A stretch of DNA of 64,000 bases from positions 1,748 through 65,747 of the forward strand of contig DASSQD010000132.1 in the NCBI GenBank assembly GCA_035702665.1. The letters are read 5' to 3'. This document shows positions 1-64,000 of this stretch, piece by piece. Origin of the DNA: Burkholderiales bacterium. GTDB lineage: Bacteria; Pseudomonadota; Gammaproteobacteria; Burkholderiales; SG8-39. Position 1 is the stretch's first letter, and each line of letters opens with the position of its first letter. Both the position numbers and the translations under genes were made by a program. The notes under the pieces are model-generated. The model had not been told where the DNA came from. It did no database searches and saw nothing but the letters and a program-made list of their open reading frames with translations.

Positions 1-1
1 C

Positions 2-31
2 TTCGATATCGGCGGCGGCTTCATGTTCTGA
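2..31 (+). CDS. 3' end of an upstream CDS cut by the window edge (...FDIGGGFMF*)
   Basis: Bases 2-31 read in frame to TGA (29-31), whose A is shared with the ATG of the next gene (TGATG). Only 9 codons are visible, so the product is unknown. Confidence 0.3.
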   Translation, partial: FDIGGGFMF

Positions 32-558
32 TGAATCGCGCCTCGCTCCGATCGCTTGCGGTACTGATCCTGTCGCTGGCCGCGACCGCGGCTCGCGGCG
101 AGGTCTATCAGGAGCCTGGCGCTTTCGTCGCGGAGGTCTTCGGCGCTGCGCCCGCGCCCAAGGTTCTCTGGCTCACCAGGGACCGGCAGGCGCAGGCGGC
201 CGCGATCCTCGGCCATCCTCCCGCCCAGCTGCGCCAGCGCTACTGGAGCGAGGGGCGGAAGAGCGTGTGGATCCTCGAGGAGACGGGCAAGGAGGAGCTG
301 ATCACCGCAGGCTTCGTGGTCGTGAGCGGGCATATCGATCATGTCCGCGTGCTCGTCTATCGCGAAAGCCGCGGCCAGGAAGTCCGGCAATCGTCGTTCC
401 TGAAGCAGTTCAAGGACGCCAAGCTGTCGGCGGGCGACCGGCTGGACCGGAACATCGACGGCATCGTCGGCGCGACGCTGTCGGTCGGCGCGATGGAGCG
501 CATGGCGCGGCTCGCGCTGCTGTTCGACCGGCTCAGCCGCGAGAGCGCCCAGGGATAG
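31..558 (+). CDS. secreted FMN-binding domain protein (FMN_bind, RnfG/NqrC-like), predicted ApbE substrate
   Basis: 175-aa ORF with a signal peptide (LAVLILSLAATAARG). C-terminal DGIVGATLSVGAM matches the D-x-x-[ST]-G-A-T-x-[ST] flavinylation motif. Confidence 0.8.
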   Translation: MNRASLRSLAVLILSLAATAARGEVYQEPGAFVAEVFGAAPAPKVLWLTRDRQAQAAAILGHPPAQLRQRYWSEGRKSVWILEETGKEELITAGFVVVSGHIDHVRVLVYRESRGQEVRQSSFLKQFKDAKLSAGDRLDRNIDGIVGATLSVGAMERMARLALLFDRLSRESAQG

Positions 559-561
559 GCC

Positions 562-1308
562 GTGTCGCCGAAGCTCGTCCTGCTCCTGTTCGTGCGCCGC
601 TGGCACGCGCGCATCGGCCTCGCCGCGGTCGTCTTCTTCCTCTTCCTCGCGGCGACGGGCGTCGTTCTGAACCACGGAACCGGTCTGGGCCTGGACAAGC
701 GCTATGTCCACGCCGCGTGGCTCGCGCGCTGGTACGGCATCGCGCCCGAGTCTCCGCGCCACGCGTTCCGCGCCGGCCGGCACGATCTCATCGCCGCGAA
801 CGGCCGCTGGCTTCTCGACGGCAGGATCTCGGGCGAGAAATTCCCGCAGCCGGTGGGGCTGGTCGAGCTCCCCGACATGGTCGTCGTCGCGAGCAGCGCC
901 TCGCTCTACATCTACGGCAACGACGGCGCGCTCATCGACCGGCTGGAGAGGAGCGCGCTGCCGGGAGTCCCGGTGCGGGCGATCGGGTCGGGGGGAAAGC
1001 AGCTCGTCCTGAGGACGGGCGCGGGAACCTTCGAGAGCCGCGACGCTCTCTCGTGGCGGCCCGCGCCGCGCGATGCGATCGCCTGGTCGGCGCCGGCCGA
1101 CCTCCCCGCCGCCGAGCGCGAGAGGTACGCGCAGCTGCTGGAGCCCGGCATTTCCGTGCAGCAATTGCTGCTCGATCTGCACAGCGGGCGGTTCGCCGGA
1201 CGCTACGGGCCGCTCGTCGTCGACCTTCTCGCCGCGTTTCTCGCGACCCTGTCGTTGAGCGGCGCCTGGCTGTTCCTCAAGCGCAGGCACCGGCGGGAGC
1301 GGCATTGA
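562..1308 (+). CDS. PepSY-associated TM-helix membrane protein
   Basis: 248 aa, GTG start 3 nt after the previous stop. N-terminal RRWHARIGLAAVVFFLFLAATGVVLNH and C-terminal DLHSGRFAGRYGPLVVDLLAAFLATLSLSGAWLF look like the paired PepSY_TM signatures. Confidence 0.75.
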   Translation: MSPKLVLLLFVRRWHARIGLAAVVFFLFLAATGVVLNHGTGLGLDKRYVHAAWLARWYGIAPESPRHAFRAGRHDLIAANGRWLLDGRISGEKFPQPVGLVELPDMVVVASSASLYIYGNDGALIDRLERSALPGVPVRAIGSGGKQLVLRTGAGTFESRDALSWRPAPRDAIAWSAPADLPAAERERYAQLLEPGISVQQLLLDLHSGRFAGRYGPLVVDLLAAFLATLSLSGAWLFLKRRHRRERH

Positions 1309-2342
1309 CCGCGCGATCGCTCGCGGTTGCATTCGCCCTCTTCGCGGCGCTTCCGTTCGCCGGCGCGCGTGCGGACGACTACCGCGCAAGCTCGTACGTC
1401 TTCGGGACCATCGCGCAGGTCACGGTGGCGGGCGCCGATCGCGCCCGTGCGCAGGAGGCGGTCGCGCGGGTTTTCGGCGAGTTCGACCGCATGCATCGCG
1501 AGCTGCGGGCGTGGGGGTCGGGCGATCTGGTCGCGCTCAACGAGGCGATCGCGCGGGGCGAGACGGGCATTCACACGACCGCGGAGATCGCAGCGCTCAT
1601 CCGGCAGGCGCAGGATCTCTCGGCGCGCTCCGGCGATCTCTTCAATCCCGCGATCGGCAAGCTCGTGGCGCTCTGGAATTTCCACCGCGACAAGCCAGGC
1701 GGCCCGTTGCCGGATGCGCGGGATATCGATCGATGGGTGAGGGCGCACCCGCGGATGCAGGACCTCAGTGTGCACGGCGATGAAGTGAGCAGCGCGAATC
1801 CCGCCGTGCAGCTCGACTTCGGCGGTTACGCGAAGGGGTACGCGCTCGATCGCGCTGCGGAAATCCTTCGCGCGGCGGGGATCGGCGACGCACTGATCAA
1901 CGTCGGTGGCAACGCCATGGCGCTCGGCCGGCACGGCGAGCGCCCGTGGCGGGTCGCGCTGGAAGCTCCGCGAGGAAACGGATTATTCGCAACGCTCGAG
2001 CTGAACGACGGCGAGGCGGTCGGCACTTCGGGTGACTACCGGCGCTACTACGAGATCGACGGCAAGCGCTATTCGCACATCGTCGACCCGCGGACAGGGT
2101 ATCCGGTAGCCGGCGTCGAATCCGTCACCGTTCTCGTCAGCGCGGGAGAGGGAGCCGGCGCGCTGTCGGACGCGGCATCCAAGCCGATCTTCATCGAAGG
2201 CCGAAGCGGGTGGAACGAAGCCGCCGCGCGCATGGGTGTTTCGAGTGCCCTGCTTGTGGATTCGGACGGAGTGATTCACGTCACTTCCGAGATGAGAGCT
2301 AGGTTACGGTTTCGTGACGACGCAAGGATTGCCGGCCGATAG
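1305..2342 (+). CDS. apbE: FAD:protein FMN transferase (ApbE family)
   Basis: C-terminal 345 codons of track ORF 267..2342. TTG at 1305 overlaps the PepSY stop (TTGA) and gives the signal peptide LTARSLAVAFALFAALPFAGARA. ApbE-like motifs: GGYAKGYALD, GTSGDYRRYY, YSHIVDPRTG. Confidence 0.85.
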   Translation: MTARSLAVAFALFAALPFAGARADDYRASSYVFGTIAQVTVAGADRARAQEAVARVFGEFDRMHRELRAWGSGDLVALNEAIARGETGIHTTAEIAALIRQAQDLSARSGDLFNPAIGKLVALWNFHRDKPGGPLPDARDIDRWVRAHPRMQDLSVHGDEVSSANPAVQLDFGGYAKGYALDRAAEILRAAGIGDALINVGGNAMALGRHGERPWRVALEAPRGNGLFATLELNDGEAVGTSGDYRRYYEIDGKRYSHIVDPRTGYPVAGVESVTVLVSAGEGAGALSDAASKPIFIEGRSGWNEAAARMGVSSALLVDSDGVIHVTSEMRARLRFRDDARIAGR

Positions 2343-2382
2343 GTCAAACCGGCTAGCCGGCTTTGCGGCTGACACGAGTGAT

Positions 2383-4587
2383 TCAAGGCCCAGTTATGCG
2401 CCACGCTGTCAACTTGCTTCCGGTCGGCACAACTAGATAGCCTTCGCCGACGCCGAATCCGGTGAGCGGCCCCACCACGTTGTGTTCGTCCGGCCCATTG
2501 ATCCCCGCGCCGGCGCTCTTGCTCCATACCGGGTTCCCCGTCGTGGCATCGAGTGCGTAGACGGTCCCGAAGGCCGAGCCGACGATCACGAACTGGTCGA
2601 CGAACAGCGGTGCGGAAACGAGGCCGCCATCACCATTAACACCCGCAAAGCTCCACAGCGGGTTGTGCGAGTACAGGTCGATGGCCTGGAGCGTCCCCGT
2701 GCTCTGGAAAAAGCCCGATTGAGTCGAGAACGCCGGGGCGGGGGTCGGGAATGGTGCGGGGAAGGTACCGACCTGGTTTCCCGTGGTGGCGTCGAGTACT
2801 TGCGCCACGGTGCTCACCTCGTCCCTCACGTACAGCAGCCCGTTCGCGTAGACCGACGTTCTGCCCCCCCCACCCTCGCATCCGCCCGAGTTGTGCCAAA
2901 GGGGAGATCCGGAGATGGGATCGAACTTGTACACTTGGCATGGATAGGACACGAACACGCCGTCGCCGGAAACTGTCGGCGAGCTCTCGTCGCCGTTCTC
3001 AACGCTCGCCATCCACAGCACGCTGCCGTTCGATTCATCGACCGCGTAAAGCGTGCCGCCGATCCCCGCGCCGCCTACGTAGACGACGCCGTTTACTGCG
3101 GTCGGTGGTGAGCTGAACGCGTACTGGCCCGGCATCTGCGCGCTCCAGCCCGCCTGCCCGGTCGCGCCGTCGAACGAGCTCAGCACTCCGTCATAGTTGA
3201 TGACGAACACTTTGCCATGGTCGTAAGCTAGGCCCGCCCAGAAATAGGTTCCTGGAACGAACACCGGGCCCCAGGCGTTGTTGCCGGTCTGTTGATCGAG
3301 GGCATACAGGGTCGTCCCGTACGGACTGCCGCCGGCCCCCGCAATGACAAACACCTTTCCGTCTGCTATCAATGGATACGAGACCGGGCCATTGAGCGTC
3401 ACCGACCAGGCCGCGCTACTCGGGAACGTGATTGGAGTGCCGAGCGTCGCGCTTCCCGAGTGCGCGTAGTCGATCTGGTAGGCAACCGATTGACTGAGGG
3501 GCGGGAGCGGAGACGGATTCGGCTGGAAGACGTTGATCGTGGTGGATCCGGAAACGCCATTAAGGGTGGCGGTGATGGTGGGCAAACCGGAGTCCACGCC
3601 GGAAACGAGTCCGGTGGCACTCACCGTCGCCTTGCTTGTGTCCGACGAGATCCATGTCACCTGCGCCGTGATGTCGATGGTGCTGCTGTCGGTGTATGTT
3701 CCGGTCGCGGTAAGTTGCTTCGTCCCTCCCTTTGCGACCGTTGAGACTTGCGGCGTCACAGCGATCGACTGGAGAACCGCGATGTTCGCGCCGACTACGG
3801 TGACGGGAACGTAGCTGAAACCGCCGAGTACGAGACCGGAACCATCTGCCGCGCCCGGAATATTCAGGCTGGTCACTATGCCAACGACGACCAGGCGGTT
3901 CCCCGCGCTCAGGTTGAACTGGGGAACCGTCACACTCGTCGTGCCAAGAGACTCGATATCGAGGAAACCTGACAGCGGCCATATCAGCTGGCCGTTGGGA
4001 TCTCCTGCGTCGAGAATCCCGATGCCATAGAGCGCTTTCGCGGTTGGAGCCCCTCCCGACCACCCTATGATGTTCGATACGACCGAGGACCAAGTTGCTC
4101 CGGCGGTCGGCGCGGATATCGTAGGATAGGCCGTGAACTGAGTTCCCGACACGGCATACGCGGCTCCGCCCACCATTACGTTGACACTTACGTTGCCACC
4201 GGGCGCGGTTGCTACATTTCCCTCGTAGTCCTGAAAGGTAGGGTTGTAGGCGAGGGCAACGCCGTTCACGGTTACGGAAGCGTTGGGATTGGGGACGCTG
4301 CAGGAATTGTCGAGGACGGCAACCAGCGCGCCTGTATTGAATCCAGCCGGCGCGGACCCAGGAGGGAAATCGAGCTTCTGCGCCTGAATGCAGGGCGCGT
4401 CAGAGCCTGAATCTCCGCCGCCCTTGCCACCCCCGCAGGCCGCAATCTGGGCCATAAGGAGGATCAGGAGACCCACCCTTAGGAAGCGGCTCAAGTCGTC
4501 GCCCACATGTGTCCGCACATGCCCCCCATGCGAGACCTCTAGCCAACTGTACGCATTTGCCTCGCGGGACACAAATGCCCGCCGCAA
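2383..4587 (-). CDS. large secreted lipoprotein with a Big_2 Ig-like domain and PQQ-like beta-propeller repeats
   Basis: 734-aa ORF with lipobox LMAQIAAC followed by GGG; the true start is probably downstream of 4587. Big_2-like segment VTPQVSTVAKGGTKQLTATGTYTDSS...ITATLNGVSGSTTINV. Repeated xLYALDxxTGxxxW-type propeller blades. Visibly lower GC than its neighbours. Confidence 0.8.
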   Translation of the reverse strand: MRRAFVSREANAYSWLEVSHGGHVRTHVGDDLSRFLRVGLLILLMAQIAACGGGKGGGDSGSDAPCIQAQKLDFPPGSAPAGFNTGALVAVLDNSCSVPNPNASVTVNGVALAYNPTFQDYEGNVATAPGGNVSVNVMVGGAAYAVSGTQFTAYPTISAPTAGATWSSVVSNIIGWSGGAPTAKALYGIGILDAGDPNGQLIWPLSGFLDIESLGTTSVTVPQFNLSAGNRLVVVGIVTSLNIPGAADGSGLVLGGFSYVPVTVVGANIAVLQSIAVTPQVSTVAKGGTKQLTATGTYTDSSTIDITAQVTWISSDTSKATVSATGLVSGVDSGLPTITATLNGVSGSTTINVFQPNPSPLPPLSQSVAYQIDYAHSGSATLGTPITFPSSAAWSVTLNGPVSYPLIADGKVFVIAGAGGSPYGTTLYALDQQTGNNAWGPVFVPGTYFWAGLAYDHGKVFVINYDGVLSSFDGATGQAGWSAQMPGQYAFSSPPTAVNGVVYVGGAGIGGTLYAVDESNGSVLWMASVENGDESSPTVSGDGVFVSYPCQVYKFDPISGSPLWHNSGGCEGGGGRTSVYANGLLYVRDEVSTVAQVLDATTGNQVGTFPAPFPTPAPAFSTQSGFFQSTGTLQAIDLYSHNPLWSFAGVNGDGGLVSAPLFVDQFVIVGSAFGTVYALDATTGNPVWSKSAGAGINGPDEHNVVGPLTGFGVGEGYLVVPTGSKLTAWRITGP

Positions 4588-4684
4588 ACGCGAGGTATGG
4601 ACCCCTGCACTACCTGTAAGGGTTTACCCTCGCAGGGCTTGGAAGGGACCGCGCTCTGATCCTGCCGCAGCGGTGTGGACTGCG

Positions 4685-4723
4685 CATCACCCGAACGGGT
4701 GATGTGACCGGCTCTGAGCCGGT
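4685..4723 (-). terminator. two adjacent GC-rich hairpins just downstream of boxB
   Basis: CATCACCC-gaac-GGGTGATG (4685-4704) and ACCGGCT-ctg-AGCCGGT (4707-4723), within 45 nt of the boxB stop. There is no U-tract, so terminator function is uncertain. Confidence 0.35.
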
Positions 4724-4728
4724 GCGCC

Positions 4729-6156
4729 TCAACTCAATCTCACGTACTCGTACTCGACCGCGAGGTTGTTAATCCCCCGATCCGGCGGGGCGATCCAGCC
4801 GGCCATCTTTCCCGGCTCCATCACGCGCTGCATCAGGCTCGCGACGTACGCCTTGTCCGAGGCGCTCGGTATCCACTCCGGCAGGCGCCGGTCGTATTCC
4901 TCGCGGCTGATGAGCTTCCCGTCCAGATCCGTGGGAACGTTGGCGAAGGCGCCGATCGCGCGGCGGAAGCGGCTGTTCGGGAGCCGCAGCTCGAACCCCG
5001 CTCCCGCGCGCTTGATCTGCATGTTCCAGCGCTTCAGTCCGATTTCGCAATCCCTGACGTACGCCTCGCGCAGCACTTCGTTCATGGCGTTGCGCAGGCC
5101 TACGGTTTCCTTCTTCAGCGCTCCACGGCCATCGGGCAGGTCGAGATCGCAGGTCGCCTCGGCGCAGACGTGGTCCTGGTACTGGGTGGTTTCGTCGGGC
5201 CGCCCCTTGATGCCGTTGGCGAAGGTGCTCGCGGCGTTCGAGGACACTTCCGACCCGAACAGGTCGAGCGAGGAGCTGAACCAGAAGTTGAGGTAGCGCT
5301 GGAGCAGCGGCAGGTCGACCGCGCCGTGGCGGCGGATCACCGCCGGATCGTCGGTGCCGGTCTCCTTCATCACCTCGAGCGTGCGCTTCACGATGCGGCC
5401 GATGCCGGTCTCGCCGACGAACATGTGGTGCGCTTCCTCGGTGAGCATGAAGCGGCAGGTGCGCGCGAGCGGATCGAACGAGGACTCGGCGAGGCTCTTC
5501 AGCTGGAACTTGCCGTCGCGGTCGGTGAAGTAGGTGAAGCAGAAGAACGACAGCCAGTCGGAGATCGGCTCGTTGAACGTGCCGAGGATGCGCGGCTTGT
5601 CGACGTCGCCCGAGTGGCGCGCGAGCAGCTCCTCGGCCTCCTCGCGCCCGTCGCGCCCGAAATAGGCGTGCAGCAGGTAGACCATCGCCCAGAGGTGCCG
5701 CCCTTCCTCGACGTTGATCTGGAAGAGGTTGCGCAGGTCGTAGAGGGACGGACAAGTATGTCCGAGCAGATGCTGCTGCTCGACGGAGGCGGGCTCGGTG
5801 TCGCCCTGGGTGACGATCAGCCGGCGGAACTGCGAGCGGAATTCGCCGGGCACCTGCTGCCACACTGGCTGCCCGAAGGAGTCGCCGAAGCCGATGGTGC
5901 GATCGGGAATGGGATCGGCGAGGAAGATGCCCCATCGATAATCCGGCATCTTCACGGTGCCGTAGTTGGCCCACCCCTGCGCGTCGACGCCGATCGCGGT
6001 GCGCAGATACACGTCGGCCGACGCGAAATCGTTCGGCCCCATCTCGCGCCACCAGTCGAGGAAGTGCGGCTGCCAGTGCTCGAGGGCGCGCTGGAGCGTC
6101 TTGTCGTTCGCCAGGTTGACGTTGTTGGGGATCTTCTCGCTGTAGTTGATGCTCAT
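4729..6156 (-). CDS. boxB: benzoyl-CoA 2,3-epoxidase, oxygenase subunit B
   Basis: Track ORF 4729..7206 is over-extended. The homologous part starts at MSINYSEKIPNN (ATG 6156, 475 aa). Diiron ExxH pairs are present (VEEGRHLW, TEEAHHMF), and the overall sequence is recognisably BoxB. Confidence 0.93.
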   Translation of the reverse strand: MSINYSEKIPNNVNLANDKTLQRALEHWQPHFLDWWREMGPNDFASADVYLRTAIGVDAQGWANYGTVKMPDYRWGIFLADPIPDRTIGFGDSFGQPVWQQVPGEFRSQFRRLIVTQGDTEPASVEQQHLLGHTCPSLYDLRNLFQINVEEGRHLWAMVYLLHAYFGRDGREEAEELLARHSGDVDKPRILGTFNEPISDWLSFFCFTYFTDRDGKFQLKSLAESSFDPLARTCRFMLTEEAHHMFVGETGIGRIVKRTLEVMKETGTDDPAVIRRHGAVDLPLLQRYLNFWFSSSLDLFGSEVSSNAASTFANGIKGRPDETTQYQDHVCAEATCDLDLPDGRGALKKETVGLRNAMNEVLREAYVRDCEIGLKRWNMQIKRAGAGFELRLPNSRFRRAIGAFANVPTDLDGKLISREEYDRRLPEWIPSASDKAYVASLMQRVMEPGKMAGWIAPPDRGINNLAVEYEYVRLS

Positions 6157-6176
6157 GTGCGTCCTTGCCGTCGGGA

Positions 6177-7850
6177 CTAGACCCGGTCCCAGTTGAACTT
6201 CGCCTTCGCGCCGCTTCCGTAGACTTTCAGCGCGCCGTGCTCGCCGACCGCGTTGGGCCGGCTGAAGATCCAGTTCTGCCACGCGGACAGCCTGCCGAAG
6301 ATCCGCGTCTCCATGGTCTCCTTGCCCGAGAAGCGCAGGTTGGCCTCCATGCCGGTGAGCGCGTCCGGAGAGAGGCTGGCGCGCTCCTCGATCGCGATGC
6401 GCACCTCGTCGTCCCAGTCGAGGTCGTCGGGCGTGAACGTGACCAGTCCCAGTGCCGAGGCGGCCTTGGCGTCGAGCCTCTCGCCGACGTGCGCGCGCGC
6501 GGCCTCGACCGGCTGCGGATCGCCGCAATAGTGCGTGGCGATCCGCGATTCCCGGTTCACCATCGGGTAGGCGCCGAAGTTCAACTCCGAAAGCGCGATC
6601 ACCGGAGCGCCCGCGTCGTCCGGAAGCTCGAGCATGTAGCTGCGGTCGGCCGCCAGCGCCAGCTCGAACAGGGTGCCCGCGAAGCAGGAGCCCTTGTCGA
6701 TCACGGCGAACAGCGTGCGCGAGGACACGTCCAGCCGCGCGAGGGTGCGGCGCAGGAAGCCGATCACCTCGCGCACGAACCAGTCGCTCTCGTTGGCCTT
6801 CAGCGCGGCGTCCGCGGCGAGGGCCTTGCTTGCGTCGCCCCGCGTGTTGAAGATCCAGGTGCCGATCTCGAGGTCGTTGGTGCGGAGCATCAGGATCGCG
6901 TCGTCCAGCTCGCGCGCCATCGCCAGCGGCCACCACTTGTCGCCGGCGGCGTGAATGGCTGCGACGGAGGAGGGGACGTCCTGGCGCGGCGCGAACACGG
7001 TGATCGTCGCGGTGCGCTGCCTGCGGTCGATTTTCACGTCGACGTTGTCGTAGTGATAGCCTCCCGCGTCGAGCGTGCGCTTGAGCGGATTCAGAGGCAC
7101 GCCCTTGCCGGTCCCGCGCGCGCTCTGCGCCGCCAGCGCGGCCGCGCGCGCGGCGACCGCCTCCTTGAAGCCCTGCGGCTTGGCGGTGTGGTCGACGAGC
7201 TTCCATTGCTTCGCCCGGTCGGCGCGCACGCCCTCGCTGGTCGTGCAGAACACGTCGGCAAGGTCGCGCCTGACCTTTCTCTTGTCGGTGACGCGCGTGA
7301 GGCCGCCCGTCCCCGGGAGCACGCCGAGCAGAGGCAGCTCGGGCAGGCTGACGGTGGAGGAGCGGTCGTCGATCATCAGGATCTCGTCGCAGGCGAGCGC
7401 GAGCTCGTAGCCGCCGCCGGCGACGGTGCCGTTGACCGCCGCGAGCGCCTTGAGGCCGTCGTGCCGGCTCGAATCCTCGATGCCGCTGCGCGTCTCATTG
7501 GTGAACTTGCAGAAATTCACTTTCCATGCGTGAGTCGAGGACCCCAGCATATAGATGTTGGCGCCGGAGCAGAACATGCGCTCGCGCGCGCTCGTGATCA
7601 CCAGGCATTTCACCTCGGGGTGCTCGAAGCGCACGCGGTTCAGCGCGTCGGCGAGCTCGATGTCGACTCCCAGATCGTAGGAGTTGAGCTTGAGCTTGTA
7701 TCCGGGCTTGAGACCCTTGTCCTCGTTCACGTCCATCGAGAGCGTCGCGACCGGGCCGTCGAACGCGAGCTTCCAGTGCTCATAGCGGTCGGGATGCGTG
7801 TCGTAGGTGACGGGAGGGGGAGAAGGCTGGGGTTCGAGGACTGCGCTCAT
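6177..7850 (-). CDS. boxC: 2,3-epoxybenzoyl-CoA dihydrolase (ring-cleaving, crotonase fold)
   Basis: 557 aa from MSAVLEPQ (ATG 7850, inside track ORF 6177..7955). Enoyl-CoA hydratase-like core (AAVNGTVAGGGYELALACD). Length and position 20 nt upstream of boxB fit BoxC. Confidence 0.92.
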   Translation of the reverse strand: MSAVLEPQPSPPPVTYDTHPDRYEHWKLAFDGPVATLSMDVNEDKGLKPGYKLKLNSYDLGVDIELADALNRVRFEHPEVKCLVITSARERMFCSGANIYMLGSSTHAWKVNFCKFTNETRSGIEDSSRHDGLKALAAVNGTVAGGGYELALACDEILMIDDRSSTVSLPELPLLGVLPGTGGLTRVTDKRKVRRDLADVFCTTSEGVRADRAKQWKLVDHTAKPQGFKEAVAARAAALAAQSARGTGKGVPLNPLKRTLDAGGYHYDNVDVKIDRRQRTATITVFAPRQDVPSSVAAIHAAGDKWWPLAMARELDDAILMLRTNDLEIGTWIFNTRGDASKALAADAALKANESDWFVREVIGFLRRTLARLDVSSRTLFAVIDKGSCFAGTLFELALAADRSYMLELPDDAGAPVIALSELNFGAYPMVNRESRIATHYCGDPQPVEAARAHVGERLDAKAASALGLVTFTPDDLDWDDEVRIAIEERASLSPDALTGMEANLRFSGKETMETRIFGRLSAWQNWIFSRPNAVGEHGALKVYGSGAKAKFNWDRV

Positions 7851-7881
7851 GATGTGCTCCGAAATGGGTGGCGATGCCGGC

Positions 7882-8787
7882 CTAGGCCGAGATGGCCTTG
7901 CGCAGCTCCGCCAGGCTCTTCTCGACCGGCTTGCCCGCCGTATCCACGGTGACATCCGCCTGGCGGTAGAGCATCGCGCGGCCTTCCAGTATGCGCCGCA
8001 GATCCTCCATCGCCTGGTCGTTGCCCGCCATCGGACGCGTATCGCCCTGTGCGAGCACGCGAGCCATATGCTCCTCCGGGGCGGCCTTCAGCCAGACGGT
8101 GAAGCAGCTCGACAGCAGCAGGTCGTAGGTCCCGGGCTCGGAGACGATGCTGCCCCCGGTCGCGATCACCGCGCGCTCGTTCCGTTCCAGCACCTTCTCC
8201 AGGCTGCGGCGCTCGTAGCGGCGGTAACCCGACTGCCCGTAGAGCAGGAAGATCTCCGAAAGAGAAGTGCCGGCCTCGCGCTCGACCTCCCGGTCGAGCT
8301 CGACGAAGGGAACGCCCAGCGCCTTGGCGAGCTTTGCGCCCAGCGTCGACTTGCCCGCGCCGCGCAGTCCGATCAGGGCGATCCGCTTCAAGCGCTCGTC
8401 GCGGGCGTTGCCGTAGTCGCGCAGCAGTTGCGAGTGCACGGCGGCGAGCTTCTGGCGCGGGAGTTTTTTCAGAAACTGCGTGGTGAGGTTCAGCTCCGCG
8501 TCCGCGCCGGAGTCCTCGGCGAGCAGCTCGGTGAGGGTGAGCTCGAGGGCCGCGGCGATCTGCCGGAGCAGCAGAATGGAGACGTTGCCCAGTCCCGCCT
8601 CGAGTTGGGCCAGGTAGCGCTCCGATACGCCCGAGTCGGCCGCGAGGACTTTGCGGGACTTCGCTCGCCGGGCGCGCGCTTCCCGCAGTCTTTCCCCCAG
8701 GAGCAGCAGGTAGTCGCGCTCGGGATCCGCGCCGCTTGCGGCGGCGCGAAGCGGAGGCTTCTTGACATCAACGCTCGGTAGGGGCAC
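7882..8787 (-). CDS. boxR: BzdR/BoxR-type regulator (XRE HTH fused to a shikimate-kinase-like domain)
   Basis: 301 aa, GTG start. N-terminal HTH (KVLAADSGVSERYLAQLEAGLGNVSILLLRQIAAAL) plus a P-loop kinase-like domain (IALIGLRGAGKSTLG). Lies immediately upstream of boxC on the same strand. Confidence 0.85.
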   Translation of the reverse strand: MPLPSVDVKKPPLRAAASGADPERDYLLLLGERLREARARRAKSRKVLAADSGVSERYLAQLEAGLGNVSILLLRQIAAALELTLTELLAEDSGADAELNLTTQFLKKLPRQKLAAVHSQLLRDYGNARDERLKRIALIGLRGAGKSTLGAKLAKALGVPFVELDREVEREAGTSLSEIFLLYGQSGYRRYERRSLEKVLERNERAVIATGGSIVSEPGTYDLLLSSCFTVWLKAAPEEHMARVLAQGDTRPMAGNDQAMEDLRRILEGRAMLYRQADVTVDTAGKPVEKSLAELRKAISA

Positions 8788-8789
8788 GG

Positions 8790-8833
8790 TGCAGTATAAT
8801 GCTTGCCATTCGCAAACGCGGCAGTATAATGCA
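8790..8833. promoter_or_regulatory. two 12-bp direct repeats GCAGTATAATGC (TGCA-N6-TGCA-like boxes), putative BoxR operators
   Basis: Perfect copies at 8791-8802 and 8821-8832 (30-bp period) in the 80-bp boxR/flavodoxin divergent gap. In context they read TGCAGTATAATGCT and GGCAGTATAATGCA. Confidence 0.55.
8803..8830 (+). promoter_or_regulatory. sigma70-like promoter for the flavodoxin-bclA operon
   Basis: TTGCCA (8803-8808), 16-nt spacer, TATAAT (8825-8830). The -10 box lies inside the second operator repeat. Confidence 0.45.
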
Positions 8834-8867
8834 GCCCCATGTCGAAACGCAAGCGTGACGTGGCACG

Positions 8868-9344
8868 ATGGCGCTCGGGCTGACGATCCTCGTTGGCACC
8901 ATGACGGGCACGGCGCAGCTGGTGGCGCAGGAGGTGGAGCTGACGCTCGACGATGGCGATACGCGGGTGAGCACGAAGCCCATGGATGGCCTCGACGCGA
9001 GCGTGTTCGCCGGTGGCGGTCTGTTCCTGATCTGTTCGTCGACGTACGGGCAGGGCGACGTGCCCGACAATGCGAAACATCTCTACGAGTCGCTGCTGAA
9101 TCTGCGGCCCGACCTCTCGGGCGTGCAATACGGGGTCATCGCGCTCGGCGACCGCACCTATGCGGAGACCTTCTGCAACGGCGGCCGGCGCTTCGACGCG
9201 ATCCTCGCCGAGCTGGGGGCGCGGCGCATCGGGGAGGTCATGCTGCACGACGCCAGCGCCGGGACGATGCCCGAGGAGCTGGCGGTGGCGTGGGCGGCCG
9301 ACTGGATCGCCCTGTGCCGCAAGGAAGCCAGGCTCGAGGCCTGA
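8868..9344 (+). CDS. flavodoxin
   Basis: 158 aa. ILVGTMTGTAQ resembles the flavodoxin FMN phosphate-binding loop, and the length is short-chain flavodoxin-like. Confidence 0.85.
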   Translation: MALGLTILVGTMTGTAQLVAQEVELTLDDGDTRVSTKPMDGLDASVFAGGGLFLICSSTYGQGDVPDNAKHLYESLLNLRPDLSGVQYGVIALGDRTYAETFCNGGRRFDAILAELGARRIGEVMLHDASAGTMPEELAVAWAADWIALCRKEARLEA

Positions 9345-9368
9345 ATCGCGCGGAGGAGGGCTAGCGAA

Positions 9369-10949
9369 GTGGCGTCGTTCATCAGCGCCGATCATTCGGC
9401 GACCCCTCCGACGGTCCACGTTCCGCGCGACTACAACGCCGCGCACGATCTGATCGAGCGCAACCTTCTCGCGGGCCGCGCGGGCAAGATCGCATTCGTC
9501 GACGACGCCGGCCGGTACACCTACGGCGAGCTCGCGGAGCGCGTCAACCGCTTCGGCTCGGGGCTGCGGGCGCTGGGCATTGAGATGGAAGAGCGCGTGC
9601 TGCTCGCGCTCGCGGATACGATCGACTTCCCGACGGCTTTCCTCGGCGCGATCAAGGCGGGAATCGTCCCGGTCGCGGTCAATACGCTGCTTACGCCGAA
9701 GGACTACGCGCACATGCTCGCCGACAGCCGGGCGCGCGCCCTCGTCGTCTCCGAGCACCTCCTGCCGCAGTTCGAGCCGCTCGTCGGGACAATGCCTTTC
9801 CTGCGGCACGTCATCGTCTCGCGCAGTCGCGAGAAGGGAGGAGCCGCGATCGAGGACGTGCTCGCCGCGGGTTCCGCCGCGCTCGATCCGGCGCCGACCA
9901 CCTCGGACGATGCGTGCTGCTGGTACTACTCCTCGGGCTCGACCGGCGTGCCCAAGGGCGCAGTCCATGTTCACTCGAGCATGGCGATCACGGCCGAGCT
10001 CTACGGCAAGGCGGTGCTGGGAGTCAGGGAGTCGGACGTGCTCTTCTCAGCGGCGAAGCTGTGCTTCGTCTACGGCTTGGGCAACGCGCTCACCTTCACC
10101 CTCGCGGCCGGCGCCACCGGCGTGCTCATGGCCGAGCGCGCGACGCCTCCCGCGGTGTTCAGACGGCTGGTCGAGAGCAGGCCGACCGTATTCTTCGGCG
10201 TGCCCACCCTGTTCGCGTCGATGCTCGCCAGCCCGGAGTTCCCGGGAAAGAGCGAGCTCGCACTGCGCGCCTGCGTCTCCGCGGGCGAGGCGCTCCCCGC
10301 CGAGCTCGGCAAGCGCTGGAGGGAGAAGACCGGTGTCGACATCCTCGAAGGAATCGGCTCGACCGAGATGATGCACATGTACATCAGCGCCCGCCACGGC
10401 GGCGTCCGCTACGGGGCGACGGGCACGGCGGTACCCGGCTACGAGCTGCGGCTCGTGGACGAGGAGGGCAGGCCGGTCGAGCAGGGCGACCTGGGCGAGC
10501 TGCAGGTGCGCGGCCCGACGAGCGCCGCCTACTACTGGAACAACCGGGAAAAAAGCCGCTCGACCTTCCTCGGCCCCTGGTTCCGGAGCGGCGACAAGTT
10601 CAGGCAGGACGAACACGGCTACTTCGTCTACGCCGGCCGCTCCGACGACATGATGAAGGTCTCGGGCCTGTTCGTATCGCCGGCCGAGGTCGAGGCGGCG
10701 CTCGTCAGCCACGACGCGGTCCTCGAGGCCGCGGTGGTCGCCCGCGAGGACGACAACAAGCTGATCAAGCCCAAGGCGTTCGTCGTGCTCAAGGACGGCA
10801 CGTCGCCGTGCGACGAGCTCAAGCTCGCGTTGCAGCAGCACATCAAGGACCGGCTAGCACCCTACAAGTACCCCCGCTGGATCGAGTTCATCCCGGAGCT
10901 GCCCAAGACCCCCACCGGGAAGATCCAGCGCTTCAAGCTCCGTTCCTGA
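9369..10949 (+). CDS. bclA: benzoate-CoA ligase (AMP-forming)
   Basis: 526 aa, GTG start. AMP-binding motif YSSGSTGVPKG and C-terminal PKTPTGKIQRFKLR. The N-terminus (PRDYNAAHDLIERNL...) is typical of benzoate-CoA ligases, and it sits in the box cluster. Confidence 0.9.
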   Translation: MASFISADHSATPPTVHVPRDYNAAHDLIERNLLAGRAGKIAFVDDAGRYTYGELAERVNRFGSGLRALGIEMEERVLLALADTIDFPTAFLGAIKAGIVPVAVNTLLTPKDYAHMLADSRARALVVSEHLLPQFEPLVGTMPFLRHVIVSRSREKGGAAIEDVLAAGSAALDPAPTTSDDACCWYYSSGSTGVPKGAVHVHSSMAITAELYGKAVLGVRESDVLFSAAKLCFVYGLGNALTFTLAAGATGVLMAERATPPAVFRRLVESRPTVFFGVPTLFASMLASPEFPGKSELALRACVSAGEALPAELGKRWREKTGVDILEGIGSTEMMHMYISARHGGVRYGATGTAVPGYELRLVDEEGRPVEQGDLGELQVRGPTSAAYYWNNREKSRSTFLGPWFRSGDKFRQDEHGYFVYAGRSDDMMKVSGLFVSPAEVEAALVSHDAVLEAAVVAREDDNKLIKPKAFVVLKDGTSPCDELKLALQQHIKDRLAPYKYPRWIEFIPELPKTPTGKIQRFKLRS

Positions 10950-10988
10950 GCATTCCGGGCTTGCCTCGGCCGACCCGAGCGCCTAGAA

Positions 10989-11030
10989 TTCGAACGATGG
11001 TTCAAGTTTTGAATAGAAGTTCGAACGATG
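10989..11030. promoter_or_regulatory. array of TTCGAA-type palindromes / 11-bp direct repeat, possible TetR operator
   Basis: TTCGAACGATG at 10989-10999 and 11020-11030, flanking the inverted repeat TTCAA-gtt-TTGAA. Overlaps the first in-frame ATG of tetR. Confidence 0.35.
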
Positions 11031-11638
11031 CGGCGCTCTCCGAGCGCGTGCAGCGCAAGAACGACGCGCGCCGCCTCGAGATCCTGCGCGCCGCAGCTCG
11101 CGTCTTCCGCCGCCTCGGCGTCTCCGCCACCGGCATGCGCGAGATCGCGGAGGAAGCCGATCTCTCCCCCGGCAACCTGTATTACTACTTCGACGGCAAG
11201 GACGAGATCCTGCGCTTCTGCCAGGAGCGCACGCTCGAGCGCCTGATCGGCGCGGTCAAGTCGGCGCGCGCGGCCCCGGGCTCCTGGGCCGGGCGGCTGC
11301 GCTCGGTCCTGAGCGCGCACGTGCATTGCATGCTCGACGAGCTGGAGGGCGCGACCGCGCACCTCGAGATCGAAGCGTTGCCCGAGCGCATGCGCGCCGC
11401 GATCGTCCAGAAGCGCGACGCGTACGAGCGCGCGGTTCGCGCGCTGGTCGCGGAAGGCGTCAAAGCGCAGGAATTCGCACCCGCCGACCCGGCGCTGGTG
11501 ACGCGCGCGATGCTGGGCGCGGTGAACTGGACGGCGCGCTGGTACCGGCACGATGGTGCGCAGTCGGCCGGCGAGATCGCCGCTTCGCTTTCGGATTATC
11601 TGGTGCGCGGGCTGTTGCCCGCGAGGAAGGGTAAATGA
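10997..11638 (+). CDS. TetR-family transcriptional regulator
   Basis: 213 aa (tail of track ORF 9914..11638). HTH ILRAAARVFRRLGVSATGMREIAEEADLSPGNLYYYF. The start could instead be GTG 11048. The stop overlaps the hcrC ATG (ATGA). Confidence 0.85.
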   Translation: MVQVLNRSSNDAALSERVQRKNDARRLEILRAAARVFRRLGVSATGMREIAEEADLSPGNLYYYFDGKDEILRFCQERTLERLIGAVKSARAAPGSWAGRLRSVLSAHVHCMLDELEGATAHLEIEALPERMRAAIVQKRDAYERAVRALVAEGVKAQEFAPADPALVTRAMLGAVNWTARWYRHDGAQSAGEIAASLSDYLVRGLLPARKGK

Positions 11639-12132
11639 GTACGCTCGCGCCCCGGAACGTTCAGCGGATGCTGCGCGTGAACGGCGAATCCCAGGAAGTC
11701 TCGTTCGCGCCGTACAAGACCCTGCTCGAAGTTCTGCGCGAGGACATGAACCTCACGGGCACCAAGCACGGCTGCGAGCTCGGCGAGTGCGGCGCCTGCG
11801 CGGTGCTGATCGACGGCATGCCCGTGCTCGCGTGCCTCGCACTGGCGCTCGACTGCGAGGGCCGCGCGATCGAGACGGTCGAAGGGCTCGCCGACGGCTC
11901 CAAGCTGCACCCGCTTCAAGCCGCTTTCGCCGACCTCGGCGGGGCGCAGTGCGGCTATTGCACGCCGGGCATCCTGATGACGGCGAAGGCGCTGCTCGAA
12001 AAGGACCCCAACCCGAGCCGCGAGAAGGTCAAGGAGGCGATCTCGGGAAACCTGTGCCGGTGCACGGGCTACCAGCAGATCTACGAATCGATCGAAGAGG
12101 GCGCGCGGAGAATGCGCGAGGAGAAGCGATGA
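11635..12132 (+). CDS. hcrC: 4-hydroxybenzoyl-CoA reductase gamma subunit (two [2Fe-2S])
   Basis: 165 aa. Plant-type cluster motif CELGECGACAV...C plus a second motif CGYCTPG...CRCTGY. Small subunit of an XDH-family enzyme. Confidence 0.8.
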   Translation: MSTLAPRNVQRMLRVNGESQEVSFAPYKTLLEVLREDMNLTGTKHGCELGECGACAVLIDGMPVLACLALALDCEGRAIETVEGLADGSKLHPLQAAFADLGGAQCGYCTPGILMTAKALLEKDPNPSREKVKEAISGNLCRCTGYQQIYESIEEGARRMREEKR

Positions 12133-14585
12133 GCGCCAAGAAACGCTTCGAGGTGCTGGGCCGGCCGCGGCGGCGCGTCGACGGCCGCGCCAAGGTCACC
12201 GGCCTCACGCGCTTTGCCGACGACGTGGTGCTGCCGCGGATGGTCCACTGCAAGCTGCTGCGCTCGCCGCTGCCGCACGCGGTCATCGAATCCGTCGATG
12301 TGGCCAAGGCGCAGTCGCATCCCGGCGTGCACCTGGTGCTTACCGGGAAGGATTTTCCCGTGACTTTCGGCATCCTGCCGGTCACGCAGGACGAATATCC
12401 GCTCGCGCCGGAGCGCGTGCGCTACGTCGGCGATCCGGTCGCCGCGGTCATCGCCCGGGACGAGCAGACCGCGTTCGAGGCGCTCGATCTGATCGAGGTG
12501 AAATACCGGCCGCTGAAGACGATCTCCGATCCCGAGGAAGCGCTCGCGACCGCGGAGCCGCGCATCCAGAGCTACGGCGAGCAGGGCAACATCCATCGCC
12601 TCCAGGCCTACGAGTTCGGCGACGTCGAGGAGGCGCTTGCCCGTGCCGACCACGTTTTCGAGGACGTGTTCTTCTACCAGGGCAACACTCACCTGCCGAT
12701 CGAGCAGCATGCCTCGGTCGCCGCGGTGGACGGCGAAGGCAAGCTCACGCTCTGGTCCTCGACGCAGGTGCCGCACTACATCCACCGCGCGCTCGCCAAT
12801 GCACTGCAGATGCCGCCTGCCCACGTTCGCGTGATCGCCTGCCCGAACGGGGGCGGCTTCGGCGGCAAGTGCGACCTGCACAACCACGAGATCGTGGTGT
12901 CGAAGGCCGCGATCCTGCTCGGCCGGCCCGTGAAGATCTGCCTCACGCGCGAGGAGGTGTTCTACATGCACCGCGGCCGCCATCCGGTAACGATGCGCAT
13001 GCGCACCGGCGTGACCAGGGACGGGAAGATCACGGGCATGCACACCCAGACGCTGCTCGACGGCGGGGCGTACGGGAGCTACGGCGCCGCGAGCACCTTC
13101 TACACCGGCGTGCTCCAGACCGTGACCTACGAGATCCCGCGATACAAGTTCGACGCGGCGAGGGTGTTTACGAACAAGCCGCCCTGCGGCCCGAAGCGCG
13201 GCCACGGCACGCCGCAGCCCCGCTTCGGCCAGGAGATCCAGCTCGACAAGATCGCGGACGCGCTCGGGCTCGATCCTGCCGAATTCCGCCTGGGCATCGT
13301 CGCTAAGCCGGACACGCTGACCGCCAACTGGCTGAAGATCGGTTCGATCGGCCTCGCCGAGTGCATCCGCAAGGTCGTGGCGGCCTCCGACTGGAAGAAC
13401 CGGTATCGCAAGCTTCCCGACGGCCGCGGCGTCGGGATCGCTTGCGGCGCCTATCTGTGCGGCGCCGGGCTTCCCATCTACTGGAACAAGATGCCGCAGT
13501 CGGGGGTGCAGCTCCTGCTCGACCGCAGCGGCCAGGTCACCGTGTTCTGCGGCGCGACCGAGATCGGTCAGGGCTCGGACGACGTGCTCGCCGCGATCGT
13601 CGCCGAGGTGCTCGGGATCGACCCTTTCGACGTGCGCGTCGTGACCGGCGACACCGGCATCACGCCGGTCGACCTCGGCTCGTATTCGAGCCGCGTCACC
13701 GTGATGATGGGCAACGCCGCCATTCAGGCCGCCGAGCGCCTGCGCGATCTGATCGCGCGCGCGGCCGCCGATCACATGGAGACGCTGCCCGAGAACGTCG
13801 GCTTTGCGCACGCGCGCGTGTTCCGCGCCGACGATCCGGGCAAGCTGATGAGCTTCCGCGAGGCGATCATCCTCGCCGAGGAGAAGTTCGGCACGCTGGG
13901 CTCGGTCGGCTCGTACACACCGCCGCGCGCTCCCGGGCGCTACAAAGGCGCGGGCGTCGGGCCCTCGCCCGCGTATTCCTATACCGCGTGCGTCGTCGAG
14001 GCGGAGGTGGACAAGGCGACCGGCTGGATCAGCGTTCCCAAGGTGTGGATCGCGCACGACATCGGGCGTGCGATCAACCCGGTGCTCGCGCGCGGGCAGG
14101 TCGAGGGCAGCGTCTACATGGCGCTCGGCGAGGCGCTCATGGAAGAGCAGGTGTTCCGGCGCCTGCCGCCGAAGCTCTCGAACGCGCTCGTCCACAAGAT
14201 ACCGTCGCTCCTGGAATACAAGAGCCTGACGTCCCTGGACATGCCGGAGGTCTTTACCGAGCTGGTCGAGGATCCCGATCCGAATTGCCCGTTCGGCGCC
14301 AAGGAAGTGGGGCAGGGACCGCTCCTTCCCGTCATGCCCGCCGTGGCGAACGCCGTATACGACGCGGTGGGCGTGCGGATCGACGAGCTCCCGATCACGC
14401 CGGACAAGGTGCTCGCGGCGCTGGAGAAGAAGGCTAAGGGCGAGAATCCGCGCGTCGGGCCGGAGCGTTTCCCCGAGGTTCCCTACCCCGAGCCGATGCA
14501 GGTGCTTCCTCCCTGGGAAGGCGGGGACGGCAACGCGCTCAACGCGCCGCGCAAGTCGGCACCGAAGGAGAAGATCGCGTCATGA
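12129..14585 (+). CDS. hcrA: 4-hydroxybenzoyl-CoA reductase alpha subunit (molybdopterin)
   Basis: 818 aa from MSAKKRFEVLG (ATG 12129, ATGA-coupled to hcrC). XDH-family large-subunit motifs (NGGGFGGK, TEIGQGS, FGAKEVGQG). About 50 extra aa at the C-terminus. Confidence 0.8.
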   Translation: MSAKKRFEVLGRPRRRVDGRAKVTGLTRFADDVVLPRMVHCKLLRSPLPHAVIESVDVAKAQSHPGVHLVLTGKDFPVTFGILPVTQDEYPLAPERVRYVGDPVAAVIARDEQTAFEALDLIEVKYRPLKTISDPEEALATAEPRIQSYGEQGNIHRLQAYEFGDVEEALARADHVFEDVFFYQGNTHLPIEQHASVAAVDGEGKLTLWSSTQVPHYIHRALANALQMPPAHVRVIACPNGGGFGGKCDLHNHEIVVSKAAILLGRPVKICLTREEVFYMHRGRHPVTMRMRTGVTRDGKITGMHTQTLLDGGAYGSYGAASTFYTGVLQTVTYEIPRYKFDAARVFTNKPPCGPKRGHGTPQPRFGQEIQLDKIADALGLDPAEFRLGIVAKPDTLTANWLKIGSIGLAECIRKVVAASDWKNRYRKLPDGRGVGIACGAYLCGAGLPIYWNKMPQSGVQLLLDRSGQVTVFCGATEIGQGSDDVLAAIVAEVLGIDPFDVRVVTGDTGITPVDLGSYSSRVTVMMGNAAIQAAERLRDLIARAAADHMETLPENVGFAHARVFRADDPGKLMSFREAIILAEEKFGTLGSVGSYTPPRAPGRYKGAGVGPSPAYSYTACVVEAEVDKATGWISVPKVWIAHDIGRAINPVLARGQVEGSVYMALGEALMEEQVFRRLPPKLSNALVHKIPSLLEYKSLTSLDMPEVFTELVEDPDPNCPFGAKEVGQGPLLPVMPAVANAVYDAVGVRIDELPITPDKVLAALEKKAKGENPRVGPERFPEVPYPEPMQVLPPWEGGDGNALNAPRKSAPKEKIAS

Positions 14586-15601
14586 TGCGCCTGCCCTGGT
14601 TCGGCTTCCGGTCGCCTTCGAGCGTCGGCGAAGCGGCGAGAATCCTCGCGGCGGAGGGACCGGAGGCGATGCTCATCGCGGGCGGCACCGACCTTCTCCC
14701 CAACATGAAGCGCCGCCACCAGACGCCGAGCACGCTCGTTTCGCTCGGCCGGATCGACGCCCTGAAGAAGGCGGCCAACGGCCCGGGCGCAAGGCTCGGC
14801 GCGGGACTGACGTTGAACGAGGTCGTCGCGAGCGCGATGGTCCGGGAGAAGTACACGGGGCTGTGGCAGGCGGCGGCGCAGGTCGCGACCGTCCATCTTC
14901 GCAACATGGGCACCCTCGGCGGCAACCTGTGCCTGGACACGCGCTGCAACTACTACAACCAGAACTACGAGTGGCGCAAGGCGATCGATTTCTGCCTGAA
15001 GAAGGATGGCGAGACCTGCTGGGTCGCCACCGCGAGCAAGCGCTGTGTCGCCACGTCATCGACCGACTGCGCGCCCGCCCTGATATCGCTGGGCGCCAGC
15101 GTGCGCCTGGTCTCGACCCAGGGCGAGCGCGACGTCGCGCTCGCCGATCTCTATCGGAACGACGGCATCGACTACCTCGCGCGCCGGCCCGACGAGATCC
15201 TCACAGAGGTGAAGCTGCCGCAAGCCGAGGGCTGGAGGAGCAGCTATTGGAAACTGCGCCGCCGCGGGGCCTTCGATTTTCCCGTGCTGGGCGTCGCCGC
15301 GGCGGTGAAGACGGCGCGCGACGGGACGGTGGAGGAGGCGCGCATCGCGCTCGGCGCGGTATCCTCGCGGCCCCTGCTCACCAAAGGCGGAGAGCTCCTC
15401 GTCGGCAGGAAGCTGAACGACGATGCAATCGCCGAAGCCGGGGCCAAGGTCGCCTCGGCCGCGAAGCCCATGGACAACACCGACCTGGATCTCTACTGGA
15501 GAAAGAGCGTGGTCTCCGAGTTCGTCGGCTACGCGCTGCGCGAGATCCGCGGCGACGACATCAGCGCGACGCGCCTGCGGATCGCCCGGCAGGCGCTCTA
15601 G
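14582..15601 (+). CDS. hcrB: 4-hydroxybenzoyl-CoA reductase beta subunit (FAD + extra [4Fe-4S] loop)
   Basis: 339 aa, ATGA-coupled to hcrA. FAD-binding fold (LIAGGTDLLPNMK) with a Cys-rich insertion: C117, C122, C138, C146, C155, C163. Small-large-medium gene order as in hcrCAB/hbaBCD. Confidence 0.85.
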   Translation: MMRLPWFGFRSPSSVGEAARILAAEGPEAMLIAGGTDLLPNMKRRHQTPSTLVSLGRIDALKKAANGPGARLGAGLTLNEVVASAMVREKYTGLWQAAAQVATVHLRNMGTLGGNLCLDTRCNYYNQNYEWRKAIDFCLKKDGETCWVATASKRCVATSSTDCAPALISLGASVRLVSTQGERDVALADLYRNDGIDYLARRPDEILTEVKLPQAEGWRSSYWKLRRRGAFDFPVLGVAAAVKTARDGTVEEARIALGAVSSRPLLTKGGELLVGRKLNDDAIAEAGAKVASAAKPMDNTDLDLYWRKSVVSEFVGYALREIRGDDISATRLRIARQAL

Positions 15602-17142
15602 GGCTGCGGCGGCGCGATCAGCTTCTGGATCACCGGACGCGAGCCCTCGAGCGCGACGCGCTGCATGTAAAAGGCCAGTCCGCGCGCTTCGCCCAGTTCC
15701 TCGCCTCCGCCGGCGCGCCCCGGACCGCCGTGTACGAGCTGCGGGAGGACGGTTCCCGGTCCCGGCGACATCTCGATCTTCGGATGGCCGAGAAATATTC
15801 TTCCATGATAAGGTGCGATGCCTTGGACGACCTCTTCGAGGAAGTCCGCGTCCTCGGAGTACACCGAGGACACCAGCCCGCCGTTGCCGCGGGTGACGAT
15901 TGCCGCGGCATCCGCGCCCCTGCCCGAATAGGGGAGCAGCGACGCGACCGGCCCGAACACCTCCCGGGCGTGCACCGAGGCGGCGAGCGCGTCCTTCGCG
16001 AATTCCACGAGGACCGGCGAGATGAAGAAGCCTTTGCCGGCGAGCGCGGCGGCGCTGCCGAAGGCCGCCTTGCCTTCCGCCGAGAGCTGTTCGACGCCTT
16101 CGCGCACGTCGGTGAGCTGAGCGCGGCTGGCCACCGGTCCCATGCGCGTCTCCTCCAGCGCCGGATTGCCGACGCGCACCGCTTTGAGCCCTTCGACGAG
16201 ATCGCCGCGCAGCGTCGCCGCGTGCGCGTCGGCGACGAGCACGCGGCGGATCGCGGTGCATTTCTGCCCCGCTTTCTGCGTCATGTCGCGCAACACGTCC
16301 TTGAGGAAGGTTTCGTACATGTCGCTGCCCGGCTCCGCGTCCGGGCCGAGCACCGCGGCGTTCAGGCTGTCCGCCTCGACGTTCACGCGCACCGATTCGC
16401 GGGCGACGTTGGGCAGCGCGCGGATGCGGACGCCCGTGTCGCCGGACCCCGTGAATGCGAGCACGTCCTGGCTGCCGAGGAGCGCCGGCAGCTCGCGCGG
16501 CGCGCCGACCAGGAGCGAGAGCGCCCCCTCGGGCAGGATCTTCTTCTCGACGAGGATTTCCATCAACCGGTGCGCCACCAGCGCCGAGCTCGTCGCCGGC
16601 TTGGAGAGCACGGGCATGCCGGCGAGCAGCGCGCACGCCGCCTTCTCCGCCAGACCCCAGGCGGGAAAGTTGAAGGCGTTGATGTGCACTGCGACGCCGT
16701 GACGCGGCACGCACACGTGCTGCCCGTGGAACCGCGGCGAGCGCCCGAGCTGCACGCCTTCGCCGTCCACGAGGATCTTCGCTGCGCCGAGCTTCTCGCC
16801 CACCTCGGAATACGACTGGAGGGTGAAGATCGCGCCGTCGACATCGAACTTCGCGTCCGAGCGCGTGTTGCCGCCGTTGGCGACCGAGAGATCGAGCAAT
16901 TCGTCGCGGTGAGCCTGGATCGCCTTCGCGGTTTCCTTCAGCAGCGCGCCGCGCTCGGCGAAGGACAGCGTGCGCAGCGCCGGGCCGCCTTTTCTCCGTG
17001 CAAAGTCGAGCGCGCCGGCGAGATCCAGGCCGTCGCTCGAGGCTTGCGCAAGCGCCTCCTCGGTTGCGGGATTGACGAGGATCTGCGGCGCGCCCGATCC
17101 TTCGATCCAGCGGCCGCCCAGGTAGCTTCGCAGCGTCTTCAT
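15598..17142 (-). CDS. boxD: 3,4-dehydroadipyl-CoA semialdehyde dehydrogenase (aldehyde dehydrogenase family)
   Basis: 514 aa with a PaaZ-N/BoxD-like N-terminus (MKTLRSYLGGRWIEGSG). ALDH catalytic region (QKCTAIRR). Box context and a BoxR-type box upstream. Confidence 0.85.
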   Translation of the reverse strand: MKTLRSYLGGRWIEGSGAPQILVNPATEEALAQASSDGLDLAGALDFARRKGGPALRTLSFAERGALLKETAKAIQAHRDELLDLSVANGGNTRSDAKFDVDGAIFTLQSYSEVGEKLGAAKILVDGEGVQLGRSPRFHGQHVCVPRHGVAVHINAFNFPAWGLAEKAACALLAGMPVLSKPATSSALVAHRLMEILVEKKILPEGALSLLVGAPRELPALLGSQDVLAFTGSGDTGVRIRALPNVARESVRVNVEADSLNAAVLGPDAEPGSDMYETFLKDVLRDMTQKAGQKCTAIRRVLVADAHAATLRGDLVEGLKAVRVGNPALEETRMGPVASRAQLTDVREGVEQLSAEGKAAFGSAAALAGKGFFISPVLVEFAKDALAASVHAREVFGPVASLLPYSGRGADAAAIVTRGNGGLVSSVYSEDADFLEEVVQGIAPYHGRIFLGHPKIEMSPGPGTVLPQLVHGGPGRAGGGEELGEARGLAFYMQRVALEGSRPVIQKLIAPPQP

Positions 17143-17201
17143 TCGCGTTCCGGCTCTTTTGGGGTGTCGCTAGGATAGCCGAAGCGGCCGCGAGATGGAC
17201 A

Positions 17202-17215
17202 TGCACTAAAATGCA
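17202..17215. promoter_or_regulatory. TGCA-N6-TGCA box (TGCACTAAAATGCA) upstream of boxD
   Basis: Perfect TGCA-CTAAAA-TGCA 60 nt upstream of the boxD start, overlapping the first ATG of the divergent ggt-family ORF. Same pattern as the 8790-8833 boxes. Confidence 0.5.
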
Positions 17216-18845
17216 CCGCATGTTTCCGATCGCCACCGGCAGGCCCGCGAGCCTGGCGCCGAACGGCATGATCGCATCGCCGCACTCGCTCGCTTCCGCC
17301 GCGGGCGCAGACGCGCTGCGCGCAGGAGGTTCCGCCGTGGACGCGGCGGTCGCGGCCGGCGCGGTGCTGTCCGTGGTGTATCCGCACATGACGAGCGTCG
17401 GCGGCGACGCCTTCTGGCTGATCTACGACGCGCGCGCGCGGCGCGTGCGCTACCTGAACGGCGGAGGGCGCGCGGCGCGCGGGGCGAGCATCGATTGGTT
17501 CCGCGCGCGCGGGATGAACGAGGTTCCCCTGCGCGGATTTCTCCCCGCGACCCTGACCACGCCCGGCGCGGTCGCCAGCTGGTGCGCCGCGCACGAGCAG
17601 TACGGCAGGCTGCCCCTCTCGCGCGACCTCGCCGCGGCGATCGGCTATGCGCGCGGGGGATTCCCGGTCACCGGGCGCCTCGCGCGCGCGATCGAGCTGC
17701 ACGCCTCCGACGGCTCGCTGAACGCCGGTGCGCTCGCGCTTCTTGCTCCCGGGGGAGCCGCGCCGCGCGCGGGCGGGAAGCTGGCCAACGGCGCTCTGGC
17801 GCTCGTGCTGGAGCGCATCGCGCAGGAAGGCCGCGAGGGATTCTACGGCGGCGAGACGGCGCGTTCGCTCGCCGCGTTCTCGCGCGCGGGCGGCGGGTTC
17901 TTCGACGCGACGGACCTGGCGGCCCAACGCGCGACCTGGGGCGAGCCGCTCTCAGGCACCTATCGCGGCGTGGAGATCTTCGAGACCCCTCCGCCGACGC
18001 AGGGGTTCGCCGTCATCGAAATGCTGAATCTCGTGGAGAGCGCGGAGGTCGGCAGAATGGATCCGCTGGGCCCGGAACTCGCGCACCTGCTCGTGCAGGC
18101 GAAGCAGATCGCCTACCACGACCGCGACCGGCTGCTCGCCGACCCCGAGTACCAGCCGGTACCCGTCGACAGGCTGATCGCCAAGACCTACGCCGCCGAG
18201 CGTCGCAGGCTGATGCGCGCCGACCGCGCCCTTCCCTGGGACCTGGTCCCGTCCTACGGCACGCTCGCGGGCGACACTGTCTTCGTCGCGGCGGTCGACG
18301 CCGAGGGCAACGCCGCGGCGCTGGTCCAGAGCCTGTATTTCACCTTCGGCGCCGGGATCGTCGCGGGCGATACCGGGATCGTGATGCAGAACCGCTCGGC
18401 CTATTTCTCGCTCGATCCGCAGCATCCCAACCGCCTCGAGCCCGGCAAGCGGCCCCTGCACACCCTGATCGCGTCGATGGCGTTGCAGGACGGCAGCCTC
18501 CGGCACGTGCTCGGCTGCATGGGAGCGGACGGCCAGCCGCAGATCCACCTGCAAGGCTACGTCGGCCTGATCGATTTCGGATTCGATATCCAGCATGCGC
18601 TCGAGATGCCGCGGTGGCTGTCGGGAAGGTTCAACATCGGCGACCCGCGCGACCTGCTCAACATGGAAGGGCGATTCCCGGAAGCCACCGCCAGGGAACT
18701 CGAGCGCCGCGGACACGCCGTCAACCGGTGGCCGGATTGGTGCGAGCTTGCGGGGCACGCGCACGGGATCACGGTCGACCCGGCGTCGGGCGTTCGCATC
18801 GGCGGGGCCGATCCCCGGAGCGACGGCGCGGCCATAGGCTGCTAG
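17211..18845 (+). CDS. gamma-glutamyltransferase-family (Ntn hydrolase) protein
   Basis: 544 aa; the start may be the second ATG at 17220. GGT-like N-terminus (MIASPHSLASAAGADALRAGGSAVDAAVA). Autoprocessing/nucleophile region GDTVFVAAVDAEGNAAALVQSLYFTFG. Confidence 0.85.
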   Translation: MHRMFPIATGRPASLAPNGMIASPHSLASAAGADALRAGGSAVDAAVAAGAVLSVVYPHMTSVGGDAFWLIYDARARRVRYLNGGGRAARGASIDWFRARGMNEVPLRGFLPATLTTPGAVASWCAAHEQYGRLPLSRDLAAAIGYARGGFPVTGRLARAIELHASDGSLNAGALALLAPGGAAPRAGGKLANGALALVLERIAQEGREGFYGGETARSLAAFSRAGGGFFDATDLAAQRATWGEPLSGTYRGVEIFETPPPTQGFAVIEMLNLVESAEVGRMDPLGPELAHLLVQAKQIAYHDRDRLLADPEYQPVPVDRLIAKTYAAERRRLMRADRALPWDLVPSYGTLAGDTVFVAAVDAEGNAAALVQSLYFTFGAGIVAGDTGIVMQNRSAYFSLDPQHPNRLEPGKRPLHTLIASMALQDGSLRHVLGCMGADGQPQIHLQGYVGLIDFGFDIQHALEMPRWLSGRFNIGDPRDLLNMEGRFPEATARELERRGHAVNRWPDWCELAGHAHGITVDPASGVRIGGADPRSDGAAIGC

Positions 18846-18925
18846 AGCCGGCTCGCGCCGGCTTCTTGACGCTCCGGGCGTGGGAGCGAACAATCGCGTG
18901 GCAGCGCGAACAAAGGAGGAATGCC

Positions 18926-20509
18926 GTGCCGTCCCGCAGCAGTGCCGACCATTCGGTGAGCCCGCCGAGCGTCAAGATCCCCCGCGACTACAACGCCGCG
19001 TACGACCTGATCGAGCGCAACCTGGCGGCGGGACGCGCCGCGCGGATCGCGTACATCGACGACGCCGGCCAGTACACCTTCGGGCAGCTCGCCGAGCGCG
19101 TCAACCGCTTCGGCTCGGGACTCCGCGCGCTGGGGCTGGACATGGAGCACCGCGTGCTCCTCGCTCTCACCGACACGGTCGACTTTCCGACCGCCTTCCT
19201 CGGCGCGATCAAGGCGGGCATCGTGCCGGTGGCGGTCAACACGCTGCTCACGCCGAAAGACTACGAGTACATGCTCGCGGATAGCCGCGCCAAAGCACTG
19301 ATCGTATCCGAGGCACTGCTTCCGCAATTCGCCGGCGCCATCGGCAGGCTACCCTTCCTCAAGCACGTCATCGTCTCGGGCTCGGGGTCGCCGCAGGGAC
19401 ACCTTGCGTTCAAGGAGGTTCTCGCCAAGGGGGCGCCCGAGCTCGCACCCGCGCCCACGACCTGCGACGACGCCTGCTTCTGGCTGTATTCCTCGGGCTC
19501 GACCGGCATGCCCAAGGGCACGGTGCACGTGCACTCGAGCATGATCATCACCGCGGAGCTCTACGCGCGCGGCGTGCTCGGGTACCGGGAAAGCGACGTG
19601 GTGTTCTCGGCGGCCAAGCTCTTCTTCGCCTACGGGCTGGGCAACGCGCTGTCCTTCACGCTCGCGGTGGGCGCGACCGCCGTGCTGATGGCGGAGAGGC
19701 CGACGCCTGCGGCGGTGTTCAAGCGTTTCAAGGAGAAGAAGCCGACGCTGTTCTTCGGCGTCCCCACGCTCTATGCGGCGATGCTGGCGAGCCCCGACCT
19801 TCCGGGAAGGGAGGCGCTCGCGCTGCGCCAGTGCATCTCGGCGGGAGAGGCCCTGCCGCCGCAGATCGCGAAGCGCTGGAAGGAGAGGATCGGGGTGGAG
19901 ATTCTCGACGGGATCGGATCGACCGAGATGCTCCACATCTTCCTTTCGAACCGCCCGGACGACCTGCGCTACGGCACCACCGGAAAGCCCGTTCCGGGAT
20001 ACGACCTGAGGCTGGTCGACGAGCAGGGCGAGCCGGTGAAGCCAGGGGAGATGGGCGAGCTGCAGATCAGAGGCCCCACCAGCGCAGCGTACTACTGGAA
20101 CAACCGCGAGAAGAGCCGTAGCACCTTCCACGGCGGCTGGACGCGCAGCGGCGACAAGTACACCCAGGACAAGGACGGCTACTACGTCTACGGCGGGCGC
20201 TCCGACGACATGCTGAAAGTGTCCGGGATCTACGTGTCGCCGGCCGAAGTCGAGGCGGCGCTCGTCGGGCACGAGGCGGTTCTCGAGGCGGCCGTCATCG
20301 GTGCCGAGGACGAGAACAAGCTGGTGAAGCCCAAGGCGTTCGTCGTGCTCAAGCCGGGCAATTCCGGCAGCGACGCGCTCAAGGCGGCGCTGCAGCAGCA
20401 CGTGAAGGACAAGCTCGCCCCCTACAAGTATCCGCGCTGGATAGAGTTTCTGCCCGAGTTGCCGAAGACGGCGACCGGGAAGATACAGAGATTCAAGCTG
20501 CGAGCCTGA
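18926..20509 (+). CDS. second benzoate/4-hydroxybenzoate-CoA ligase paralogue
   Basis: 527 aa. GTG 18926 follows AAGGAGG (tail of track ORF 17495..20509). Collinear with bclA over its full length (YSSGSTGMPKG, PKTATGKIQRFKLR). The first ~150 nt look roughly 85% identical to bclA by eye. Confidence 0.9.
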   Translation: MPSRSSADHSVSPPSVKIPRDYNAAYDLIERNLAAGRAARIAYIDDAGQYTFGQLAERVNRFGSGLRALGLDMEHRVLLALTDTVDFPTAFLGAIKAGIVPVAVNTLLTPKDYEYMLADSRAKALIVSEALLPQFAGAIGRLPFLKHVIVSGSGSPQGHLAFKEVLAKGAPELAPAPTTCDDACFWLYSSGSTGMPKGTVHVHSSMIITAELYARGVLGYRESDVVFSAAKLFFAYGLGNALSFTLAVGATAVLMAERPTPAAVFKRFKEKKPTLFFGVPTLYAAMLASPDLPGREALALRQCISAGEALPPQIAKRWKERIGVEILDGIGSTEMLHIFLSNRPDDLRYGTTGKPVPGYDLRLVDEQGEPVKPGEMGELQIRGPTSAAYYWNNREKSRSTFHGGWTRSGDKYTQDKDGYYVYGGRSDDMLKVSGIYVSPAEVEAALVGHEAVLEAAVIGAEDENKLVKPKAFVVLKPGNSGSDALKAALQQHVKDKLAPYKYPRWIEFLPELPKTATGKIQRFKLRA

Positions 20510-20516
20510 GGCGGCG

Positions 20517-22931
20517 TTGCTGGCGAGCCTGCGAAGCATCAAGACCAAGGTCACGCTGATCGTCACGATCTGCGTCGTGGCCCTGCTGATGCTCGTCTCG
20601 GCGGTCGAGATGTATCGGGTGAAGTCGGACTTCAGGGAGGTCCTCGGGAACCAGCAATTGACCCTCGTGGCCCGGATGGTCGACGACATCGACGAGAAGC
20701 TTGCATCGGCGCACGCGGTGCTGATCGGAGTGTCCAAGGCGATTCCGCCGGAGATCGCACGCAACCCCGGGCAACTCAGGAAGAATCTCGAATTCCGCAA
20801 CGCCCTTCAGTTTCTTTTCGAAAATCTCGTGGTCTTTTCCCCCGCCGGGGTGACCCTCGTCGACTTGCGGAGCACCGGGCTCGAGGGCGCCAGCGTGAGC
20901 GACCGCGAGTTCTTCAAGAAGGTGATGAGCGACCGCAAGCCCTATATCTCTCGGCCGTTCCTCGGGAGGAACACCAGGCAGCCGTTCGTCGTCCTGACGG
21001 CGCCGATCCTGGATAGCCGGGGGCAGGTCGTGGCCGTCCTGGGAGGCTCGCTGAACCTGCTGAGGCCGAACTTCCTCGGCAAGCTCGGCAGCGCCAGGGT
21101 GGGCAAGACGGGTTCGTTCGCGCTCCTCGGGCGCGACCGCACGATCATCATCTCGCGCGACGCCGACCGCATCATGCAACCGGGACCCGCGCCCGGCGTC
21201 TCCCCCTACTTCGATCACGCGGTGGCGGGAGGGGCAGGATGGGAGGAAGCGGTCAACAGTCGCGGACTGCACGCGCTTTTCAGCTATTCGCCGCTCGAGA
21301 CCGTGCCCTGGGTGCTCGCCGCCGCGCTGCCCGTCGAGGAGGCTTTCGCTCCGGTCGTCGCCACGCAGAAAGAGATAGCACAGATCAGCGTGCTCCTGAT
21401 CCTTCTCATCGCGCCCCTGGTGTGGCTGGGCACGCAGTACCTGCTCGCCCCGCTGCTGGGGCTGCACGACGCCATCCGCCGCGCGCGCAGCGATCCCGGC
21501 TCGACCGCCGAGGTCCGGGTTCGCAGCCGCGATGAAATCGGCGAGCTCGCCGCGGACTTCAACAATCTCATCCGGGAGCGAACCGAGGCCGAGGGCTCGC
21601 TGAGGGAGAGTGAGCGCCGCTTGCGCATGATCGCGGACAACACGCCGGCCTTGATCGGATACGTCGACTCGAATCTCCGCTACCGGTACGCCAACGGCAC
21701 CTACTTCGAGTGGTTCGGAAGGAAACCGGAGGACATGCTCGGACGAGACATGCGCGAAGTCCTGGGCGAGGCGGCGTTCGCGGTGCGCGAACCGCATATC
21801 CGCGAGGCCCTAGCGGGCAGGGAAGCGACCTTCGAGGTGCCGCCCGCGGTCTCGGGTTTCAACCGGTACGCGCACACGCGTTATGTCCCGGACCGGCGTG
21901 CGGATGGCACGGTGGCGGGCTTCTACGTTCTCGCCAGTGACGTGACCCCGCTGAAGAAGTCCGAGGAGCAACTGCGCGAAAGCGAGCAGCAGCTCAGCCT
22001 CGCGCTGGAAGGCTCGGAGCTCGCCCTGTTCGACTGGAACATCAGGACCGGCGAGATCTTTCTCAGCGAGCAGTGGTCAGTGATGCTCGGCGGCAAGCCC
22101 GAGCTGACGCGCACCACGTTCTCCGCACTCGAGAGGATCACTCATCCGGAGGACAGGCAATTCGTGCAGAGTCTTCTTCGTGACGCCCTGAAGGGCGTCA
22201 CCTCGCACTACCGCGCGGAGCACCGCGTCCAGGCGCGCGACGGCTGGATCTGGGTCCAGAGCCACGGGCAGGTGACCGCGCGCGATCCGAGCGGTTACGC
22301 GACTCGGATGGTCGGGACCGCCGCCGACGTCACCGAGCGGAAGCGCGCCGAGCACGAGCTCGCGCAGAGCCGCATGGAGCTCGAGCGGGCGGCTTGGTAC
22401 GACGCCCTCACGGGACTTCCCAACCGCAACCTGCTGATGGACCGCCTCGAGCAGGTACTCGCACGAAGCCGTCGCAGCCGGCAGCTGCTCACGGTCTTCT
22501 ACCTCGACCTCGACGGATTCAAGGCGATCAACGACAGCATGGGGCACGCCGGCGGCGACGCGCTGCTGAGGCTGTTCGGGGAGCGCCTGCGGCGGACGGT
22601 GAGAACCAGCGACACGGTCGCGAGGATGAGCGGCGACGAATTCGTCGTTCTGCTCGAAGACCTCCGCGAGCGCAAGGACGCCGACGCGATCGCGACGACC
22701 GTGGTCGAGGCCGCGCGCGGGGAATTCACGGTCGAATCCAAGGTGCTCCGCGTGACGACGAGCATCGGCATCGCGTTCACGCGAGGGGAATTGACCGGCG
22801 CCGAGCTGCTCAAGCGCGCCGACACGGCGCTCTACCAGGCCAAGCGCGCCGGCCGCGACCGGTACCACATCGACCAGACCGAGCAGCCCGCGCCCGAGGC
22901 GCGCGACGCACCCCTGCGGGCGCGCCTTTGA
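20517..22931 (+). CDS. sensor diguanylate cyclase (TM-Cache-TM-HAMP-PAS-PAS-GGDEF, SGDEF variant)
   Basis: 804 aa, starting 7 nt after the ligase stop. N-terminal TM helix, periplasmic Cache-like region, second TM helix (ISVLLILLIAPLVWLG), two PAS-like regions, and a GGDEF domain with RTSD-x5-SGDEF. Confidence 0.85.
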   Translation: MLASLRSIKTKVTLIVTICVVALLMLVSAVEMYRVKSDFREVLGNQQLTLVARMVDDIDEKLASAHAVLIGVSKAIPPEIARNPGQLRKNLEFRNALQFLFENLVVFSPAGVTLVDLRSTGLEGASVSDREFFKKVMSDRKPYISRPFLGRNTRQPFVVLTAPILDSRGQVVAVLGGSLNLLRPNFLGKLGSARVGKTGSFALLGRDRTIIISRDADRIMQPGPAPGVSPYFDHAVAGGAGWEEAVNSRGLHALFSYSPLETVPWVLAAALPVEEAFAPVVATQKEIAQISVLLILLIAPLVWLGTQYLLAPLLGLHDAIRRARSDPGSTAEVRVRSRDEIGELAADFNNLIRERTEAEGSLRESERRLRMIADNTPALIGYVDSNLRYRYANGTYFEWFGRKPEDMLGRDMREVLGEAAFAVREPHIREALAGREATFEVPPAVSGFNRYAHTRYVPDRRADGTVAGFYVLASDVTPLKKSEEQLRESEQQLSLALEGSELALFDWNIRTGEIFLSEQWSVMLGGKPELTRTTFSALERITHPEDRQFVQSLLRDALKGVTSHYRAEHRVQARDGWIWVQSHGQVTARDPSGYATRMVGTAADVTERKRAEHELAQSRMELERAAWYDALTGLPNRNLLMDRLEQVLARSRRSRQLLTVFYLDLDGFKAINDSMGHAGGDALLRLFGERLRRTVRTSDTVARMSGDEFVVLLEDLRERKDADAIATTVVEAARGEFTVESKVLRVTTSIGIAFTRGELTGAELLKRADTALYQAKRAGRDRYHIDQTEQPAPEARDAPLRARL

Positions 22932-23689
22932 CCGACCGGGTCCGTTCCTGGGTGGAAGATGCGAGGCGCGTCGTCGTCCTGACCGGCGCGGGGATCTCCA
23001 CCGAATCGGGCATTCCGGATTTTCGCGGCCCGCAGGGGGTGTGGACGAGGGATCCCGAGGCGGAGAAGCTCTCCGACATCCGCTACTACGTGGCCGACCC
23101 TGAGATACGCCGGAAATCCTGGCAGTCGCGCCTCGAGCACCCGGCGTGGACCGCGCGCCCGAACTCGGGGCACGCCGCGATCGTGGCGCTCGAACGGCGC
23201 GGCAAGCTCCACGCTCTCATCACCCAGAACATCGACGGCCTGCACCAGAAAGCGGGCATCTCCGCCCGCCGCGTGATCGAGGTTCACGGCACGGTCCACG
23301 CGGTGGTGTGCCTGTCCTGCGGGTGGAAGGGGCCGATGCAGGACACGCTCGCCCGCGTGCGCGGCGGCGAATCCGACCCCCCCTGCAAACGCTGCGGCGG
23401 CATTCTGAAAAGCGATACCATCTCGTTCGGGCAAGCACTGGTGCCCGAGGTGATCGATCGCGCGATGGATGCCGCGGGCGAATCGGACCTGTTCATCTCG
23501 GTCGGCACCAGCCTGCAGGTCTACCCGATCGCCGGGACCGTTCCCGCGGCAAAAAGAGCAGGCGCGCGGGTGGTCATCGTCAATGCGCAGGCGACGCCTT
23601 ACGACGGCATCGCCGACGCGGTGCTTCGCGGCGCGATCGGCGAGACCCTGCCGCGGATTTTGGCAGGCACCGACGCCGTACCTTCTTGA
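22928..23689 (+). CDS. cobB: NAD-dependent protein deacylase (Sir2/CobB family)
   Basis: 253 aa. TTG 22928 overlaps the upstream stop (TTGA); GTG 22952 is an alternative start. GAGISTESGIPDFRG NAD-binding motif, catalytic EVHGT, Zn ribbon CLSCG...CKRCGG. Confidence 0.85.
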   Translation: MTDRVRSWVEDARRVVVLTGAGISTESGIPDFRGPQGVWTRDPEAEKLSDIRYYVADPEIRRKSWQSRLEHPAWTARPNSGHAAIVALERRGKLHALITQNIDGLHQKAGISARRVIEVHGTVHAVVCLSCGWKGPMQDTLARVRGGESDPPCKRCGGILKSDTISFGQALVPEVIDRAMDAAGESDLFISVGTSLQVYPIAGTVPAAKRAGARVVIVNAQATPYDGIADAVLRGAIGETLPRILAGTDAVPS

Positions 23690-23731
23690 CGCGGGCGCGC
23701 GGCAGGGCGCCAAATGCGACTCTGAGGAGAA

Positions 23732-24859
23732 ATGATGGAGGCGGTTTCCGAGGAAGCTGCACAGCGCCCGCGGGGATTCTGGGAGCGGCTTCTGCCGCTC
23801 AGGTACTGGCTTGGGGCGGACGCCGCGGGAGGAATCGAGCTGGGGCAGGCGAAGACGCGCCTGATCTGCACGTTCCTCGGCCTGTGCGGGTTCGGTGCCA
23901 TAGCGCAGGCGGGGCCTCTCCCCGCGGGCATCGTCTGCACGGCGATCGTGTTCCCGCTGTACGCGATGGCCTATTTAGTGCTGGTCAGACGGCATCCCGT
24001 TCCCACGCACCGCAGGCGCGGCTTCGCGGTCGTCGTGGATACTCTGGCGAACATCTACATCACCTGCTTCGGGGGCGCCTTCGCGGCGTACGCGGGATTC
24101 CTGTTTCTCGTGACCATCGGCTGGGGGCTGCGCTTCGGGCTTCAATACCTGTTCCTCGCTACAGGCATTGCGGTCGCCGGCATGGCAGCGAACCTCGTCG
24201 TGAGCCCGTACTGGCACGCCAACCTGCTCTTCGGCGGCACCATTGTCTTCGGGCTGATCGCGAACACAGTGAACGCGTCCATCCTGCTCGGCAGGATCTC
24301 GCGGGGAAACCGGCAGCTCGCCGAGAAGGTCGAGGAGATCTCGCGCCTCGCATGGCAGGATCAGCTCACCAAGCTCCCGAACCGCCCGTACTTCCGCGAC
24401 CGCCTCGGCCAGATGCTCGCGACGGCCGCGCGAAGCGGGCGTCAGGTAGCGCTTCTGCTGTTCGACATCGACGGCTTCAAGGCGGTGAACGATACGCTCG
24501 GTCACGAAGCGGGAGACCGGCTGCTTCGCGAGATCGCCGAGCGCGTCGGGCGTCGGGTCCGGCAGGCGGACACTTTCGCGCGGGTCGGCGGAGACGAGTT
24601 CGTGGTTCTCCTCGACATCGTTCACGACAAGTCGGACGCGATTCCGGTGGCGGAAACGGTCGTCGCGACGATCGCCGAGATCGGGATGTTCGCCGAGCAG
24701 GGGCTGCGCGTTGGCGCCAGCGTGGGCATCGCCTGCAGCGCAAGCGTGGCCAACCGCGAGCGGGTAGCCGACGAGCTGCTGATCCAGGCCGATCGCGCCA
24801 TGTACGAGGCCAAGCGCGCGGGCAAGGGCCGCTACAAGTTCGCGGACGAAGGCCGTTGA
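23732..24859 (+). CDS. membrane-anchored diguanylate cyclase (multi-TM N-terminus + GGDEF)
   Basis: 375 aa. About 5-6 hydrophobic helices followed by a GGDEF domain with intact RQAD-x5-GGDEF and KRAGKGRY. Confidence 0.85.
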   Translation: MMEAVSEEAAQRPRGFWERLLPLRYWLGADAAGGIELGQAKTRLICTFLGLCGFGAIAQAGPLPAGIVCTAIVFPLYAMAYLVLVRRHPVPTHRRRGFAVVVDTLANIYITCFGGAFAAYAGFLFLVTIGWGLRFGLQYLFLATGIAVAGMAANLVVSPYWHANLLFGGTIVFGLIANTVNASILLGRISRGNRQLAEKVEEISRLAWQDQLTKLPNRPYFRDRLGQMLATAARSGRQVALLLFDIDGFKAVNDTLGHEAGDRLLREIAERVGRRVRQADTFARVGGDEFVVLLDIVHDKSDAIPVAETVVATIAEIGMFAEQGLRVGASVGIACSASVANRERVADELLIQADRAMYEAKRAGKGRYKFADEGR

Positions 24860-25758
24860 GTCCGATCGGCTTCATTGGCCTAGGGAAGATGGGCTATCCG
24901 ATGGCCCGTCGGCTGTCGAGCGCCGGGTACCGTCTTTGGGTCCACGACCTCGACGCGGCGGCCGTACGGCGCGTGTGCGAAGCGACTGGCGCGGAGGCTC
25001 CGAGTTCGGTCCGCGTGATCGGCGAGCGTTGCGAGGCGGTGATCACGATGCTTCCCGACGGGCGCGCGGTGCGCGCGGTGACGGTGGGCGACGGCGGCGA
25101 CGGATTGTTCAGGGGGCAGTCTAGCGGGAAGACGCTCATCGACATGAGCTCCTCCTCGCCCGTGGGTACCCGGGAGCTCGGCGCGCTCCTCGCGGAGAAG
25201 GGCGTCGACATGATCGACGCGCCGGTGTCGGGCGGCGTGAGGAAGGCGGAGGACGGGACGCTCGCCATCATGGTCGGCGGGGAGCCGGCCGTAGTCGAGC
25301 GCTACAGGCCGCTGCTGGAAGCGATGGGCAAGCAGATATTCCCGACCGGTCCGCTGGGCTCGGGGCATGCGATGAAGGCGCTCAACAACTACGTGTCGGC
25401 GGCTGGGCTCGCCGCCGCCGTCGAGGCGGTGCTCGCGGCCGACCGCTTCGGGCTCGACGCGGGGAAGGTCGTCGACGTCCTGAACGCGTCCACGGGAATG
25501 AACAACTCGACGCTCAACAAGTTCCACAAGTTCATCCTCTCGCGCGCCTTCGATTCGGGATTCTCGCTCGACCTGATGGTGAAGGATCTGAGGACGGCGC
25601 TCGAGGTCGCTCGCTCGACCGGGTCGCCGGCGCCCCTCGCCGAGGCCTGCGTCGCGGCCTGGAGCAAGGCGCAGGCGGCGCTCGGTCCAGGCCATGATCA
25701 CACCGCGGTAGTGCGGTACTGGGAAGGCCTCGCCGGAACGGAGCTCGGGAAGAAGTAG
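24856..25758 (+). CDS. NAD(P)-dependent beta-hydroxyacid dehydrogenase (3-hydroxyisobutyrate dehydrogenase family)
   Basis: 300 aa. The Rossmann motif IGFIGLGKMG begins at residue 4, which forces the TTG 24856 start and makes it overlap the upstream stop (TTGA). DAPVSGG and GSGHAMKALNN motifs. Confidence 0.85.
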   Translation: MSPIGFIGLGKMGYPMARRLSSAGYRLWVHDLDAAAVRRVCEATGAEAPSSVRVIGERCEAVITMLPDGRAVRAVTVGDGGDGLFRGQSSGKTLIDMSSSSPVGTRELGALLAEKGVDMIDAPVSGGVRKAEDGTLAIMVGGEPAVVERYRPLLEAMGKQIFPTGPLGSGHAMKALNNYVSAAGLAAAVEAVLAADRFGLDAGKVVDVLNASTGMNNSTLNKFHKFILSRAFDSGFSLDLMVKDLRTALEVARSTGSPAPLAEACVAAWSKAQAALGPGHDHTAVVRYWEGLAGTELGKK

Positions 25759-25787
25759 TAAGCTACGCGCCGGACTCTGGAGCCGAC

Positions 25788-26165
25788 ATGGCGAACTCCG
25801 AACCCAAATCGAACGAGCTCAAGCTCGATCCGGACAAACTCTATCTCGAGGAGGTTCTGACCGATCGTCGCATCGGGACCCTTCGCAGATTGACCCCGGT
25901 GACGAGGAGCGGATCGCCGGACCCGACCCGACCGGTCGCCTACGTGGGCGAGACCCAGATCCTGACGCCTGCCGGATCGATTCCCATCGCGTTTGAGATC
26001 GACGCGGCGTCGCTCGGCGAAGCAGCGGAAAAGTTCGCTGTGCTCGCCAAGGAGGCGATCGACCGTACCGTCCGCGAGCTGCAGGAGCTGCGGCGCCAGG
26101 CGAGCTCTTCGATCGTCGTCCCGCAGGGACCGATCGGCGGAGGCGGAAAGATACAGCTTCCCTGA
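25788..26165 (+). CDS. hypothetical protein (125 aa)
   Basis: ORF with host-like composition, 29 nt after the dehydrogenase. No recognisable domain; Gly-rich C-terminus. Confidence 0.55.
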   Translation: MANSEPKSNELKLDPDKLYLEEVLTDRRIGTLRRLTPVTRSGSPDPTRPVAYVGETQILTPAGSIPIAFEIDAASLGEAAEKFAVLAKEAIDRTVRELQELRRQASSSIVVPQGPIGGGGKIQLP

Positions 26166-26178
26166 GCGGGCGCGAGGG

Positions 26179-27147
26179 CTACTTCACCAAGCCGGATTTC
26201 GCGGCGATCTCCGAAACCCGCCGGTGCTCCTCGCGGATCTCGGCGAGCAGCTTCTCCGGGGGGGAATAGTCCATCACCATTCCGAGCGGCTTGAGCTTGG
26301 CGGCGATCGCCGGGGAGTTGATGGCGCGTTCGAGCGCCGGCACCAGGGTCTTGGTGACCTCGGGAGGTACTCCGGCGGGCGCGAAGAAGGCGACCCAGAT
26401 TCCGAACAGACCCTCGGAATAGCCCAGCTCGGTCAGGGTCGGGATGTCCGGGAAATCCGGGTACTTGCTCGAGATGACGATGCCTCGCAGGGCGCCACTC
26501 CTCAGATGGCCCGTCATGGTGCCCAGGGCGAGGACGACGCCCTCCACGTGGCCGCCCAGCAGCGCGGTTACGCCGGGTGATGCCCCGGTGAAAGGGACGG
26601 GAACGAGGCCTGCGCCGGTGAGCGAGTTGATGGTTCGGATGCAGAATTCGCCGACCGATCCGGCGCCGGCGGTGCCGATGCGCACGCCCCCCGGATTCTT
26701 CTTCGCGAACGCCACCAATTCGGCGAGCGTCCTGTACGGCGCGTCGCCGCGCACCGCGAGAATGCTCGGCGAGCGCATCGCCAAGCCCAGAGGCGTGAGA
26801 TCCGTGAGAGGGTTGTAGCTCGCGGTCTTCGGGTCGAGTATCGACCTGAAAACGAGCGACGCGTTGTTGGTCAGGATGATGGTGTTGCCGTCGGGCTTGG
26901 ATTTCACGACGGCTTCGGTTCCGACGGCGCCGCCGGCGCCCGGCCGGTTCACCGGAATGATGGAGACCTTGAGCTCGTGCGAAAGCTCCTCGGCGATCGC
27001 GCGCGCCGAGGTATCGGTCGCGTCGCCGGGCGCGAGCGGAATGACCAGCGTGACCGCGCCGCGGGGATAGTCCTCGGCGTGAAGCGGCAGGGCCGCGGCG
27101 AGCAGCAGCGCCCCACAGGAAAATAACAGACTCTCTCTGGTCGTCAT
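26179..27147 (-). CDS. Bug-family (TctC-like) tripartite tricarboxylate transporter substrate-binding protein
   Basis: 322 aa with a signal peptide. Bug-family signatures (VTLVIPLAPGDATDTSARAIAEEL, NRPGAGGAVG, KPDGNTIIL). Confidence 0.9.
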   Translation of the reverse strand: MTTRESLLFSCGALLLAAALPLHAEDYPRGAVTLVIPLAPGDATDTSARAIAEELSHELKVSIIPVNRPGAGGAVGTEAVVKSKPDGNTIILTNNASLVFRSILDPKTASYNPLTDLTPLGLAMRSPSILAVRGDAPYRTLAELVAFAKKNPGGVRIGTAGAGSVGEFCIRTINSLTGAGLVPVPFTGASPGVTALLGGHVEGVVLALGTMTGHLRSGALRGIVISSKYPDFPDIPTLTELGYSEGLFGIWVAFFAPAGVPPEVTKTLVPALERAINSPAIAAKLKPLGMVMDYSPPEKLLAEIREEHRRVSEIAAKSGLVK

Positions 27148-27187
27148 GAAGACTGCGCGGTAAGGATGGATGTCAACCGGCCGATTC

Positions 27188-27203
27188 TATCGCATCAAAA
27201 CGT
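27188..27203. repeat. left 16-bp direct repeat TATCGCATCAAAACGT
   Basis: Exact copy of 29873-29888. Non-coding, 40 nt upstream of the Bug gene start. Confidence 0.85.
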
Positions 27204-27238
27204 CAATAGCCACGTAACCCGCTGATTTTTCTAACGGC

Positions 27239-27427
27239 CTAGCTTGAACAATTCCGAAATACCGTCACGGGTGGAAGGATCCTCAAAGAGAAAGGCCGTC
27301 GCTGTAGACCTTGCGCAATCCATGCGCGCATCACGGTCAACGCGTCGCGACAGGCTAAAGCAGAGATCGTAAGGGTCTCCTCACCGTTCTTGGTAGCCCA
27401 GGACCGGCGGGCATAGTTAATGTTCAT
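27239..27427 (-). CDS. hypothetical 62-aa ORF at the tail of the islet operon
   Basis: Overlaps the hemerythrin stop by 11 nt. No recognisable features; it could be non-coding. Confidence 0.3.
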   Translation of the reverse strand: MNINYARRSWATKNGEETLTISALACRDALTVMRAWIAQGLQRRPFSLRILPPVTVFRNCSS

Positions 27428-27854
27428 TTCGAGTCCTCAAGAAATCGTGGAAATCCGCGTCCTCGTGGACTAGGTGACTGACCAGAAGGACCTTGAGTTG
27501 TACCGGAGATAGAGCCCATTTACTTCCAGCGGCTGCATCCATCGCCAAGGTGCCGCGGTCTCTCCGAGCCATCGGTCTGAGGATTGCCCTGATATCGTTG
27601 TGGCGCCGCGTGTGGGAGTATCGATCGGGATAACCGTATCGCGCGAGGAGCCTGTCCTCCTTGTCAAAATGCGCCAGGGCGTCTTGCGCGATCGCTCGCA
27701 TGTGTCCTTCTACAACGGATTCTTCGGACCCTGCGGAAACTGCGCGTTCCAAATTTCCAAGTAGTAGCCCGAAGTGCCGATGGTCACTATCGATCTCATC
27801 GACTCCGATACGCGAGTTGTCGCTCCACTGCCACCGCGCTAGGTCTAGATCCAC
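27417..27854 (-). CDS. bacteriohemerythrin-like protein
   Basis: 145 aa, GTG start. W-x-W...IGVDEIDSDH at the N-terminus, with ligand-type residues in canonical order (H, AHFDKED, HTRRH, SHLVHED). Confidence 0.85.
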   Translation of the reverse strand: MDLDLARWQWSDNSRIGVDEIDSDHRHFGLLLGNLERAVSAGSEESVVEGHMRAIAQDALAHFDKEDRLLARYGYPDRYSHTRRHNDIRAILRPMARRDRGTLAMDAAAGSKWALSPVQLKVLLVSHLVHEDADFHDFLRTRNEH

Positions 27855-27873
27855 TAGCCCCTCTCAGTGCGTG

Positions 27874-28080
27874 TTACTGCTTCGCGCCCTCGTCTGGAAA
27901 CGAACCAGCACCACCCTTGGCCTGTGGCGCACGGCGCCGAAGTGCTTCGTCACACCATGAAGCTACGAGATCATCTCTGGCTCGTTCCGCATTCTTCTTG
28001 AGGGCGCGCAGCTGTGACGCTCCGAGAGCGTCCACTTCATCTCTTGTCCACCTTCCCCGCAGGGCCATGCTAGGTGGCAC
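27874..28080 (-). CDS. hypothetical 68-aa protein
   Basis: Same-strand ORF 19 nt upstream of the hemerythrin gene. Helical-looking (WTRDEVDALGASQLRALKKNAERARDDL). No family assigned. Confidence 0.45.
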   Translation of the reverse strand: MPPSMALRGRWTRDEVDALGASQLRALKKNAERARDDLVASWCDEALRRRAPQAKGGAGSFPDEGAKQ

Positions 28081-28139
28081 CCGGGTGCGAAGCGCTGGTT
28101 ACGTTTGCAGACGACGTAGTGTCCACGTGCGCGAGGCGA

Positions 28140-28397
28140 CTAATGTTTGTTACTCCCCGCAGGGATGTGAATCCCAACGCTGCGGCCAAACGAGAAGCCC
28201 CCGAGTTCCTTTTTCAACGCGGCGTTTTGGCTAGCCGAGCCAAGGTCAATGAGGCAAACGTAACCTTTGGCCCCATCCGGAAAGATTTGGATCAACACGA
28301 CCCGTCCTATCGGACGGCAGAGGTCCTTGAGGCCTTGCTCAAGCTCCGTTCGGTTTCTAAGACTCTGCAGCTTTTCGAGAAAGTGTGTGTCGAGCAC
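28140..28397 (-). CDS. hypothetical 85-aa protein
   Basis: Same-strand ORF in the operon (GRVVLIQIFPDGAKGYVCLIDLGSASQNAALKKELGGFSFG). An antisense 114-aa ORF (28074..28418) also looks protein-like, so strand assignment rests on operon geometry. Confidence 0.5.
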   Translation of the reverse strand: MLDTHFLEKLQSLRNRTELEQGLKDLCRPIGRVVLIQIFPDGAKGYVCLIDLGSASQNAALKKELGGFSFGRSVGIHIPAGSNKH

Positions 28398-28414
28398 GAC
28401 GTCACCCAGAACAT

Positions 28415-28666
28415 CTAGGGCGACCTCAATTTCGGTTTCATTAATGTTGGACGAGCCTCAGCGGAACGAATGAGGCTCCAGGTGGCAAAGGACCCCCTGC
28501 ACTGCGGCTTGCCTCCATTACACGGCGGGAACGGAAATCCCTTCTGCAGCGAGGTCTCGACACCGCAGCATAGTGAGCGGTAGACCCCGTAGATCTCGTT
28601 TGCAGCGCCGGCGGCGGGCAAAGCCGTACCTCCTTCCGAGCTACAGTATGGACTCGCGCATTGCAA
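28415..28666 (-). CDS. hypothetical Cys-rich 83-aa protein
   Basis: TTG start 3 nt after the lipoprotein stop. Six Cys (C3, C8, C32, C33, C48, C55). No family assigned. Confidence 0.45.
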   Translation of the reverse strand: MQCASPYCSSEGGTALPAAGAANEIYGVYRSLCCGVETSLQKGFPFPPCNGGKPQCRGSFATWSLIRSAEARPTLMKPKLRSP

Positions 28667-28669
28667 GGA

Positions 28670-28912
28670 TTACTTCTTGGCGTCCTTGCTCGAGTCTGGC
28701 GCAGTCTTGGCCGCTTCTGCGGCGCCCTTCGCTGCCTCACCCGACACAGCGGTCGGTGCGGTCGGTGCGGTCGGAGCCGTGGGAGTAGTGGTTGGAGTTA
28801 TGGCCGGGGCCGGGCTAGTCGGGGCGGCAGCAGGAGGCGGGGTGCTGGGGCTCTTGCTGCAGCCAACAAGTGCGGCGCCTACTAAGGTAAAGACGATTGC
28901 TGTGTGCTTCAC
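28670..28912 (-). CDS. small lipoprotein with a Pro/Thr/Ala-rich linker
   Basis: 80 aa, GTG start, lipobox LVGC. (T-A-P)x3 is encoded by tandem ACCGCACCG units (about 28754-28780). Lys-rich C-terminus. Confidence 0.65.
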   Translation of the reverse strand: MKHTAIVFTLVGAALVGCSKSPSTPPPAAAPTSPAPAITPTTTPTAPTAPTAPTAVSGEAAKGAAEAAKTAPDSSKDAKK

Positions 28913-29038
28913 TGGATATGGTCTCCCGAGGTTGAGGCAAAGCCAAAACGTTACATTGTCATCTTATACCACTTATATGGAATTGCAATTATAATGATAT
29001 GATAATAACCACGACGTAAGGCATTGAGGAAAGAGACA
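28913..29038. promoter_or_regulatory. AT-rich divergent promoter region of the islet
   Basis: 126-bp gap between the lipoprotein start (minus) and the RHH ATG (plus). It appears to be the lowest-GC stretch seen in the window. Perfect palindrome AATTGCAATT (28981-28990) abuts TATAAT (28990-28995). Confidence 0.5.
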
Positions 29039-29245
29039 ATGGAGAACAAGACCTCCCGCTTCACAGTCCTAATCGATCCCAGGAAGAAGAAGATCTTTGA
29101 GGAAATCTGTGCTGCCCAGGACTTAACACCTTCGCAAGTGGTGCGCCAGATGATCCGCGAGTACGTCATCGAGCACGCCGGCGACAGGGTGCTCCCAGAC
29201 TGGCTATACAAGGCCGCGACCAAGAAGGGACCCCGGCGAACCTAA
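29039..29245 (+). CDS. ribbon-helix-helix (CopG/ParD-like) DNA-binding protein
   Basis: 68 aa from the ATG preceded by AGGAAAGAG (the track starts at TTG 29024). TSRFTVLIDPRKKKIFEEICAAQDLTPSQVVRQMIREYV fits a beta-strand + two helices RHH pattern. Confidence 0.7.
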   Translation: MENKTSRFTVLIDPRKKKIFEEICAAQDLTPSQVVRQMIREYVIEHAGDRVLPDWLYKAATKKGPRRT

Positions 29246-29287
29246 ACTCCCTCTTCAGCACGTAATCTCAGCCGGACACGGACGGAA

Positions 29288-29821
29288 ATGACACCGTCGA
29301 TACTCGACGACCCGCGCTTCAGAGATCGCTCAATGGCGCGCCTTCACCTAGCGTTGATCCGGTGGCCCAATGGTCCGGTGTGCCCCCACTGCCACGCGAT
29401 CAATCCAGTGAGCAAACTTCGGCGGCCGAGAATCTACTGCCGCGAATGCAGGAGTCAGTTCACGGTGACGGCAGGTACGGTCTTTGAGAACACCAAGATC
29501 CCCCTCCAAAAATGGATCCTCGCTGCCGCAGTGCTCGCTGCCGGCGAGAAGCCCACACCCATCCGACAGCTCCAGCGCATTCTCGGTGTGGCCTACGCCA
29601 CGGCCTGGTCGATAAGCAGCAGTTTGCGCGCTACAACGTCGCTTCGAGCTCCTCGGGGGCAAACGCTCAAGTGCGTTGACGAAATCCTCTTGAGGATGCT
29701 GAGTACGCGGCCGCGCTTTTCCCCTCAATCTATCGCGAGCGCGACGAGGCTAAAACGCTTGTCAGCCGAGGCCAACAAGAGTCCGCTCGGATCTGGGGAA
29801 TCCGGGGATATACGTGTTTGA
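29288..29821 (+). pseudogene. IS1595-family transposase N-terminal Zn-ribbon/HTH portion only (DDE domain absent)
   Basis: 177 aa. IRWPNGPVCPHCH...YCRECRSQFTVTAGTVFENTKIPLQKWILA matches the N-terminal zinc-ribbon region of ISXO2/IS1595 transposases. Nothing resembling a DDE catalytic domain follows. Confidence 0.6.
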
Positions 29822-29872
29822 AGTAGCCTCAGCGTTGGACGACAGTGGACAATCGTAGAGCAAGCCTAGCGG

Positions 29873-29888
29873 TATCGCATCAAAACGT
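29873..29888. repeat. right 16-bp direct repeat TATCGCATCAAAACGT
   Basis: Exact copy of 27188-27203. Contains the last codons and stop of the Omp85-family gene (minus strand ACG TTT TGA). Confidence 0.85.
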
Positions 29889-31601
29889 GGTCTGGCTCTG
29901 CACCAGATACTGGACTCTCTTGATGCTCGGGTCATAGGTCAGCGGGAAGGCGAGATCGATGTGCAGCACGTTTCCGAAAGCCGTCCGCGCATTCAAGATG
30001 CGCAAGCCGAAGCCCACATCGCTGATCCAGCCGGCGTGCTCCGTGTTTGCACCGGCGCCGCCCCATGCCCGGCCCAGGTCGTAGAACACGGCGCCCCCGA
30101 CTCGAAACAGCCGTATCGGATACCAGTCCGTGTAGACGCGGCTCTCGACGTTGGCCACCACGCGGTTGTCGCCGCTCTGGTAGTTCCGGGGATATCCCCG
30201 AAGGCCGGTGTCGCCTCCCAGCACGAGCTGCGTGGAGGCGGTGGCGTCTCTCAGAACGTCGCCGGCCAGGGAGAAGAAGAGGAGGGTGCGGCTGTTGGGG
30301 CGGCTGTAGTACTTGGCCGAAGCGCTCGATGCCTGCTTGTCGAGAGGGCCGTACCCCGTCTGGCCGATGGCCGAGACCGAGCCGAGCAGAATTCCGCCCG
30401 TGGAAGTGCGGTATCCATCGCTGGCGCTGACGGTGTAGAGCCAGAGCTCCTGGGTCGATCCCAATCCCGTCAGGGAGCGGCCGATCTGAACGTTCGACTG
30501 CCATCCCATCACGAGGTACTCGGGCCGTTCGATGAGATCCAGGTTCTTGTACTTCTCGTACTTGTCCTCGACGAGTTCGTAGCGAAGGTACGGCGAGACG
30601 AGAGTCTGGTCCGGAGGCAATTCCGCGGGGGCCGGCAGACTCGCCTCGGTGTTGTAGGAATTTTTCTGATAGTTGATTCCGATCGAGTAGCGCTGCACCC
30701 ACTTGCCGACGAGGCCCCGCGACCACCCGCCGAAAGCGTCGACCGTTTCCTGCCGGTGGCGGAACTGCGCCGACGTCTGGCCGTTCGCGAAGAGCGAGTC
30801 GATCTGATCGCCCTTGGACGCCGTGGCCCCCGCGGCCCAGCGCGTGTCCAGAGCGTAGAACGGGCGCGTGACCGAGATCGCCCGGCTTTCGCCGTCGCTG
30901 TTCTGGCTCAGGGAGTAGTTGACGCTGGTCCACCCGTCGAACGCGTGCGGGTCCACCGCCTGGTACAGGGTGCCCGACCGATCGGCGTTGGAGAAGCGGT
31001 TGATGCCGATCTGGATGCCGGTGCCTAGCGCGTTGGTTTCAGTGAACCCGATGTTCGTTCGGTTGGAGCCTCCGGTGCGGCTGAAGCTCGCGCCGGGCTG
31101 CAATGACCATGTATCGCGCGTCCTGACCTCGATATCGACGACTCCGTCATGAACGGCGACCGGAACAATGCTGACGTCGTAGAGGACCCTGTTCGATCGC
31201 AGCAGTCGCTCGGTTTCATCGATCACGTGGACCGAGACGCGGTCGCCTGTCTTGAAGAGCAGCTGACGCTCGATCACCCAGGGTCGCGTCTGGATGTGAA
31301 TCGCGTTCGCCGCCCGGTAAAGCGCGTTGTTCTCGTTCGGATCCTCGGGATCGAAGATATTGTGCGTGACGACCTGGACCTTGCCGATCCTTGCGCCGGC
31401 GGCTTCGAGCTCGGCGAACGAGGGGATCTTCTCGCTCGCCGGCGCCTCAGCCGGAGCAGGGGGCTTTCCCTCCGACGGCATTTCCTGAGCCGAGACGGGC
31501 GCGAGCGCGCTGAGGACCAGCGCAAGACCAGCGTGCGCCGCAACGCGGAGACGGAGCGCGTATTTCCCGGTCCGGCCCGGTTGAACGAGTCGGTCTAACA
31601 C
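29880..31601 (-). CDS. Omp85/BamA-family outer-membrane protein (single POTRA + surface-antigen beta-barrel)
   Basis: 573 aa with signal peptide LALVLSALAPVSAQE. POTRA-like segment (IGKVQVVTHNIFDP...VDIEVRTRDTWS), then a beta-barrel with a terminal Phe. Confidence 0.85.
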   Translation of the reverse strand: MLDRLVQPGRTGKYALRLRVAAHAGLALVLSALAPVSAQEMPSEGKPPAPAEAPASEKIPSFAELEAAGARIGKVQVVTHNIFDPEDPNENNALYRAANAIHIQTRPWVIERQLLFKTGDRVSVHVIDETERLLRSNRVLYDVSIVPVAVHDGVVDIEVRTRDTWSLQPGASFSRTGGSNRTNIGFTETNALGTGIQIGINRFSNADRSGTLYQAVDPHAFDGWTSVNYSLSQNSDGESRAISVTRPFYALDTRWAAGATASKGDQIDSLFANGQTSAQFRHRQETVDAFGGWSRGLVGKWVQRYSIGINYQKNSYNTEASLPAPAELPPDQTLVSPYLRYELVEDKYEKYKNLDLIERPEYLVMGWQSNVQIGRSLTGLGSTQELWLYTVSASDGYRTSTGGILLGSVSAIGQTGYGPLDKQASSASAKYYSRPNSRTLLFFSLAGDVLRDATASTQLVLGGDTGLRGYPRNYQSGDNRVVANVESRVYTDWYPIRLFRVGGAVFYDLGRAWGGAGANTEHAGWISDVGFGLRILNARTAFGNVLHIDLAFPLTYDPSIKRVQYLVQSQTTF

Positions 31602-31673
31602 GCCCGATTGTGCTGGCGACGAAAGGGCGTCGTCAAATCCCCTTAACGCAGTGTCAGGATTCGAGCGCGGGGT

Positions 31674-32144
31674 TCAGGATATCTCGTAGCCGAGCTTCCT
31701 GCATTGCGCGTGCGCGTAACGCAGGCCGGCCGCGCGCTCCAGGCGGCCGCCGTCCGCCGCGACGACTTCCGCTTGGCGGATGTAGAGGACCAGGGGATAG
31801 ACCTGGCCGTAGGTGCCGCGCGGATCACGCTCGCTGACCATCACGCATACCGCCCATCCGTACTGCCGCTCGCGCGAAAGCGTCTGCGTCTGGTAGAGGG
31901 GCGAAGGGCCGGCCTTGAATTCGATGAGCGCGAAGGCGGGCTCGTTGAGGCGGGGCCGCAGATACTCGCGGACCAGGCTTTCGTAGTTCTCGGGACGCGC
32001 CCCGTAATCGAGCGCCGCGATCTGCTCCGGAGACAGGGGAGGCGATTGACACCCGGCAAGGGACGCGAGAGCGAGCGCCGCCGCGAGCCGACCCACGGAG
32101 CCGCCCGTCAGGGCGCGACGAAGGGCGCGCCCAGCTCGTTGCAT
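31674..32144 (-). CDS. lipoprotein, paralogue 1 (unknown family)
   Basis: Tail of track ORF 31674..32537. Lipobox LASLAGC. Start is ATG 32144 (overlapping the upstream gene) or GTG 32096. Shares EFKAGP...QYGWxVCV...YPxVxxIR with the next gene. Confidence 0.65.
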   Translation of the reverse strand: MQRAGRALRRALTGGSVGRLAAALALASLAGCQSPPLSPEQIAALDYGARPENYESLVREYLRPRLNEPAFALIEFKAGPSPLYQTQTLSRERQYGWAVCVMVSERDPRGTYGQVYPLVLYIRQAEVVAADGGRLERAAGLRYAHAQCRKLGYEIS

Positions 32145-32572
32145 CCGGTGCGCGCGTATCGCCAACCGATGACGTTGTCGTTCGCGCCGCCGTTCACCGC
32201 GACGATCTGCCCGTCGCGGATGAAGAAGACCATCGGATACGCGCCTTCGTAGGCTCCTTTCGCGTCCTTCTCGTTCACCCACACGCAGACTCCCCAGCCG
32301 TACTGCAGCGGCCGCAGTGCCGTTTCCTGCTGGAACAGCTCTCGCGGGCCGGCCTTGAACTCGACGATCGCGCCGGCGGGATCGTGAAGCTTGGGCGAGA
32401 GGTAGTCGCGGATGAGCGTCTCGTAGCCGTCGGGGCGCGGGCCGTAGTTGTAGGCCGCCATTTCCTCCTGGGTCGGAGGGTTCTTGCATCCCGCGGCCAA
32501 AGCCGTTGCCATGCCGAAGGCCGCAAGCATCCGCCACGGGCGCCGGATGCGCCCTCGTTCTCGGCGTCGCAT
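32108..32572 (-). CDS. lipoprotein, paralogue 2 (unknown family)
   Basis: Tail of track ORF 32108..32995. Lipobox ALAAGC. Start is ATG 32572 or 32530. Tandem paralogue of 31674..32144. Confidence 0.65.
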   Translation of the reverse strand: MRRRERGRIRRPWRMLAAFGMATALAAGCKNPPTQEEMAAYNYGPRPDGYETLIRDYLSPKLHDPAGAIVEFKAGPRELFQQETALRPLQYGWGVCVWVNEKDAKGAYEGAYPMVFFIRDGQIVAVNGGANDNVIGWRYARTGCNELGAPFVAP

Positions 32573-32577
32573 GGCCC

Positions 32578-33231
32578 CTACTTCGGCTGGGCGACGGTCC
32601 GCAGGTACGGCTTGAGCGTCTTGAACCCCTGGGGATACTTCTTCTTCGCGTCCTCGTCGGACACCGAGGTCGGGATGATGACGTCCTGGCCCGGTCTCCA
32701 GTTCACCGGCGTCGCGACCGCGTGCTTGGCGCCGAGCTGGAGCGAGTCGAGCAGCCGCAGAACCTCGTCGAAGTTGCGGCCCGCGCTCATCGGGTAGATC
32801 AGCATCGCCTTCACCTTCTTGTCGGGGCCGATCATGAACACCGAGCGTATCGTGGCGTTGTCGGCCGCGGAGCGCTTTCCGCCGCTGGCGTTGGGGTGGA
32901 TCATGTCGTACAGCTTGGCGACGTTCAGATCGGCATCGCCGATCATTGGATAGTTTACCGCGGCGCCCTGCGTCTCCTTGATGTCGTTGACCCACCGCTG
33001 ATGATCGCTCACCGGGTCGATGGAGAGCCCGATGATCTTGGTGTTGCGCTTGTCGAATTCAGGCTTGAGCTTCGCCATGTACCCGAGCTCGGTGGTGCAG
33101 ACGGGCGTGAAATCCTTTGGGTGCGAGAACAGAATCGCCCATTTGTCCCCGATCCATTCATGGAACCGGATCTTGCCCTCGGTGGTGTCCGCCGTGAAAT
33201 CCGGCGCCTCGTCTCCAATGCGAATGGCCAT
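32578..33231 (-). CDS. 1-Cys peroxiredoxin (Prx6-type)
   Basis: 217 aa. Peroxidatic motif HPKDFTPVCTTE, with no second Cys in the protein. Confidence 0.9.
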   Translation of the reverse strand: MAIRIGDEAPDFTADTTEGKIRFHEWIGDKWAILFSHPKDFTPVCTTELGYMAKLKPEFDKRNTKIIGLSIDPVSDHQRWVNDIKETQGAAVNYPMIGDADLNVAKLYDMIHPNASGGKRSAADNATIRSVFMIGPDKKVKAMLIYPMSAGRNFDEVLRLLDSLQLGAKHAVATPVNWRPGQDVIIPTSVSDEDAKKKYPQGFKTLKPYLRTVAQPK

Positions 33232-33493
33232 TTTTACCTCCGTAGTGGTGGCGGGAAGAAAGCGCCGACCGCTGCGGCGCGTCCGACCCGGAGTTCTAGA
33301 AGTCCCGCTGAACGTTTCAGAACGAAAAAATTATACTCCCGCGGCCGGCGCGACGACACCGGGCCCGGAGCGGTCGGGGACCCGCCGGGCTCATCGCCTG
33401 TTCCACACTCCCTGTGTAGAATTTCCCCCGCGGCGCCCGGGCGACGTCTGGCAAGACCGTCGCGGCGGCTCGCATAGCAACGAGGAGGGTCGA

Positions 33494-34096
33494 GTGGCGA
33501 CAAACGAAGTGGACAGGCCAGAGCGCTCGCCGACCGTGATCCTGTTCGCCGAGATGCGCGGATTCACGGGTGTGTCGGACATGCTCGACCCCGAGGTGGT
33601 GCTGTCGAGGGTCGGTGAGTTCGTGTCGCTGGTCTGGGACGCGGTCGTGGAGCAGGAAGGGGCCGTGGCCGACATCCTCAGCGACACCATCATGGCGACC
33701 TTCACCGGCCAGGACGACGCGCAGCACGCGATCGTGGCGGCCCAAGAAATCCAGAGCAGATTCGCCAGCCTTTCCGAGGTCTGGCACCGCGATTTCGGCA
33801 TCCGTGCCGCGATCTCGATGGGCTTGCATTGCGGGGATGCCGTGGTCGGATTCGCCGCGAAGAGCCCGACGCCCGAGCAGCTGTTCGTGTTTGGGGACTG
33901 CGTCAGCATCGCCAACCGGCTGCTTCACCGCGCTCGCGCAGGTGAGTTCGTTCTTTCGGAGACCTTGATGGATCTCGCCGCGGAGATGGGCGTCACCCTC
34001 GAGGCCGAGGAGCTTCCCCCCCTGGAAATTCCGCGCCGCGATCCGATCAAACTCTACGGCGTGCTACTCGACACGCGGCTCGATTTCACCCATTAG
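33494..34096 (+). CDS. stand-alone class III nucleotidyl cyclase domain protein (divergent)
   Basis: 200 aa from GTG 33494 after GAGGAGGG. CYCc-like blocks VILFAEMRGFTGVS, ILSDTIMATF, ISMGLHCGDAVVGF, FGDCVSIANRL. Confidence 0.75.
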   Translation: MATNEVDRPERSPTVILFAEMRGFTGVSDMLDPEVVLSRVGEFVSLVWDAVVEQEGAVADILSDTIMATFTGQDDAQHAIVAAQEIQSRFASLSEVWHRDFGIRAAISMGLHCGDAVVGFAAKSPTPEQLFVFGDCVSIANRLLHRARAGEFVLSETLMDLAAEMGVTLEAEELPPLEIPRRDPIKLYGVLLDTRLDFTH

Positions 34097-34106
34097 CGCC
34101 CCTTGC

Positions 34107-35579
34107 TCAGGCGGCGCGCTTCGGTTTCCGCGTGCGCAGGGTCGACACGGAAGCTGGCTGGCGCGAGAAGACCCTCACTTGGTCGCGCCCGCGCCCCTTG
34201 GCTTGATACAGGGCGAGGTCGGCCGAGCGCAGCAGCCCGGCCGCGTCCCCGGCGCCGTCGGGGAAGACCGACACGCCCAGCGAGGCGGTGACGCCCATGA
34301 GGCGGTCGCTTTCCTCGCGCACCGCCTGGCAGATCGCTTCCGCCCTGGCGAGCGCGCTCTGCGGCGTCGCGTTGGGCAGCACGAGCGTGAACTCCTCGCC
34401 GCCGAAGCGGCAGGCGATATCGCTGCCGCGGATGTGCCGCTTGAGAAGGCCCGCGACCTGTACCAGCACCTCGTCACCCGCGCCATGGCCCGCGGTGTCG
34501 TTCACCCTCTTGAAATGGTCGAGATCGATCATGATCACGGCGACGCGGATACCCTCGCGCTTAGCCCGTAGCAGCTCGCGCGAGAGATAGTCGCGCAGGA
34601 AGCGCCGGTTGTAGAGGTTGGTGAGCGGATCGCGTATGGCTTCCTCCCTGAGGGTCTTCAGGGCTTGTGCCAGCGCATCGATGGCGCGACCCCGCTCGCC
34701 GACGACCGCATTGAGCACCAGCCCGGTAATCACGACGGAGCTGGTGAACGCGAGCAGGAGCAGAGGTACGCTGCCATGGGCCGCGGAGGCGAACGGTCCG
34801 CGCCCCTCGAGAGTGTGCCACACGGCAATCGCGCAGATCAGGGCGTCGAGGGTCGCGACCTCGCGCTGCGCGAAGCGTAGCGCAGCCCAGATCACGAACG
34901 GCAGAATCACAAACGTCAGCGGCAGCGAGGGCAGGGACGCGGGCAGACCGTTGCCGAAGATCGCTTGAGTCGCGGCGAGCGTCGGCACCGCGAGGCACAG
35001 CATTTCCAGCGTCTTCCGGCGCGAACCATCCGCGCTGCGTGCCGACCAGTTGAGGATCAGCGGCGCGACGATGACGATGCCCATCGCGTCGGCCTGCCAG
35101 CGCGTCCACCAGGTCCACGCAAACGACTCCACAGGGGTGGAGCCCGGCCAGGCCAAGAGTGCGGTGGCGGCGGTGGCGGAAACCGCGGCGCTGAGCGCCG
35201 CGATAGCGACGAATTCCACGACATCCTCGCCGCGCTCGAAGCTGCGGGGCATGCCGATGCAGCGCCGCACCAGCAGCGCGCCGATGACGGCCTCGAGCGT
35301 CCCGCCCGCCGCTACGAGGGCCGCTTCGACCGGCGATGAAGCGACCGTGATCGCGGCGAGAGCCGCGCCCAGCCACACGCCGGGCCAGACGCGGTAACCG
35401 AAGAGCAGTACGCACGCGAGCGCGATGCCGGAGGCCGGCCAGACCGTGGCCAAGGTACCGCCGGCCGACAGAGCGAGCTTGGCTGCGGCAAAATAGGCGG
35501 CGGCCAGCACAAGCAACTGCGCGGCATAGGCGATCGAGCCTGCCGAGGTGCTGGGCCGTCCGGCTGCTATTGCATTCAC
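34107..35579 (-). CDS. MASE1-GGDEF diguanylate cyclase
   Basis: 490 aa. MASE1-like membrane domain (YFAAAKLALSAGGTLATVWPASGIALACVLLFGYRVWPGVWLGA). GGDEF domain with RGSD-x5-GGEEF. Confidence 0.85.
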   Translation of the reverse strand: MNAIAAGRPSTSAGSIAYAAQLLVLAAAYFAAAKLALSAGGTLATVWPASGIALACVLLFGYRVWPGVWLGAALAAITVASSPVEAALVAAGGTLEAVIGALLVRRCIGMPRSFERGEDVVEFVAIAALSAAVSATAATALLAWPGSTPVESFAWTWWTRWQADAMGIVIVAPLILNWSARSADGSRRKTLEMLCLAVPTLAATQAIFGNGLPASLPSLPLTFVILPFVIWAALRFAQREVATLDALICAIAVWHTLEGRGPFASAAHGSVPLLLLAFTSSVVITGLVLNAVVGERGRAIDALAQALKTLREEAIRDPLTNLYNRRFLRDYLSRELLRAKREGIRVAVIMIDLDHFKRVNDTAGHGAGDEVLVQVAGLLKRHIRGSDIACRFGGEEFTLVLPNATPQSALARAEAICQAVREESDRLMGVTASLGVSVFPDGAGDAAGLLRSADLALYQAKGRGRDQVRVFSRQPASVSTLRTRKPKRAA

Positions 35580-35684
35580 TTTATAACCTTCGCTCTTTCG
35601 AAGAATCAGGTGATTACGAACGGTTCTTATTGTGCAATATTAGGCCTGTGGATGACATTGGACAAGGTCCAGGACCGGGGGTTC

Positions 35685-35735
35685 GTGAAATATGACGCGG
35701 GCATACCGGTCCCCGTGACATATGACACAGGCATA
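35685..35735 (+). promoter_or_regulatory. two 21-bp direct repeats GTGAmATATGACrCrGGCATA abutting the monooxygenase start
   Basis: GTGAAATATGACGCGGGCATA (35685-35705) and GTGACATATGACACAGGCATA (35715-35735): 18/21 identical, 30-bp period. The second ends 2 nt before ATG 35738. Confidence 0.4.
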
Positions 35736-35737
35736 AG

Positions 35738-36901
35738 ATGCGGATCGCAGTGATCGGCGCCGGCGCGGCCGGGCTGCTGTTCTCGCTCCTGATCAAGCGC
35801 CGCTTCCCCGCGTGGGAAGTCGAGACCTACGAGCAGAACCCCGAGGGAGCGACCTACGGCTTCGGCGTCGTGTTCTCCGACGGCGCGCTCGCCTTTCTCG
35901 AGCGCGACGAACCCGAGTTGCTGCGCACCGTGGAGGCGAACATGGAGCGCTGGCCGATGCAGCGGCTCGTGCATCGGGGCGAGCGCGTCGACGTGGACGG
36001 CAACGGCTTCTCGGCGATCGGACGCCTCGCACTCCAGAAAGTCCTGCACGGACTCAACCGTCGCGCCGGTGTCGATGTCCGCTATGGGCGCGCGATCTCC
36101 TCGCTCGACGAGGTCGCCGGCGCCGACCTCGTCGTCGGGGCCGACGGATCGAATTCGCTGGTGCGCAACGCCCTGGCGGCGCAGTTCGCTCCGCGCGTCG
36201 AGGTGCTCACCAACCGCTTCGCGTGGTACGGCACGGCCCAGCCCTTCGACTGCCTCACGCTGACGTTCCGCGACGGCGAGCACGGCGCCTTTGTCGCGCA
36301 TCACTACCGTCATGCGCCTTCGATGAGCACCTTCGTCGTAGAGTGCAGCGAGGCGACTTGGAGAAAAGCGGGTCTGGACCGCATGGGGGACGAGGCATCG
36401 CGGGCGTACTGCGAGCGCGTATTCGCCCCGGATCTGGGCGGCCGAGCCCTGGCGTCGAACAAGTCCGTGTGGCGACAGTTCCCGCTCGTCAGGAACGAGC
36501 GCTGGATAGCGCGGCCATCGTCGGGAGGTCATGCGGTTCTGCTCGGCGATGCTTTGCGTACCGTACATTTCTCGATCGGGTCGGGGACGCGGCTCGCCTT
36601 CGAGGACGCGATCGCGCTCGAGCGCGCCTTCGCGGAGTGCGGAGACGACGTGCCTCGCGCCCTCGAATCGTTCGAGCGCGAGCGCAGGCCGATCGTCGAA
36701 AAGCTGCTCGCCGCCGCGAACGCGAGCTCGTACTGGTACGAACAATTCTCCGAAAAGATGGCACTGGAGCCGTGGCAGCTCGCCTACGATTACATGACGA
36801 GGAGCGGTCGGATGACGGAGGAGCGCCTGCGAGCGATCGCGCCGAAGTTCATGGCGCGCGTCGACGCCGGACGAAGCGGTGGCCCGCGCCCGGCGTGCTA
36901 A
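35738..36901 (+). CDS. FAD-dependent aromatic monooxygenase (resembles the N-terminal domain of aryl-CoA hydroxylases)
   Basis: 387 aa. N-terminal Rossmann MRIAVIGAGAAGL, GADGSNSLVR motif, YGFGVVFSD block as in salicylyl-/2-aminobenzoyl-CoA monooxygenase N-domains (by recollection). Confidence 0.8.
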   Translation: MRIAVIGAGAAGLLFSLLIKRRFPAWEVETYEQNPEGATYGFGVVFSDGALAFLERDEPELLRTVEANMERWPMQRLVHRGERVDVDGNGFSAIGRLALQKVLHGLNRRAGVDVRYGRAISSLDEVAGADLVVGADGSNSLVRNALAAQFAPRVEVLTNRFAWYGTAQPFDCLTLTFRDGEHGAFVAHHYRHAPSMSTFVVECSEATWRKAGLDRMGDEASRAYCERVFAPDLGGRALASNKSVWRQFPLVRNERWIARPSSGGHAVLLGDALRTVHFSIGSGTRLAFEDAIALERAFAECGDDVPRALESFERERRPIVEKLLAAANASSYWYEQFSEKMALEPWQLAYDYMTRSGRMTEERLRAIAPKFMARVDAGRSGGPRPAC

Positions 36902-36930
36902 ACTCGCCGCTGCACCGGACATCAAGAAGA

Positions 36931-37884
36931 ATGGATTTGGCCGCAAAGGACGAGTCGAGCACCGCCATCAGCGAGCTTCAAAAGCGTCTGCGGGACGGTA
37001 GCTTCGTCGTCACCGCCGAGCTTTCCCCTCCGGTTTCAGCGGATCCCTCGGAATTCGTGGAACGCGCGCTCGCCTTGCGCGGGCTGGTCACGGCGATCAA
37101 CGTGACCGACGGGGCGGGATCGAAAGCACACATGTCGAGCCTCGCGGCGGCGCACTTTCTGGTCCGCAACGGCGTCGAGCCGATTCTCCAGATGACCTGC
37201 CGCGACCGCAACCGCATCGCCCTGCAGGCGGAGCTTCTCGGTGCCGCGGCCCTCGGCGTCCGCAACATTCTCGCCCTGCGGGGCGACGACCCCAAGCTCG
37301 GTGATCAGCCGGAGACCAAGCCGGTCTTCGACCTCGACACGACGGCCCTGCTGGCGACTGCGCAGCGCATGCGCACCGAAGGCCTGCTCCCCTCGGGAAC
37401 GGAGATCAAGGGTCCGATCAAGCTGGTGCTCGGCGCGGCGGAGTTGCCGGTCGATCCGCCGGAAGGCTGGCGTCCCGGCGGACTGCTCGCGAAAAAAGAG
37501 GCTGGCGCGGAGTTCATCCAGACGCAGTTCTGCATGGACGCCGGCGCGGCGCGGCGCTATGCCGCGCGGTTGCTGGATCTCGGCGTCGCGCAGGAGCTTC
37601 CTATCCTCATCGGCGTGGCGCCTATCCCGTCGGCGCGCTCGGCGCGCTGGATGAGGGACAAGCTCTACGGCGCCATCATCCCGGAGCGGATCATGCAGCG
37701 GCTCGAGGGCGCCGCGGACCCCAAGGCCGAAGGCAGGAAGATCTGCGTCGAGCTCCTGCAGCAACTCGCAGAAACGCCGGGTATTGCCGGTGCGCACGTG
37801 ATGGCGCCGGCCTTTCATTCGGCCATCGGTCCGGTGATCGAGGCGTCGGGCATCGCGCGCGTGAAGCGCGCGAAGTACGGCTAG
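36931..37884 (+). CDS. methylenetetrahydrofolate reductase-like protein
   Basis: 317 aa from ATG 36931 (tail of track ORF 35812..37884). FVVTAELSPP, INVTDGAGSKAHMSS and LQMTCRDRNR are typical of the MTHFR fold. Confidence 0.78.
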   Translation: MDLAAKDESSTAISELQKRLRDGSFVVTAELSPPVSADPSEFVERALALRGLVTAINVTDGAGSKAHMSSLAAAHFLVRNGVEPILQMTCRDRNRIALQAELLGAAALGVRNILALRGDDPKLGDQPETKPVFDLDTTALLATAQRMRTEGLLPSGTEIKGPIKLVLGAAELPVDPPEGWRPGGLLAKKEAGAEFIQTQFCMDAGAARRYAARLLDLGVAQELPILIGVAPIPSARSARWMRDKLYGAIIPERIMQRLEGAADPKAEGRKICVELLQQLAETPGIAGAHVMAPAFHSAIGPVIEASGIARVKRAKYG

Positions 37885-37888
37885 CGGG

Positions 37889-39241
37889 CTATTTCGCGAC
37901 GAGCGCGAGGCTGCCGAAGCGGGCGACGTAGAGGCGCGTCAATACCACACACGCGACGGTTCCGATCAGGAAGGGAACCGTGGCCCAGAGGAAAAGCTCC
38001 TGCAGCGGTGTCTTCATTCCGATCAGTATCCCGCCGACGATCGGGCCCAGGACCGAGCCGACGCGGCCGACTCCGAAAGCCCAGCCCGAGCCGTTCGATC
38101 GCACCGAGGTGGGGTAGATCATCGCCGACGCCGCGTTCAGGCCGAACTGCAGCCCGAGCACGCAGAATCCGGCCAGGAACACGACCACCATCAGCGCCGC
38201 CGTGGAGGACAGGCCCACAACCCCGAGCGCGCCGACCGCGAAGACCGCGAGCGCGAACAGGATCGTGACCGGCAGGAACCCCTTCGCGTCGATCGGCCTC
38301 GCGAGCGCAAGGCCGCCGATCGTGCCGCCGATCTGCACGAGCGCCGTCGCAACGGCGGCTTCCGACGGCGGGAGTTTCGCTCCGGTGAGGAGCGTCGGCA
38401 GCCAGCTGATGAGGAAATAGAATCCCATCAGATTGCAGGCGAAGCAGGCCCAGAGCAGCGGCGTGATCCATGCCAAACCGCCCTCGAACAGGAATTTCGG
38501 GTTGAACCCCCGGTAGATCTTCTCGTCGGCCACGGCGAGCGTGGCGCCGGGCGCGATCGATTGCTCCGGGCTCATCGCCGCGAGGAGCGCCGTGGCGCGC
38601 CCGGTCTGCTGCTTCACGACGAGATGCTTCAGCGACTCCGGCAGCCACAGCGCCGCGGCCCCGGCCATCAGTATCGGGAGCACCCCGCCGACGGCGAAAA
38701 TGGCCTGCCAGCCGTAGTGCGGTACCAGCCACACCGAGACCGCTCCCGGCAGCGAGCCCCCGAAGGTGATGCCGGTGAACATCAGGATGATCAGGGTCGC
38801 GCGAAGGCGCCGCGGCGCGTATTCCGCGTTGAGGGCGATCAGATTGGGGAGCAGCCCGCCGATGCCGATTCCGGCGACGAAGCGCAGATAGAGGAGATCC
38901 TTCAGGCTCGTCGCCCAGCACGCGGCCAGCGTGAAGGCGCCGAACGCGAGGCAAGAGCCGATCACGGCGATCTTGCGCCCGAAGCGGTCGCCTACGTAGC
39001 CGAAGAGCGGCGAGCCGATGAGAATGCCGAATAGGCTCGCGCTGAACACCGGCCCGAGCGCAGCGCGGTTGGAGACGCTCCACGCCCTGATGAGCTCAGG
39101 CGCAGCAAACGAGATTGCGCTGATATCGTAGCCGTCGAACAGCACGATGAAGAACGACCATACGAGCAAGCCCGCGTTGAAGCGCGTCAGCTTGCGTTCG
39201 TCGATGAAGCGCGAGACGTCGAAGGCTGCGGCGGATGCCAT
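37889..39241 (-). CDS. MFS transporter, aromatic acid:H+ symporter (AAHS, PcaK/BenK-like)
   Basis: 450 aa, 12 predicted TM helices, MFS motif GYVGDRFGRK. The N-terminus resembles 4-hydroxybenzoate/benzoate transporters. Confidence 0.85.
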   Translation of the reverse strand: MASAAAFDVSRFIDERKLTRFNAGLLVWSFFIVLFDGYDISAISFAAPELIRAWSVSNRAALGPVFSASLFGILIGSPLFGYVGDRFGRKIAVIGSCLAFGAFTLAACWATSLKDLLYLRFVAGIGIGGLLPNLIALNAEYAPRRLRATLIILMFTGITFGGSLPGAVSVWLVPHYGWQAIFAVGGVLPILMAGAAALWLPESLKHLVVKQQTGRATALLAAMSPEQSIAPGATLAVADEKIYRGFNPKFLFEGGLAWITPLLWACFACNLMGFYFLISWLPTLLTGAKLPPSEAAVATALVQIGGTIGGLALARPIDAKGFLPVTILFALAVFAVGALGVVGLSSTAALMVVVFLAGFCVLGLQFGLNAASAMIYPTSVRSNGSGWAFGVGRVGSVLGPIVGGILIGMKTPLQELFLWATVPFLIGTVACVVLTRLYVARFGSLALVAK

Positions 39242-39262
39242 GGCTCCTCCCTCCGGGGTTGA

Positions 39263-40162
39263 TCAGGACGCGGCGCGGTAGATCAGCTTGTCGAAAGAAC
39301 GCTCTTTCAGGTGCTGGTCCAGTCCCCAGCGCTTCACTTGCTCGAATACCTCGTCGAATTCCGCGCGTGAGATCGGCCGGTAGACGAAGCGCTCGCCGCG
39401 GGTGAAGCGGCTGTAGTCCCAGTTCCTCCCGTGGAATTCGGGAGGCACGCAGTGCGCCCAGAGGGGCAGGTACTTGGCGAGGTTCGCCTCGAGCGCGCGC
39501 TCCGCGCGGTCGAGAGCGCGGAGATACCCTCGCACGCCGTCCCCCGGGGCGGACTCCGGCACCCACCAGAGCGTGTGGAACTCGTCCGCGATGATTTCCC
39601 GCAGGCCCAGCTGGCGGGCCATGTCGATCTGGGGCGGGAGCAGGCTCGCCGCCTCGATCTCCCCGTTGAGGAGCGCGGTTAGGCGCGCGCCGAATCCGCC
39701 GATGTTGACCGTCTTGATGTGCTCGAGCGGAAGGTATTTCTCGAGGCGGAAGGGCACGTTGAAGTGGCTACCCGCGCGCATGCCGACCCCTACGGGAACG
39801 TCTTTCAGGTCCTCGGGACTGCGGATCCCGGATTCCGGGCGGACGAAGATCGACCAGGGCGACACCCCGTAGCAGTCGGCCACGACACGCCCCATGCCGG
39901 CGCTGGCGTTGCTGATGGTGCCCCACAGACAAGCGCATTGCACGAGCTGCGTGTCCTTGCCTTCCGTGTAGGGCTGATCCTGCGGCCGCCGGAAGTACTC
40001 GTAGCTCTTCCAGCTCGACTGGGTGCCGCGAAAGGTCTTCCAGTCGAGCTCGACGTCGACGCCTTCGTCCGCGTAGTAGCCTTCCTCGTGCGCGACGAAG
40101 TCGTTGAGCCCCATGCCCTTCGGGGCGACCTTGACGTGCAGCAGCGCGGCGCTCGCAGCCAT
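39263..40162 (-). CDS. cytoplasmic NMT1/THI5-like (periplasmic-binding-protein fold) protein, paralogue A
   Basis: 299 aa with no signal peptide or TM helix. Collinear with 41213..42091 (GVPxxVGxxxGSH, ERxVFxPxxxxxFDExF). Lies 21 nt upstream of the MFS gene. Confidence 0.7.
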   Translation of the reverse strand: MAASAALLHVKVAPKGMGLNDFVAHEEGYYADEGVDVELDWKTFRGTQSSWKSYEYFRRPQDQPYTEGKDTQLVQCACLWGTISNASAGMGRVVADCYGVSPWSIFVRPESGIRSPEDLKDVPVGVGMRAGSHFNVPFRLEKYLPLEHIKTVNIGGFGARLTALLNGEIEAASLLPPQIDMARQLGLREIIADEFHTLWWVPESAPGDGVRGYLRALDRAERALEANLAKYLPLWAHCVPPEFHGRNWDYSRFTRGERFVYRPISRAEFDEVFEQVKRWGLDQHLKERSFDKLIYRAAS

Positions 40163-40296
40163 GTACGCCTCCTCTTGAGTCCGTGAAGATACTCCCTTCG
40201 AGGACGCCGGAAAACCACCTGTGGGCCTGGGCCCAATCGCCTTCGGCGCCGATTCGATTCATAATTGCCGCAAGCCGGATAAGGAGGAGACAGTCC

Positions 40297-41211
40297 ATGA
40301 GCGTCCGCAATCTCCAACACATCGCGCTCGCCGTGCCCGATCCCGCGGTCGGCAAGAAGTTCTATACCGACTTCGGGATGGAGGCGAAGGAGCACGGGCA
40401 GCGCATCGTCATGCGCTGCCAGGGGAGAGACCAGGACCAGGTGGTCCTCGTCGAAGGCAAGAACCGGCACATGCATCACGTCGGGTTCGGCACGCGCGCC
40501 GAGGACATGGAAGCGCTGAAGAAGCGGCTCGCGCAGAACGCCACCAAGCTGGTCGATGCGCCCAAGGAAACGCCTTACGAGGGCATCTGGTTCCGCGATC
40601 CCGACGGGCTGCTCGTCAACGTGCGAGTCGCCGAGCCCGCGAAGTGGCGCACCGCGCCCGAATGGAAGATCAACAATCCCGGCCACCTCAACCGCGCCGG
40701 AGTCCCGGGTCATCCGAAGCGCGACATCGAGGTGCGGCCGACGCGCCTCGGGCACACGCTGCGCTTCACCCCGCAGATCGACAAGATGGTCGACTTCTGG
40801 ACGCGCGTCGTGGGGCTGCAGCTATCCGACCGGGCGCAGGACATCGTCGCCTTCATGCGCGGGCAGGGCGGCAGCGATCATCACATCTTCGGCTTCATCA
40901 AGTCCGACCACCCGGGCTTCCACCACGCGAGCTTCGAGGTGGGGAACGTCGACGAGATCGGGATGGGCGCCTGCAAGCTCCTCGACAAGGGCTACAAGGA
41001 CGGCTGGGGGTTCGGCCGGCACGTCATCGGCTCGAACTTCTTCCACTACATCCGCGATCCCTGGGACAGCATGGCCGAGTACTTCTGCGATATCGACTAC
41101 ATTCCCGCCGATTCGAACTGGAAGGCGACGAACTATCCGGCGGAGGACTCCCTCTACGTCTGGGGTCCGAAACCGCCGGAGGCCTTCGGGATGAACTTCG
41201 AGAAGGCTTGA
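40297..41211 (+). CDS. two-domain VOC-family extradiol ring-cleavage dioxygenase
   Basis: 304 aa from the ATG after AAGGAGGAG (track ORF starts at 40183). Glyoxalase/dioxygenase repeats (NLQHIALAV..., RLGHTLRFT..., HHASFEV, FFHYIRDPWD). Confidence 0.75.
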   Translation: MSVRNLQHIALAVPDPAVGKKFYTDFGMEAKEHGQRIVMRCQGRDQDQVVLVEGKNRHMHHVGFGTRAEDMEALKKRLAQNATKLVDAPKETPYEGIWFRDPDGLLVNVRVAEPAKWRTAPEWKINNPGHLNRAGVPGHPKRDIEVRPTRLGHTLRFTPQIDKMVDFWTRVVGLQLSDRAQDIVAFMRGQGGSDHHIFGFIKSDHPGFHHASFEVGNVDEIGMGACKLLDKGYKDGWGFGRHVIGSNFFHYIRDPWDSMAEYFCDIDYIPADSNWKATNYPAEDSLYVWGPKPPEAFGMNFEKA

Positions 41212-41212
41212 G

Positions 41213-42091
41213 CTACGCGGCGAGCGAGATTACCGAATCCTCGTACTTCCCCGGGCCCATGTCGCCTTCGGCGAAGATCTTGCGCTCGGCGATCCACTTG
41301 AAGGACTCGTCGAACACCTCCTTCGTGTAAGGCTCGAACACGATGCGCTCGCCGGGACCCCAGCGGCGGGTGTCCATCTGCTCTACGAAGCGCGCGGGAA
41401 ACTCGTTCTTGTAGTAGTGCGTGTACAGCTCGGGACGCAGGTCGATGTCGCGCTGCGCGCGCCGCAGCGCGCGGAAGTACTTGCGCAGGTCCTCCTTCTC
41501 CGGATCGCCCGAGATCGACGTGGCCATCATGAACGTCGTGTCGATCACCTTGCGGAAGCCGAGCTGCTCGAGGAAATAGTACGGCCCGCTGAAGAGCGAC
41601 GCGGCCGGCACCTTCCGGTCGATCAGCTTCTCCAGCCGCGAGAACAGCAGCCCGTCGGCGAAGGAGAGCTTGATGTCGTCGAGCGCGAGATATTGCTCGA
41701 GGCCCTGGATGGTCGAATAGTGGCTGCCCGACTGGTAGCCGACCGAGATCGGGACGCCCTTCAGCTGGCTGGGATGCTTGATGTCGGATTCCGGCGGGAC
41801 GAACACGCCGCAGGGCGCGACCGAATAGGCGTCGGCGTAGAGCTTGCCGTGGCCCGTCGACGCCGCGATGTTGACAGTCCAGTGGCAGGCGCCGCTGACG
41901 TCGCAGGCGCGGCCTTGCTCGATGCTCTGGTAGGCGCCGATCTTGTTCGCAGTGGCATGCTTCTTCGCCGCGTCGCCCGGGCCGTAGTTGTCGCGGAATT
42001 CGTAGTCGAGGCCCTCGGCCTTGAAGTAGCCCTTTTCCTCGGCCACCCATTCCTGCAACCTGAAGTGCGGGGAGATCACGAATTTCGACAT
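41213..42091 (-). CDS. cytoplasmic NMT1/THI5-like (PBP-fold) protein, paralogue B
   Basis: 292 aa with no signal peptide. Paralogue of 39263..40162. Its stop is 1 nt from the convergent dioxygenase stop. Confidence 0.7.
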   Translation of the reverse strand: MSKFVISPHFRLQEWVAEEKGYFKAEGLDYEFRDNYGPGDAAKKHATANKIGAYQSIEQGRACDVSGACHWTVNIAASTGHGKLYADAYSVAPCGVFVPPESDIKHPSQLKGVPISVGYQSGSHYSTIQGLEQYLALDDIKLSFADGLLFSRLEKLIDRKVPAASLFSGPYYFLEQLGFRKVIDTTFMMATSISGDPEKEDLRKYFRALRRAQRDIDLRPELYTHYYKNEFPARFVEQMDTRRWGPGERIVFEPYTKEVFDESFKWIAERKIFAEGDMGPGKYEDSVISLAA

Positions 42092-42203
42092 CGACGGCTC
42101 CTGAAAGGGAATCTGCAGCGTGGAAATCTACTCCGAGGGGGACGGGAATGCAAAGCCGTGGGACCGGTCCCACCGGTAAGGCGCGCCCTGTAAGATAGGC
42201 GCC

Positions 42204-42869
42204 ATGGAATTTCTGGTCGACGGTGCGGCACTCCGCATCGAGATTGCACAACTCGTCATCGCCGGCTGGACCGGTCGCGATGAGGCCGCGGTCGAGAAGC
42301 ACATCGCGGAGCTCGAGGCGATCGGCGTGAAGCGTCCGCGCACGGTGCCGGTGTTCTACCGGGTCGCGGCGGGCCTTCTGACGACCTCGCGCGAAGTCGA
42401 AGTCGTCGGCGAGCATTCGAGCGGCGAGGTCGAGTTCGTTCTCGTCTCCGCGCCGGATGCGCTCTACGTGGGAGTCGGGTCCGATCACACCGACAGGAAA
42501 GTCGAGGTCTACGGCGTTACGGTATCCAAGCAGATGTGCCCGAAGCCGCTCGGCGCGGAGCTGTGGCCCTTCGCCGAGGTCGACGCCCACTGGGACCGGC
42601 TGGTGCTCCGCTCGCACGTGACCCGCGACGGCGAGCGCAGGCTGTACCAGGAAGGCGCGGTAAGCAAGATGCTCGCCCCGCGCGAGCTGCTCGGGCGCTT
42701 CTCGGGCTCCGCGCTGCTCGCTCCGGGCACCGCGATGTTCTGCGGAACGCTCGCGGTGCGTGGCGACATCGGCGGAGGCGAACGCTTCGAGATCGAGCTT
42801 CACGACCCGGTGAAGAACCGCAGCCTCAGGCACGAGTACGCGGTCCGCGAGCTCGCGATCGCGGACTGA
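42204..42869 (+). CDS. DUF2848-like protein (FAH-related fold)
   Basis: 221 aa. VIAGWTGRDEAAVEKHIAELEAIGV near the N-terminus is what I recall as the DUF2848 signature. Confidence 0.6.
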   Translation: MEFLVDGAALRIEIAQLVIAGWTGRDEAAVEKHIAELEAIGVKRPRTVPVFYRVAAGLLTTSREVEVVGEHSSGEVEFVLVSAPDALYVGVGSDHTDRKVEVYGVTVSKQMCPKPLGAELWPFAEVDAHWDRLVLRSHVTRDGERRLYQEGAVSKMLAPRELLGRFSGSALLAPGTAMFCGTLAVRGDIGGGERFEIELHDPVKNRSLRHEYAVRELAIAD

Positions 42870-42880
42870 AAGGAGAAATC

Positions 42881-43270
42881 ATGGCCATCCGCAAGGAGCA
42901 CACCGAGTTCCACAAGATCGACCTCGACCGCGGCTGGGAAAAGCTGCCCGGCTACCCCGATGGGATCCGCCAGCAGGTGCTCGCCGGCTTCCTCGACGAA
43001 AAGGACAGGCGCGGCTTCCGCACGCGCCACCTGCGGTTCGCGCCGGGTGTCTATACGACCGAGCCCTTCGTCCACGAGTACTGGGAGGAGGTCTACGTGG
43101 TGTCGGGGGATCTGATCGTCGGCAGCGACAGGAACGGGAAGGGCGGGACGCGTTTCGGCCCCAACACCTACGCGTGCCGTCCGCCGGGCACGCCGCACGG
43201 GCCCTTCAGATCGGAAACCGGCTGCCTGCTGCTCGAGATGCACTACTACGACGCGGAAGTGAAGGCGTAG
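42881..43270 (+). CDS. cupin-domain protein
   Basis: 129 aa from the ATG after AAAGGAGAA (tail of track ORF 42536..43270). Cupin-like HEYWEEVYVVSGDL ... PPGTPHGPF. Confidence 0.7.
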   Translation: MAIRKEHTEFHKIDLDRGWEKLPGYPDGIRQQVLAGFLDEKDRRGFRTRHLRFAPGVYTTEPFVHEYWEEVYVVSGDLIVGSDRNGKGGTRFGPNTYACRPPGTPHGPFRSETGCLLLEMHYYDAEVKA

Positions 43271-44649
43271 TGGCCGGCGCGCCCATCCCGATCGCGGCGC
43301 TCGCGCGATCGCTCGCCGAAGGCAAAGCCACCAGCCGCGGGCTGGTCGAGGCGGCGCTCGCCCGAATCGCCGATGCGAACGGCGAGGGCGGCCGCGCCTT
43401 CACCAAGGTGCATGCGCAGAGCGCGCTGCTCGCGGCCGACGAGTCCGACCGCCTGCGCAGGGAGGGCGTCGTGCCTTCCCCGCTCGCCGGACTGCCGGTG
43501 TCGGTGAAGGACCTCTTCGATATCGCCGGCGACGTCACCACCGCCGGCTCTAAGGTCCTGCGCGAGCGGCCGCCGGCCTCGGGCGACGCGCCCGCGGTCG
43601 CGCGACTGCGCGCCTCGGGCGCGGTCGTCATCGGCCGCAGCAACATGACCGAATTCGCCTTCTCCGGAATCGGCATCAACCCGCACTACGGCACTCCCGC
43701 GAATCCCTACGACCGCGGAGCGCGCCGCATACCGGGCGGGTCCTCGTCGGGCGCCGCGGTATCGGTCTCCGACGGAATGGCGGCGTTCGCGCTGGGAACG
43801 GACACCGGCGGCTCGGTGCGCATTCCCGCGGCCCTGTGCGGCGTCACCGGGTTCAAGGCGACCACCGCGCGCGTTCCCCGCGAGGGCGCGTTTCCGCTCT
43901 CGACGACCCTGGATTCGGTGGGACCGCTCGCGCCGACGGCGGCGTGCTGCGCGACGGTCTTCCAGGTGCTCGCGGGGGAGACGCCGCGGGCGCTCGAGCC
44001 GCTTGCGCTCTCCGGAGCGCGCTTGGGCGTCCCGAAGAATCACATGCTCGACGACCTCGATCCCGAGGTGTCGGAGGCGTTCCAGTCGGCCCTGCAGCGC
44101 CTGTCGCGCCGCGGCGCGAAGATCGTGGATCTCGCCGTGCCCGAATTCGACGAAGCGGCGAAGGCGAACGCCGGCGGGGGAATCTCCCCGCCCGAGGCCT
44201 ACGCCGTGCACCGCGGATGGATCCACCGCGAGCAGGAGATCGATCCGCGGGTCCTGGAGCGCATCCTGCGCGGAGCATCGATGAGCGCGCCCGACTACGT
44301 CGATCTGCTCGCGACGCGCGGGCGGCTGATGAAGCGTTTCGCTCGCGCCAGCTACGACGTCGACGCCCTGATCATGCCGACGGTGCCGCGCATCGCGCCC
44401 GTGATCGAGGGCCTGGAGCGCAGCGCGGAGAGCTTCCGCATCGCGAACGGAAAGATGTTGCGCAACACCAGCCTCATCAACTTCCTGGACGGCTGCGCGC
44501 TCTCGCTCCCGATCCAGCAGCCCCGGGCGGCGCCGGTGGGCCTGATGGTGGTGGGATTCGCGGGAGAAGACGAGCGCGTGCTTTCCGCAGGTCTCGCTAT
44601 CGAAGCGGCGCTGGCATATCAGGGCCCGGTCCTTGTGGGATCTCCATGA
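43270..44649 (+). CDS. amidase (amidase-signature family)
   Basis: 459 aa. GTG 43270 shares its first G with the cupin TAG stop. Catalytic Lys region PVSVKDLFDIAG and signature GGSSSGAAVSV...GTDTGGSVRIPA. Confidence 0.85.
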   Translation: MAGAPIPIAALARSLAEGKATSRGLVEAALARIADANGEGGRAFTKVHAQSALLAADESDRLRREGVVPSPLAGLPVSVKDLFDIAGDVTTAGSKVLRERPPASGDAPAVARLRASGAVVIGRSNMTEFAFSGIGINPHYGTPANPYDRGARRIPGGSSSGAAVSVSDGMAAFALGTDTGGSVRIPAALCGVTGFKATTARVPREGAFPLSTTLDSVGPLAPTAACCATVFQVLAGETPRALEPLALSGARLGVPKNHMLDDLDPEVSEAFQSALQRLSRRGAKIVDLAVPEFDEAAKANAGGGISPPEAYAVHRGWIHREQEIDPRVLERILRGASMSAPDYVDLLATRGRLMKRFARASYDVDALIMPTVPRIAPVIEGLERSAESFRIANGKMLRNTSLINFLDGCALSLPIQQPRAAPVGLMVVGFAGEDERVLSAGLAIEAALAYQGPVLVGSP

Positions 44650-44730
44650 ACTATTCTGCATCGTCGCGCGCCTAGACACCGCGCCGACACAGTTGCTAGA
44701 CTGGCCCGAATCGAACGGAGGAGGGCGATC

Positions 44731-45900
44731 ATGAGGAAAATCTTTCTGACGGCGGGTATCGCGGCCGCGCTTTTCGCCGGGCCGGCGGCTGCGCAGCACA
44801 AGGTCAAGATCGGCTTCATCACCACCCTGTCGGGGCCGCAGGGCGTCATCGGCGAGTACATGAAGAACTCGGTCGAGCTCGCGCTCGACCACCTCGGGCG
44901 CAAGATGGCCGGGCTCGACGTCGAGGTCTTCTACGGCGACGACCAGGTGAAGCCCGACGTGGGTAAGCAGGTCGCCGAGGAAATGCTGAAGAAGCAGCAG
45001 GTCGATTTCGTCGCGGGCATCATCTGGTCGAACGTCATGCTCGCGGTCGCGCCGACTGTCACCGAGGCGGGCAAGATCATGGTCGGCACCAACGCCGGAC
45101 CGCACGAGCTCGCCGGGAAGCAGTGCAACGAGCTGTTCTTCACCACCTCCTGGCAGAACGACGACACGCCCGAGGCGATGGGCAAGGTGATGCAGGACCA
45201 GGGCATCACCGACGTCTACCTGATGGCCCCGAACTACGCCGCCGGCAAGGACATGCTGAACGGCTTCAAGCGCTCCTACAAGGGGCGGATCGTCGACGAG
45301 GTGTACACGCGCCTGGGGCAGACCGACTATCAGGCCGAGCTGTCGCAGCTGCGCGCGAAGAATCCCAAGGCGGTGTTCGTGTTCTACCCCGGCGGAATGG
45401 GGATCTCCTTCCTGCGCCAGTACTCCGAGGCGGGCCTGCGCGGCCAGTTCCCGCTGTACTCGGTATACACGGTGGACGAGATCTCCATCGCGGCGCTGAA
45501 GCACGCGGCGCTCGGCCAGTACGAGACGCGCTACTGGAGCCCGGACCTGAAGAACCCGGCGAACCAGAAATACGTGTCCGACTACCGTAAGAAATACGGC
45601 AAGATGCCGGTGTTCTACGGAGCGCAGAGCTACGACGGCATCATGCTCATCGACTCCGCCGTGCGCGCGGTCAAGGGCAACCTGGCGGACACGAAAGGCA
45701 TGGTCGCCGCGATGAAAAAAGCGGACTTCGCCTCGACGCGAGGCAAGTTCGTCTACAACACCAACCATTTCCCCATACAGAATTTCTACCTCCTGAAGAC
45801 GGTGACCGGGCCCGCCGGGCAGGACCCGGTCATGGAGGTACAGAAGACGGTGTTCACCAACCACAAGGATTCCTACTCCAAGGAATGCGCGATGAAGTAG
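44731..45900 (+). CDS. ABC transporter substrate-binding protein (Leu/Ile/Val-binding, LivK-like family)
   Basis: 389 aa, signal peptide MRKIFLTAGIAAALFAGPAAA, type I PBP family features. Confidence 0.85.
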   Translation: MRKIFLTAGIAAALFAGPAAAQHKVKIGFITTLSGPQGVIGEYMKNSVELALDHLGRKMAGLDVEVFYGDDQVKPDVGKQVAEEMLKKQQVDFVAGIIWSNVMLAVAPTVTEAGKIMVGTNAGPHELAGKQCNELFFTTSWQNDDTPEAMGKVMQDQGITDVYLMAPNYAAGKDMLNGFKRSYKGRIVDEVYTRLGQTDYQAELSQLRAKNPKAVFVFYPGGMGISFLRQYSEAGLRGQFPLYSVYTVDEISIAALKHAALGQYETRYWSPDLKNPANQKYVSDYRKKYGKMPVFYGAQSYDGIMLIDSAVRAVKGNLADTKGMVAAMKKADFASTRGKFVYNTNHFPIQNFYLLKTVTGPAGQDPVMEVQKTVFTNHKDSYSKECAMK

Positions 45901-45928
45901 CGGCGGCGCGGATCGCATCGAAGCTGCG

Positions 45929-45956
45929 GGGCGCGGAACGATCCGCGCCCTTTTTT
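45929..45956 (+). terminator. intrinsic terminator/attenuator between the binding-protein and permease genes
   Basis: 9-bp stem GGGCGCGGA-acga-TCCGCGCCC followed by TTTTTT (45951-45956). Confidence 0.7.
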
Positions 45957-45969
45957 CGTTCATGAAGCC

Positions 45970-46890
45970 GTGAATCTCTTCCTCGTCCTCGAGCAGGCGC
46001 TCAACGGGCTGCAGCTCGGGGTGACGCTGTTCCTGATGGCGGCCGGGCTCACGCTGGTGTTCGGCATCATGAACCTGGTGAACCTCGCCCACGGATCGTT
46101 CTACATGGTCGGCGCCTATCTCGCCGCCTATTTCTACCAGGCGACGGGATCCTGGGCGCTCGGGGTGCTGCTCGGCCTCGCCGGAACGCTGGCGGTCGGG
46201 ATCGCGGTCGAGGTGGTGGCGCTGCGCACGCTCTACGAGCGCGATCACCTGGACCAGGTGCTGGCCACCTTCGGCCTGATCCTCTTCTTCAACGAGCTCG
46301 CCGCGATGATCTGGGGCCGGGCCGCGCTGTATACGAACATCCCCGACTACCTGTCGGGGCACGTCGACCTCCTGCCGGGCCTGCGCTATCCGCTGTACCG
46401 CCTGATCATCATCGCCGTCGGTCTCGCCGTCGCGGGCCTCCTGTGGTTCACGGTGGCGCGCACGCGCCTGGGAATGCTGGTCCGCGCGGGCGCCTCGAAC
46501 CGCGCAATGGTGGCCGCGCTCGGGGTCAACATCCGCATGCTGTACACGATCGTCTTCGGGCTCGGCGCCGCGCTCGCCGGGCTCGCGGGCCTCATGGCGG
46601 GACCGATCTACGTCGTGCAGCCGGGGATGGGCGAGCTGATCCTCATCGAGGTCTTCGTGGTGATCGTGATCGGAGGCATCGGCTCGGTCCGCGGCGCCTT
46701 GGCCGGGGCGGTGATCGTCGGCGTGGTCGACACGCTCGGGCGCGCGTTCCTGAAGCCCACCCTCGCGACGGTGATCTCGCCCGCGGCGGCCGACGCCGCC
46801 GGGCCGGCGCTTGCGTCGATGCTCATCTATCTACTGATGGCTGCGGTGCTGGCGCTCAAACCGCAGGGCCTGTTTCCGGCACGCCTGTGA
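45970..46890 (+). CDS. branched-chain amino acid-type ABC permease (LivH-like)
   Basis: 306 aa with multiple TM helices. LNGLQLGVTLFLMAAGLTLVFGIMNLVNLAHG is typical of LivH. Confidence 0.85.
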   Translation: MNLFLVLEQALNGLQLGVTLFLMAAGLTLVFGIMNLVNLAHGSFYMVGAYLAAYFYQATGSWALGVLLGLAGTLAVGIAVEVVALRTLYERDHLDQVLATFGLILFFNELAAMIWGRAALYTNIPDYLSGHVDLLPGLRYPLYRLIIIAVGLAVAGLLWFTVARTRLGMLVRAGASNRAMVAALGVNIRMLYTIVFGLGAALAGLAGLMAGPIYVVQPGMGELILIEVFVVIVIGGIGSVRGALAGAVIVGVVDTLGRAFLKPTLATVISPAAADAAGPALASMLIYLLMAAVLALKPQGLFPARL

Positions 46891-47822
46891 ACTCCCGAAG
46901 CCGCGCAATCGCCCTCGGTTTCGGCCTGCTGCTTCTCGCAGCGGTGCCACCGGTCGCCTCGCTCCTCAACCAGCCTTTCTACCTGGACCTCGTGCGCCGC
47001 ATCATGATCTTCGCGATCGCGGCCGCGAGCCTGAATCTGATCCTCGGCTACGGCGGCATGGTCTCCTTCGGTCACGCGGCCTATCTCGGAATCGGAGGCT
47101 ACGCGGTCGGCGTGCTCGCGCACTACGGCGTCTACGACGGTTTCCTCCAGTGGTCGCTCGCGATCGGGGCCTCCGCGGCGGTGGCGCTGGTGATCGGCGC
47201 GGTGTCGATCCGCACGAGCGGCGTCTACTTCATCATGATCACGCTGGCGTTCACGCAGATGCTTTACTACCTGGGCATCTCGATCGAGGAATTCGGCGGC
47301 GACGATGGCATGCGCCTGCCGTCGAGGAGCCGTTTCCCGGGGCTCGATCTGGGCGATTCCGGCACCTTCTACTATCTGGTGCTGGCGATCCTCGTGCTGG
47401 TGCTCGTTCTCGGACATCGCCTGGTGAACTCGCGCTTCGGCATGGCGATCCGGGCGGCGAAGTCGAACGAGGCGCGCACGCGCGCCGTCGGCATCTCGCC
47501 GTATCCCTACCGTCTGGCGGCCTTCGTCGTCGCGGGCGCGGTGTGCGGGCTGGCCGGCGCGCTGCTGGTGAACCACACCGCCTACCTCACTCCCGAGATC
47601 ATGAACTGGACGCGCTCGGGCGAGCTGATGTTCATGGTGATTCTCGGCGGCATGGGCAGCATCGTCGGGCCGGTGCTGGGCGCTTTCGCCCTTCTCGTTC
47701 TCGAAGACCTGCTGTCGGGCTGGACGCAGCACTGGCAGATCATCCTCGGGCCCTTGCTCGTGCTCTCGGTGCTGTTCCTCCGCCGCGGCCTCGCGGGCCT
47801 GATCGTGCGAAAAGATGAGTAG
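46887..47822 (+). CDS. branched-chain amino acid-type ABC permease (LivM-like)
   Basis: 311 aa from GTG 46887 (GTGA overlap with the LivH-like stop). NLILGYGGMVSFGHAAYLGIGGY motif. Confidence 0.85.
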   Translation: MNSRSRAIALGFGLLLLAAVPPVASLLNQPFYLDLVRRIMIFAIAAASLNLILGYGGMVSFGHAAYLGIGGYAVGVLAHYGVYDGFLQWSLAIGASAAVALVIGAVSIRTSGVYFIMITLAFTQMLYYLGISIEEFGGDDGMRLPSRSRFPGLDLGDSGTFYYLVLAILVLVLVLGHRLVNSRFGMAIRAAKSNEARTRAVGISPYPYRLAAFVVAGAVCGLAGALLVNHTAYLTPEIMNWTRSGELMFMVILGGMGSIVGPVLGAFALLVLEDLLSGWTQHWQIILGPLLVLSVLFLRRGLAGLIVRKDE

Positions 47823-48570
47823 CCCGATTCTCGAGGTGCGGGCTCTGACGAAGAGCTTCGGGGCGCTGCGCGCGAGCGACGGCGTCGATCTCGACGTGCG
47901 CGAAGGGGAGACCCACGCGATCATCGGCCCGAACGGCGCGGGGAAGAGCACGCTCATCGGGCAGCTCGCCGGCGATGTCCGCCCGGACAGTGGCAAGGTG
48001 CGCTTCGCCGGCGAGGACATCACGGCGCTGGCCGCGCCGCAGCGGGCGCACCGGGGCTTGGCGCGCTCGTTCCAGATCACGAGCGTCTACCCGGAGTGGT
48101 CGGCGCTCCAGAACGTGATGCTCGCGGTGCAGGCGCGCGCGGGGCACAGCTTCCGCTTCTGGAAGCAGGCGCGGGACGAGGCGGCGTTGCGCGCGCCGGC
48201 GCAGGCGGTCCTGGAAAGCATCGGGCTCGCCGCACGCGCCGGCGTGCTCGCCGCCAATCTGGCGCACGGCGAGCAGCGCCAGCTCGAGATCGCGATGGCG
48301 CTCGCTTCCAGCCCGCGGCTGCTGCTGCTCGACGAGCCGGTGGCAGGCATGGGCGCCGAGGAGACCCAGCGCATGATCGCCTTTCTCGGCACGCTCAAGG
48401 GAGGCAAGACCATCATCCTGGTCGAGCACGACATGGATGCGGTGTTCTCGCTCGCCGACCGCGTCTCGGTTCTCGTCTACGGACGCATCATCGCGACGGG
48501 GTCTCCCGCGGCGATCCGCGCCAATCCCGAGGTGCGGCGCGCGTATCTCGGCGAGGAGGTCCCGGCGTGA
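47815..48570 (+). CDS. ABC transporter ATP-binding protein (LivG-like)
   Basis: 251 aa. Walker A GPNGAGKST, signature region (HGEQRQLE), Walker B LLLLDEP. Confidence 0.9.
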   Translation: MSSPILEVRALTKSFGALRASDGVDLDVREGETHAIIGPNGAGKSTLIGQLAGDVRPDSGKVRFAGEDITALAAPQRAHRGLARSFQITSVYPEWSALQNVMLAVQARAGHSFRFWKQARDEAALRAPAQAVLESIGLAARAGVLAANLAHGEQRQLEIAMALASSPRLLLLDEPVAGMGAEETQRMIAFLGTLKGGKTIILVEHDMDAVFSLADRVSVLVYGRIIATGSPAAIRANPEVRRAYLGEEVPA

Positions 48571-49268
48571 CGCTGGAAGTCGAAGGACTCGAGACGGCCT
48601 ACGGGCGCAGCCAAGTGCTGTTCGGCGTTTCGCTCGCGGTGCGCACGGGCGAGGTCGCGACGCTGCTCGGGCGCAACGGCATGGGCAAGACGACCACCGT
48701 CCGCTCGATCATGGGCATGACGCGCAGCCGCGCCGGAACGATACGGTTCGAGGGCGAGCTGCTGCACGGCCTGCCCTCGTATCGCGTCGCCCAGGCGGGG
48801 CTGGGCCTCGTTCCCGAGGGGCGGCAGGTCTTCCCCAACCTCACCGTGCGCGAGAACCTCGTCGCGACCGCCGCCAGGCGATCGCGCTCGGCGCCGTGGA
48901 CCCTCGCGAGCGTGTACGCGCTCTTCCCGCAGCTCGCCGAGCGGGAGGGCAACCTCGGCAGCCAGCTTTCGGGCGGGGAGCAGCAGATGCTCGCCATCGG
49001 TCGCGCGCTCATGACCAACCCGCGCCTGCTGATTCTCGACGAGGCGACCGAGGGCCTCGCCCCGCTCGTGTGCGCCGAGATCTATCGCGCGATCGGGAAC
49101 CTCAAGGCCTCCGGCCTTTCGATCCTCATCATCGACAAGGACCTGAGATCGCTCACGCGCATCGCGGACCGGCACCACGTCATCGAGAAGGGTCGCGTCG
49201 TGTGGACCGGCGACTCGCCCGAGCTCGCGCGGAGCCGCGAGGTGCAGCACCGCTACCTCGGCGTGTGA
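48567..49268 (+). CDS. ABC transporter ATP-binding protein (LivF-like)
   Basis: 233 aa from GTG 48567 (GTGA overlap). Walker A GRNGMGKTT, LSGGEQQML, LLILDEAT. Confidence 0.9.
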   Translation: MTLEVEGLETAYGRSQVLFGVSLAVRTGEVATLLGRNGMGKTTTVRSIMGMTRSRAGTIRFEGELLHGLPSYRVAQAGLGLVPEGRQVFPNLTVRENLVATAARRSRSAPWTLASVYALFPQLAEREGNLGSQLSGGEQQMLAIGRALMTNPRLLILDEATEGLAPLVCAEIYRAIGNLKASGLSILIIDKDLRSLTRIADRHHVIEKGRVVWTGDSPELARSREVQHRYLGV

Positions 49269-49280
49269 GCGCCGCTCTTC

Positions 49281-50054
49281 TTGCATTGGGCGCGCCGCAC
49301 CAGTAATCTCGCCCGCGTGCTGTCGGTCAGGAATCTCTCGAAATCCTTCTCGGGTCCGCGCGCGAAGAGCGTGCTGCACGACATCAGCCTGGAGCTCGGC
49401 GCGGGCGACTACATCGCGGTGATGGGCGAGTCGGGCATCGGGAAGTCCACGCTTCTCAACCTCATCGCCTGTCTCGACCGCCCCGATTCGGGAGAGGTGC
49501 TGCTCGACGGAGTGAACTTGAGCGCGCTCGGCGACGACGAGGCGACTCGCGTGCGGCGCAAGCACATGGGGTTCGTGTTCCAGGCTTTCCACGTCCTGCC
49601 CTACCTGACCGTGGCGCAGAACGTCGCACTTCCTCTCGTCCTGAACCGCGCGGCAGGCAAGGCGATGGGCGAGCGGGTCGCCTCGCTCCTCGACGCAGTC
49701 AAGCTCGGCGATCGCGGCGAGAGCCTGCCGCGCGAGCTCTCCGGCGGCGAGATGCAGCGCGTCGCGATCGCGCGCGCTCTCGTGCACAAGCCGCGGCTGG
49801 TGTTCGCCGACGAGCCGACGGGGAACCTCGATCCCGAAAGCGCGAAGGAGGTGTTGGCGCTGCTGCGAGAGTGCGTGAAGGGGGAGGGTGCTGCGGGAAT
49901 CCTCGTCACGCACTCGGAGGCCGCCGCGAAGACGGCGGACAGGACTTACGTGCTCACCGAGGCCGGATTGCGGGCGCAAGCCCGTCCCGGCCCCGGTCGC
50001 AGAGGGGATCGGCGAGGCGGCGTGACGGAGCGCCGGCGCTCTCCGCGTTCATGA
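49281..50054 (+). CDS. orphan ABC ATP-binding protein (LolD/MacB/YbbA-like)
   Basis: 257 aa; the real start is possibly GTG 49317. GESGIGKST, LSGGEMQRVAIARAL, LVFADEPT. Arg-rich ~30-aa tail. No cognate permease gene is adjacent. Confidence 0.8.
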   Translation: MHWARRTSNLARVLSVRNLSKSFSGPRAKSVLHDISLELGAGDYIAVMGESGIGKSTLLNLIACLDRPDSGEVLLDGVNLSALGDDEATRVRRKHMGFVFQAFHVLPYLTVAQNVALPLVLNRAAGKAMGERVASLLDAVKLGDRGESLPRELSGGEMQRVAIARALVHKPRLVFADEPTGNLDPESAKEVLALLRECVKGEGAAGILVTHSEAAAKTADRTYVLTEAGLRAQARPGPGRRGDRRGGVTERRRSPRS

Positions 50055-50090
50055 GAATATAATCGCGCCGTCAGGTCGACGATCCCACCC

Positions 50091-50423
50091 ATGAGCAAAC
50101 GACTTGCTTGTCTTGCCGCATTCGCCGCCGTGCTGTCCGGATGCGCGAGCACGACCAAGAGCGAAAACGTCAGGATCTACAGCCCGGCGGAGCTGAAGCA
50201 GGGCGACTACCAGAGCGTGGCGCGGATCTGGACGGATTCCTGGCGCACCGCCGCGTGGGTGCCGACGTACTCGTCGCGCGAGAAGGGCATTGCGGCGCTG
50301 AAGGACAGAGCCGCATCCCTCGACGCGAACGGCCTGATCAACGTGGATTGCTACGGAGACCGCGGGCTGTTCGGCGGTTCGGAAGCGTTCACCTGCTACG
50401 GGAAGGCGATCAAGGTCCCCTGA
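50091..50423 (+). CDS. small lipoprotein (unknown function)
   Basis: 110 aa, lipobox VLSGC. Confidence 0.6.
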   Translation: MSKRLACLAAFAAVLSGCASTTKSENVRIYSPAELKQGDYQSVARIWTDSWRTAAWVPTYSSREKGIAALKDRAASLDANGLINVDCYGDRGLFGGSEAFTCYGKAIKVP

Positions 50424-50546
50424 GCGCGGCGGTTGCCTCGCGGAAACCGGCACCCAGTTGTAACCGATGTAACCGTGTGCGAACGGCTCCTGCGGATCGA
50501 ACTCCCGTGGTCTAATCGGGTCTTTTGACTATCGGCGGAGGTCCCG

Positions 50547-51113
50547 ATGAGCGGCTTACCTCAGGTGAGGCGCGCGGACAAGTTGATGCCGGAAGCGCGC
50601 GCGCGCGAGGTGCTGGAAAAGGGATTCTGCGGGCGCCTGGCCACGGTGGGCGAGGACGGCTGGCCGTACTGCGTTCCGCTTCTCTACGTCTGCATGGAGG
50701 GCGACATTTTCGTGCACAACACCCGCGCCAGGGGCCATTTGCGCGCCAACGTCGACCACGAGCCGCGCGTGTGCTTCGAGGTGGACGAGCCGGGCGAGGT
50801 ATTCCCGTATGGACGCTTCGAGTGCGACTCGAGCGTGGCGTACGCGAGCGTGGTGGCGTTCGGCCGCATACGGGTGGTGGAGGAACTTCCCGCGCGGCAA
50901 CGTTTCTTTGACGCGCTCATGGCGAAATACGCGAAGGGGAGGTGGAGCGAGCGTCCGAAAGGTTTCTATCCGCGCATCGACCAGATCACGCTGTACGCCA
51001 TCGCGATCGAGCGCCTGAGCGGCAAGGAGACGCCGCTGCCCGAGGCGTCGCAGCGCTGGCCGGCGGCCGACAATACGAAATCGCCGAATGCCTCGGTTGA
51101 GACCGGACCCTAG
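50547..51113 (+). CDS. pyridoxamine 5'-phosphate oxidase-family FMN-binding protein
   Basis: 188 aa. GRLATVGEDGWPYCVPLLYV...IFVHNTRARGHLRANV is typical of the PNPOx-like split-barrel family. Confidence 0.75.
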   Translation: MSGLPQVRRADKLMPEARAREVLEKGFCGRLATVGEDGWPYCVPLLYVCMEGDIFVHNTRARGHLRANVDHEPRVCFEVDEPGEVFPYGRFECDSSVAYASVVAFGRIRVVEELPARQRFFDALMAKYAKGRWSERPKGFYPRIDQITLYAIAIERLSGKETPLPEASQRWPAADNTKSPNASVETGP

Positions 51114-51625
51114 ACCGGCGCGGTGGCGGACTCCCTGAGGTACACCGGCAGGTCGGTCGTCGGGGGCCGCACCCCCGGCACCTGGTACATGAGATCGGCG
51201 ACGAAGCCGCGATGGTAGGTGGTGTGGTTGACGACGTGCAGCAGGATTTCCCCGCGGGTCATGACTCCGGGATTGCCGCCGATCAGCGTGAAGCGGACGC
51301 GCTCGGCGAGCGCGGCATCGGACAGGCCGTCGGCCCAGGCGATGTACCAGTCGTCGATCGCCTGCTGCTTGCGCCACAGCTCCGCAAGCGGCGGATGCCC
51401 CGGCGTGTTGCGAGCGGTGAACCCGTGGTCGCGCCCTTCGAGGTGCGCCTGCCAGATGAGGTCGATGACGTAGTTGTGGTTGAGCGTGTGAACCATGTTC
51501 TTGAAAAGGCTGGGGCGCTGCTTGGTCGCTTCGCCCTCGGGAAGCGCGGCCACCGCCTCGAAAATGAGGTGGTTGGCCCAGCTGTTATAGCGCGCCAGCA
51601 TGCGCGCCGATGGGGGAGTGATCAT
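51110..51625 (-). CDS. DinB-family protein
   Basis: 171 aa. YNSWANHLIFEAV...HTLNHNYVIDLIW...HVVNHTTYHRG (His triad pattern). Confidence 0.8.
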   Translation of the reverse strand: MITPPSARMLARYNSWANHLIFEAVAALPEGEATKQRPSLFKNMVHTLNHNYVIDLIWQAHLEGRDHGFTARNTPGHPPLAELWRKQQAIDDWYIAWADGLSDAALAERVRFTLIGGNPGVMTRGEILLHVVNHTTYHRGFVADLMYQVPGVRPPTTDLPVYLRESATAPV

Positions 51626-51782
51626 GGAGGTCCTCGTCGGGTTTGGAGCCCTCGAATTATGGCACCGGACCGGAGAGCGACCGCGGTCGGGAACGGCGAT
51701 GACGGAATCGGCTGCTTCTCATGTAAGATGAAGAGTTTATAAGGGAAACCGGCACTGCTCCGTCAAGTCTTGGGCCCCAACC

Positions 51783-52625
51783 ATGTCCGCAGCCATGTCT
51801 GTTGCGCAGCGTTTCATACCCTCGACCGGGCGGATCCAGGCCGTGCTGGCGCACCGCGCGCTGCCGACCGCGGCGACCCTCGCCGCGCTGTTGTGGCTGT
51901 GCTGGGCGCTCGCGCAGGGTACCTGGCGGATCCTCCAGCCGGGATCGCCGGCGGTCGTCCGCAGCAGCGACGAGGCGACCGACCTCGGCGTGCTCGCCCG
52001 CTCGCAGCTTTTCGGGGCCGCCCCCGCGAAGGTCGCCGACGAAGCGAGCCTGGCCCCCTCCAATCTGAACATCACCCTGACCGGGGTCGCGGTGGAGCTC
52101 AAGGGCGGCTGCGCCCTGCTCGTCGTCCAGGGGCAACCCGAGTCCGCATTCTGCACCGGCGAAGAGCTGACGCCCGGGGTACGCCTTGACGCGGTGGAAC
52201 GCGACCGCATCGTGATCCTGCGCAACGGCGTACGCGAAGCCGTGATGCTGAAGGACACGGAGAAGACCGCCGCGCTGAATTTGACTCCGCCTTCTCCACC
52301 CATCGTTCAGCCGAGCGGGACCGGCGCGCAACTGGTGGACCGCAGGCAATTGCAGCAGCAGCTCGGCAAGCCGGAGTTCCTGAGCCAGGCCTTGATCGTT
52401 CCCAACGCGGACGGGGGATTCCTGGTGCGGCAGATCCAGCCGGGCAGCCTGTACGAGAAGCTCGGACTGCGGCCGGGCGACGTCATCAAGAACGTGAACG
52501 GCCAGGCGCTCACCAGCATGGACGACGTGATGCGGCTGTACCAGCAGTTCGGCAGCGCGCAGCGCGTGCTCGTGGAGGTGCAGCGCCAGGGACGCACCGA
52601 GACTCTCTACTACGACATGCGCTGA
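51783..52625 (+). CDS. gspC: type II secretion system protein C
   Basis: 280 aa with an N-terminal TM helix and a C-terminal PDZ-like region (GLRPGDVIKNVNGQAL). First gene of the gsp operon. Confidence 0.85.
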   Translation: MSAAMSVAQRFIPSTGRIQAVLAHRALPTAATLAALLWLCWALAQGTWRILQPGSPAVVRSSDEATDLGVLARSQLFGAAPAKVADEASLAPSNLNITLTGVAVELKGGCALLVVQGQPESAFCTGEELTPGVRLDAVERDRIVILRNGVREAVMLKDTEKTAALNLTPPSPPIVQPSGTGAQLVDRRQLQQQLGKPEFLSQALIVPNADGGFLVRQIQPGSLYEKLGLRPGDVIKNVNGQALTSMDDVMRLYQQFGSAQRVLVEVQRQGRTETLYYDMR

Positions 52626-52653
52626 ACGCGGCGCCCAGGACTTCACGACCGTC

Positions 52654-54903
52654 ATGAAAAACAACTATTCGATTGCTGTGCGGGCCCTTGCTGGGGCGCT
52701 TGCCATCGGCGCGCAGATCGCAGCGGCGCAGGCTCCGGGGCAGGGACAGGATGCGCCGCCCGGACAGGGTCCCGAGGGCGAGCAGCAGACGGCGCCGGTC
52801 ACGCCGGCTGCGCCCGCGGCCCCGGCGCCGCGTCTTGCGCCCGGAGCCCGCGGCCCGGGGGCCCCTGCGATACAGCCGCGCGCGGGCGAGGTCCTGCTCA
52901 ATTTCCAGCAGGCGGATCTGCAGGCCGTCGTCAAGGCCATGTCGCAGATGACCGGCCGCAACATGCTGATCGATCCGCGCGTGCGCGGCCAGGTGACCAT
53001 CGTTTCGGCGAGGGCGATGCCGGTCGCGGCCGCGTATCAGGTGTTCCTGTCCGCGCTCAAGGCGCAGGGGTTTACCGCGGTCGAGGGCCCCGGCGATTCC
53101 GTGCGCATCGTTCCGGTGGCGGAAGCGAAGTCCGCCGCGCCGGTGAACGAGCAGGCCGGACCGCCGCGCGGCGGCGAGCAGGTCGTCACGCAGGTCATGA
53201 TCGGGCAGCACGTCGCGGTCGCGCAACTGCAGACCGTGCTGCGTCCCCTGATGTCGCCGACCAGCCAGCTCTCGGTGTACGAGCCGGCGAACGCGCTGAT
53301 CATCACCGACTACGCCGACAACGTGCGCCGGCTGATGCGCATCATCGAGAAGGTCGATCTGCCGACGAGCACCGACGTGACCGTGGTTCCGGTGCAGCAC
53401 GCCTCCGCCGTCGACCTCGCGGAGATGGTCATCCGCCTCTCCGGGACGGGCGTGACCACCCCCGGGGCCGCGCCCGGAGTGCCTCCCTCGCAGCTCGCGG
53501 CGGGCGGCGACCGCTTCTCCGTGGTCGCCGATACGCGCACCAACAGCATCCTGCTGCGCTCCGACAATCCGGGACGCATCGAGCAGCTGCGCACGCTTAT
53601 CAGCAGGCTCGACGTGCCCGCGCGCGCTATGGGCAGCACCCGGGTGATCTATCTCAAGCACGCCGAGGCGACCAAGCTGGTCGAAGTGCTGCGCGGCATG
53701 CTCCAGGCATCGGCTGCCGGGACCCCGGGCGCGCAGGCGGCGCCGGTCGCGGCGCGCCCGGGCGGAGCCGGAGCCGCCGCGCCCTCGCTCATCCAGGCGG
53801 ACGAGGCCACCAACTCGATCATCATCAACGCCTCGGACACCGTCTACAACAACCTGCGCACGGTGATCGAGCAGCTCGACATCCGGCGCGCCCAGGTCTA
53901 CGTCGAGGCGCTGATCGCCGAGATGAACGCCGACCGCACCGACGAGCTGGGCTTCCAGTGGGCCGGGGTCACCGGTGTGGGTCAATCCTCGGTCGGGGGC
54001 TTCACGAATTTTCTCGGCGCCAATCCCAGCCTCGGCGCGGCGGTCGCGAGCCCTGCGACCGCTGCGGCCGCGTCGAACGGGCTGACGCTGGCGGTGCTCG
54101 GCAAGGCGATCACGCTTCCGAACGGCACCACGGTGCAGAGCCTGGGCGCTCTCGCGCGAGCCGTGACCTCGAACCAGCTCGGAAACATCCTGTCCACGCC
54201 GAACCTCCTGACGCTCGACAACTACCAGGCGAAGATCGTCGTCGGCCAGAACGTGCCTTTCGTGACCGGCAGCTTCACCACGACGGCCACCGTCGCCAGC
54301 CCGACGGCCGGCGCGGTGAACCCGTTCCAGACGATCGAGCGAAAGGACGTCGGGCTTATCTTGAGGATCAAGCCGCAGATTTCCGAAGGCTCGACGATAC
54401 GGCTGGAAATTTCCCAGGAGCTGTCGGACATCGCCCCGACGGTGCTCACGGGGGCGTCCGATCTCATCACCAACAAGCGCTCCATCGAGACCAAGGTGAT
54501 CGTCGACGACGGCGCCACCATCGTCCTCGGCGGGCTGATCCAGAACACCCTGAACGAGACCACGCAGGGCGTCCCGCTTCTGAGCGAGATCCCCTTCATC
54601 GGCGCGCTGTTCCGCTTCAAGAGCCAGGAGAAGAAGCGCACCAACCTGATGATCTTCCTGCGCCCGGTGATCGTGCGCGCCCCCGAGGACGCGTACCGCG
54701 TGACCATCGACCGCTACGAATACCTGCGCGGCTACACGCGCGGCGAAGGCCCCGAGCGGGAGAACATCTACGACCGGTTCGAGCCGGTGCCGGCGACCCC
54801 GGCTCCGCCGCCGGCCGCCCCGGCGCCCCCGCCGCTGGCTCCACCGCCCGCCGCGCCCGTCGCTCCGCCGCCGCAAGCGGCGCCCGCGCCGGCGGCGCAA
54901 TAG
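52654..54903 (+). CDS. gspD: type II secretion system secretin
   Basis: 749 aa. Signal peptide, N-domains and a secretin C-domain (VVGQNVPFVTGSF, VPLLSEIPFIGALFR). Pro/Ala-rich segments at both ends. Confidence 0.92.
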   Translation: MKNNYSIAVRALAGALAIGAQIAAAQAPGQGQDAPPGQGPEGEQQTAPVTPAAPAAPAPRLAPGARGPGAPAIQPRAGEVLLNFQQADLQAVVKAMSQMTGRNMLIDPRVRGQVTIVSARAMPVAAAYQVFLSALKAQGFTAVEGPGDSVRIVPVAEAKSAAPVNEQAGPPRGGEQVVTQVMIGQHVAVAQLQTVLRPLMSPTSQLSVYEPANALIITDYADNVRRLMRIIEKVDLPTSTDVTVVPVQHASAVDLAEMVIRLSGTGVTTPGAAPGVPPSQLAAGGDRFSVVADTRTNSILLRSDNPGRIEQLRTLISRLDVPARAMGSTRVIYLKHAEATKLVEVLRGMLQASAAGTPGAQAAPVAARPGGAGAAAPSLIQADEATNSIIINASDTVYNNLRTVIEQLDIRRAQVYVEALIAEMNADRTDELGFQWAGVTGVGQSSVGGFTNFLGANPSLGAAVASPATAAAASNGLTLAVLGKAITLPNGTTVQSLGALARAVTSNQLGNILSTPNLLTLDNYQAKIVVGQNVPFVTGSFTTTATVASPTAGAVNPFQTIERKDVGLILRIKPQISEGSTIRLEISQELSDIAPTVLTGASDLITNKRSIETKVIVDDGATIVLGGLIQNTLNETTQGVPLLSEIPFIGALFRFKSQEKKRTNLMIFLRPVIVRAPEDAYRVTIDRYEYLRGYTRGEGPERENIYDRFEPVPATPAPPPAAPAPPPLAPPPAAPVAPPPQAAPAPAAQ

Positions 54904-54907
54904 ATTC

Positions 54908-56419
54908 ATGGATATGTCGTCCAACACCCTCTCGGCCGACGCGCGCTGCGTCGAGCGGCTGCCTTACGCCTTTGCCAAGCGCCACGGCGTGATCAGCGCC
55001 CGGCAGCTCGACGAGGGCATCGAGCTGTGGGTGCGTCCCGGCGTGAAGGCGAGCGTGCTCGCCGAGGTGCAGCGCGTGCTCGGCGGGCCGCTCGCGCTGC
55101 GCGAGCTGGCCAAGGAGGCCTTCGATGCGGCGCTCGCTCGTGCCTACGAGCGGGGCACCTCGCAGGCGGCGGACATCGTCACCGACCTCGACGCGAGCCC
55201 CGACCTCGCCGCGCTCGCCGAGAACCTGCCCAAGGTCGCCGACCTGCTCGAGAGCGAGGACGACGCGCCCATCGTGCGGCTGATCAACGCGCTGTTCTCG
55301 CAGGCGGTGCGCGAGAACGCCTCGGACATCCACATCGAGGCCTTCGACCGGCGCTCCGTCGTGCGCTTCCGCAGGGACGGAATGCTGCGCGACGTGCTCG
55401 AGCCGCCGCAGGCGGCGCACGGCGTGATCGTTTCGCGCATCAAGATCATGGCGCGACTGGACATCGCCGAGAAGCGCCAGCCGCAGGACGGCCGCATCGC
55501 GCTGCGCCTCGCGGGCCGCTCGGTCGACGTGCGCGTCTCCATCCTGCCGACCGCGCACGGCGAGCGCGTGGTGCTGCGCCTGCTCGACAAGCAGGCGGGC
55601 CGGCTCGATCTCACGGGCCTGGGCATGGCCGACACGACCCTCGCAACGCTCAAGGAACTGATCCGCCAGCCGCACGGCATCATCCTGGTCACCGGCCCGA
55701 CCGGTTCCGGAAAGACCACGACGCTCTACGCCGCGCTCTCGCAGCTCGACGCGAAGCACACCAATATCGTCACGGTCGAGGACCCGATCGAGTACGACCT
55801 CGACGGCGTGGGGCAGACGCAGGTGAATCCACGCATCGACCTGACCTTCGCGCGCGCGCTGCGCGCGATCCTGCGCCAGGACCCGGACGTGGTGATGATC
55901 GGCGAGATCCGCGATCTGGAGACCGCGCAGATCGCGGTGCAGGCGAGCCTGACCGGGCACCTCGTGCTCGCGACGCTGCACACCAACGACGCCGCCGGCG
56001 CGGTGGTGCGGCTGGTCGACATGGGGATCGAGCCCTTCCTCGTCGCCTCGAGCCTGCTGGGCGTTCTCGCCCAGCGCTTGGTGCGCAGGCTGTGCCCGGC
56101 GTGCCGCCGCGCGCACGAGCCGGACGCCGCCGAGCGCGCGCTGCTCGCGAACGGCAACGGCGGCGCCGGGCACATGCTGTTCACCGCGCCCGGCTGCGAG
56201 GCGTGCACCTTCACCGGCTACCAGGGTCGCAGCGGCATCTTCGAGCTGCTCCTGATCGACGACGAGTCGCGGCGCCTCATCCACGGCCGCGCCGCCGAGG
56301 CCGACCTGCGCGACCACGCGCGCGTACGCGGGATGAAAGGCCTGCGCGAGGACGGCATGCGCTGGGTGAAGGCGGGCGAGACCAGTCTCGAGGAAGTGCT
56401 GCGCGTGAGCCGCGAGTAG
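54908..56419 (+). CDS. gspE: type II secretion system ATPase
   Basis: 503 aa. Walker A GPTGSGKTT, Asp/His boxes, tetracysteine CPAC...CEAC. Confidence 0.95.
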   Translation: MDMSSNTLSADARCVERLPYAFAKRHGVISARQLDEGIELWVRPGVKASVLAEVQRVLGGPLALRELAKEAFDAALARAYERGTSQAADIVTDLDASPDLAALAENLPKVADLLESEDDAPIVRLINALFSQAVRENASDIHIEAFDRRSVVRFRRDGMLRDVLEPPQAAHGVIVSRIKIMARLDIAEKRQPQDGRIALRLAGRSVDVRVSILPTAHGERVVLRLLDKQAGRLDLTGLGMADTTLATLKELIRQPHGIILVTGPTGSGKTTTLYAALSQLDAKHTNIVTVEDPIEYDLDGVGQTQVNPRIDLTFARALRAILRQDPDVVMIGEIRDLETAQIAVQASLTGHLVLATLHTNDAAGAVVRLVDMGIEPFLVASSLLGVLAQRLVRRLCPACRRAHEPDAAERALLANGNGGAGHMLFTAPGCEACTFTGYQGRSGIFELLLIDDESRRLIHGRAAEADLRDHARVRGMKGLREDGMRWVKAGETSLEEVLRVSRE

Positions 56420-56438
56420 GTTCGCGCGGATACCGGGA

Positions 56439-57656
56439 ATGTCGGGTTTCGAGTACAGCGCGCTGGACACGGGCGGACGCGAGAAGCATGGCGTCATCGA
56501 GGCGGACACCGAGCGACACGCGCGCACGCTGTTGCGCGAGCGCGGCCTCGCGCCGCTCGCGGTCGAGTCGATCCGCGAGACCGCCGGCCACGCCGGCCTG
56601 CGCGAGCGCTTCACCCGCCCCGGGATGTCGCGCGGCGACCTGGCGCTGGTGACCCGCCAGTTCGCGACCCTCGAGCGCGCCGGCCTCACCATCGAGGAGT
56701 GCCTGAACGTCCTCATCGAGCAGACCGAGGCGGCGGGCGCCCGCAGGCTGCTCGCGGCGGTCCGGGCGCGCGTCCTCGAAGGCCAGTCGCTCTCGCGCGG
56801 CCTCGCCGCGTTTCCCTCGGCGTTTCCCGAGATCTACCGCGCGATGATCGAGGCGGGCGAGCACTCGGGCAAGCTCGGCGAGGTGCTCGAGCGCCTCGCA
56901 GATTTCACCGAGAACCGCGAAAGCCTGCGCAACACCATGCTGACCGCGTTCATCTACCCGGCGCTCGTCACGGTGGTGGCGCTCCTCGTGGTCGGCGGGC
57001 TGCTCGTATACGTGGTGCCGCAGGTAACGCGCGTGTTCACCAACCTCGGCCAGGCGCTCCCGCTGGCGACGCGCATCCTCATCGCGGTGAGCGATTTCGC
57101 CCGCGCGAGCGGTCTCCTGACTCTCGCCGTTCTGGTCGTCGCCCTCGTCGTCTTCCGGCTGCTTCTCCGCGACGAGGGGCGCCGGGCGCGCTGGCACGGA
57201 TTCCTGCTGCGGCTCCCGCTCGTGGGCCGGCTGATCCGGGGCGTGAACGCGGCGCGCTTCGCCGACACCCTGGGGATCCTCACGGGCGCGGGCGTGCCGC
57301 TGCTCTCGTCGCTGCAGTCCGCCGCGGCGGTGGTCACGAACCTCCCGATGAAAGGCGCGGTGGAGGAGGCGGTGCGGCGGGTGCGCGAGGGCGCGGCCCT
57401 GTCGTCCTCGCTCGGCTCGGCGAAGCTCTTCCCGCCGCTCGTCATCCACCTGATCGCCAGCGGCGAAGCCACGGGCCGGCTCGACTCGATGCTCGCGCGC
57501 GCCGCCGAGGCCCAGTCGCGCGAGCTGGAGAACTGGGTGCGAAGGCTGACGGCGCTGCTCGAGCCCGTGCTGATCATCCTCATGGGGATGATCGTCCTGT
57601 TCGTGGTCGTCGCGATCCTGCTGCCGATCTTCGACATGAACACGCTGGTACGATAA
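56439..57656 (+). CDS. gspF: type II secretion system inner-membrane platform protein
   Basis: 405 aa with a duplicated GspF domain (two similar EAGExxGxL blocks) and 3 TM segments. Confidence 0.92.
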   Translation: MSGFEYSALDTGGREKHGVIEADTERHARTLLRERGLAPLAVESIRETAGHAGLRERFTRPGMSRGDLALVTRQFATLERAGLTIEECLNVLIEQTEAAGARRLLAAVRARVLEGQSLSRGLAAFPSAFPEIYRAMIEAGEHSGKLGEVLERLADFTENRESLRNTMLTAFIYPALVTVVALLVVGGLLVYVVPQVTRVFTNLGQALPLATRILIAVSDFARASGLLTLAVLVVALVVFRLLLRDEGRRARWHGFLLRLPLVGRLIRGVNAARFADTLGILTGAGVPLLSSLQSAAAVVTNLPMKGAVEEAVRRVREGAALSSSLGSAKLFPPLVIHLIASGEATGRLDSMLARAAEAQSRELENWVRRLTALLEPVLIILMGMIVLFVVVAILLPIFDMNTLVR

Positions 57657-57683
57657 GGGCCTGCGCACCCCTCCGGAGCCGCC

Positions 57684-58124
57684 ATGGAAAGATTCGCCAG
57701 GACCCTACGCCGCCCGCGCGGCTTCACGCTGATCGAAATCCTCGTCGTCATCACGATTCTGGGCATCATGGCGGCGCTGATCGTGCCGCGCATCATGGAC
57801 CGGCCGGACCAGGCGCGGGCGACGGCGGCGCGCGCCGACGTCAACGCGATCATCGGGGGGCTGAAGCTCTACCGGCTCGACAACGGCACCTACCCGAGCA
57901 ACGAGCAGGGCCTGCTCGCGCTGGTGAAGAAGCCCGACCGCGGCGACATCCCGCGCAACTGGAAGCCGGGCGGATACCTCGAGAAGCTGCCCCAGGACCC
58001 CTGGGGCCACGACTACCAGTACCTCAATCCCGGAATTCGCGGCGAGGTCGACGTCTTCTCCCTGGGCTCCGACGGCCAGCCCGGGGGCGAGGGCTACGCC
58101 GCCGACATCGGCTCGTGGCAGTGA
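57684..58124 (+). CDS. gspG: major pseudopilin
   Basis: 146 aa. Prepilin site RG/FTLIEILVV and the conserved DPWGHDYQY block. Confidence 0.93.
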   Translation: MERFARTLRRPRGFTLIEILVVITILGIMAALIVPRIMDRPDQARATAARADVNAIIGGLKLYRLDNGTYPSNEQGLLALVKKPDRGDIPRNWKPGGYLEKLPQDPWGHDYQYLNPGIRGEVDVFSLGSDGQPGGEGYAADIGSWQ

Positions 58125-58624
58125 TGCGACCGCACTCGGCACGCGGGGGCGCGCGCGGCTTCACGCTGATCGAGCTGCTGGTGGTGGTGCTCATCATCGG
58201 AATCATCGTCGCGCTCGCGGGCGTGCAGCTGATGCGCAGCCCCGGCGAGGCCGTGCGCGACGAAAGCGAGCACCTCGCGCTGCTCCTCAAGACGGCGCGC
58301 GAGGAGGCGATCATGCAGGGACGCGTCTTCGCGTTCGGCGCGGGGCGCGAGTCGTACCGCTTCCTGCGCCTGGAGCGCGACGGCAAGCTCAAGATCACCA
58401 AGGACGACGAGATCCTGCGCCCGCGGCAGCTCACGCTCGGCGTGGCGATCGAATCGCTGCAGCTCGAGGGCGCCGTCGCCGGAGACGGCACGCAGCCGCA
58501 GGGCATCGTGCTGCTGCCGAGCGGCGAGCTGCCCGCGTTCCGCATTCTCCTCGCGGGCGGCGGGGCGCGCTGGAGCGTGGTCGGAACGCCCGACGGCACG
58601 ATACGCGCGGAGGCGGGCTCGTGA
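58124..58624 (+). CDS. gspH: minor pseudopilin H
   Basis: 166 aa from ATG 58124 (ATGA overlap). RG/FTLIELLVV prepilin motif. Assigned by position in the operon. Confidence 0.8.
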   Translation: MRPHSARGGARGFTLIELLVVVLIIGIIVALAGVQLMRSPGEAVRDESEHLALLLKTAREEAIMQGRVFAFGAGRESYRFLRLERDGKLKITKDDEILRPRQLTLGVAIESLQLEGAVAGDGTQPQGIVLLPSGELPAFRILLAGGGARWSVVGTPDGTIRAEAGS

Positions 58625-59079
58625 CCGGCGCGCGGCCTCGGGGCTTCACGCTCGTGGAGATCCTGGTGGCGCTCGCCGTGCTCGCGATCGCGCTCACCGC
58701 GGCGGCGCACAGCCTCGGCGCGGCGATCGACACCACGACCGAGCTGCGCGAGCGGATGCTCGCGCGCTGGGTCGCGGAAGACAGGCTCACGGAGCTCGAG
58801 CTGAAGAGCGAATGGCCCGCCCTCGACACCCAGGAGGGCGACGCGACCATGGGCGGTCGCAAGTTCCACTGGATCCAGGAGACGGGGGTGACGCCCCTCA
58901 CGCGGCTGCGCCGCGTGGTCGTCGGCGTGGTGCTGCCGGGCGGGAAGGTGCCGCTCGTGACCCTCACCGGGTTCGTCGAGCAGACCGGCGCCTCGGTGAC
59001 GACGTCGACTCCGTCGCAGACGGGCGACCTGTCGCAGATGGGCGCGACGCCCGCGCCGCAGGGAGACGCTCCGCGATGA
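58621..59079 (+). CDS. gspI: minor pseudopilin I
   Basis: 152 aa, RG/FTLVEILVA motif. Assigned by position; Thr/Ser-rich C-terminal tail. Confidence 0.8.
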   Translation: MTGARPRGFTLVEILVALAVLAIALTAAAHSLGAAIDTTTELRERMLARWVAEDRLTELELKSEWPALDTQEGDATMGGRKFHWIQETGVTPLTRLRRVVVGVVLPGGKVPLVTLTGFVEQTGASVTTSTPSQTGDLSQMGATPAPQGDAPR

Positions 59080-59687
59080 AGACACGGCGCGGCTTCACCT
59101 TGATCGAGCTGCTGGTCGCGCTGCTCGTCTTCGGCGTCTTCTCGGCGCTCGCGTACGTGGGCCTCGGCCGCCTGCTCGACGGGCGCGCGCGGCTCGAGCA
59201 CGAGCAGCAGACCTGGCAGCAGCTGGCCCAGGTGTTCATGCGCATCTCCGACGACGTCGCGCACGCGCGGCCGCGCCCGGTGCGCGACGAGGCGGGCGTC
59301 GCGCTGCTGCCGGCGTTCGTTGGGCGTCCCTACGACTCGCGCGCGCTCGCGGAGCCGAGCCTGGAACTCACGCGCGGCGGCGAGCTGCATTACGGCGTGA
59401 CGGCGGAATCCGACCTGCGGCGCGTCGCCTACCGCCTCAAGGAAGGGAAGCTGTACCGCATCACCTGGCCGGTGCTCGACCGCGCCCCGGTGACCAAGCT
59501 GCTCGAGGCGCCGCTGATCGGCGACGTCGACACCTTCGAGGTGCGCTTCGCCGATTCGCAGGCGAACACCGTGCCGAACTGGCCGGCGGGAGGCGTCAAC
59601 CCGAACAACCCGCCGCCGGCGATCGAGATCACGCTGGCGGTCAAGGGCGTGGGCAGCTTCAAGCGGCTGTTCCTGGTGAACCGATGA
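59076..59687 (+). CDS. gspJ: minor pseudopilin J
   Basis: 203 aa from ATG 59076 (ATGA overlap), RG/FTLIELLVA motif. Confidence 0.8.
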   Translation: MKTRRGFTLIELLVALLVFGVFSALAYVGLGRLLDGRARLEHEQQTWQQLAQVFMRISDDVAHARPRPVRDEAGVALLPAFVGRPYDSRALAEPSLELTRGGELHYGVTAESDLRRVAYRLKEGKLYRITWPVLDRAPVTKLLEAPLIGDVDTFEVRFADSQANTVPNWPAGGVNPNNPPPAIEITLAVKGVGSFKRLFLVNR

Positions 59688-60670
59688 GGGCCCGCGCCAA
59701 GGCCCAGCGCGGCGTCGCCCTGATCACGGCGGTGATGATCGTCGCGATCGCGGCGGCGGTCGCGGCGAAGATCGCTTTCGCGCACCAGATATGGTTCCGG
59801 CAGATGGAGAACGTCGGCGATCGCGACGCGACCGACCTGCTGCGCCGCGGGGCGCTCCTCTGGGCGAGCGTGGCCCTGCTCGACGACGCCGCGCACAACT
59901 CGATCGACCATCTCGGCGAGCCCTGGGCGCAGGGCCTGCCGACGCTGCCGGTCGACGGCGGGGCGATCCACGTCGCGGTCGAGGATGCGCAGGGGCGGTT
60001 CAACCTGAACAATCTCCTGCTCAACAACCAGCCGAGTGCGCCGGACATCTCGGTGTTCCAGAAGCTCCTCGTCCTGCTCAACCTCGATCCGCTGCTCGCC
60101 AACGCCGTCATCGACTGGATGGATCCGGACAGCAACGTGACTTCGCCCGGGGGCGCGGAGGACGTCGACTACCTCGTCCTCAAGACGCCGTACCGCGCCG
60201 CCAACCAGCCGTTTACGAGCGTTGACGAGCTGCGGCTCGTGCGCGGCTTCGACGAGAAGACGGTGCAGACGCTGCTGCCCTTCGTCACCGTCCTCCCCGC
60301 GGGGGTCAGGACGACGATCAACATCAACACCGCCTCCGCGGTCGTGCTCGCGGCACTGGCGAACCTCGACGTGGCGTGGGGGCAGCGGGTCGCCGAAGCC
60401 CGCCAGTCCAAGCCGATGAACAACGTGAGCGAGCTGACTCCGCAGATGCCCCAGGGCCAGAAGCTCCCGGCCGGGCTGGCGAGCGTCAAGACCGATTTTT
60501 TCCTGATCACGCTGGACACCTCGATCGGGCGCCACCAGCGCCGCACCGTGGCGTTGTTGCAGCGCGCGGGGAACGTCACGAACTGGATCTGGCACCGGCC
60601 GCAGCCCCTGATCGACGCGGTCGGACCCTTGTCGATGAGCGGAACCGATGAAAGCACCCAGCCTCGGTAG
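59684..60670 (+). CDS. gspK: minor pseudopilin K
   Basis: 328 aa. QRGVALITAVMIV N-terminus and the GRFNLNNL motif typical of GspK. Confidence 0.85.
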   Translation: MRARAKAQRGVALITAVMIVAIAAAVAAKIAFAHQIWFRQMENVGDRDATDLLRRGALLWASVALLDDAAHNSIDHLGEPWAQGLPTLPVDGGAIHVAVEDAQGRFNLNNLLLNNQPSAPDISVFQKLLVLLNLDPLLANAVIDWMDPDSNVTSPGGAEDVDYLVLKTPYRAANQPFTSVDELRLVRGFDEKTVQTLLPFVTVLPAGVRTTININTASAVVLAALANLDVAWGQRVAEARQSKPMNNVSELTPQMPQGQKLPAGLASVKTDFFLITLDTSIGRHQRRTVALLQRAGNVTNWIWHRPQPLIDAVGPLSMSGTDESTQPR

Positions 60671-61958
60671 CCTGCGCTGGAACTGGAAGGCGCCGCGCCT
60701 GGGCGGCCGGCGCTGGCTGGACGTCGCCGACGCCCTGCGTCCCAAGGGCGGGGACCGCCTCGAGCTCTGGCTGCCGCGCGACTGGCCGGCGGAGGACCGC
60801 GAGCTGCGCTGGCGCCGCACCGAAGCGGGCGGAGCGGTGCGCCAGGGCAGCCAGCGCGGCCTCGAGGGCCTCGCCGCCGCCGACGAGATTCTCGTCTGGA
60901 CCCCGGCCGCGGAAACGCTTCTGCTGCGCGCGCGGCTGCCGACGCGCTCGGCCGCCAAGATCGCTCAGGCGCTGCCGTTCGCGCTCGAGGACCAGCTGAT
61001 CGATGCGCCCGAGAAGCTGCACTTCGCCTTCGTTCACGAGGCCGACGGTGCGCTCGCCGTGGCGGTGACGCGCCGCGAGCGCATGGAAGGCTGGCTCGCG
61101 GGGCTCGCCGCCGCCGGCCTCGCGCCGGCGCGTCTCGCGCCGGTGACGCTCTCCCTGCCGCTCGCCGACCGTTCGTGGACGCTCGCGTTCCGCGACGGCG
61201 AGATGGTGCTGCGCTCGGGCCTTCACTCCGGATTCGGCGGCCCGCGCGAACCGCAGCCGCCGGGGTGGCTGCACACCGCTCTCGCGGAGGCGCGCGCCGA
61301 CGCCAAGGCGCCGGAGCGCATCCTGCTGGTCGACGCTCCGGGCGATCTCGATGCCGGCGCCTGGCGCACCGCGCTGGGCCTGCCGCTGGAGGCCCTCGCC
61401 GCCGCGCAGGCCGCCGTTCCGGAGGCGCCGCTCGATCTGCTCCAGCAGCGCTATGCCCAGCGGCGCGGGCGGGGCGCGGCGCTGCAGCGCGCCTACCTGC
61501 CGGCGGCGGCGCTGCTCGCCGCCTGGCTCGTTCTCACGCTCGTCCTGGATGCGGTCGAGTGGGGGCGCACCGCCTACCGCGCGCACGCCGCCGATTCGGA
61601 GATGCGCGCGATCCTCATGAAGAGCTTTCCGGACACGCGCGTGATCGTCGATCCCGCCGAGCAGATGCGCCGCGGCCTCGACGCCCTGGGCGCGAAGAGC
61701 GGGGCCGCGTCTCCGGGGGACATGCTCTTCCTGCTCGCCCGCGCCTCGCCCGCGTTCGAGCGCCAGGCGCGCCTGCGCGTGCAGGCCATCGACTACGCCG
61801 ACAAGACGCTGGGCGTCCGGATGGCGGCGACGCAGGGCGACGCCGAGGCGCTGGCCGGCGCGCTGCGCGCTCGCTCGCTCGATGTCGCCGTGGACCGCTC
61901 CGGCGGGGAAGCGCGCCTGCAGCTGCGCGCGGCCGGCTCGAAGGGAGGCAAGCCGTGA
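60648..61958 (+). CDS. gspL: type II secretion system protein L
   Basis: 436 aa. Cytoplasmic domain (ALPFALEDQLIDAPEKLHFAF) and a single TM helix. Assigned by position. Confidence 0.82.
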   Translation: MKAPSLGSLRWNWKAPRLGGRRWLDVADALRPKGGDRLELWLPRDWPAEDRELRWRRTEAGGAVRQGSQRGLEGLAAADEILVWTPAAETLLLRARLPTRSAAKIAQALPFALEDQLIDAPEKLHFAFVHEADGALAVAVTRRERMEGWLAGLAAAGLAPARLAPVTLSLPLADRSWTLAFRDGEMVLRSGLHSGFGGPREPQPPGWLHTALAEARADAKAPERILLVDAPGDLDAGAWRTALGLPLEALAAAQAAVPEAPLDLLQQRYAQRRGRGAALQRAYLPAAALLAAWLVLTLVLDAVEWGRTAYRAHAADSEMRAILMKSFPDTRVIVDPAEQMRRGLDALGAKSGAASPGDMLFLLARASPAFERQARLRVQAIDYADKTLGVRMAATQGDAEALAGALRARSLDVAVDRSGGEARLQLRAAGSKGGKP

Positions 61959-62476
61959 ATCCCGCCTGGCTCGCGCCGGTGAAGGCACGGCTGGAGCCGT
62001 GGAAGAGCCGCTGGAACGCGCTCGACCCGCGCGACCGCCGGGTGGCGTCGCTGCTCGCGGTCTTCCTCGGGATCGTGCTGTTCTATCTCCTGCTTTGGCT
62101 TCCGATCGAGGCCGGCCTCTCCCGGTCGCAGGCGCGGCTCGCCTCGGTCGAGGCGCAGCTCGCCCAGGTGCAGTCGCAGGCGGTGCTCGTCGAGGGTTTG
62201 CGCGCGACTCCGCGCGGCGAGCCTCCCGCCGATGCGGCCTCCGCGTTCCAGGAAGCGGCCGCGAGGAACGGCCTGCGCGAGCAGGTGAAGCGCGTCGACG
62301 CCGAGGGCGCGCGCAGCGTGCGCGTGCAGATCGAGGGCGCTCCGTTCCCGGCGGTGATGTCGCTGCTGGTCGAGCTGCACCAGGCGGGCCTGCGCGCCGA
62401 GAACGCGACCATCGAGAGGAGTCCCAAGCCGGGCACCGTGAACGCCCGCCTGCTGCTGCAGGCGCAGGGCGCATGA
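61955..62476 (+). CDS. gspM: type II secretion system protein M
   Basis: 173 aa from GTG 61955 (GTGA overlap). Single N-terminal TM helix (LLAVFLGIVLFYLLLWLPI). Confidence 0.8.
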   Translation: MNPAWLAPVKARLEPWKSRWNALDPRDRRVASLLAVFLGIVLFYLLLWLPIEAGLSRSQARLASVEAQLAQVQSQAVLVEGLRATPRGEPPADAASAFQEAAARNGLREQVKRVDAEGARSVRVQIEGAPFPAVMSLLVELHQAGLRAENATIERSPKPGTVNARLLLQAQGA

Positions 62477-63243
62477 TCGAAGCCCTGCGCCGGACCGGCG
62501 TCCGCTTCGCGATCCTCGGCGTCGCGGCGTATCTCGTCTTTCTCGTGGCGAACCTGCCCGCGGCGTGGTTCGGGGTTGCGCTCGAGCGGGCGAGCGGCGG
62601 GGCGGTCGCGCTGGGCGACGCGCGCGGCACCGTGTGGAAGGGGCGGGGCTCGCTCGCGGTCCGCTCGGCCGGCAGCTTCCGCGCCGTCGCCGACGTCGAG
62701 TGGCGCTGCAATCCGCTTTCGGTCTTCACCGGGCGGCTCGCCGTGACGCTGAGCGGCGCCGCCCCCGGCGTCACACTGAAGGCGAACCTCGGGCTCGGGC
62801 TGCGCAGCGTGCGGCTGGAGAAGGTGGACGCGAGCGTCCCGGCGGCGCTCGTCGAGCCGGCGTTTCCCGCGGCGGCGCTGGTGAAGCCCGACGGGCGCGT
62901 GCGCGTGTCCGCGGACTCCTTCGAGATCGGCCCGGCGAGCGTGCGCGGCGCGGCCACCGTCGAATGGGTCGACGCGGGCATGAGCGGCATCGCGCGCATC
63001 GGCGACTACCGCCTGCAGATCACCGGAAGCGGCGACAGCGCCGCCCTGCGGCTCGCGACCCTGCGCGGCGACCTGCGCCTGAACGGCAACGGCGAGTGGC
63101 GCGCGGCGCGGCCGCGGCAGGTCCAGATGCGCGGCGTCGCAGAGATGACGCCCGAGCGCAAGGAGCTCGAGCCGCTGCTGGTGCTGCTGGCGGGACCGGG
63201 CGCGGGCAACTCGCGGCCGTTCGGCTGGGAGATGACGATCTAG
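62473..63243 (+). CDS. gspN: type II secretion system protein N
   Basis: 256 aa from ATG 62473 (ATGA overlap). N-terminal TM helix. Last gene of the operon. Confidence 0.75.
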   Translation: MIEALRRTGVRFAILGVAAYLVFLVANLPAAWFGVALERASGGAVALGDARGTVWKGRGSLAVRSAGSFRAVADVEWRCNPLSVFTGRLAVTLSGAAPGVTLKANLGLGLRSVRLEKVDASVPAALVEPAFPAAALVKPDGRVRVSADSFEIGPASVRGAATVEWVDAGMSGIARIGDYRLQITGSGDSAALRLATLRGDLRLNGNGEWRAARPRQVQMRGVAEMTPERKELEPLLVLLAGPGAGNSRPFGWEMTI

Positions 63244-63365
63244 AAGTCAGTCCGCAGACAGGTTTCAGCGTCAAGATCTTGCCGAATGGGGGGCAAGCGC
63301 TTGACGCGAGCGAGGTTGCGATGAAATATCCGAGCAGAGATATTCGGCACCAGGGGAGAGAAGCG

Positions 63366-64000
63366 ATGAGACTTCGAGCGAGCCTGACAGCCCTGATCGC
63401 CGCCGCGTGCCTGAACGCGTGCGGCGGCGGGGGAGGCGGTGGCGGAGGACCGGCTCCCACCTACACCGTCGGCGGCGCCGTGTCCGGCCTCGCCGGCGGC
63501 ACCGTCGTCATACAGCTCAACGGCGCGGCGAATCTGAGCATCGGCGCCAACAGCCCGTTCACATTCGCGACGCCTCTCACGGCGGGATCCGTTTTCGGCG
63601 TTACGGTGCTTTCGCAGCCCGCAACCGAGACCTGCGTCGTCAACGGCGGCAGCGGCACCATGCCTGCGGCCAATGTGACCAACGTTGCAGTCGCCTGCTC
63701 TGCGCTGAGCGGGTTCTCGATTTCCGGCCTGAGCGATCCGCTCGCGTCTCAGCAGTGGCATTTGAAGAATACCGGGCAGACAGCGTTCGCCGATACTCCG
63801 GGCAATGCCACTTTCGATATCAACGTCGATCCGGTATTTGGACTGGGCTATACCGGCGCCGGCGTCATTGTGGGCATAGCGGACACCGGCCTGGAAATCC
63901 TGCACGAAGACTTGGCGGCGAACGTGATACCGGGCGGATCGTGGAACTTCAATAACAATACGACCGACCCGACGAACACTGTCGATGTCGACCTCGATCA
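63366..64000 (+). CDS. S8 (subtilisin-like) serine protease lipoprotein, 5' part (runs off the window)
   Basis: Not in the ORF track because it is open-ended. ATG 63366 follows GGGGAGAG. My translation: MRLRASLTALIAAACLNAC-GGGGGGGGG...QQWHLKNTGQ...GAGVIVGIADTGLEILHEDL (Asp-box of S8 peptidases). Confidence 0.75.
   Translation, partial: MRLRASLTALIAAACLNACGGGGGGGGGPAPTYTVGGAVSGLAGGTVVIQLNGAANLSIGANSPFTFATPLTAGSVFGVTVLSQPATETCVVNGGSGTMPAANVTNVAVACSALSGFSISGLSDPLASQQWHLKNTGQTAFADTPGNATFDINVDPVFGLGYTGAGVIVGIADTGLEILHEDLAANVIPGGSWNFNNNTTDPTNTVDVDLD

Follow-up and report, generated by a model that had tools for sequence, protein, structure and literature searches.

Canonical 4-HBCR, the reductase of 4-hydroxybenzoyl-CoA, is reported to be sensitive to O2 and to depend on ferredoxin (PMC12771579). 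The locus at positions 4729 to 20509 of the window (the whole stretch of 64 kb that was analysed), from an uncultured bacterium of soil, raises the question of what an enzyme resembling 4-HBCR (HcrCAB) does among genes of the aerobic, O2-dependent box pathway. The locus comprises boxB-boxC-boxR on the minus strand, a flavodoxin-ligase unit, tetR-hcrC-hcrA-hcrB, boxD, a gamma-glutamyltransferase (GGT)-family gene, and a second ligase. Genes were called with a GC3-based caller and identified by NCBIfam and Pfam scans, which agree that this layout, claimed in an earlier note, is real. The features are as follows.

4729..6156, minus strand: boxB, benzoyl-CoA 2,3-epoxidase diiron subunit (TIGR03225 equivalog, matched over its full length at 751 bits, cut-off 499; start from the GC3 caller)
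6177..7850, minus strand: boxC, 2,3-epoxybenzoyl-CoA dihydrolase (TIGR03222 equivalog, 931 bits against 712)
7882..8787, minus strand: boxR/bzdR-type regulator with an HTH and a shikimate-kinase-like domain (NF006015, 407 bits against 204)
8791..8832, no strand: two copies of GCAGTATAATGC (at 8791 and 8821), a TGCA-N6-TGCA-like candidate BoxR/BzdR-type operator
8868..9344, plus strand: MioC/YqcA-like short flavodoxin, heading the flavodoxin-ligase unit (NF005989 at 121 bits and NF006531 at 100 bits, each under its cut-off)
9369..10949, plus strand: aryl-CoA ligase 1, benzoate-CoA ligase family (TIGR02262, 754 bits against 375)
10961..10989, plus strand: predicted sigma70-like promoter TTGCCT-17-TAGAAT ahead of tetR-hcrCAB (consensus match only)
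10997..11638, plus strand: TetR-family regulator, acyl-CoA-sensing type (PF00440 and PF17932 TetR_C_24)
11635..12132, plus strand: hcrC-like gamma subunit, 2x[2Fe-2S] (TIGR03193, 182 bits against 258)
12129..14585, plus strand: hcrA-like Mo-cofactor alpha subunit, 818 aa (TIGR03194, 793 bits against 995)
14582..15601, plus strand: hcrB-like FAD beta subunit with an extra [4Fe-4S] Cys loop (TIGR03195, 294 bits against 405; 1RM6_B, 184 bits)
15598..17142, minus strand: boxD (NF008868 equivalog, 688 bits against 444)
17202..17215, no strand: TGCACTAAAATGCA, perfect TGCA-N6-TGCA candidate site in the boxD/GGT divergent region
17211..18845, plus strand: GGT-family gene (TIGR00066, 346 bits, just below the cut-off of 358)
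18926..20509, plus strand: aryl-CoA ligase 2, benzoate-CoA ligase family (TIGR02262, 819 bits)

The claimed ATGA coupling is also present, with three such overlaps (tetR/hcrC, hcrC/hcrA, and hcrA/hcrB), and the 3' end of boxD overlaps hcrB convergently by 4 bases. A 229-aa open reading frame at 10862-11551 on the minus strand was rejected as a gene since it is the shadow of the true tetR on the plus strand. The second ligase starts with GTG, has an AAGGAGG site 6 nt upstream, and in tblastn cross-hits to related loci shows 71-76% identity with genes of the ligase-1 type.

The aerobic trio BoxB, BoxC, and BoxD each score above their NCBIfam equivalog cut-offs, a likeness to the box cluster of Azoarcus evansii and Burkholderia (boxR-boxC-boxB-boxA, boxD, and bclA), with which the locus also shares BoxR, TGCA-N6-TGCA-type sites in each of its two divergent promoter regions, and an adjacent benzoate-CoA ligase. 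Unlike that cluster, the window has no boxA, its ligase unit is headed by a flavodoxin gene, boxD is followed by the GGT-family gene and a second ligase, and the hcrCAB-like operon sits between two units predicted to be BoxR controlled. Ten related loci all place the flavodoxin gene between boxR and the ligase, and the order boxD-GGT-ligase is kept in L002, L004, L005, L025, and L043. Besides the GGT-family gene, the window contains amidase genes. A tblastn search with Mycetohabitans BoxA as the query found no match in the window or in 80 related loci, including the 18 with boxB/boxC, and a search for a BoxA-like reductase found no open reading frame with a 2x4Fe-4S plus FNR-type layout. The earlier note reported that the window holds no benzoyl-CoA reductase (BCR) genes, and tblastn across the 64 kb found no class-I homologue.

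The box promoters carry predicted operators of the type TGCA-N6-TGCA, which we take to be the BzdR/BoxR operator (from Azoarcus sp. CIB), alongside a BoxR regulator, and the sites are conserved in related loci. The second copy of GCAGTATAATGC shares bases with the -10 hexamer of a sigma70-like promoter (8803-8830), and the motif recurs in the boxR-flavodoxin intergenic regions of L002, L003, L004, and L025. TGCACTAAAATGCA is the sole perfect match to TGCA-N6-TGCA in 64 kb; its counterparts lie between boxD and GGT in L043 and between boxD and boxR in L054. No BoxR-type operator was found ahead of tetR-hcrCAB, suggesting that this operon is outside the BoxR regulon. The nearest solved structures to its TetR regulator are 3DCF, 3VPR, DarR, KstR2, and FadR, and in 32 of the 80 related loci tetR immediately precedes hcrC.

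The hcr genes encode together, in the order C-A-B, a three-subunit xanthine-oxidase-family set (Mo alpha, FAD beta, and a gamma subunit bearing a pair of [2Fe-2S] clusters). Thauera aromatica HcrCAB (PDB 1RM6/1SB3) and Rhodopseudomonas palustris HbaBCD have the same architecture, the hcrC-A-B order, a beta-subunit insertion with [4Fe-4S] cysteines, and an aryl-CoA ligase nearby. TIGR03193, TIGR03194, and TIGR03195 are the best or near-best NCBIfam models for the three products, all of which score below the 4-HBCR equivalog cut-offs; for the gamma subunit a glyceraldehyde dehydrogenase model scores similarly (185 bits). The alpha subunit (PF01315, PF02738, and PF20256) is assigned more sharply, since TIGR03194 leads other models by 260 bits and a PDB search gave 565 bits for Thauera HcrA (1RM6_A) and 280 for the next family. 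The PPCG...RGHG loop is common to the window protein and Thauera HcrA (pairwise alignment, read by eye), whereas the window protein is only about 40% identical to it and differs in having about 50 additional aa at its C terminus, an internal insertion, and a Gln in place of Glu726.

In a neighbour-joining tree, the window clade and the canonical clade each have a bootstrap of 100 and both fall within an HCR-like superclade (bootstrap 86) that also holds about 14 other representatives of 50%-identity clusters. This 86% superclade bears out the affinity of HcrA with the 4-HBCR branch rather than with other xanthine dehydrogenase families, on which the earlier note had made its reading depend. 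Its view of HcrCAB as an enzyme of the Thauera/Rhodopseudomonas type does not survive: HcrA is not in the Thauera HcrA clade, the three scores fall short of the equivalog cut-offs, and the catalytic Glu is replaced. HcrCAB is instead a distinct, strongly conserved clade in the 4-HBCR branch of the xanthine-oxidase family. Identity of the Mo subunit is at least 68% across phyla, a pattern indicative of strong purifying selection. Members come almost only from soil and groundwater metagenome-assembled genomes (MAGs) of Burkholderiales, Acidobacteriota, and others, and are named generically at NCBI and as 4-HBCR at JGI.

The surroundings of the enzyme were compared between 80 species-level window-clade loci and 80 canonical-clade control loci. 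A box gene lies within 10 kb in 26 of the window-clade loci (18/36 among those with full flanks), and boxB/boxC within 10 kb in 18/80 compared with 0/80 canonical loci. Class-I BCR genes are nearby in 1/80 and 10/80, respectively. The Fisher p values (2.6e-6 for boxB/boxC and 0.009 for class-I BCR) overstate significance because the loci share kinship and are not phylogenetically independent. Four canonical genome contexts contain no box genes, and one contains BCR. The box-linked loci show at least four gene orders in two phyla, with three types in Burkholderiales that differ from that of Acidobacteriota, where the hcr genes are downstream of boxR-boxC-boxB on the same strand. The box linkage is specific to the window clade, recurring in dozens of soil genomes, and the clade differs from the Thauera/Rhodopseudomonas enzymes in being TetR regulated and box linked, not bcr linked. 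An aryl-CoA ligase is near the operon in 26/80 loci. In 14/80 its neighbours include genes for peroxiredoxin, AhpC/TSA, or Cu/Zn SOD, as would suit operation under O2. An aryl-CoA-hydroxylase-like FMO is directly upstream of tetR in 5 related loci; other aromatic partners in related loci are Amidohydro_2 proteins and an MhpA-like hydroxylase.

These counts bear on the proposal that the host is facultative and has a BCR elsewhere in its genome, hcrCAB being beside box genes only through the formation of aromatic gene islands. One related locus, L075, does have class-I BCR genes and a ferredoxin beside the operon, and in Aromatoleum one upper pathway supplies both routes (PMC9765128). The proposal is nonetheless improbable, given that BCR is ten times rarer near this clade than near the canonical one, that boxB/boxC linkage is exclusive to it (18 versus 0), that the Acidobacteriota hcr genes follow the box genes on one strand, and that the clade comes mainly from soil MAGs.

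Residues of the beta and alpha subunits address the direction of the chemistry. Window HcrB aligns with all five Cys of the Thauera [4Fe-4S] loop (1RM6_B), and these are kept in 77/77 clade members and likewise in every other HCR-like lineage sampled. In the alpha subunit, Q729 stands at the alignment position of Thauera E726 and PaoC E692; the active-site Glu is missing throughout the window clade, with Gln in 80/80 loci, compared with Glu in 76/76 canonical loci. A general-base Glu is required for hydroxylation by xanthine-oxidase-family enzymes (PMC13653126), and its replacement argues against an oxidative role. The enzyme would then be a (hetero)aryl-CoA hydroxylase resembling 2-furoyl-CoA dehydrogenase, unrelated to benzoyl-CoA supply, a reading that draws on the majority of hydroxylases among xanthine-oxidase-family enzymes, the reactive-oxygen defence genes nearby, and the adjoining CoA ligases. 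With the Glu lost from every member, a reductase-class [4Fe-4S] loop present, no hmfD/E-like partners, and the best plasmid-borne relatives at most 37% identical, such a role is highly improbable.

The cofactors of HcrB also bring in a different function, in which the HcrCAB-like complex is not, or not only, a dehydroxylase and its FAD/[4Fe-4S] beta subunit replaces BoxA as the reductase for the diiron centre of BoxB. BoxA carries FAD and [4Fe-4S], as does HcrB; it is missing from the window and all 80 loci, even where boxB/boxC are present; and the Acidobacteriota hcrCAB is downstream of boxB, the usual place of boxA in the reference Burkholderiaceae cluster (boxR-boxC-boxB-boxA). This substitution has a very low probability, however, as it leaves a full Mo subunit conserved across phyla, apparently by purifying selection, an operon with its own TetR and predicted promoter but no BoxR operator, and 54/80 loci with no box genes nearby. 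In Burkholderiales, the flavodoxin under presumed BoxR control would be a simpler BoxA substitute.

The Gln at the position equivalent to Thauera E726 further implies that chemistry or substrate may differ. The same architecture and benzoyl-CoA sink could serve the deamination of 4-aminobenzoyl-CoA, or act on halo- or dihydroxybenzoyl-CoA or on vanilloyl- or protocatechuoyl-CoA, with the Glu-to-Gln change reflecting the leaving group. The separate clade with scores below the equivalog cut-offs, the invariance of Gln at the catalytic position, the varied aromatic partners in related loci, and the GGT and amidase genes in the window are all compatible with such a substrate. Against this, none of the neighbours points specifically to amino- or haloaromatics, Gln also occurs in the sister lineage P0247, whose aryl-CoA context is generic and anaerobic, and 4-hydroxybenzoate is the commonest para-substituted benzoate in soil, so that another substrate is rather unlikely.

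On balance, the window holds a BoxA-less aerobic box cluster, predicted to be BoxR regulated, with a self-contained tetR-hcrCAB operon embedded in it, whose enzyme probably removes a para substituent from an aryl-CoA by reduction and feeds benzoyl-CoA to the Box enzymes. Kinship with 4-HBCR, the [4Fe-4S] loop, and the recurring box and ligase linkage make a route from aryl-CoA through benzoyl-CoA to BoxBC/BoxD the most parsimonious reading. Its reductive direction gains from the bracketing lineages, which occur in reductive, anaerobic contexts: P0242 adjoins class-I BCR and a 2-oxoacid:ferredoxin oxidoreductase (OFOR), and the Gln-bearing P0247 a PaaK-like ligase and two OFORs. The identity of about 40%, the sub-cut-off scores, the Gln, the 54/80 loci with no box gene within 10 kb, and the O2 sensitivity and ferredoxin dependence ascribed to canonical 4-HBCR count against it. 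One of the two ligases would activate a para-substituted benzoate, most likely 4-hydroxybenzoate, or 4-hydroxybenzoyl-CoA could instead arise from phenylpropanoid beta-oxidation. The thioester would release the acyl-CoA-type TetR repressor, and the Mo enzyme, receiving low-potential electrons through the [4Fe-4S]/FAD of the beta subunit and the two [2Fe-2S] clusters, would reductively take off the para substituent to yield benzoyl-CoA. BoxB would epoxidise this with one O2, BoxC would open the ring, and BoxD would oxidise the semialdehyde. The electron donor may be the flavodoxin, NAD(P)H, or ferredoxin; no obvious generator of low-potential reductant is encoded nearby. The earlier note's sequence of steps from 4-hydroxybenzoate to BoxBC/BoxD is thus favoured in the general form of an aryl-CoA, by family, loop, and linkage (26/80), but not with a borrowed Thauera-type enzyme, as the canonical clade is box linked in 0/80 loci.

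The coupling, of which the earlier note knew no experimental description, is partly known as a concept. Becker and coworkers include a "presumptive reductive dehydroxylation" among the steps that aerobic and anaerobic degradation of 3-(4-hydroxyphenyl)propanoate have in common in the Aromatoleum aromaticum EbN1 network, and they report export of 4-hydroxybenzoate during growth on that compound (Becker et al. 2022, PMC9765128). Since 4-hydroxybenzoyl-CoA there leads to benzoyl-CoA and on to the anaerobic or the box route ("hybrid pathways"), reductive dehydroxylation feeding box is not wholly new (PMC9765128). The EbN1 step is annotated HcrCAB and presumptive, however, and no dedicated box-linked enzyme clade is described (PMC9765128). 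Ucdh, the urolithin C 9-dehydroxylase of the gut anaerobe Enterocloster, is about 33% identical to 4-HBCR, NADH-dependent, and acts on a CoA-free substrate; the phenolic OH that it removes by reduction is para to a carbonyl, and the xanthine-oxidase family therefore holds further reductive members (PMC12771579). Tentatively, the window clade could be a third class of these, an O2-compatible aryl-CoA dehydroxylase without the "essential" Glu, taking electrons from flavodoxin or NAD(P)H and not from anaerobic ferredoxin systems. Paired with a BoxBC that lacks BoxA, it would make up a route that is CoA-dependent throughout, serving 4-hydroxybenzoate and phenolics from lignin. Such a route would use one O2 per ring instead of the two in the protocatechuate route and would be widespread among the uncultured Burkholderiales and Acidobacteriota of soil.

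The presence of 4-HBCR is taken to indicate strictly anaerobic aromatic catabolism, and KEGG "hcrA" hits in metagenome surveys are counted on that basis; such counts would be misread because an abundant soil clade is tied to the O2-dependent box pathway. The natural Glu-to-Gln variant is directly relevant to the debate over how reductive xanthine-oxidase-family enzymes work. The recurring pairing of box genes with an HcrCAB-like enzyme suggests a low-oxygen route for plant phenolics that is not yet described. Should the function be borne out, reductive molybdenum chemistry would reach into aerobes, and soil carbon turnover would gain a low-oxygen, CoA-dependent funnel for these compounds.

Genes in the high-G+C window were called by third-position GC bias (suffix-score caller) and named from NCBIfam and Pfam. 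In the cluster at 4729-20509, boxB, boxC and boxR (minus strand) are followed by a flavodoxin gene and a benzoate-CoA-ligase-family gene, then by tetR-hcrC-hcrA-hcrB; boxD runs towards hcrB from the other strand, and beyond it come a GGT-family gene and another ligase gene (ligase 2). BoxB, BoxC and BoxD exceed their NCBIfam equivalog cut-offs, and tetR, hcrC, hcrA and hcrB are coupled by three ATGA overlaps. The gene calls, family matches and overlaps confirm the content and order that the earlier note had described for this region, and its statement that bcr-type reductase genes are missing holds for class-I benzoyl-CoA reductase (BCR), no homologue of which lies within the 64-kb window. A minus-strand ORF (10862-11551, 229 aa) was rejected as tetR; it matches no family and shadows the true tetR of the plus strand. 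Elsewhere in the window lie genes for GGDEF proteins, for transporters and for an amidase, as well as a complete type II secretion cluster (gspC-L).

Features of the cluster and of the rest of the window
1-2342, PepSY_TM protein, ApbE flavin transferase and unassigned 185-aa ORF, which the closest relatives (loci L004 and L025) also keep upstream of their box genes
8868-9344 (+), flavodoxin
11635-12132 (+), hcrC
12129-14585 (+), hcrA
14582-15601 (+), hcrB
17202-20509, unit of the GGT-family gene (346 bits, just under the cut-off of 358) and ligase 2, divergent from boxD and behind a perfect TGCA-N6-TGCA site
18926-20509 (+), ligase 2
20517-24859, 34107-35516 and 51783-63243, three proteins with GGDEF domains, one of them also with PAS domains, Sir2-family gene and gspC-L genes
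22928-23689, the Sir2-family gene, a frequent neighbor of hcrCAB in related Burkholderiales loci too
32578-33231 (-), 1-Cys peroxiredoxin

Models of 4-hydroxybenzoyl-CoA reductase (abbreviated 4-HBCR) are the best or near-best NCBIfam match for all three HcrCAB-like subunits, with scores that all fall below the equivalog cut-offs (182 versus 258, 793 versus 995 and 294 versus 405). Among solved structures, the window HcrA matches Thauera HcrA (1RM6_A) over its full length with 565 bits, a score double that of every other family, and this match fixes its fold. All cysteines of the extra [4Fe-4S] loop align between HcrB and 1RM6_B. The HmfB subunit of 2-furoyl-CoA dehydrogenase may also have a [4Fe-4S] loop, but this was not used as evidence. 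A review is silent on such a loop in HmfB (PMC3223595).

After an exhaustive search for representatives, a bootstrapped neighbor-joining tree placed the window HcrA with 14 relatives from several phyla in a clade with bootstrap support of 100 and an internal identity of at least 69%, here called the window clade. The proteins of Thauera, Magnetospirillum, Aquabacterium and Sedimenticola form a separate, canonical clade, also with bootstrap support of 100 and with an internal identity of at least 75%. Identity between the two is about 40%, and they share an HCR-like superclade (bootstrap 86) with about 14 other lineages. The beta-subunit Cys loop is present across all sampled lineages of the superclade and, together with the placement in the tree, indicates that the window enzyme belongs structurally to the reductase class but is not an ortholog of the characterized enzymes. 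Compared with Thauera HcrA, the window clade has a specific C-terminal tail of about 50 aa (residues ~768-818, 14430-14585) with a conserved PYPEP...PPWEGGDG and a specific insertion around RRLPPKLSNALVHKIPS (~14150-14220). A role of this tail and insertion in partner docking is possible.

The general base of hydroxylases of the xanthine oxidase family is a glutamate (PMC13653126). In alignment, this position (Thauera HcrA E726, Escherichia coli PaoC E692) is Gln729 in the window HcrA. Glutamine occupies it in all 80 window-clade loci and glutamate in all 76 canonical-clade loci with the region covered. Since the general base is replaced, an ordinary hydroxylase role for the window clade is unlikely, and Gln729 marks a real difference from 4-HBCR as well. 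Given the distinct clade and the changed catalytic residue, HcrCAB here is not an anaerobic enzyme that was borrowed. Among superclade representatives, glutamine is also found in the nearest lineages, P0241 and P0247, and outside the superclade it is found in P0271. The context of P0247, the nearest glutamine-bearing sister lineage, is an anaerobe-type cluster (L086), where genes for a PaaK-like ligase and a TetR_C_24 regulator accompany aconitase-like and HMGL-like genes and those of two 2-oxoacid:ferredoxin oxidoreductases. The change from glutamate to glutamine is therefore older than, or independent of, linkage to box genes.

The proteins most similar to the window HcrA (83-94% identity) were recovered from metagenomes of soil and groundwater and from MAGs of Burkholderiales or Betaproteobacteria. 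When one genome per species was scanned, 583 relatives turned up. The top 80 (68-90% identity) are all from MAGs, apart from that of Acidobacteria bacterium Mor1, and represent Burkholderiales, Acidobacteriota, Krumholzibacteriia, Planctomycetota and Gammaproteobacteria. No cultured carrier of the clade was found by profile search, which matched only MAG or unnamed proteins, and a plasmid search with the window HcrA returned only relatives of at most 37% identity. That the clade is known almost entirely from MAGs is probably why no experimental work on it was found.

Genes were called and clustered in 80 window-clade loci. By counts of these clusters, the commonest neighbors are TetR (32 loci) and a benzoate-CoA-ligase-family gene (20 loci) or a PaaK-like ligase, followed by boxR (19), boxC (18), boxB (15), boxD (15), flavodoxin (10) and a flavin monooxygenase similar to salicylyl-CoA 5-hydroxylase in its N-terminal half (10). 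By tblastn, at least one box gene is present in 26 of the 80 loci and in 18 of the 36 with at least 8 kb on each side. Gene order differs between loci: that of the window (L002, L003, L004 and L025), boxR<flavodoxin>ligase ... monooxygenase>tetR>hcrCAB, and boxD<...Prx<hcrCAB. Acidobacteriota have the single-strand order boxR>boxC>boxB>Amidohydro_2>(PaaK-like ligase>tetR>)hcrCAB. The order boxD-GGT-ligase 2, the last a benzoate-CoA-ligase paralogue, is kept in L002, L004, L005, L025 and L043.

The control set was 80 canonical-clade loci from metagenomes, which contain no boxB, boxC or boxR. With relatedness ignored and control loci shorter, boxB or boxC is found in 18/80 window-clade versus 0/80 canonical loci (Fisher p = 2.6e-6) and class-I BCR in 1/80 versus 10/80 (p = 0.009). 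Four canonical genome contexts also lack box genes; in one, Aquabacterium humicola, BCR genes and a ferredoxin lie 7 kb away. Two other HCR-like lineages adjoin BCR and/or 2-oxoacid:ferredoxin oxidoreductases, so that the window clade is bracketed by reductive, aryl-CoA contexts.

Canonical hcrCAB loci (L081, L083, L085 and 11 of L089-L168) often lie beside genes for a DMSO-reductase-family Mo enzyme, its companion 4Fe-4S subunit and a membrane subunit like DmsC, with a PaaK-like ligase; window-clade loci lack this trio. Next to the operon, Amidohydro_2 (PF04909) proteins are seen repeatedly (L054, L059, L060, L062, L067, L070, L071, L072 and L077; also L016, L019, L037 and L053) in two types, one between boxB and hcrC in Acidobacteriota and the other in Burkholderiales, both without a specific NCBIfam match. 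The window encodes a 387-aa flavin monooxygenase (in the stretch 35738-37884) that matches only the N-terminal half of bifunctional salicylyl-CoA 5-hydroxylase (NF006101, 360 bits). An MTHFR-like gene comes after it, and beside it are genes for a PcaK-like aromatic-acid transporter (37889-39241) and for a protein like extradiol dioxygenases (40297-41211). This type of monooxygenase lies directly upstream of tetR-hcrCAB in five related loci (L007, L008, L023, L032 and L034).

The region between boxR and the flavodoxin gene holds two copies of GCAGTATAATGC, one overlapping the -10 hexamer of a sigma70-like promoter (11/12 consensus match), and in that between boxD and the GGT-family gene lies the window's sole perfect match to TGCA-N6-TGCA, a motif of the BzdR/BoxR operator type. 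The same motif also occurs in the equivalent regions of related loci of both phyla. Upstream of tetR-hcrCAB there is no such site and instead a promoter-like site of its own. The operon's TetR belongs to the TetR_C_24 subgroup; among its closest relatives of known structure are the acyl-CoA sensors FadR and KstR2, along with a regulator from Thermus. This suggests that the hcr module is induced independently, as a unit lying between two others that are predicted to be BoxR controlled.

BoxA, the usual reductase of BoxB, was not found by tblastn in the window or the 80 related loci, including every box-bearing locus (window 4729-9344; box-bearing loci among L002-L080). The reference Burkholderiaceae cluster (Mycetohabitans) has boxR-boxC-boxB-boxA. 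One protein with two Cys motifs (L065_8, 420 aa) fits BoxA in length, and was rejected because its sequence looks like that of a CCG-type Fe-S protein and has no BoxA tblastn match. With boxA absent from all box-bearing loci, BoxB must receive its electrons from another protein. The FAD/[4Fe-4S] module of HcrB is one possibility. In Burkholderiales the obvious candidate is the BoxR-controlled flavodoxin, whose gene, under a BoxR-type operator, always lies between boxR and the ligase gene.

No description of box-hcr synteny or of a box-linked HCR clade was found in open-access papers and preprints, a search that leaves other literature uncovered. The closest precedent is Aromatoleum aromaticum EbN1, for which a presumptive reductive dehydroxylation is placed in the part of the network common to aerobic and anaerobic degradation; benzoyl-CoA then enters the anaerobic or the box route (Becker et al. 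2022, PMC9765128). A 2025 PNAS paper describes Ucdh as only the second reductive dehydroxylase in the xanthine oxidase family; it also recalls that 4-HBCR is oxygen sensitive and ferredoxin dependent (PMC12771579). Genes for peroxiredoxin, AhpC/TSA or Cu/Zn superoxide dismutase adjoin the operon in 14 window-clade loci (L007, L008, L012, L017, L018, L020, L041, L050, L053, L060, L062, L067, L071 and L077) in three arrangements: one has hcrC directly preceded by the gene of a 1-Cys peroxiredoxin, another has an AhpC/TSA protein and the third a Cu/Zn superoxide dismutase. These neighbors are consistent with an enzyme working under oxygen.

The interpretation in the earlier note is supported in part: the proposed route from 4-hydroxybenzoate through benzoyl-CoA to the Box enzymes is plausible and has strong comparative support, but the HcrCAB-like enzyme forms a distinct clade with a changed catalytic residue, and its substrate, electron donor and oxygen tolerance are putative. 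A ligase would activate an aryl carboxylate, and the aryl-CoA thioester would induce the tetR-hcrCAB operon. The Mo enzyme would then reductively remove the para substituent, in the simplest case the hydroxyl of 4-hydroxybenzoyl-CoA, and the resulting benzoyl-CoA would be degraded by BoxB, BoxC and BoxD.

Follow-up and report, generated by a model that had tools for sequence, protein, structure and literature searches.

The stretch of DNA analysed here, hereafter the window, comprises 64,000 nucleotides from an uncultured soil Burkholderiales bacterium. Six genes of the same strand are packed within positions 18926–26165. They encode sequentially a 527-residue paralog of the benzoate-CoA ligase family (LIG2, 18926–20509), a periplasmic-sensor diguanylate cyclase (DGC1, 20517–22931), a 253-residue Sir2-family NAD-dependent protein deacylase (Sir2, 22928–23689), a protein with a polytopic membrane N-terminal domain and a canonical GGDEF domain (DGC2, 23732–24859), a NAD(P) dehydrogenase resembling HIBADH and tartronate-semialdehyde reductase (24856–25758), and an uncharacterised 125-residue protein (SMALL, 25788–26165), all on the plus strand. 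The successive intergenic gaps are 7, −4 (TTGA), 42, −4 (TTGA), and 29 nt. Gene calls and profile searches on the window reproduced the gene content, order, strand, and spacing given in a preliminary description of this DNA. The title of that description listed five genes, whereas its coordinates and five gaps correctly implied six. The gene left out is SMALL, and among 92 loci no other neighbour of the ligase and Sir2 genes is as conserved.

Three genes of the cluster have predicted TTG starts. For DGC1 and Sir2, genes called independently on relatives and on an identical Logan contig start at the same positions. The dehydrogenase start agrees with the call on the identical Logan contig only; the calls in relatives lie further upstream and yield proteins of 308–319 residues, and the −4 overlap of this gene is present in L089, not in L086. 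The dehydrogenase contains NAD_binding_2 and NAD_binding_11 domains and scores under every equivalog cut-off in the profile search. LIG2 starts with GTG, with AAGGAGG 7 nt upstream.

A gene for gamma-glutamyltranspeptidase (GGT, 17211–18845, plus strand), assigned by domain search, ends 80 nt upstream of LIG2, a position that is conserved only in the subclade of the window. Between the GGT stop and the LIG2 start, a motif scan found a sigma-70-like promoter match on the plus strand (TTGACG-17-AACAAT, 18866–18894). It is the sole match between positions 14000 and 29000 and constitutes weak evidence, because 1.3 matches are expected by chance in that interval. A scan of the intergenic gaps of the cluster detected no terminator-like site, and no RNA elements or tRNAs were found within the window. 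The six co-directional genes are probably co-transcribed. An operator of the BoxR/BzdR type, which we take to be TGCA-N6-TGCA, is absent upstream of the ligase; the single match in the window (17202–17215) lies upstream of GGT, and at least one match occurs in 34% of shuffled controls.

The cluster belongs to a region of the genome devoted to benzoate catabolism by the aerobic benzoyl-CoA (box) pathway. Upstream of it lie genes for BoxB, BoxC, BoxR, a flavodoxin, a second benzoate-CoA ligase paralog (LIG1, 9369–10949, plus strand), an HcrCAB-like hydroxylase, and an aldehyde dehydrogenase. LIG1 adjoins BoxR, the flavodoxin, and the box genes, and is 73% identical to LIG2.

LIG2 scores 822 bits with TIGR02262 (cut-off 375) over its full length and contains both AMP-binding and AMP-binding_C domains. 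Its best matches in the PDB are the benzoate-CoA ligase of B. xenovorans (2V7B, 622 bits) and BadA of R. palustris (4EAT, 600 bits). As judged from its sequence, LIG2 belongs to the benzoate-CoA ligase family, and its substrate is predicted to be benzoate or a substituted benzoate. The C terminus carries PKTATGK519IQRF, the A10/acetylation motif, in which the lysine is the catalytic A10 residue. The preliminary description had placed such a motif in both ligases, and both indeed have it: LIG1 ends with PKTPTGKIQRF and LIG2 with PKTATGKIQRF. Either string conforms to PX4GK, the acetylation motif of the AMP-forming ligase family, which is necessary, not sufficient, for acylation control (PMC11619455). 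PX4GK is nearly universal among AMP-forming ligases because its lysine is catalytic. Reactivation by deacylation has been demonstrated for Acs in Salmonella. The core of the LIG2 motif, TATGKIQR, is the same peptide as that seen in acetylated form, TATGK(ac)IQR, in benzoate-CoA ligases of Syntrophus (PMC8942843). In R. palustris, the sirtuin SrtN reactivates BadA, HbaA, and AliA, according to a review (PMC8603916). No acetyltransferase domain (Pat, GNAT, or AcuA) was detected in the 58 ORFs scanned across the 64-kb window (57 predicted genes and SMALL). A cognate acetyltransferase may have its gene outside the window, or the acyl groups may be attached without an enzyme.

The sirtuin matches PF02146 at 158 bits and, just over the cut-off of 243, NF001753 at 243.9 bits. 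It displays GAGIS, QNID, the catalytic histidine, the HG motif, and a Cys4 zinc ribbon (CxxC...CxxC), and has WxxR in place of YxxR. The catalytic core of an NAD-dependent sirtuin deacylase is thus predicted to be intact. The closest solved structures are Sir2Af1, Sir2Af2, and Sir2Tm, with a full-length alignment to Sir2Af1; E. coli CobB matches at only 94 bits. About 12 residues precede the first Rossmann strand, and there is no long N-terminal tail. The helix containing its R-S-W-V-E string, of the form R-x-W-V-E, is conserved likewise among Sir2 proteins without cyclase neighbours. Sir2 orthologs of about 70% identity occur in other Burkholderiales, in Nitrosomonadales, and in other groups, with no ligase or SMALL nearby. 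A role in anti-phage defence was considered and set aside, as the sirtuin gave only an 18-bit partial match to defence models and the neighbouring proteins gave none.

DGC1 is composed of dCache_1, HAMP, PAS_4, PAS_3, and GGDEF domains. It contains the active-site variant SGDEF, where the L086 and L146 orthologs show GGDEF, and an RTSD I-site. Variants with SGDEF are known to be active in other proteins. DGC2 contains GGDEF and a RQAD I-site. Both proteins carry the motifs of diguanylate cyclases and are predicted to be such, the activity of DGC1 being uncertain. GGDEF genes are numerous in this region, a third one, of the MASE1-GGDEF type, lying at 34107–35453.

The preliminary description had linked these cyclases to the sirtuin by reference to E. 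coli, in which CobB is reported to bind c-di-GMP and to deacetylate the cyclase DgcZ. This relation is a feedback loop (Xu et al. 2019). For E. coli CobB to bind c-di-GMP, the N-terminal tail of CobB-L is required, a stretch of 37 residues with R8, R17, and E21 (RxLxE) that CobB-S lacks, and the precedent also depends on the acetylated K4 of DgcZ, a CZB-GGDEF protein. No N-terminal c-di-GMP-binding tail of the CobB-L type is found in the sirtuin of the window, and neither DGC1 nor DGC2 has a CZB-GGDEF architecture of the DgcZ type or an N terminus of the MIKK type.

SMALL has no match in Pfam even at E = 1 and none in NCBIfam, and its profile has no match among PDB sequences. The AF2 model (pLDDT 73) predicts a folded part of four β-strands and one long helix; after it come a disordered linker rich in glycine and, at the C terminus, the conserved GKIQ(L/M/I)P. 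Foldseek matches of the model are all non-significant, the best being Pur-alpha (E = 0.1). The GKIQ(L/M/I)P terminus is present in 90 of 91 complete SMALL sequences, although the length of the Gly/Pro linker varies. Distant members of the family have R, Q, N, or G at the position of the tail lysine, and the hydrophobic I-x-(I/L/M) tail is what stays. Homologs in the Gammaproteobacteria Hahella, Oleiphilus, and Lentisalinibacter have unrelated neighbours, with no sirtuin or ligase nearby. The idea that the SMALL tail (GGGGKIQLP) mimics the acylated lysine of the ligase motif (TGKIQRF) is largely rejected, given the variable lysine in distant members and the unrelated gammaproteobacterial contexts.

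Conservation was followed across related loci from a genome collection and metagenomes, with up to 600 candidate stretches taken from each of the two scans; the counts describe samples, not censuses. Clade B consists of 71 related soil Burkholderiales loci (419 kb) in which SMALL is 64–74% identical to that of the window. Its recurring neighbourhood is ligase-SMALL-Sir2, located inside an aerobic benzoyl-CoA gene region with the block order BoxB-BoxC-BoxR-flavodoxin ... LIG-SMALL-SIR2-TctC-AhpC-HcrCAB. Sir2 is present in 57 of the 71 loci, the ligase in 39, and both in 30. In 41 of the 57 loci with Sir2, no more than 520 nt separate the SMALL start from the Sir2 start, and L013 has a 4-nt overlap of SMALL and Sir2. 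The ligase was duplicated in the subclade of the window, and Sir2 and SMALL remained beside one of the copies. The neighbourhood is kept across diverged genomes of one soil Burkholderiales clade and was not found outside it among the stretches sampled. Inserts of 0.4–8 kb, a reverse-strand gene of 264 codons, and a pirin gene are tolerated among the three genes; simple synteny inertia therefore retains some probability.

The cyclases behave differently. No GGDEF gene was matched in the 71 clade-B loci. In the sample, cyclases are found only in the subclade of the window, and DGC1 only in part of it. Among the sampled loci, the full ligase-GGDEF-Sir2-GGDEF arrangement is confined to the window, the identical Logan contig (L001), L002, L086, and L089; these relatives share about 79–94% protein identity and are collinear over the whole 20-kb surroundings, and retention beyond such close relatives was not found in the sample. 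Natural variants occur within the subclade. DGC1 is missing from L163 and L166, and both cyclases are missing from L162. In L082–85 and L169, DGC2 is a 93-residue in-frame stub with no GGDEF motif. L146 has kept both cyclases, and its Sir2 is reduced to a 3′ remnant of about 20 codons. A remnant of DGC1 between the ligase and Sir2 was sought in L162, L163, L166, and L167, and none is present; an unrelated membrane-protein ORF of about 150 codons occupies this place. The 4-nt overlap of DGC1 and Sir2 is retained in every locus having both genes (the window, L082, L084, L086, and L089, and L002 by tblastn coordinates). This constancy would agree with a genuine, though young, functional tie.

The observed gene identities, spacing, and motifs, together with the pattern of conservation and variation, are best explained by a ligase-SMALL-Sir2 core of the box region in which the sirtuin reactivates the ligase and the cyclases are accessory. 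We assign this reading a probability of roughly 60%. The evolutionarily stable core would consist of the benzoate-CoA ligase, SMALL, and a canonical Sir2 deacylase. The sirtuin would most likely strip acyl groups from K519 of LIG2, and would probably also deacylate other proteins that become acylated by acetyl-CoA, acetyl-phosphate, or reactive acyl-CoAs of the aromatic pathway. By analogy with BadA, HbaA, and AliA of R. palustris and Acs of Salmonella, deacylation would restore benzoate activation. DGC1, DGC2, and the dehydrogenase gene would be recent lineage-specific insertions, the cyclases being dispensable rather than required partners of the sirtuin. Where present, these genes would be co-expressed with the ligase and the sirtuin, so that conditions inducing the latter may also raise c-di-GMP synthesis. 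Coupling to c-di-GMP would at most be co-expression restricted to the lineage of the window. The link between ligase and sirtuin drawn in the preliminary description gains support from dozens of diverged loci with ligase-(SMALL)-Sir2, from the PX4GK lysine, and from the peptide identity with Syntrophus, all within one Burkholderiales clade. Counted against the preferred reading are the lack of an acetyltransferase gene in the window, the near-universality of PX4GK, the confinement of the neighbourhood to one clade, the inserts that it tolerates, the similar Sir2 orthologs in other contexts, and the constant DGC1-Sir2 overlap.

In a rival account, there is no specific functional tie: a general-purpose sirtuin and an unrelated housekeeping SMALL protein are held together by synteny inertia, with fast-evolving signalling genes inserted around them. 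The association in a single clade agrees with it, as do the large inserts and the reverse-strand gene among the three genes, the solitary SMALL homologs of Hahella, Oleiphilus, and Lentisalinibacter, and the other contexts of the 70%-identical Sir2 orthologs. However, the adjacency has outlasted ligase duplication, a flip of order (LIG-SMALL-SIR2 versus LIG-SIR2-...-SMALL), many insertions, and divergence of SMALL over 64–100% identity, and sirtuin control of the same enzyme family at the same motif has biochemical precedent. We consider inertia rather unlikely, with some weight left to it. SMALL might alternatively be a dedicated partner of the ligase-sirtuin pair, either as an adaptor or as a protein acylated on its tail lysine, a proposal made because its tail (...GGGGKIQLP) resembles TGKIQRF of the ligase. 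Such a role would fit the near-invariant tail and the tight SMALL-Sir2 linkage in clade B, including the overlap in L013. It is very improbable in view of the replaced lysine in distant members, where only the hydrophobic tail is conserved, the gammaproteobacterial homologs without sirtuin or ligase nearby, and the lack of a recognisable family or fold.

The preliminary description proposed a hard-wired circuit coupling aromatic-acid activation, acylation state, and c-di-GMP output. In such a circuit, the sirtuin would deacetylate the flanking cyclases, be inhibited by c-di-GMP, or both. The DGC1-Sir2 overlap in the window and its relatives, the apparent competence of both cyclases (GGDEF/SGDEF with RxxD I-sites), and the E. 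coli precedent speak for it. The comparative evidence points the other way. The synteny search that the preliminary description had proposed revealed essentially no conservation of the cyclase part, the full arrangement being limited to collinear relatives, and the 71 clade-B loci have no GGDEF gene. Variants exist without DGC1, without functional DGC2, without both, or without Sir2, and each of the three is missing or deleted in some lineage with the others intact. The features on which the E. coli loop depends are also absent: about 12 residues precede the Rossmann strand against the 37-residue tail needed in CobB, the R-x-W-V-E helix is shared with Sir2 proteins that lack cyclase neighbours, and K4 belongs to a CZB-GGDEF protein of unrelated architecture. 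In addition, GGDEF genes are plentiful in the region. The circuit is improbable on this evidence. A new coupling peculiar to the lineage of the window, created by the insertion of the two cyclase genes, is also conceivable; in it, for example, the sirtuin would control DGC1 or DGC2 by deacylation, or c-di-GMP would modulate the sirtuin at a non-CobB site. A single transcription unit would then bring together benzoate availability, NAD+/acyl-CoA status, and biofilm signalling, with SMALL perhaps acting as a tail-docking adaptor; we give this idea little credence.

The core system favoured here shares with known acylation control of aryl-CoA ligases a ligase of the BadA/BclA family, a PX4GK motif with the TATGKIQR core, and a canonical NAD-dependent sirtuin. 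This proposed system differs in that the sirtuin gene adjoins the ligase gene, within an aerobic box region, with no acetyltransferase gene nearby. In addition, Sir2Af1 and Sir2Tm resemble its sirtuin more closely than E. coli CobB does, and the sirtuin has WxxR instead of YxxR. With the CobB/c-di-GMP/DgcZ loop, the window has in common a sirtuin and GGDEF cyclases in one organism, here in one gene cluster. The E. coli genes are not neighbours, and the arrangement of the window, in which they are, is not conserved. The sirtuin of the window lacks the CobB-L tail with R8, R17, and E21, and its cyclases are of the dCache-HAMP-PAS-PAS-GGDEF and TM-GGDEF types, not CZB-GGDEF with MIKK.

Operons of SirTM, GcvH-L, LplA2, and a macrodomain protein, reportedly described by Rack and colleagues in 2015, are said to combine a ligase, a small carrier protein, and a sirtuin. 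The resemblance is formal and an analogy only: both sets include a ligase, a small protein with a flexible lysine-bearing element, and a sirtuin. The window instead contains an aryl-CoA ligase of the ANL family rather than a lipoate-protein ligase, a standard deacylase rather than a class M sirtuin, and no macrodomain, and the lysine of SMALL is not conserved in its wider family. The box clusters of Azoarcus, Aromatoleum, and Burkholderia share with the window BoxB, BoxC, a BoxR-type regulator (HTH and shikimate-kinase-like domain), an aldehyde dehydrogenase, and a benzoate-CoA ligase. In the window, by comparison, the ligase is duplicated, and the region also contains genes for a sirtuin, SMALL, GGT, and sensor cyclases; to our knowledge, none of these four has been described for the model box clusters.

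The placement of the sirtuin between two cyclases is a young and unstable arrangement and should not be taken for a conserved signalling circuit. The variants that lack Sir2, functional DGC2, DGC1, or both cyclases constitute a ready-made comparative experiment on the relevance of the cyclases. The pairing of ligase and sirtuin is consistent with the known lysine-acylation control of aryl-CoA ligases. If the sirtuin regulates the adjacent ligase, the locus would be a genomically encoded case, in abundant uncultured soil Burkholderiales, of lysine-acylation control acting on the aerobic box pathway, and would add to the findings made in R. palustris and Syntrophus.

Seven co-directional genes occupy positions 17211-26165 on the forward strand of the window, which derives from a soil Burkholderiales metagenome-assembled genome (MAG). 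They sequentially encode a gamma-glutamyltranspeptidase (GGT, 17211-18845), LIG2 of the benzoate-CoA ligase family (18926-20509; TIGR02262, 822 bits against a cut-off of 375), DGC1 with dCache_1, HAMP, PAS_4, PAS_3, and GGDEF domains (20517-22931), a 253-residue Sir2 (22928-23689), the membrane-anchored GGDEF protein DGC2 (23732-24859), a dehydrogenase resembling HIBADH and tartronate-semialdehyde reductase (24856-25758), and SMALL, a 125-residue protein without a Pfam or NCBIfam family (25788-26165). The preliminary description had reported a tight same-strand ligase-DGC-Sir2-DGC-dehydrogenase order with gaps of 7, -4, 42, -4, and 29 nt; gene content and coordinates confirm the order, and the gaps are reproduced from the sequence. 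An identical Logan contig, called independently, has the same start for every gene, and calls on relatives agree for DGC1 and Sir2; in these relatives the dehydrogenase is called as 308-319 residues. A sigma-70-like promoter match lies at 18866-18894, and a terminator scan detected no terminator-like site between the genes of the cluster. The cluster is probably a single transcription unit. A GC-rich hairpin (AGCCGGC-TCGC-GCCGGCT, 18846-18870) directly 3' of the GGT stop codon is followed only by TCTT and was not called as a terminator by the scan; it could partially insulate GGT from the ligase cluster.

The upstream genes encode BoxB, BoxC, a BoxR-type regulator, a flavodoxin, a second benzoate-CoA ligase (LIG1), a TetR regulator, an HcrCAB-like molybdenum hydroxylase, and an aldehyde dehydrogenase, which places the cluster within an aerobic benzoyl-CoA (box) and aromatic-acid catabolic region. 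LIG1, the TetR regulator, and the three-subunit hydroxylase, possibly of the 4-hydroxybenzoyl-CoA reductase type, span 9369-15601. The aldehyde dehydrogenase (-) and GGT (+) genes diverge from a 68-nt intergenic region that holds the sole TGCA-N6-TGCA palindrome of the window (TGCACTAAAATGCA, 17202-17215), which overlaps the GGT start codon. The palindrome resembles BzdR/BoxR-type operators; judged on its count alone it is not significant, at least one match occurring in 34% of shuffles.

Downstream, SMALL is followed by a convergent TctC gene. TctC and the next, Omp85-like gene are about 18 nt apart in relatives, so the 2.7-kb low-GC stretch (0.58-0.62) between them at 27188-29888 is an insertion. 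A perfect 16-nt direct repeat, TATCGCATCAAAACGT (27188-27203 and 29873-29888), marks both ends of the insertion, which contains putative ORFs for a hemerythrin-like protein (27417-27854, -), a Pro/Thr/Ala-rich lipoprotein-like protein (28670-28912, -), and a zinc-ribbon protein like the N terminus of IS1595-type transposases (29288-29821, +).

Synteny was examined from both the sirtuin and the SMALL side. A Sir2 scan of species-representative genomes yielded at least 80 loci, at which the cluster proteins were compared by tblastn. The complete arrangement was found at only one, in a Burkholderiales MAG (L002, 79-90% identity). Locus L013, whose Sir2 is 68% identical to that of the window, has the order ligase-SMALL-Sir2 without a GGDEF gene, and no GGDEF neighbor was detected at the remaining loci listed, among them those of Sir2 orthologs of about 70% identity in other Burkholderiales, Nitrosomonadales, and Acidiferrobacteraceae. 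On the SMALL side, three close homologs were looked up and metagenomes were scanned with a SMALL alignment, resulting in two groups.

Clade A, the subclade of the window, comprises at least 21 loci with SMALL at least 77% identical to that of the window. Its genes follow the pattern LIG2-[X]-Sir2-[Y]-dehydrogenase-SMALL-TctC(-), and every combination is seen. Both cyclases are present in the window, L001 (the identical contig), L002, L086, and L089. In L082-L085 and L169, on many independent contigs, an in-frame deletion has fused the first 24 residues of DGC2 to its final 70, leaving a 93-residue ORF (L082:8760-9041) that lacks both membrane domain and GGDEF motif. L163 and L166 lack DGC1, whose place is taken by an unrelated ORF for a membrane protein of about 150 residues; L162 has neither cyclase, and L167 and L168 carry other inserts. 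In L146 (3400-3720), Sir2 is deleted between intact DGC1 and DGC2, about 200 nt apart, leaving a remnant of about 20 codons of its 3' end (ASDAVLRGAIGDTLSRRVG) after the DGC1 stop codon; this locus is a single 7.5-kb metagenome contig, which leaves a slight chance of an assembly artefact. In loci with the full arrangement, collinearity with the window covers all of the 20 kb examined and extends to unrelated genes on either strand, so the order they share is scant evidence of selection for the arrangement. Among the loci listed, ligase-GGDEF-Sir2-GGDEF was not found beyond such relatives. The placement of a sirtuin between two cyclases is young and confined to this lineage, a mosaic from which sister lineages have lost individual parts.

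Clade B consists of at least 71 soil Burkholderiales loci (419 kb in total, many on short contigs) with SMALL 64-74% identical to that of the window. Here the genes run ligase-SMALL-Sir2, and a same-strand TctC usually comes next; 57 of 71 loci carry Sir2 and 39 the ligase, with 30 carrying the two together, and no GGDEF match occurs in the 419 kb. The SMALL and Sir2 starts lie within 520 nt of each other in 41 of the 57 loci with Sir2, with a 4-nt overlap of the genes in L013. Longer loci display the block BoxB-BoxC-BoxR-flavodoxin ... LIG-SMALL-SIR2-TctC-AhpC-HcrCAB, the Hcr genes being downstream of Sir2. The neighborhood does not form a rigid operon: ligase and SMALL may be separated by a pirin gene or by one for a Tyr-rich secreted protein, inserts of 2-8 kb are found, and an opposite-strand gene for a 264-residue protein separates SMALL from Sir2 in at least 11 of the 15 loci where their spacing is 520-1400 nt. 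This conserved protein (L103:1852-2646, -; equivalents in L095, L108, L109, L121, L124, L125, L140, L145, L159, and L164) has no Pfam family.

The preliminary description had also proposed a hard-wired circuit linking ligase, sirtuin, and c-di-GMP. In E. coli, c-di-GMP binding depends on the first 37 residues of the long form of CobB (R8, R17, and E21) and is lost in CobB-S, and in DgcZ/YdeH the lysine that is deacetylated is K4, within an MIKK N terminus. The window Sir2, by comparison, has just about 12 residues ahead of the Rossmann strand, and its R-S-W-V-E string, in an N-terminal helix, is equally conserved in Sir2 proteins without cyclase neighbors. DGC1 and DGC2 are unrelated to DgcZ in architecture. 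They look catalytically plausible from their motifs: DGC2 has GGDEF, DGC1 has SGDEF (GGDEF in the L086 and L146 orthologs), and both carry RxxD I-sites. The E. coli features behind the proposal are absent, and the cyclases are lost in sister lineages; the circuit is not supported and we regard it as improbable. Relatives also conserve two genes 8-10 kb downstream of the cluster, one for a class III nucleotidyl cyclase (33494-34096, +) and one for a third GGDEF protein, with MASE1 (34107-35453, -), so the region is rich in signaling genes.

SMALL is identical to NCBI protein VFK92_16035 and belongs to a broad family, with 2802 homologs in a 90%-identity clustered database and 675 clusters at 50% identity. 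Pfam, NCBIfam, and PDB searches gave no significant sequence or fold match. Its AlphaFold model (pLDDT 73) shows a sheet of four strands along with one long helix. Beyond these, a disordered Gly/Pro linker, which varies in length, ends in a conserved I-x-(I/L/M)-P tail, a predicted layout that resembles a docking peptide. The C-terminal GKIQ(L/M/I)P of 90 of 91 sequences in the Burkholderiales clade recalls the ligase motif. In distant members the tail lysine is replaced and the hydrophobic I-x-(I/L/M) tail alone persists, and neither a sirtuin nor a ligase gene lies close to the Hahella, Oleiphilus, and Lentisalinibacter homologs; a role as a dedicated ligase-sirtuin partner is therefore possible but unsupported.

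The window Sir2 is a canonical small sirtuin, nearest to Sir2Af1, Sir2Af2, and Sir2Tm (161 bits) and far more distant from E. coli CobB (94 bits). A defence-type assignment was rejected on comparison with defence-system Sir2. The subfamily of the window sirtuin has WxxR at the position of YxxR in class III desuccinylases. No acetyltransferase gene is encoded within the 64-kb window.

LIG1 (9369-10949) and LIG2 share 73% identity and arose by duplication in the lineage of the window; clade B has one ligase. The best LIG2 matches are B. xenovorans benzoate-CoA ligase (2V7B) and R. palustris BadA. The C-terminal motifs read PKTPTGKIQRF in LIG1 and PKTATGKIQRF in LIG2, as the preliminary description had noted. 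PX4GK is the recognized acetylation motif of AMP-forming ligases, necessary but not sufficient (PMC11619455). An acetylated peptide, TATGK(ac)IQR, identical in sequence to the LIG2 motif, was detected in benzoate-CoA ligases of Syntrophus aciditrophicus, whose sirtuin is a promiscuous deacylase (PMC8942843), and SrtN or LdaA reactivates BadA, HbaA, and AliA of R. palustris (PMC8603916). The proximity of ligase and Sir2 could reflect mere synteny inertia, which we consider unlikely. The recurrence of ligase-SMALL-Sir2 in clade B and the precedent for the acetylation motif support the proposed ligase-sirtuin link, and we assign a probability of roughly 0.5-0.6 to functional deacylation of the benzoate-CoA ligase by the sirtuin. 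The conserved, biochemically precedented element is the benzoate-CoA ligase and sirtuin, with SMALL alongside.

Follow-up and report, generated by a model that had tools for sequence, protein, structure and literature searches.

A low-GC islet between perfect 16-bp direct repeats at the 3′ end of an Omp85-family gene in a Burkholderiales genome

Gene content and composition of the islet

The stretch of DNA analysed here, a 64-kb window, comes from a metagenome-assembled genome. In it, two host genes on the minus strand are separated by a segment that is bounded on both sides by the same 16 bp (Table 1). The segment carries a gene for an RHH_9 protein, which is divergent from a five-gene operon, and a DDE-less IS1595-type ORF beside the RHH_9 gene. 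The operon encodes, in this order, a lipoprotein, a Cys-rich protein, an RRM-like protein, a small helical protein and a hemerythrin-domain protein. The lipoprotein has a Pro/Thr/Ala-rich repeat and its gene contains a 9-nt tandem repeat, while the similarity of the RRM-like protein to RRM proteins in the PDB is non-significant (E = 0.4–1). The RHH_9 protein, presumed to be the regulator of the module, has more than 1,500 homologues at 64–99% identity. Its PDB matches to TAL effectors (E about 1e-8 to 1e-10) were rejected as a repeat-summing artefact, because they depend on the motif LTPSQVV and no single stretch passes. The AT-rich region between the RHH_9 gene and the operon is presumed to hold promoter and operator; it is conserved along with the neighbouring genes in four other loci (L026, L036, L042 and L124), and a promoter and terminator scan across the islet returned nothing exceeding the shuffle expectation. 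PADLOC found no defence function for the cargo, and a search of PHROGs for phage functions returned weak repressor-like matches for the RHH_9 protein and nothing else.

Table 1. Features of the islet and its host flanks (window positions)
Feature	Position	Strand	Remarks
TctC/Bug-family substrate-binding protein gene	26179..27147	-	PF03401 E=3e-47; host gene; ancestral downstream neighbour of Omp85
Left 16-bp direct repeat copy	27188..27203		Exact match; TctC-proximal; contiguous with ancestral intergenic GAATCG...
Inserted DNA	27204..29872		2,669 bp, 57.6% GC, missing from all relatives
Left end segment, 213 nt	27204..27416		No recognisable gene; no homologue among loci fetched
Hemerythrin-domain protein, 145 aa	27417..27854	-	PF01814 E=1.7e-9, TIGR02481 5.6e-16; last operon gene
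Small helical protein (p68)	27874..28080	-	Likely true start ATG at 28068; no family match
85-aa protein, weak RRM-like signature	28140..28397	-	No family match
Cys-rich small protein, about 67 aa	28415..28666	-	Start codon uncertain; best-conserved operon gene
Lipoprotein, 80 aa	28670..28912	-	Signal peptide, lipobox ...LVGC; first operon gene
AT-rich divergent intergenic region, operon/RHH_9 gene	28913..29038		Presumed promoter and operator
RHH_9 ribbon-helix-helix (CopG-like) protein, 68 aa	29039..29245	+	PF19839 E=2e-34
IS1595-type N-terminal ORF, 177 aa	29288..29821	+	PF12760 match, PF12762 none
Right end segment	29822..29872		No homology; no inverted repeat with left end
Right 16-bp direct repeat copy	29873..29888		Exact match; supplies Omp85-family Thr-Phe-stop
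Omp85-superfamily outer-membrane protein gene, 573 aa	29880..31601	-	PF01103; host gene, intact; stop codon within target

The IS1595-type ORF resembles the N-terminal ~125–150 residues of IS1595-family transposases of ~305 aa, spanning the zinc ribbon, the HTH and the region of the first catalytic Asp, with the remaining DDE domain missing: tblastn with full-length IS1595 homologues covered residues 1–152 at most, and no DDE remnant was found in any frame. The ORF and P0018 have a common truncation point and tail. The initial annotation had described an IS1595 fragment at the right end; the N-terminal homology stands, but the ORF may be a conserved short gene lacking the DDE domain rather than a random remnant. 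The idea that the RHH_9 gene is an IS1595 passenger was rejected, as an IS1595 homologue is present in 0 of 80 metagenome RHH_9 loci. In L018, a frameshifted IS1595 copy is preceded by a small gene, and that gene is unrelated to RHH_9.

The GC content between the repeats is 57.6%, compared with 67.9% in the remaining window and 67.8% and 65.5% in the 5-kb flanks. The composition drop first noticed by eye is therefore real, but smaller than had been estimated (~50–55% against ~68–70%). A windowed computation bore out its position: the lowest-GC 2,685-bp stretch of the window begins at 27101–27201 and coincides with the islet, 1-kb windows below 60% GC lie solely within 26751–30000, and an AT-rich spot at 28900–29199 falls to 48%. 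GC3 is 0.54–0.77 in the islet genes versus 0.83–0.86 in the two flanking genes. The islet was acquired horizontally from a lower-GC donor of roughly 55–58% GC. An independent Logan assembly (run SRR25158214, L005) agrees with the window over 6.3 kb, islet and both junctions included, the sole difference being one 9-nt repeat unit (28749–28757).

The duplicated target and the empty site in relatives

An exact search found TATCGCATCAAAACGT twice in the window, at 27188–27203 and 29873–29888, and allowing two mismatches leaves this count unchanged. The perfect repeats were thus confirmed, as were the places assigned to them: the right copy comprises the last two codons and stop (ACG TTT TGA, minus strand) of the 573-aa Omp85-family ORF, and the left copy precedes the TctC/Bug start codon (ATG at 27147) by 40 nt. 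On the Omp85 strand the target site reads ACGTTTTGATGCGATA. The initial annotation had put the chance expectation of a 16-mer match at about 0.5, a figure that fails, the window actually having exact direct repeats of 16 nt or longer in 25 pairs, of which one paralogous gene pair accounts for about half. The argument from chance is irrelevant here, because the empty-site alignments map both copies to one 16-mer, with homology breaking at the repeat edges.

What does the locus look like without the islet? TctC follows the Omp85-family stop directly in 13 contigs that represent at least four related lineages, and the spacer between the two is 37–113 nt across all relatives found. These empty sites have a single copy of the 16-mer with 0–2 mismatches, apart from one more diverged site. 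Among the four GTDB genomes, L001, L003 and L004 have one recognisable copy each (1–2 mismatches), and L002 has the diverged site, ACTTTCTGA followed by an 18-nt insertion, with the order of Omp85 stop and TctC kept. The same arrangement, with a spacer of 62 nt, is found in JGI contigs, 10 of which are shown out of the 24 that encode a TctC from the window's ≥90% cluster; nine of these 10 have the 16-mer with 1 mismatch, and the remaining contig ends before the site. Because relatives carry the Omp85 stop and then TctC with a single 16-mer, the segment is an insertion, and the empty-site allele that had been predicted is present in every relative found. That a foreign insertion with target duplication is real we regard as practically certain. 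No other element occupies any of the 13 readable sites in relatives, which give no sign of a recurrent attB.

The junctions can be placed to the base. Against L003, the flank alignments stop at 27203 and resume at 29873, on an identical 16 nt. When the Omp85 3′ end is aligned with L001–L004, whose orthologues are 72–77% identical and have the same ...TTF* ending, the match continues through the right copy without a break. On the other side, GAATC directly follows the left copy read on the Omp85 strand, as it follows the single 16-mer in relatives, and the conserved TAGAATC motif upstream of TctC is retained by the TctC-side copy. Positions 12 (C/G/A) and 14 (A/T/C) of the 16-mer differ among relatives and are identical in the two copies here. 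By these alignments the 16-bp repeat is evidently a base-exact, target-derived duplication. The Omp85 protein retains its C-terminal Thr-Phe because the stop codon is included in the duplication; such regeneration of the reading frame, from which integration had originally been argued, cannot discriminate between models, because any target duplication over a stop codon does likewise.

The module in other genomes and the search for mobility genes

Most of the cargo recurs elsewhere as a module. The region 27434–29232 aligns at 72–86% DNA identity with the contig L036, whose running GC is 51–64% (mostly 52–60%) and which carries methylases, Mrr, Gp49/HTH_37 and DUF3800. Further module loci (L037/L038, L124, L026–L035 and L042/L043) lie in differing contexts; that of L042/L043 is a 1.5-kb low-GC islet beginning 75 nt downstream of a tRNA-Leu(CAA) gene. 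The Cys-rich protein has 71–81% identity in L026, L036, L037, L042 and L124, and homologues of p68 (49–74% identity) occupy the same module position in the same five loci. Homologues of the RRM-like protein (46–50%) are found in L026 and L042, and hemerythrin homologues (60–70%) adjoin the module in L036 and L037/L038. None of the five other contexts carrying the module has the 16-mer, and no second copy of the islet end segments was found in the databases searched. The L042 islet lacks a tRNA-derived repeat (≥10 nt) on its far side, and a 15-nt near-repeat (14/15) around this module was rejected as its boundary because homology between module copies passes through its left copy. Plasmid and replicon matches (Cupriavidus, Burkholderia, Variovorax and Sulfuricella) are limited to the RHH_9 gene, in unrelated contexts, and searches of phages and IMG/VR gave no match to the same element.

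As had been noted at the outset for integrases and recombinases, the islet ORFs include no integrase, recombinase or excisionase or remnant of one; they also contain no relaxase or transfer-gene domains, and no intact transposase lies inside the islet. Pfam scans of ~40 larger window ORFs found no recombinase or transposase, only genes for metabolism, c-di-GMP signalling, ABC transport and type II secretion. No tRNA, tmRNA or Rfam RNA, as target or cargo, was found in the window. The islet ends, CAATAG... and ...CTAGCGG, do not form terminal inverted repeats: when the left end was locally aligned to the reverse-complemented right end, the score (16) was that expected from shuffles (mean 15.4).

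Routes of insertion and comparison with known systems

By what route would such a segment have entered? The segment is a horizontally acquired, non-autonomous islet that was inserted at a 16-bp site over the last two codons and stop of the Omp85 gene. Campbell-type site-specific integration is, tentatively, the most likely mechanism: a circular intermediate with the same 16-bp core would have recombined with the chromosomal site. The recombinase would be encoded elsewhere or since lost; the islet would then be either CIME-like or a defective integrative element. The repeats are plausible as attL and attR, and two perfect copies would still permit excision, by an enzyme acting in trans or by repeat-mediated deletion. 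Site-specific integration is preferred to transposition because there are no terminal inverted repeats and no intact transposase, because the target is a gene 3′ end and another module copy adjoins a tRNA gene, and because the repeats are perfect and sharply bounded. Against it stand the lack of any integrase trace, of other elements at the relatives' sites and of the 16-mer around other modules. Of the attL/attR assignment made in the initial annotation, then, the target-derived repeat and the kept Omp85 C-terminus survive, while the missing integrase remnant and the five module contexts without the 16-mer tell against it. Moreover, identity at positions 12 and 14 is automatic for a copied target, whereas an incoming attP would require a coincidental match.

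Such copying is what transposition would produce: a trans-acting transposase would make 16-bp staggered cuts in the target and join the element ends to it, and repair of the remaining gaps would leave a 16-bp target-site duplication. This route is somewhat unlikely, though it agrees with a repeat that is wholly target-derived, perfect and sharp-edged and that takes in non-conserved intergenic positions as a copied target would, and with the IS-derived ORF within the element. The 16-bp length had been held to exclude a transposase duplication; this is right for the IS1595 family (7–9 bp) but not for the IS1202 group, and a long transposase-type duplication has to be reckoned with because that group makes duplications of 16–28 bp (PMC10132070). 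What really speaks against transposition is that the islet ends form no terminal inverted repeats. The ends also lack the 5′-TGT...ACA-3′ of the IS1202/Tn7 type, the sole transposase-like ORF, with most of its DDE domain missing, belongs to a family with 7–9 bp repeats and TIRs (PMC12561309), and the window ORFs scanned include no transposase. The absence of inverted repeats, conserved ends and a recombinase would suit a foreign linear fragment captured at a staggered double-strand break, by illegitimate end-joining in which 16-nt overhangs are filled in and no mobile-element enzyme takes part. So would the mosaic look of the islet, in which the module is joined to an IS-like ORF unrelated to it and to two anonymous ends. 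Such capture is nevertheless doubtful: it is rare in bacteria, a 16-bp duplication this clean and perfect, with no junction bases lost or added, would seldom result from it, and the recurrence of the module as compact islets elsewhere, one by a tRNA gene, points to a regular route of mobility. Quite improbable, too, is a class of small recombinase-less mobile cassettes with RHH_9/hemerythrin cargo, 16-bp duplications and no terminal inverted repeats, which would move by a host enzyme or by a trans-acting transposase recruited by the DDE-less IS1595-type protein.

Two further explanations deny the insertion itself. Were the segment ancestral, recombination between the direct repeats would recreate exactly the empty site observed, but precise loss would have to have happened independently in at least four lineages (75–85% DNA identity); the GC content and GC3 are foreign to the genome, and the module is present elsewhere in unrelated contexts, so that this history is highly improbable. 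An assembly chimera, in which the assembler joined a low-GC piece of another organism, is a concern for any window from a metagenome-assembled genome, but it is scarcely credible here: assembler k-mers are far longer than the 16-bp repeat, the Logan assembly reproduces both junctions, and base-exact target duplications at both are not expected from a chimera.

The segment is an ordinary non-autonomous genomic islet, genuine and of a known type, and as found it alters no current view. Its interest is that of a clean, base-resolved gene gain in an uncultured soil Burkholderiales lineage, with junctions, empty site and donor-like composition documented. It also reveals a small uncharacterised module (RHH_9 with lipoprotein, Cys-rich, RRM-like and hemerythrin proteins) that moves between betaproteobacterial genomes and offers a handle on PF19839, a very abundant family of uncharacterised function. 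If more copies had variable 16-bp duplications, this would indicate an unrecognised long-TSD insertion mechanism.

Several known systems resemble the islet in part. Xer-dependent elements (IMEX) are flanked by 28-bp dif-like sites consisting of a XerC arm, a 6-bp spacer and a XerD arm; a by-eye comparison of the site and its flanks with the dif consensus, a weak test, found the CGCAT core of the XerC arm only and no XerD arm. The IS1595 family, which has 7–9 bp target repeats and TIRs and includes MITE/MIC-type derivatives mobilised in trans (PMC12561309), is represented by the ORF, which is homologous to the zinc-ribbon/HTH N-terminus of its transposases, but the islet has no TIRs and lacks most of the DDE domain, and its duplication is 16 bp instead of 7–9 bp. 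Elements of the IS1202 group are about 1.5 kb long, with 24–26 bp TIRs, TGT...ACA ends, duplications of 16–28 bp and a TnsB-like transposase of about 440–460 aa (PMC10132070); the islet duplication falls within their range, but TIRs, such ends and such a transposase are all lacking.

CIMEs, a concept drawn from streptococcal derivatives of ICEs and IMEs (PMC5704250), are decayed integrative elements with attL and attR at their ends. Like them, the islet is small, has no integration or transfer genes of its own, is flanked by direct repeats from one site, lies at a gene 3′ end that is preserved, and has a foreign composition. It differs in having no remnant of any ICE/IME module and no known related functional element at the site, and in its host, a betaproteobacterial MAG and not a Firmicute; its repeats are candidate recombinase substrates. 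In tyrosine-recombinase islets at the 3′ ends of tRNA and other genes, an integrase gene next to the repeat is the usual hallmark, and here neither repeat has one beside it. The islet is nonetheless like them in its core identity of ~16 bp, its 3′-end insertion and its low GC, and the cargo module has a further copy just downstream of a tRNA-Leu gene.

Target duplication and empty sites in relatives

The 2,669-bp islet between the two copies of a 16-mer direct repeat is almost certainly a real foreign insertion that duplicated its target. GC content is 57.6% between the repeats versus 67.9% elsewhere in the 64 kb; of all 2,685-bp windows, the one with the lowest GC starts at 27101-27201, and 1-kb windows below 60% GC occur only at 26751-30000. 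Likewise, GC at the third codon position is 0.54-0.77 in the islet genes and 0.86 and 0.83 in the two flanking genes. The compositional drop noticed in the initial annotation is thus real and marks the lowest-GC stretch of the window, although it amounts to about 10 points rather than the 15 guessed by eye; the AT-rich spot at about 28.9-29.2 kb was measured at 48% GC. A lower-GC donor would explain this composition.

The 16-mer TATCGCATCAAAACGT has two exact copies in the window and no third, even with up to two mismatches allowed. As had been read from the sequence, the right copy, ACG TTT TGA TGCGATA on the minus strand, provides the final two codons and the stop of the Omp85-superfamily ORF, and the left copy precedes the TctC/Bug ATG by 40 nt. 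Directly outside the two copies, the junctions have nothing in common. The reconstructed empty site is ...CAGAGCCAGACC-ACGTTTTGATGCGATA-GAATCGGCCGG..., and the junction expected of an excised circle is ...GCAAGCCTAGCGG-TATCGCATCAAAACGT-CAATAGCCACG....

Features of the islet and of other regions of the window
Feature	Coordinates	Strand	Remarks
Paralogous stretch 1	9426-10793		
AMP-binding gene	9369-10949		acyl-CoA synthetase-like
Paralogous stretch 2	18983-20353		
TctC/Bug-family gene	26179-27147	-	PF03401, E=3e-47; ATG at 27147
TAGAATC motif	27182-27188	-	4 nt after the repeat's TGA
16-mer, left copy	27188-27203		
Hemerythrin-domain protein	27417-27854	-	cargo; PF01814, TIGR02481
Small helical protein	27874-28080	-	cargo operon
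85-aa protein	28140-28397	-	cargo operon; weak RRM-like signature
Cys-rich protein, ~67 aa	within 28415-28666	-	cargo operon
Lipoprotein gene	28670-28912	-	cargo operon
9-nt tandem repeat	28741-28786		in lipoprotein gene
AT-rich spacer	28913-29038		
RHH_9 CopG-like protein, 68 aa	29039-29245	+	PF19839, E=2e-34
IS1595-type ORF, 177 aa	29288-29821	+	zinc-ribbon domain, no DDE_Tnp_IS1595 domain
16-mer, right copy	29873-29888		
Omp85-superfamily ORF, 573 aa	29880-31601	-	PF01103
Tandem small-protein genes	31674-32252, 32108-32800	-	

When the Omp85-family protein was used as a query against GTDB species representatives, four Burkholderiales/'Gammaproteobacteria' MAG contigs (L001-L004) were obtained, in which Omp85 is 72-77% identical at the protein level and a TctC gene follows 37-113 nt after the Omp85 stop in all four. 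Ten JGI metagenome contigs, shown out of 24 that encode TctC in the window protein's cluster at ≥90% identity, agree in this arrangement; their spacer is 62 nt long, and synteny is kept on both sides. The target site is single-copy throughout these GTDB and JGI loci: it reads ACGTTTTGATGCGtTA in L003, ACGTTTTGATGaGATA in L001, ACGTTcTGATGCGcTA in L004 and ACGTTTTGATGgGATA in the JGI contigs L006-L010 and L012-L015, each then followed by GAATC, and in the more diverged L002 ACTTTCTGA with an 18-nt insertion before ...TAGAATC. In an alignment with L003, the left flank of the window matches up to base 27203 and the right flank from base 29873, the two alignments sharing one 16-nt stretch of L003 at their ends. 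The predicted empty-site allele therefore exists in relatives, with homology breaking at 27203/29873.

The nearest empty-site relatives (flanking DNA 75-85% identical) belong to four or more lineages. Precise loss would have had to occur repeatedly among them, so a gain on the branch leading to the window is by far the more parsimonious account, and an ancestral islet lost in relatives is hardly conceivable. An assembly chimera is very unlikely, indeed barely credible, because the Logan contig assembled independently from run SRR25158214 (L005, 6,335 nt) spans and reproduces both junctions; its sole difference from the window is a single 9-nt tandem-repeat unit. This unit (28749-28757) belongs to the tandem repeat of GCGGTCGGT units that encodes a Pro/Thr/Ala-rich linker in the lipoprotein, and its presence or absence may be a length polymorphism. 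Empty sites also render the frequency of chance repeats immaterial. The earlier expectation of roughly 0.5 chance matches in 64 kb was too low for a GC-rich window: the count was 25 pairs of exact direct repeats 16 nt or longer, about half of them within one paralogous gene pair.

Two co-oriented paralogous stretches of the window have exact runs of 16-27 nt in common; one lies inside an AMP-binding gene and the other upstream of a dCache-PAS-GGDEF gene, where an AMP-binding gene is found in relatives too.

Since its stop codon lies inside the duplication, the Omp85 protein retains its C-terminal ...TTF; a terminal aromatic residue is typical of outer-membrane beta-barrels. Just past the Omp85 stop, TAGAATC is conserved in the empty sites of all relatives (L001-L004, L006), while the rest of the spacer diverges, and after insertion it stays beside TctC, at the TctC-proximal copy. 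It may be a promoter (-10) element or serve TctC as some other signal. The cargo operon lies upstream of TctC and is co-directional with it, so that read-through into TctC is predicted to be possible. Upstream of the Omp85 gene are two tandem paralogous small-protein genes without a Pfam match, whose products are similar in their C-terminal halves (…YGWAVCVMVSERDPRGTYGQVYPLVLYIR… and …YGWGVCVWVNEKDAKGAYEGAYPMVFFIR…); the pair is kept in relatives as 146- and 149-aa genes.

Cargo genes and their recurrence elsewhere

The five cargo genes are closely spaced and co-directional, and the AT-rich spacer separates them from the divergently transcribed RHH_9 gene. The ends of the islet (213 nt on the left and about 50 nt on the right) match nothing in the loci compared, and no further copy of them was among the matches listed. 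Searches with the islet ORFs gave no match to integrases, excisionases or relaxases, to phage families of known function or to defence systems, which bears out the first reading that an integrase or recombinase is missing inside. In a sequence search of PDB, RHH_9 residues 18-36 matched TAL effector repeat proteins (E about 1e-8 to 1e-10) through the resemblance of LTPSQVV to LTPEQVV of the TALE repeat; homology was rejected as a repeat-summing artefact, no single stretch being significant.

The segment bounded by the stop codons of the hemerythrin and RHH_9 genes (27434-29232) is 72-86% identical in DNA to the JGI soil contig L036 (the same as L044), which has the same six genes at 7272-9033. 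In that contig, GC over 500-nt windows ranges from 51 to 64% (mostly 52-60%), and the neighbours of the module are DNA methylases, an Mrr-type nuclease, Gp49/HTH_37, DUF3800 and a T6SS Tle1-like lipase. Other partial or complete versions were found in L037/L038, L124, L026-L035 and L042/L043. In L026-L035, DUF2269 and a nitroreductase-like gene flank a 4.6-kb region of low GC that includes the module (L026 4912-6207). In L042/L043 a five-gene version, with an RHH_9 protein 99% identical to that of the window, forms a 1.5-kb low-GC patch (L042 4795-6207) in a genome of 68-70% GC and follows a tRNA-Leu(CAA) gene at a distance of 75 nt. Only some copies include the hemerythrin gene, and copies are low in GC where the host is GC-rich. 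This recurrence in different contexts indicates that the module is mobile over evolutionary time. Because homology among the diverged copies does not extend past the outermost genes, they do not define the element termini. The other 77 RHH_9 loci fetched have only the RHH_9 gene in common with the window.

The IS1595-type ORF begins 42 nt after the RHH_9 gene. Full-length homologues (about 305 aa) align to it only over their first 125-152 residues, and no DDE remnant lies downstream in any frame. Its closest homologue, P0018 (57% identity; L039/L040 347-826, beside a cytochrome c gene), ends at the same point, just past the first catalytic-Asp motif VDE[IT]LL, with the common tail LLR[MI]LSTRPR and likewise no DDE remnant downstream. 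Judged by these alignments, the ORF appears to encode a conserved DDE-less zinc-ribbon/HTH protein rather than a random fragment. IS1595 homologues are missing from all of the metagenome RHH_9 loci, so this ORF joined the module separately. Loci L018-L023 have an IS1595-family copy with its transposase frameshifted into 202- and 93-aa products and an unrelated 64-aa gene upstream, spaced as RHH_9 is in the window; in L018 it adjoins a Mu-like transposase/IstB pair.

Route of insertion and relation to known elements

Perfect, sharply bounded, target-derived repeats with no loss of target bases leave only two routes, crossover at a 16-bp core or a 16-bp staggered cut followed by repair. Site-specific integration as in CIME-like elements, to which we give somewhat less than an even chance, would bring a circular element into the chromosome through a single Campbell-type crossover at its 16-bp core. 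It agrees with a site at a gene 3' end, an islet without terminal inverted repeats (TIRs) or an intact transposase, and another module copy adjoining a tRNA gene. However, the islet has neither an integrase nor a remnant of one, no recombinase was found among the ~40 larger window ORFs scanned, 13 relatives have no other element at the site, and no other module copy is flanked by the 16-mer. In addition, the two copies agree even at intergenic positions of the repeat that differ between relatives, an identity that comes free if the target was copied.

Such copying would result from transposition in trans, in which the target is cut with a 16-bp stagger and then repaired. Known transposases make duplications of this length: IS1202-group elements produce target-site duplications of 16-28 bp (PMC10132070). 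Those of the IS1595 family, which has TIRs, are 7-9 bp (PMC12561309). The initial exclusion of transposase duplication by length thus holds for IS1595 but not in general. We nevertheless consider this route unlikely, as the islet ends have neither TIRs nor TGT...ACA termini. Capture of the islet through repair is more doubtful still and would be an improbable origin.

Among known elements, IS1595 is ruled out by the lack of TIRs and of an intact transposase and by the duplication length, and IS1202 and MITE/MIC by the lack of TIRs and transposase. A class of recombinase-less cassettes making 16-bp duplications is highly improbable. The islet behaves as a small defective integrative islet, like a CIME (PMC5704250), but differs in lacking the recognisable ICE/IME ancestry by which a CIME is defined; we would class it with a known type of element, non-autonomous genomic islets that have a target-derived repeat on either side.
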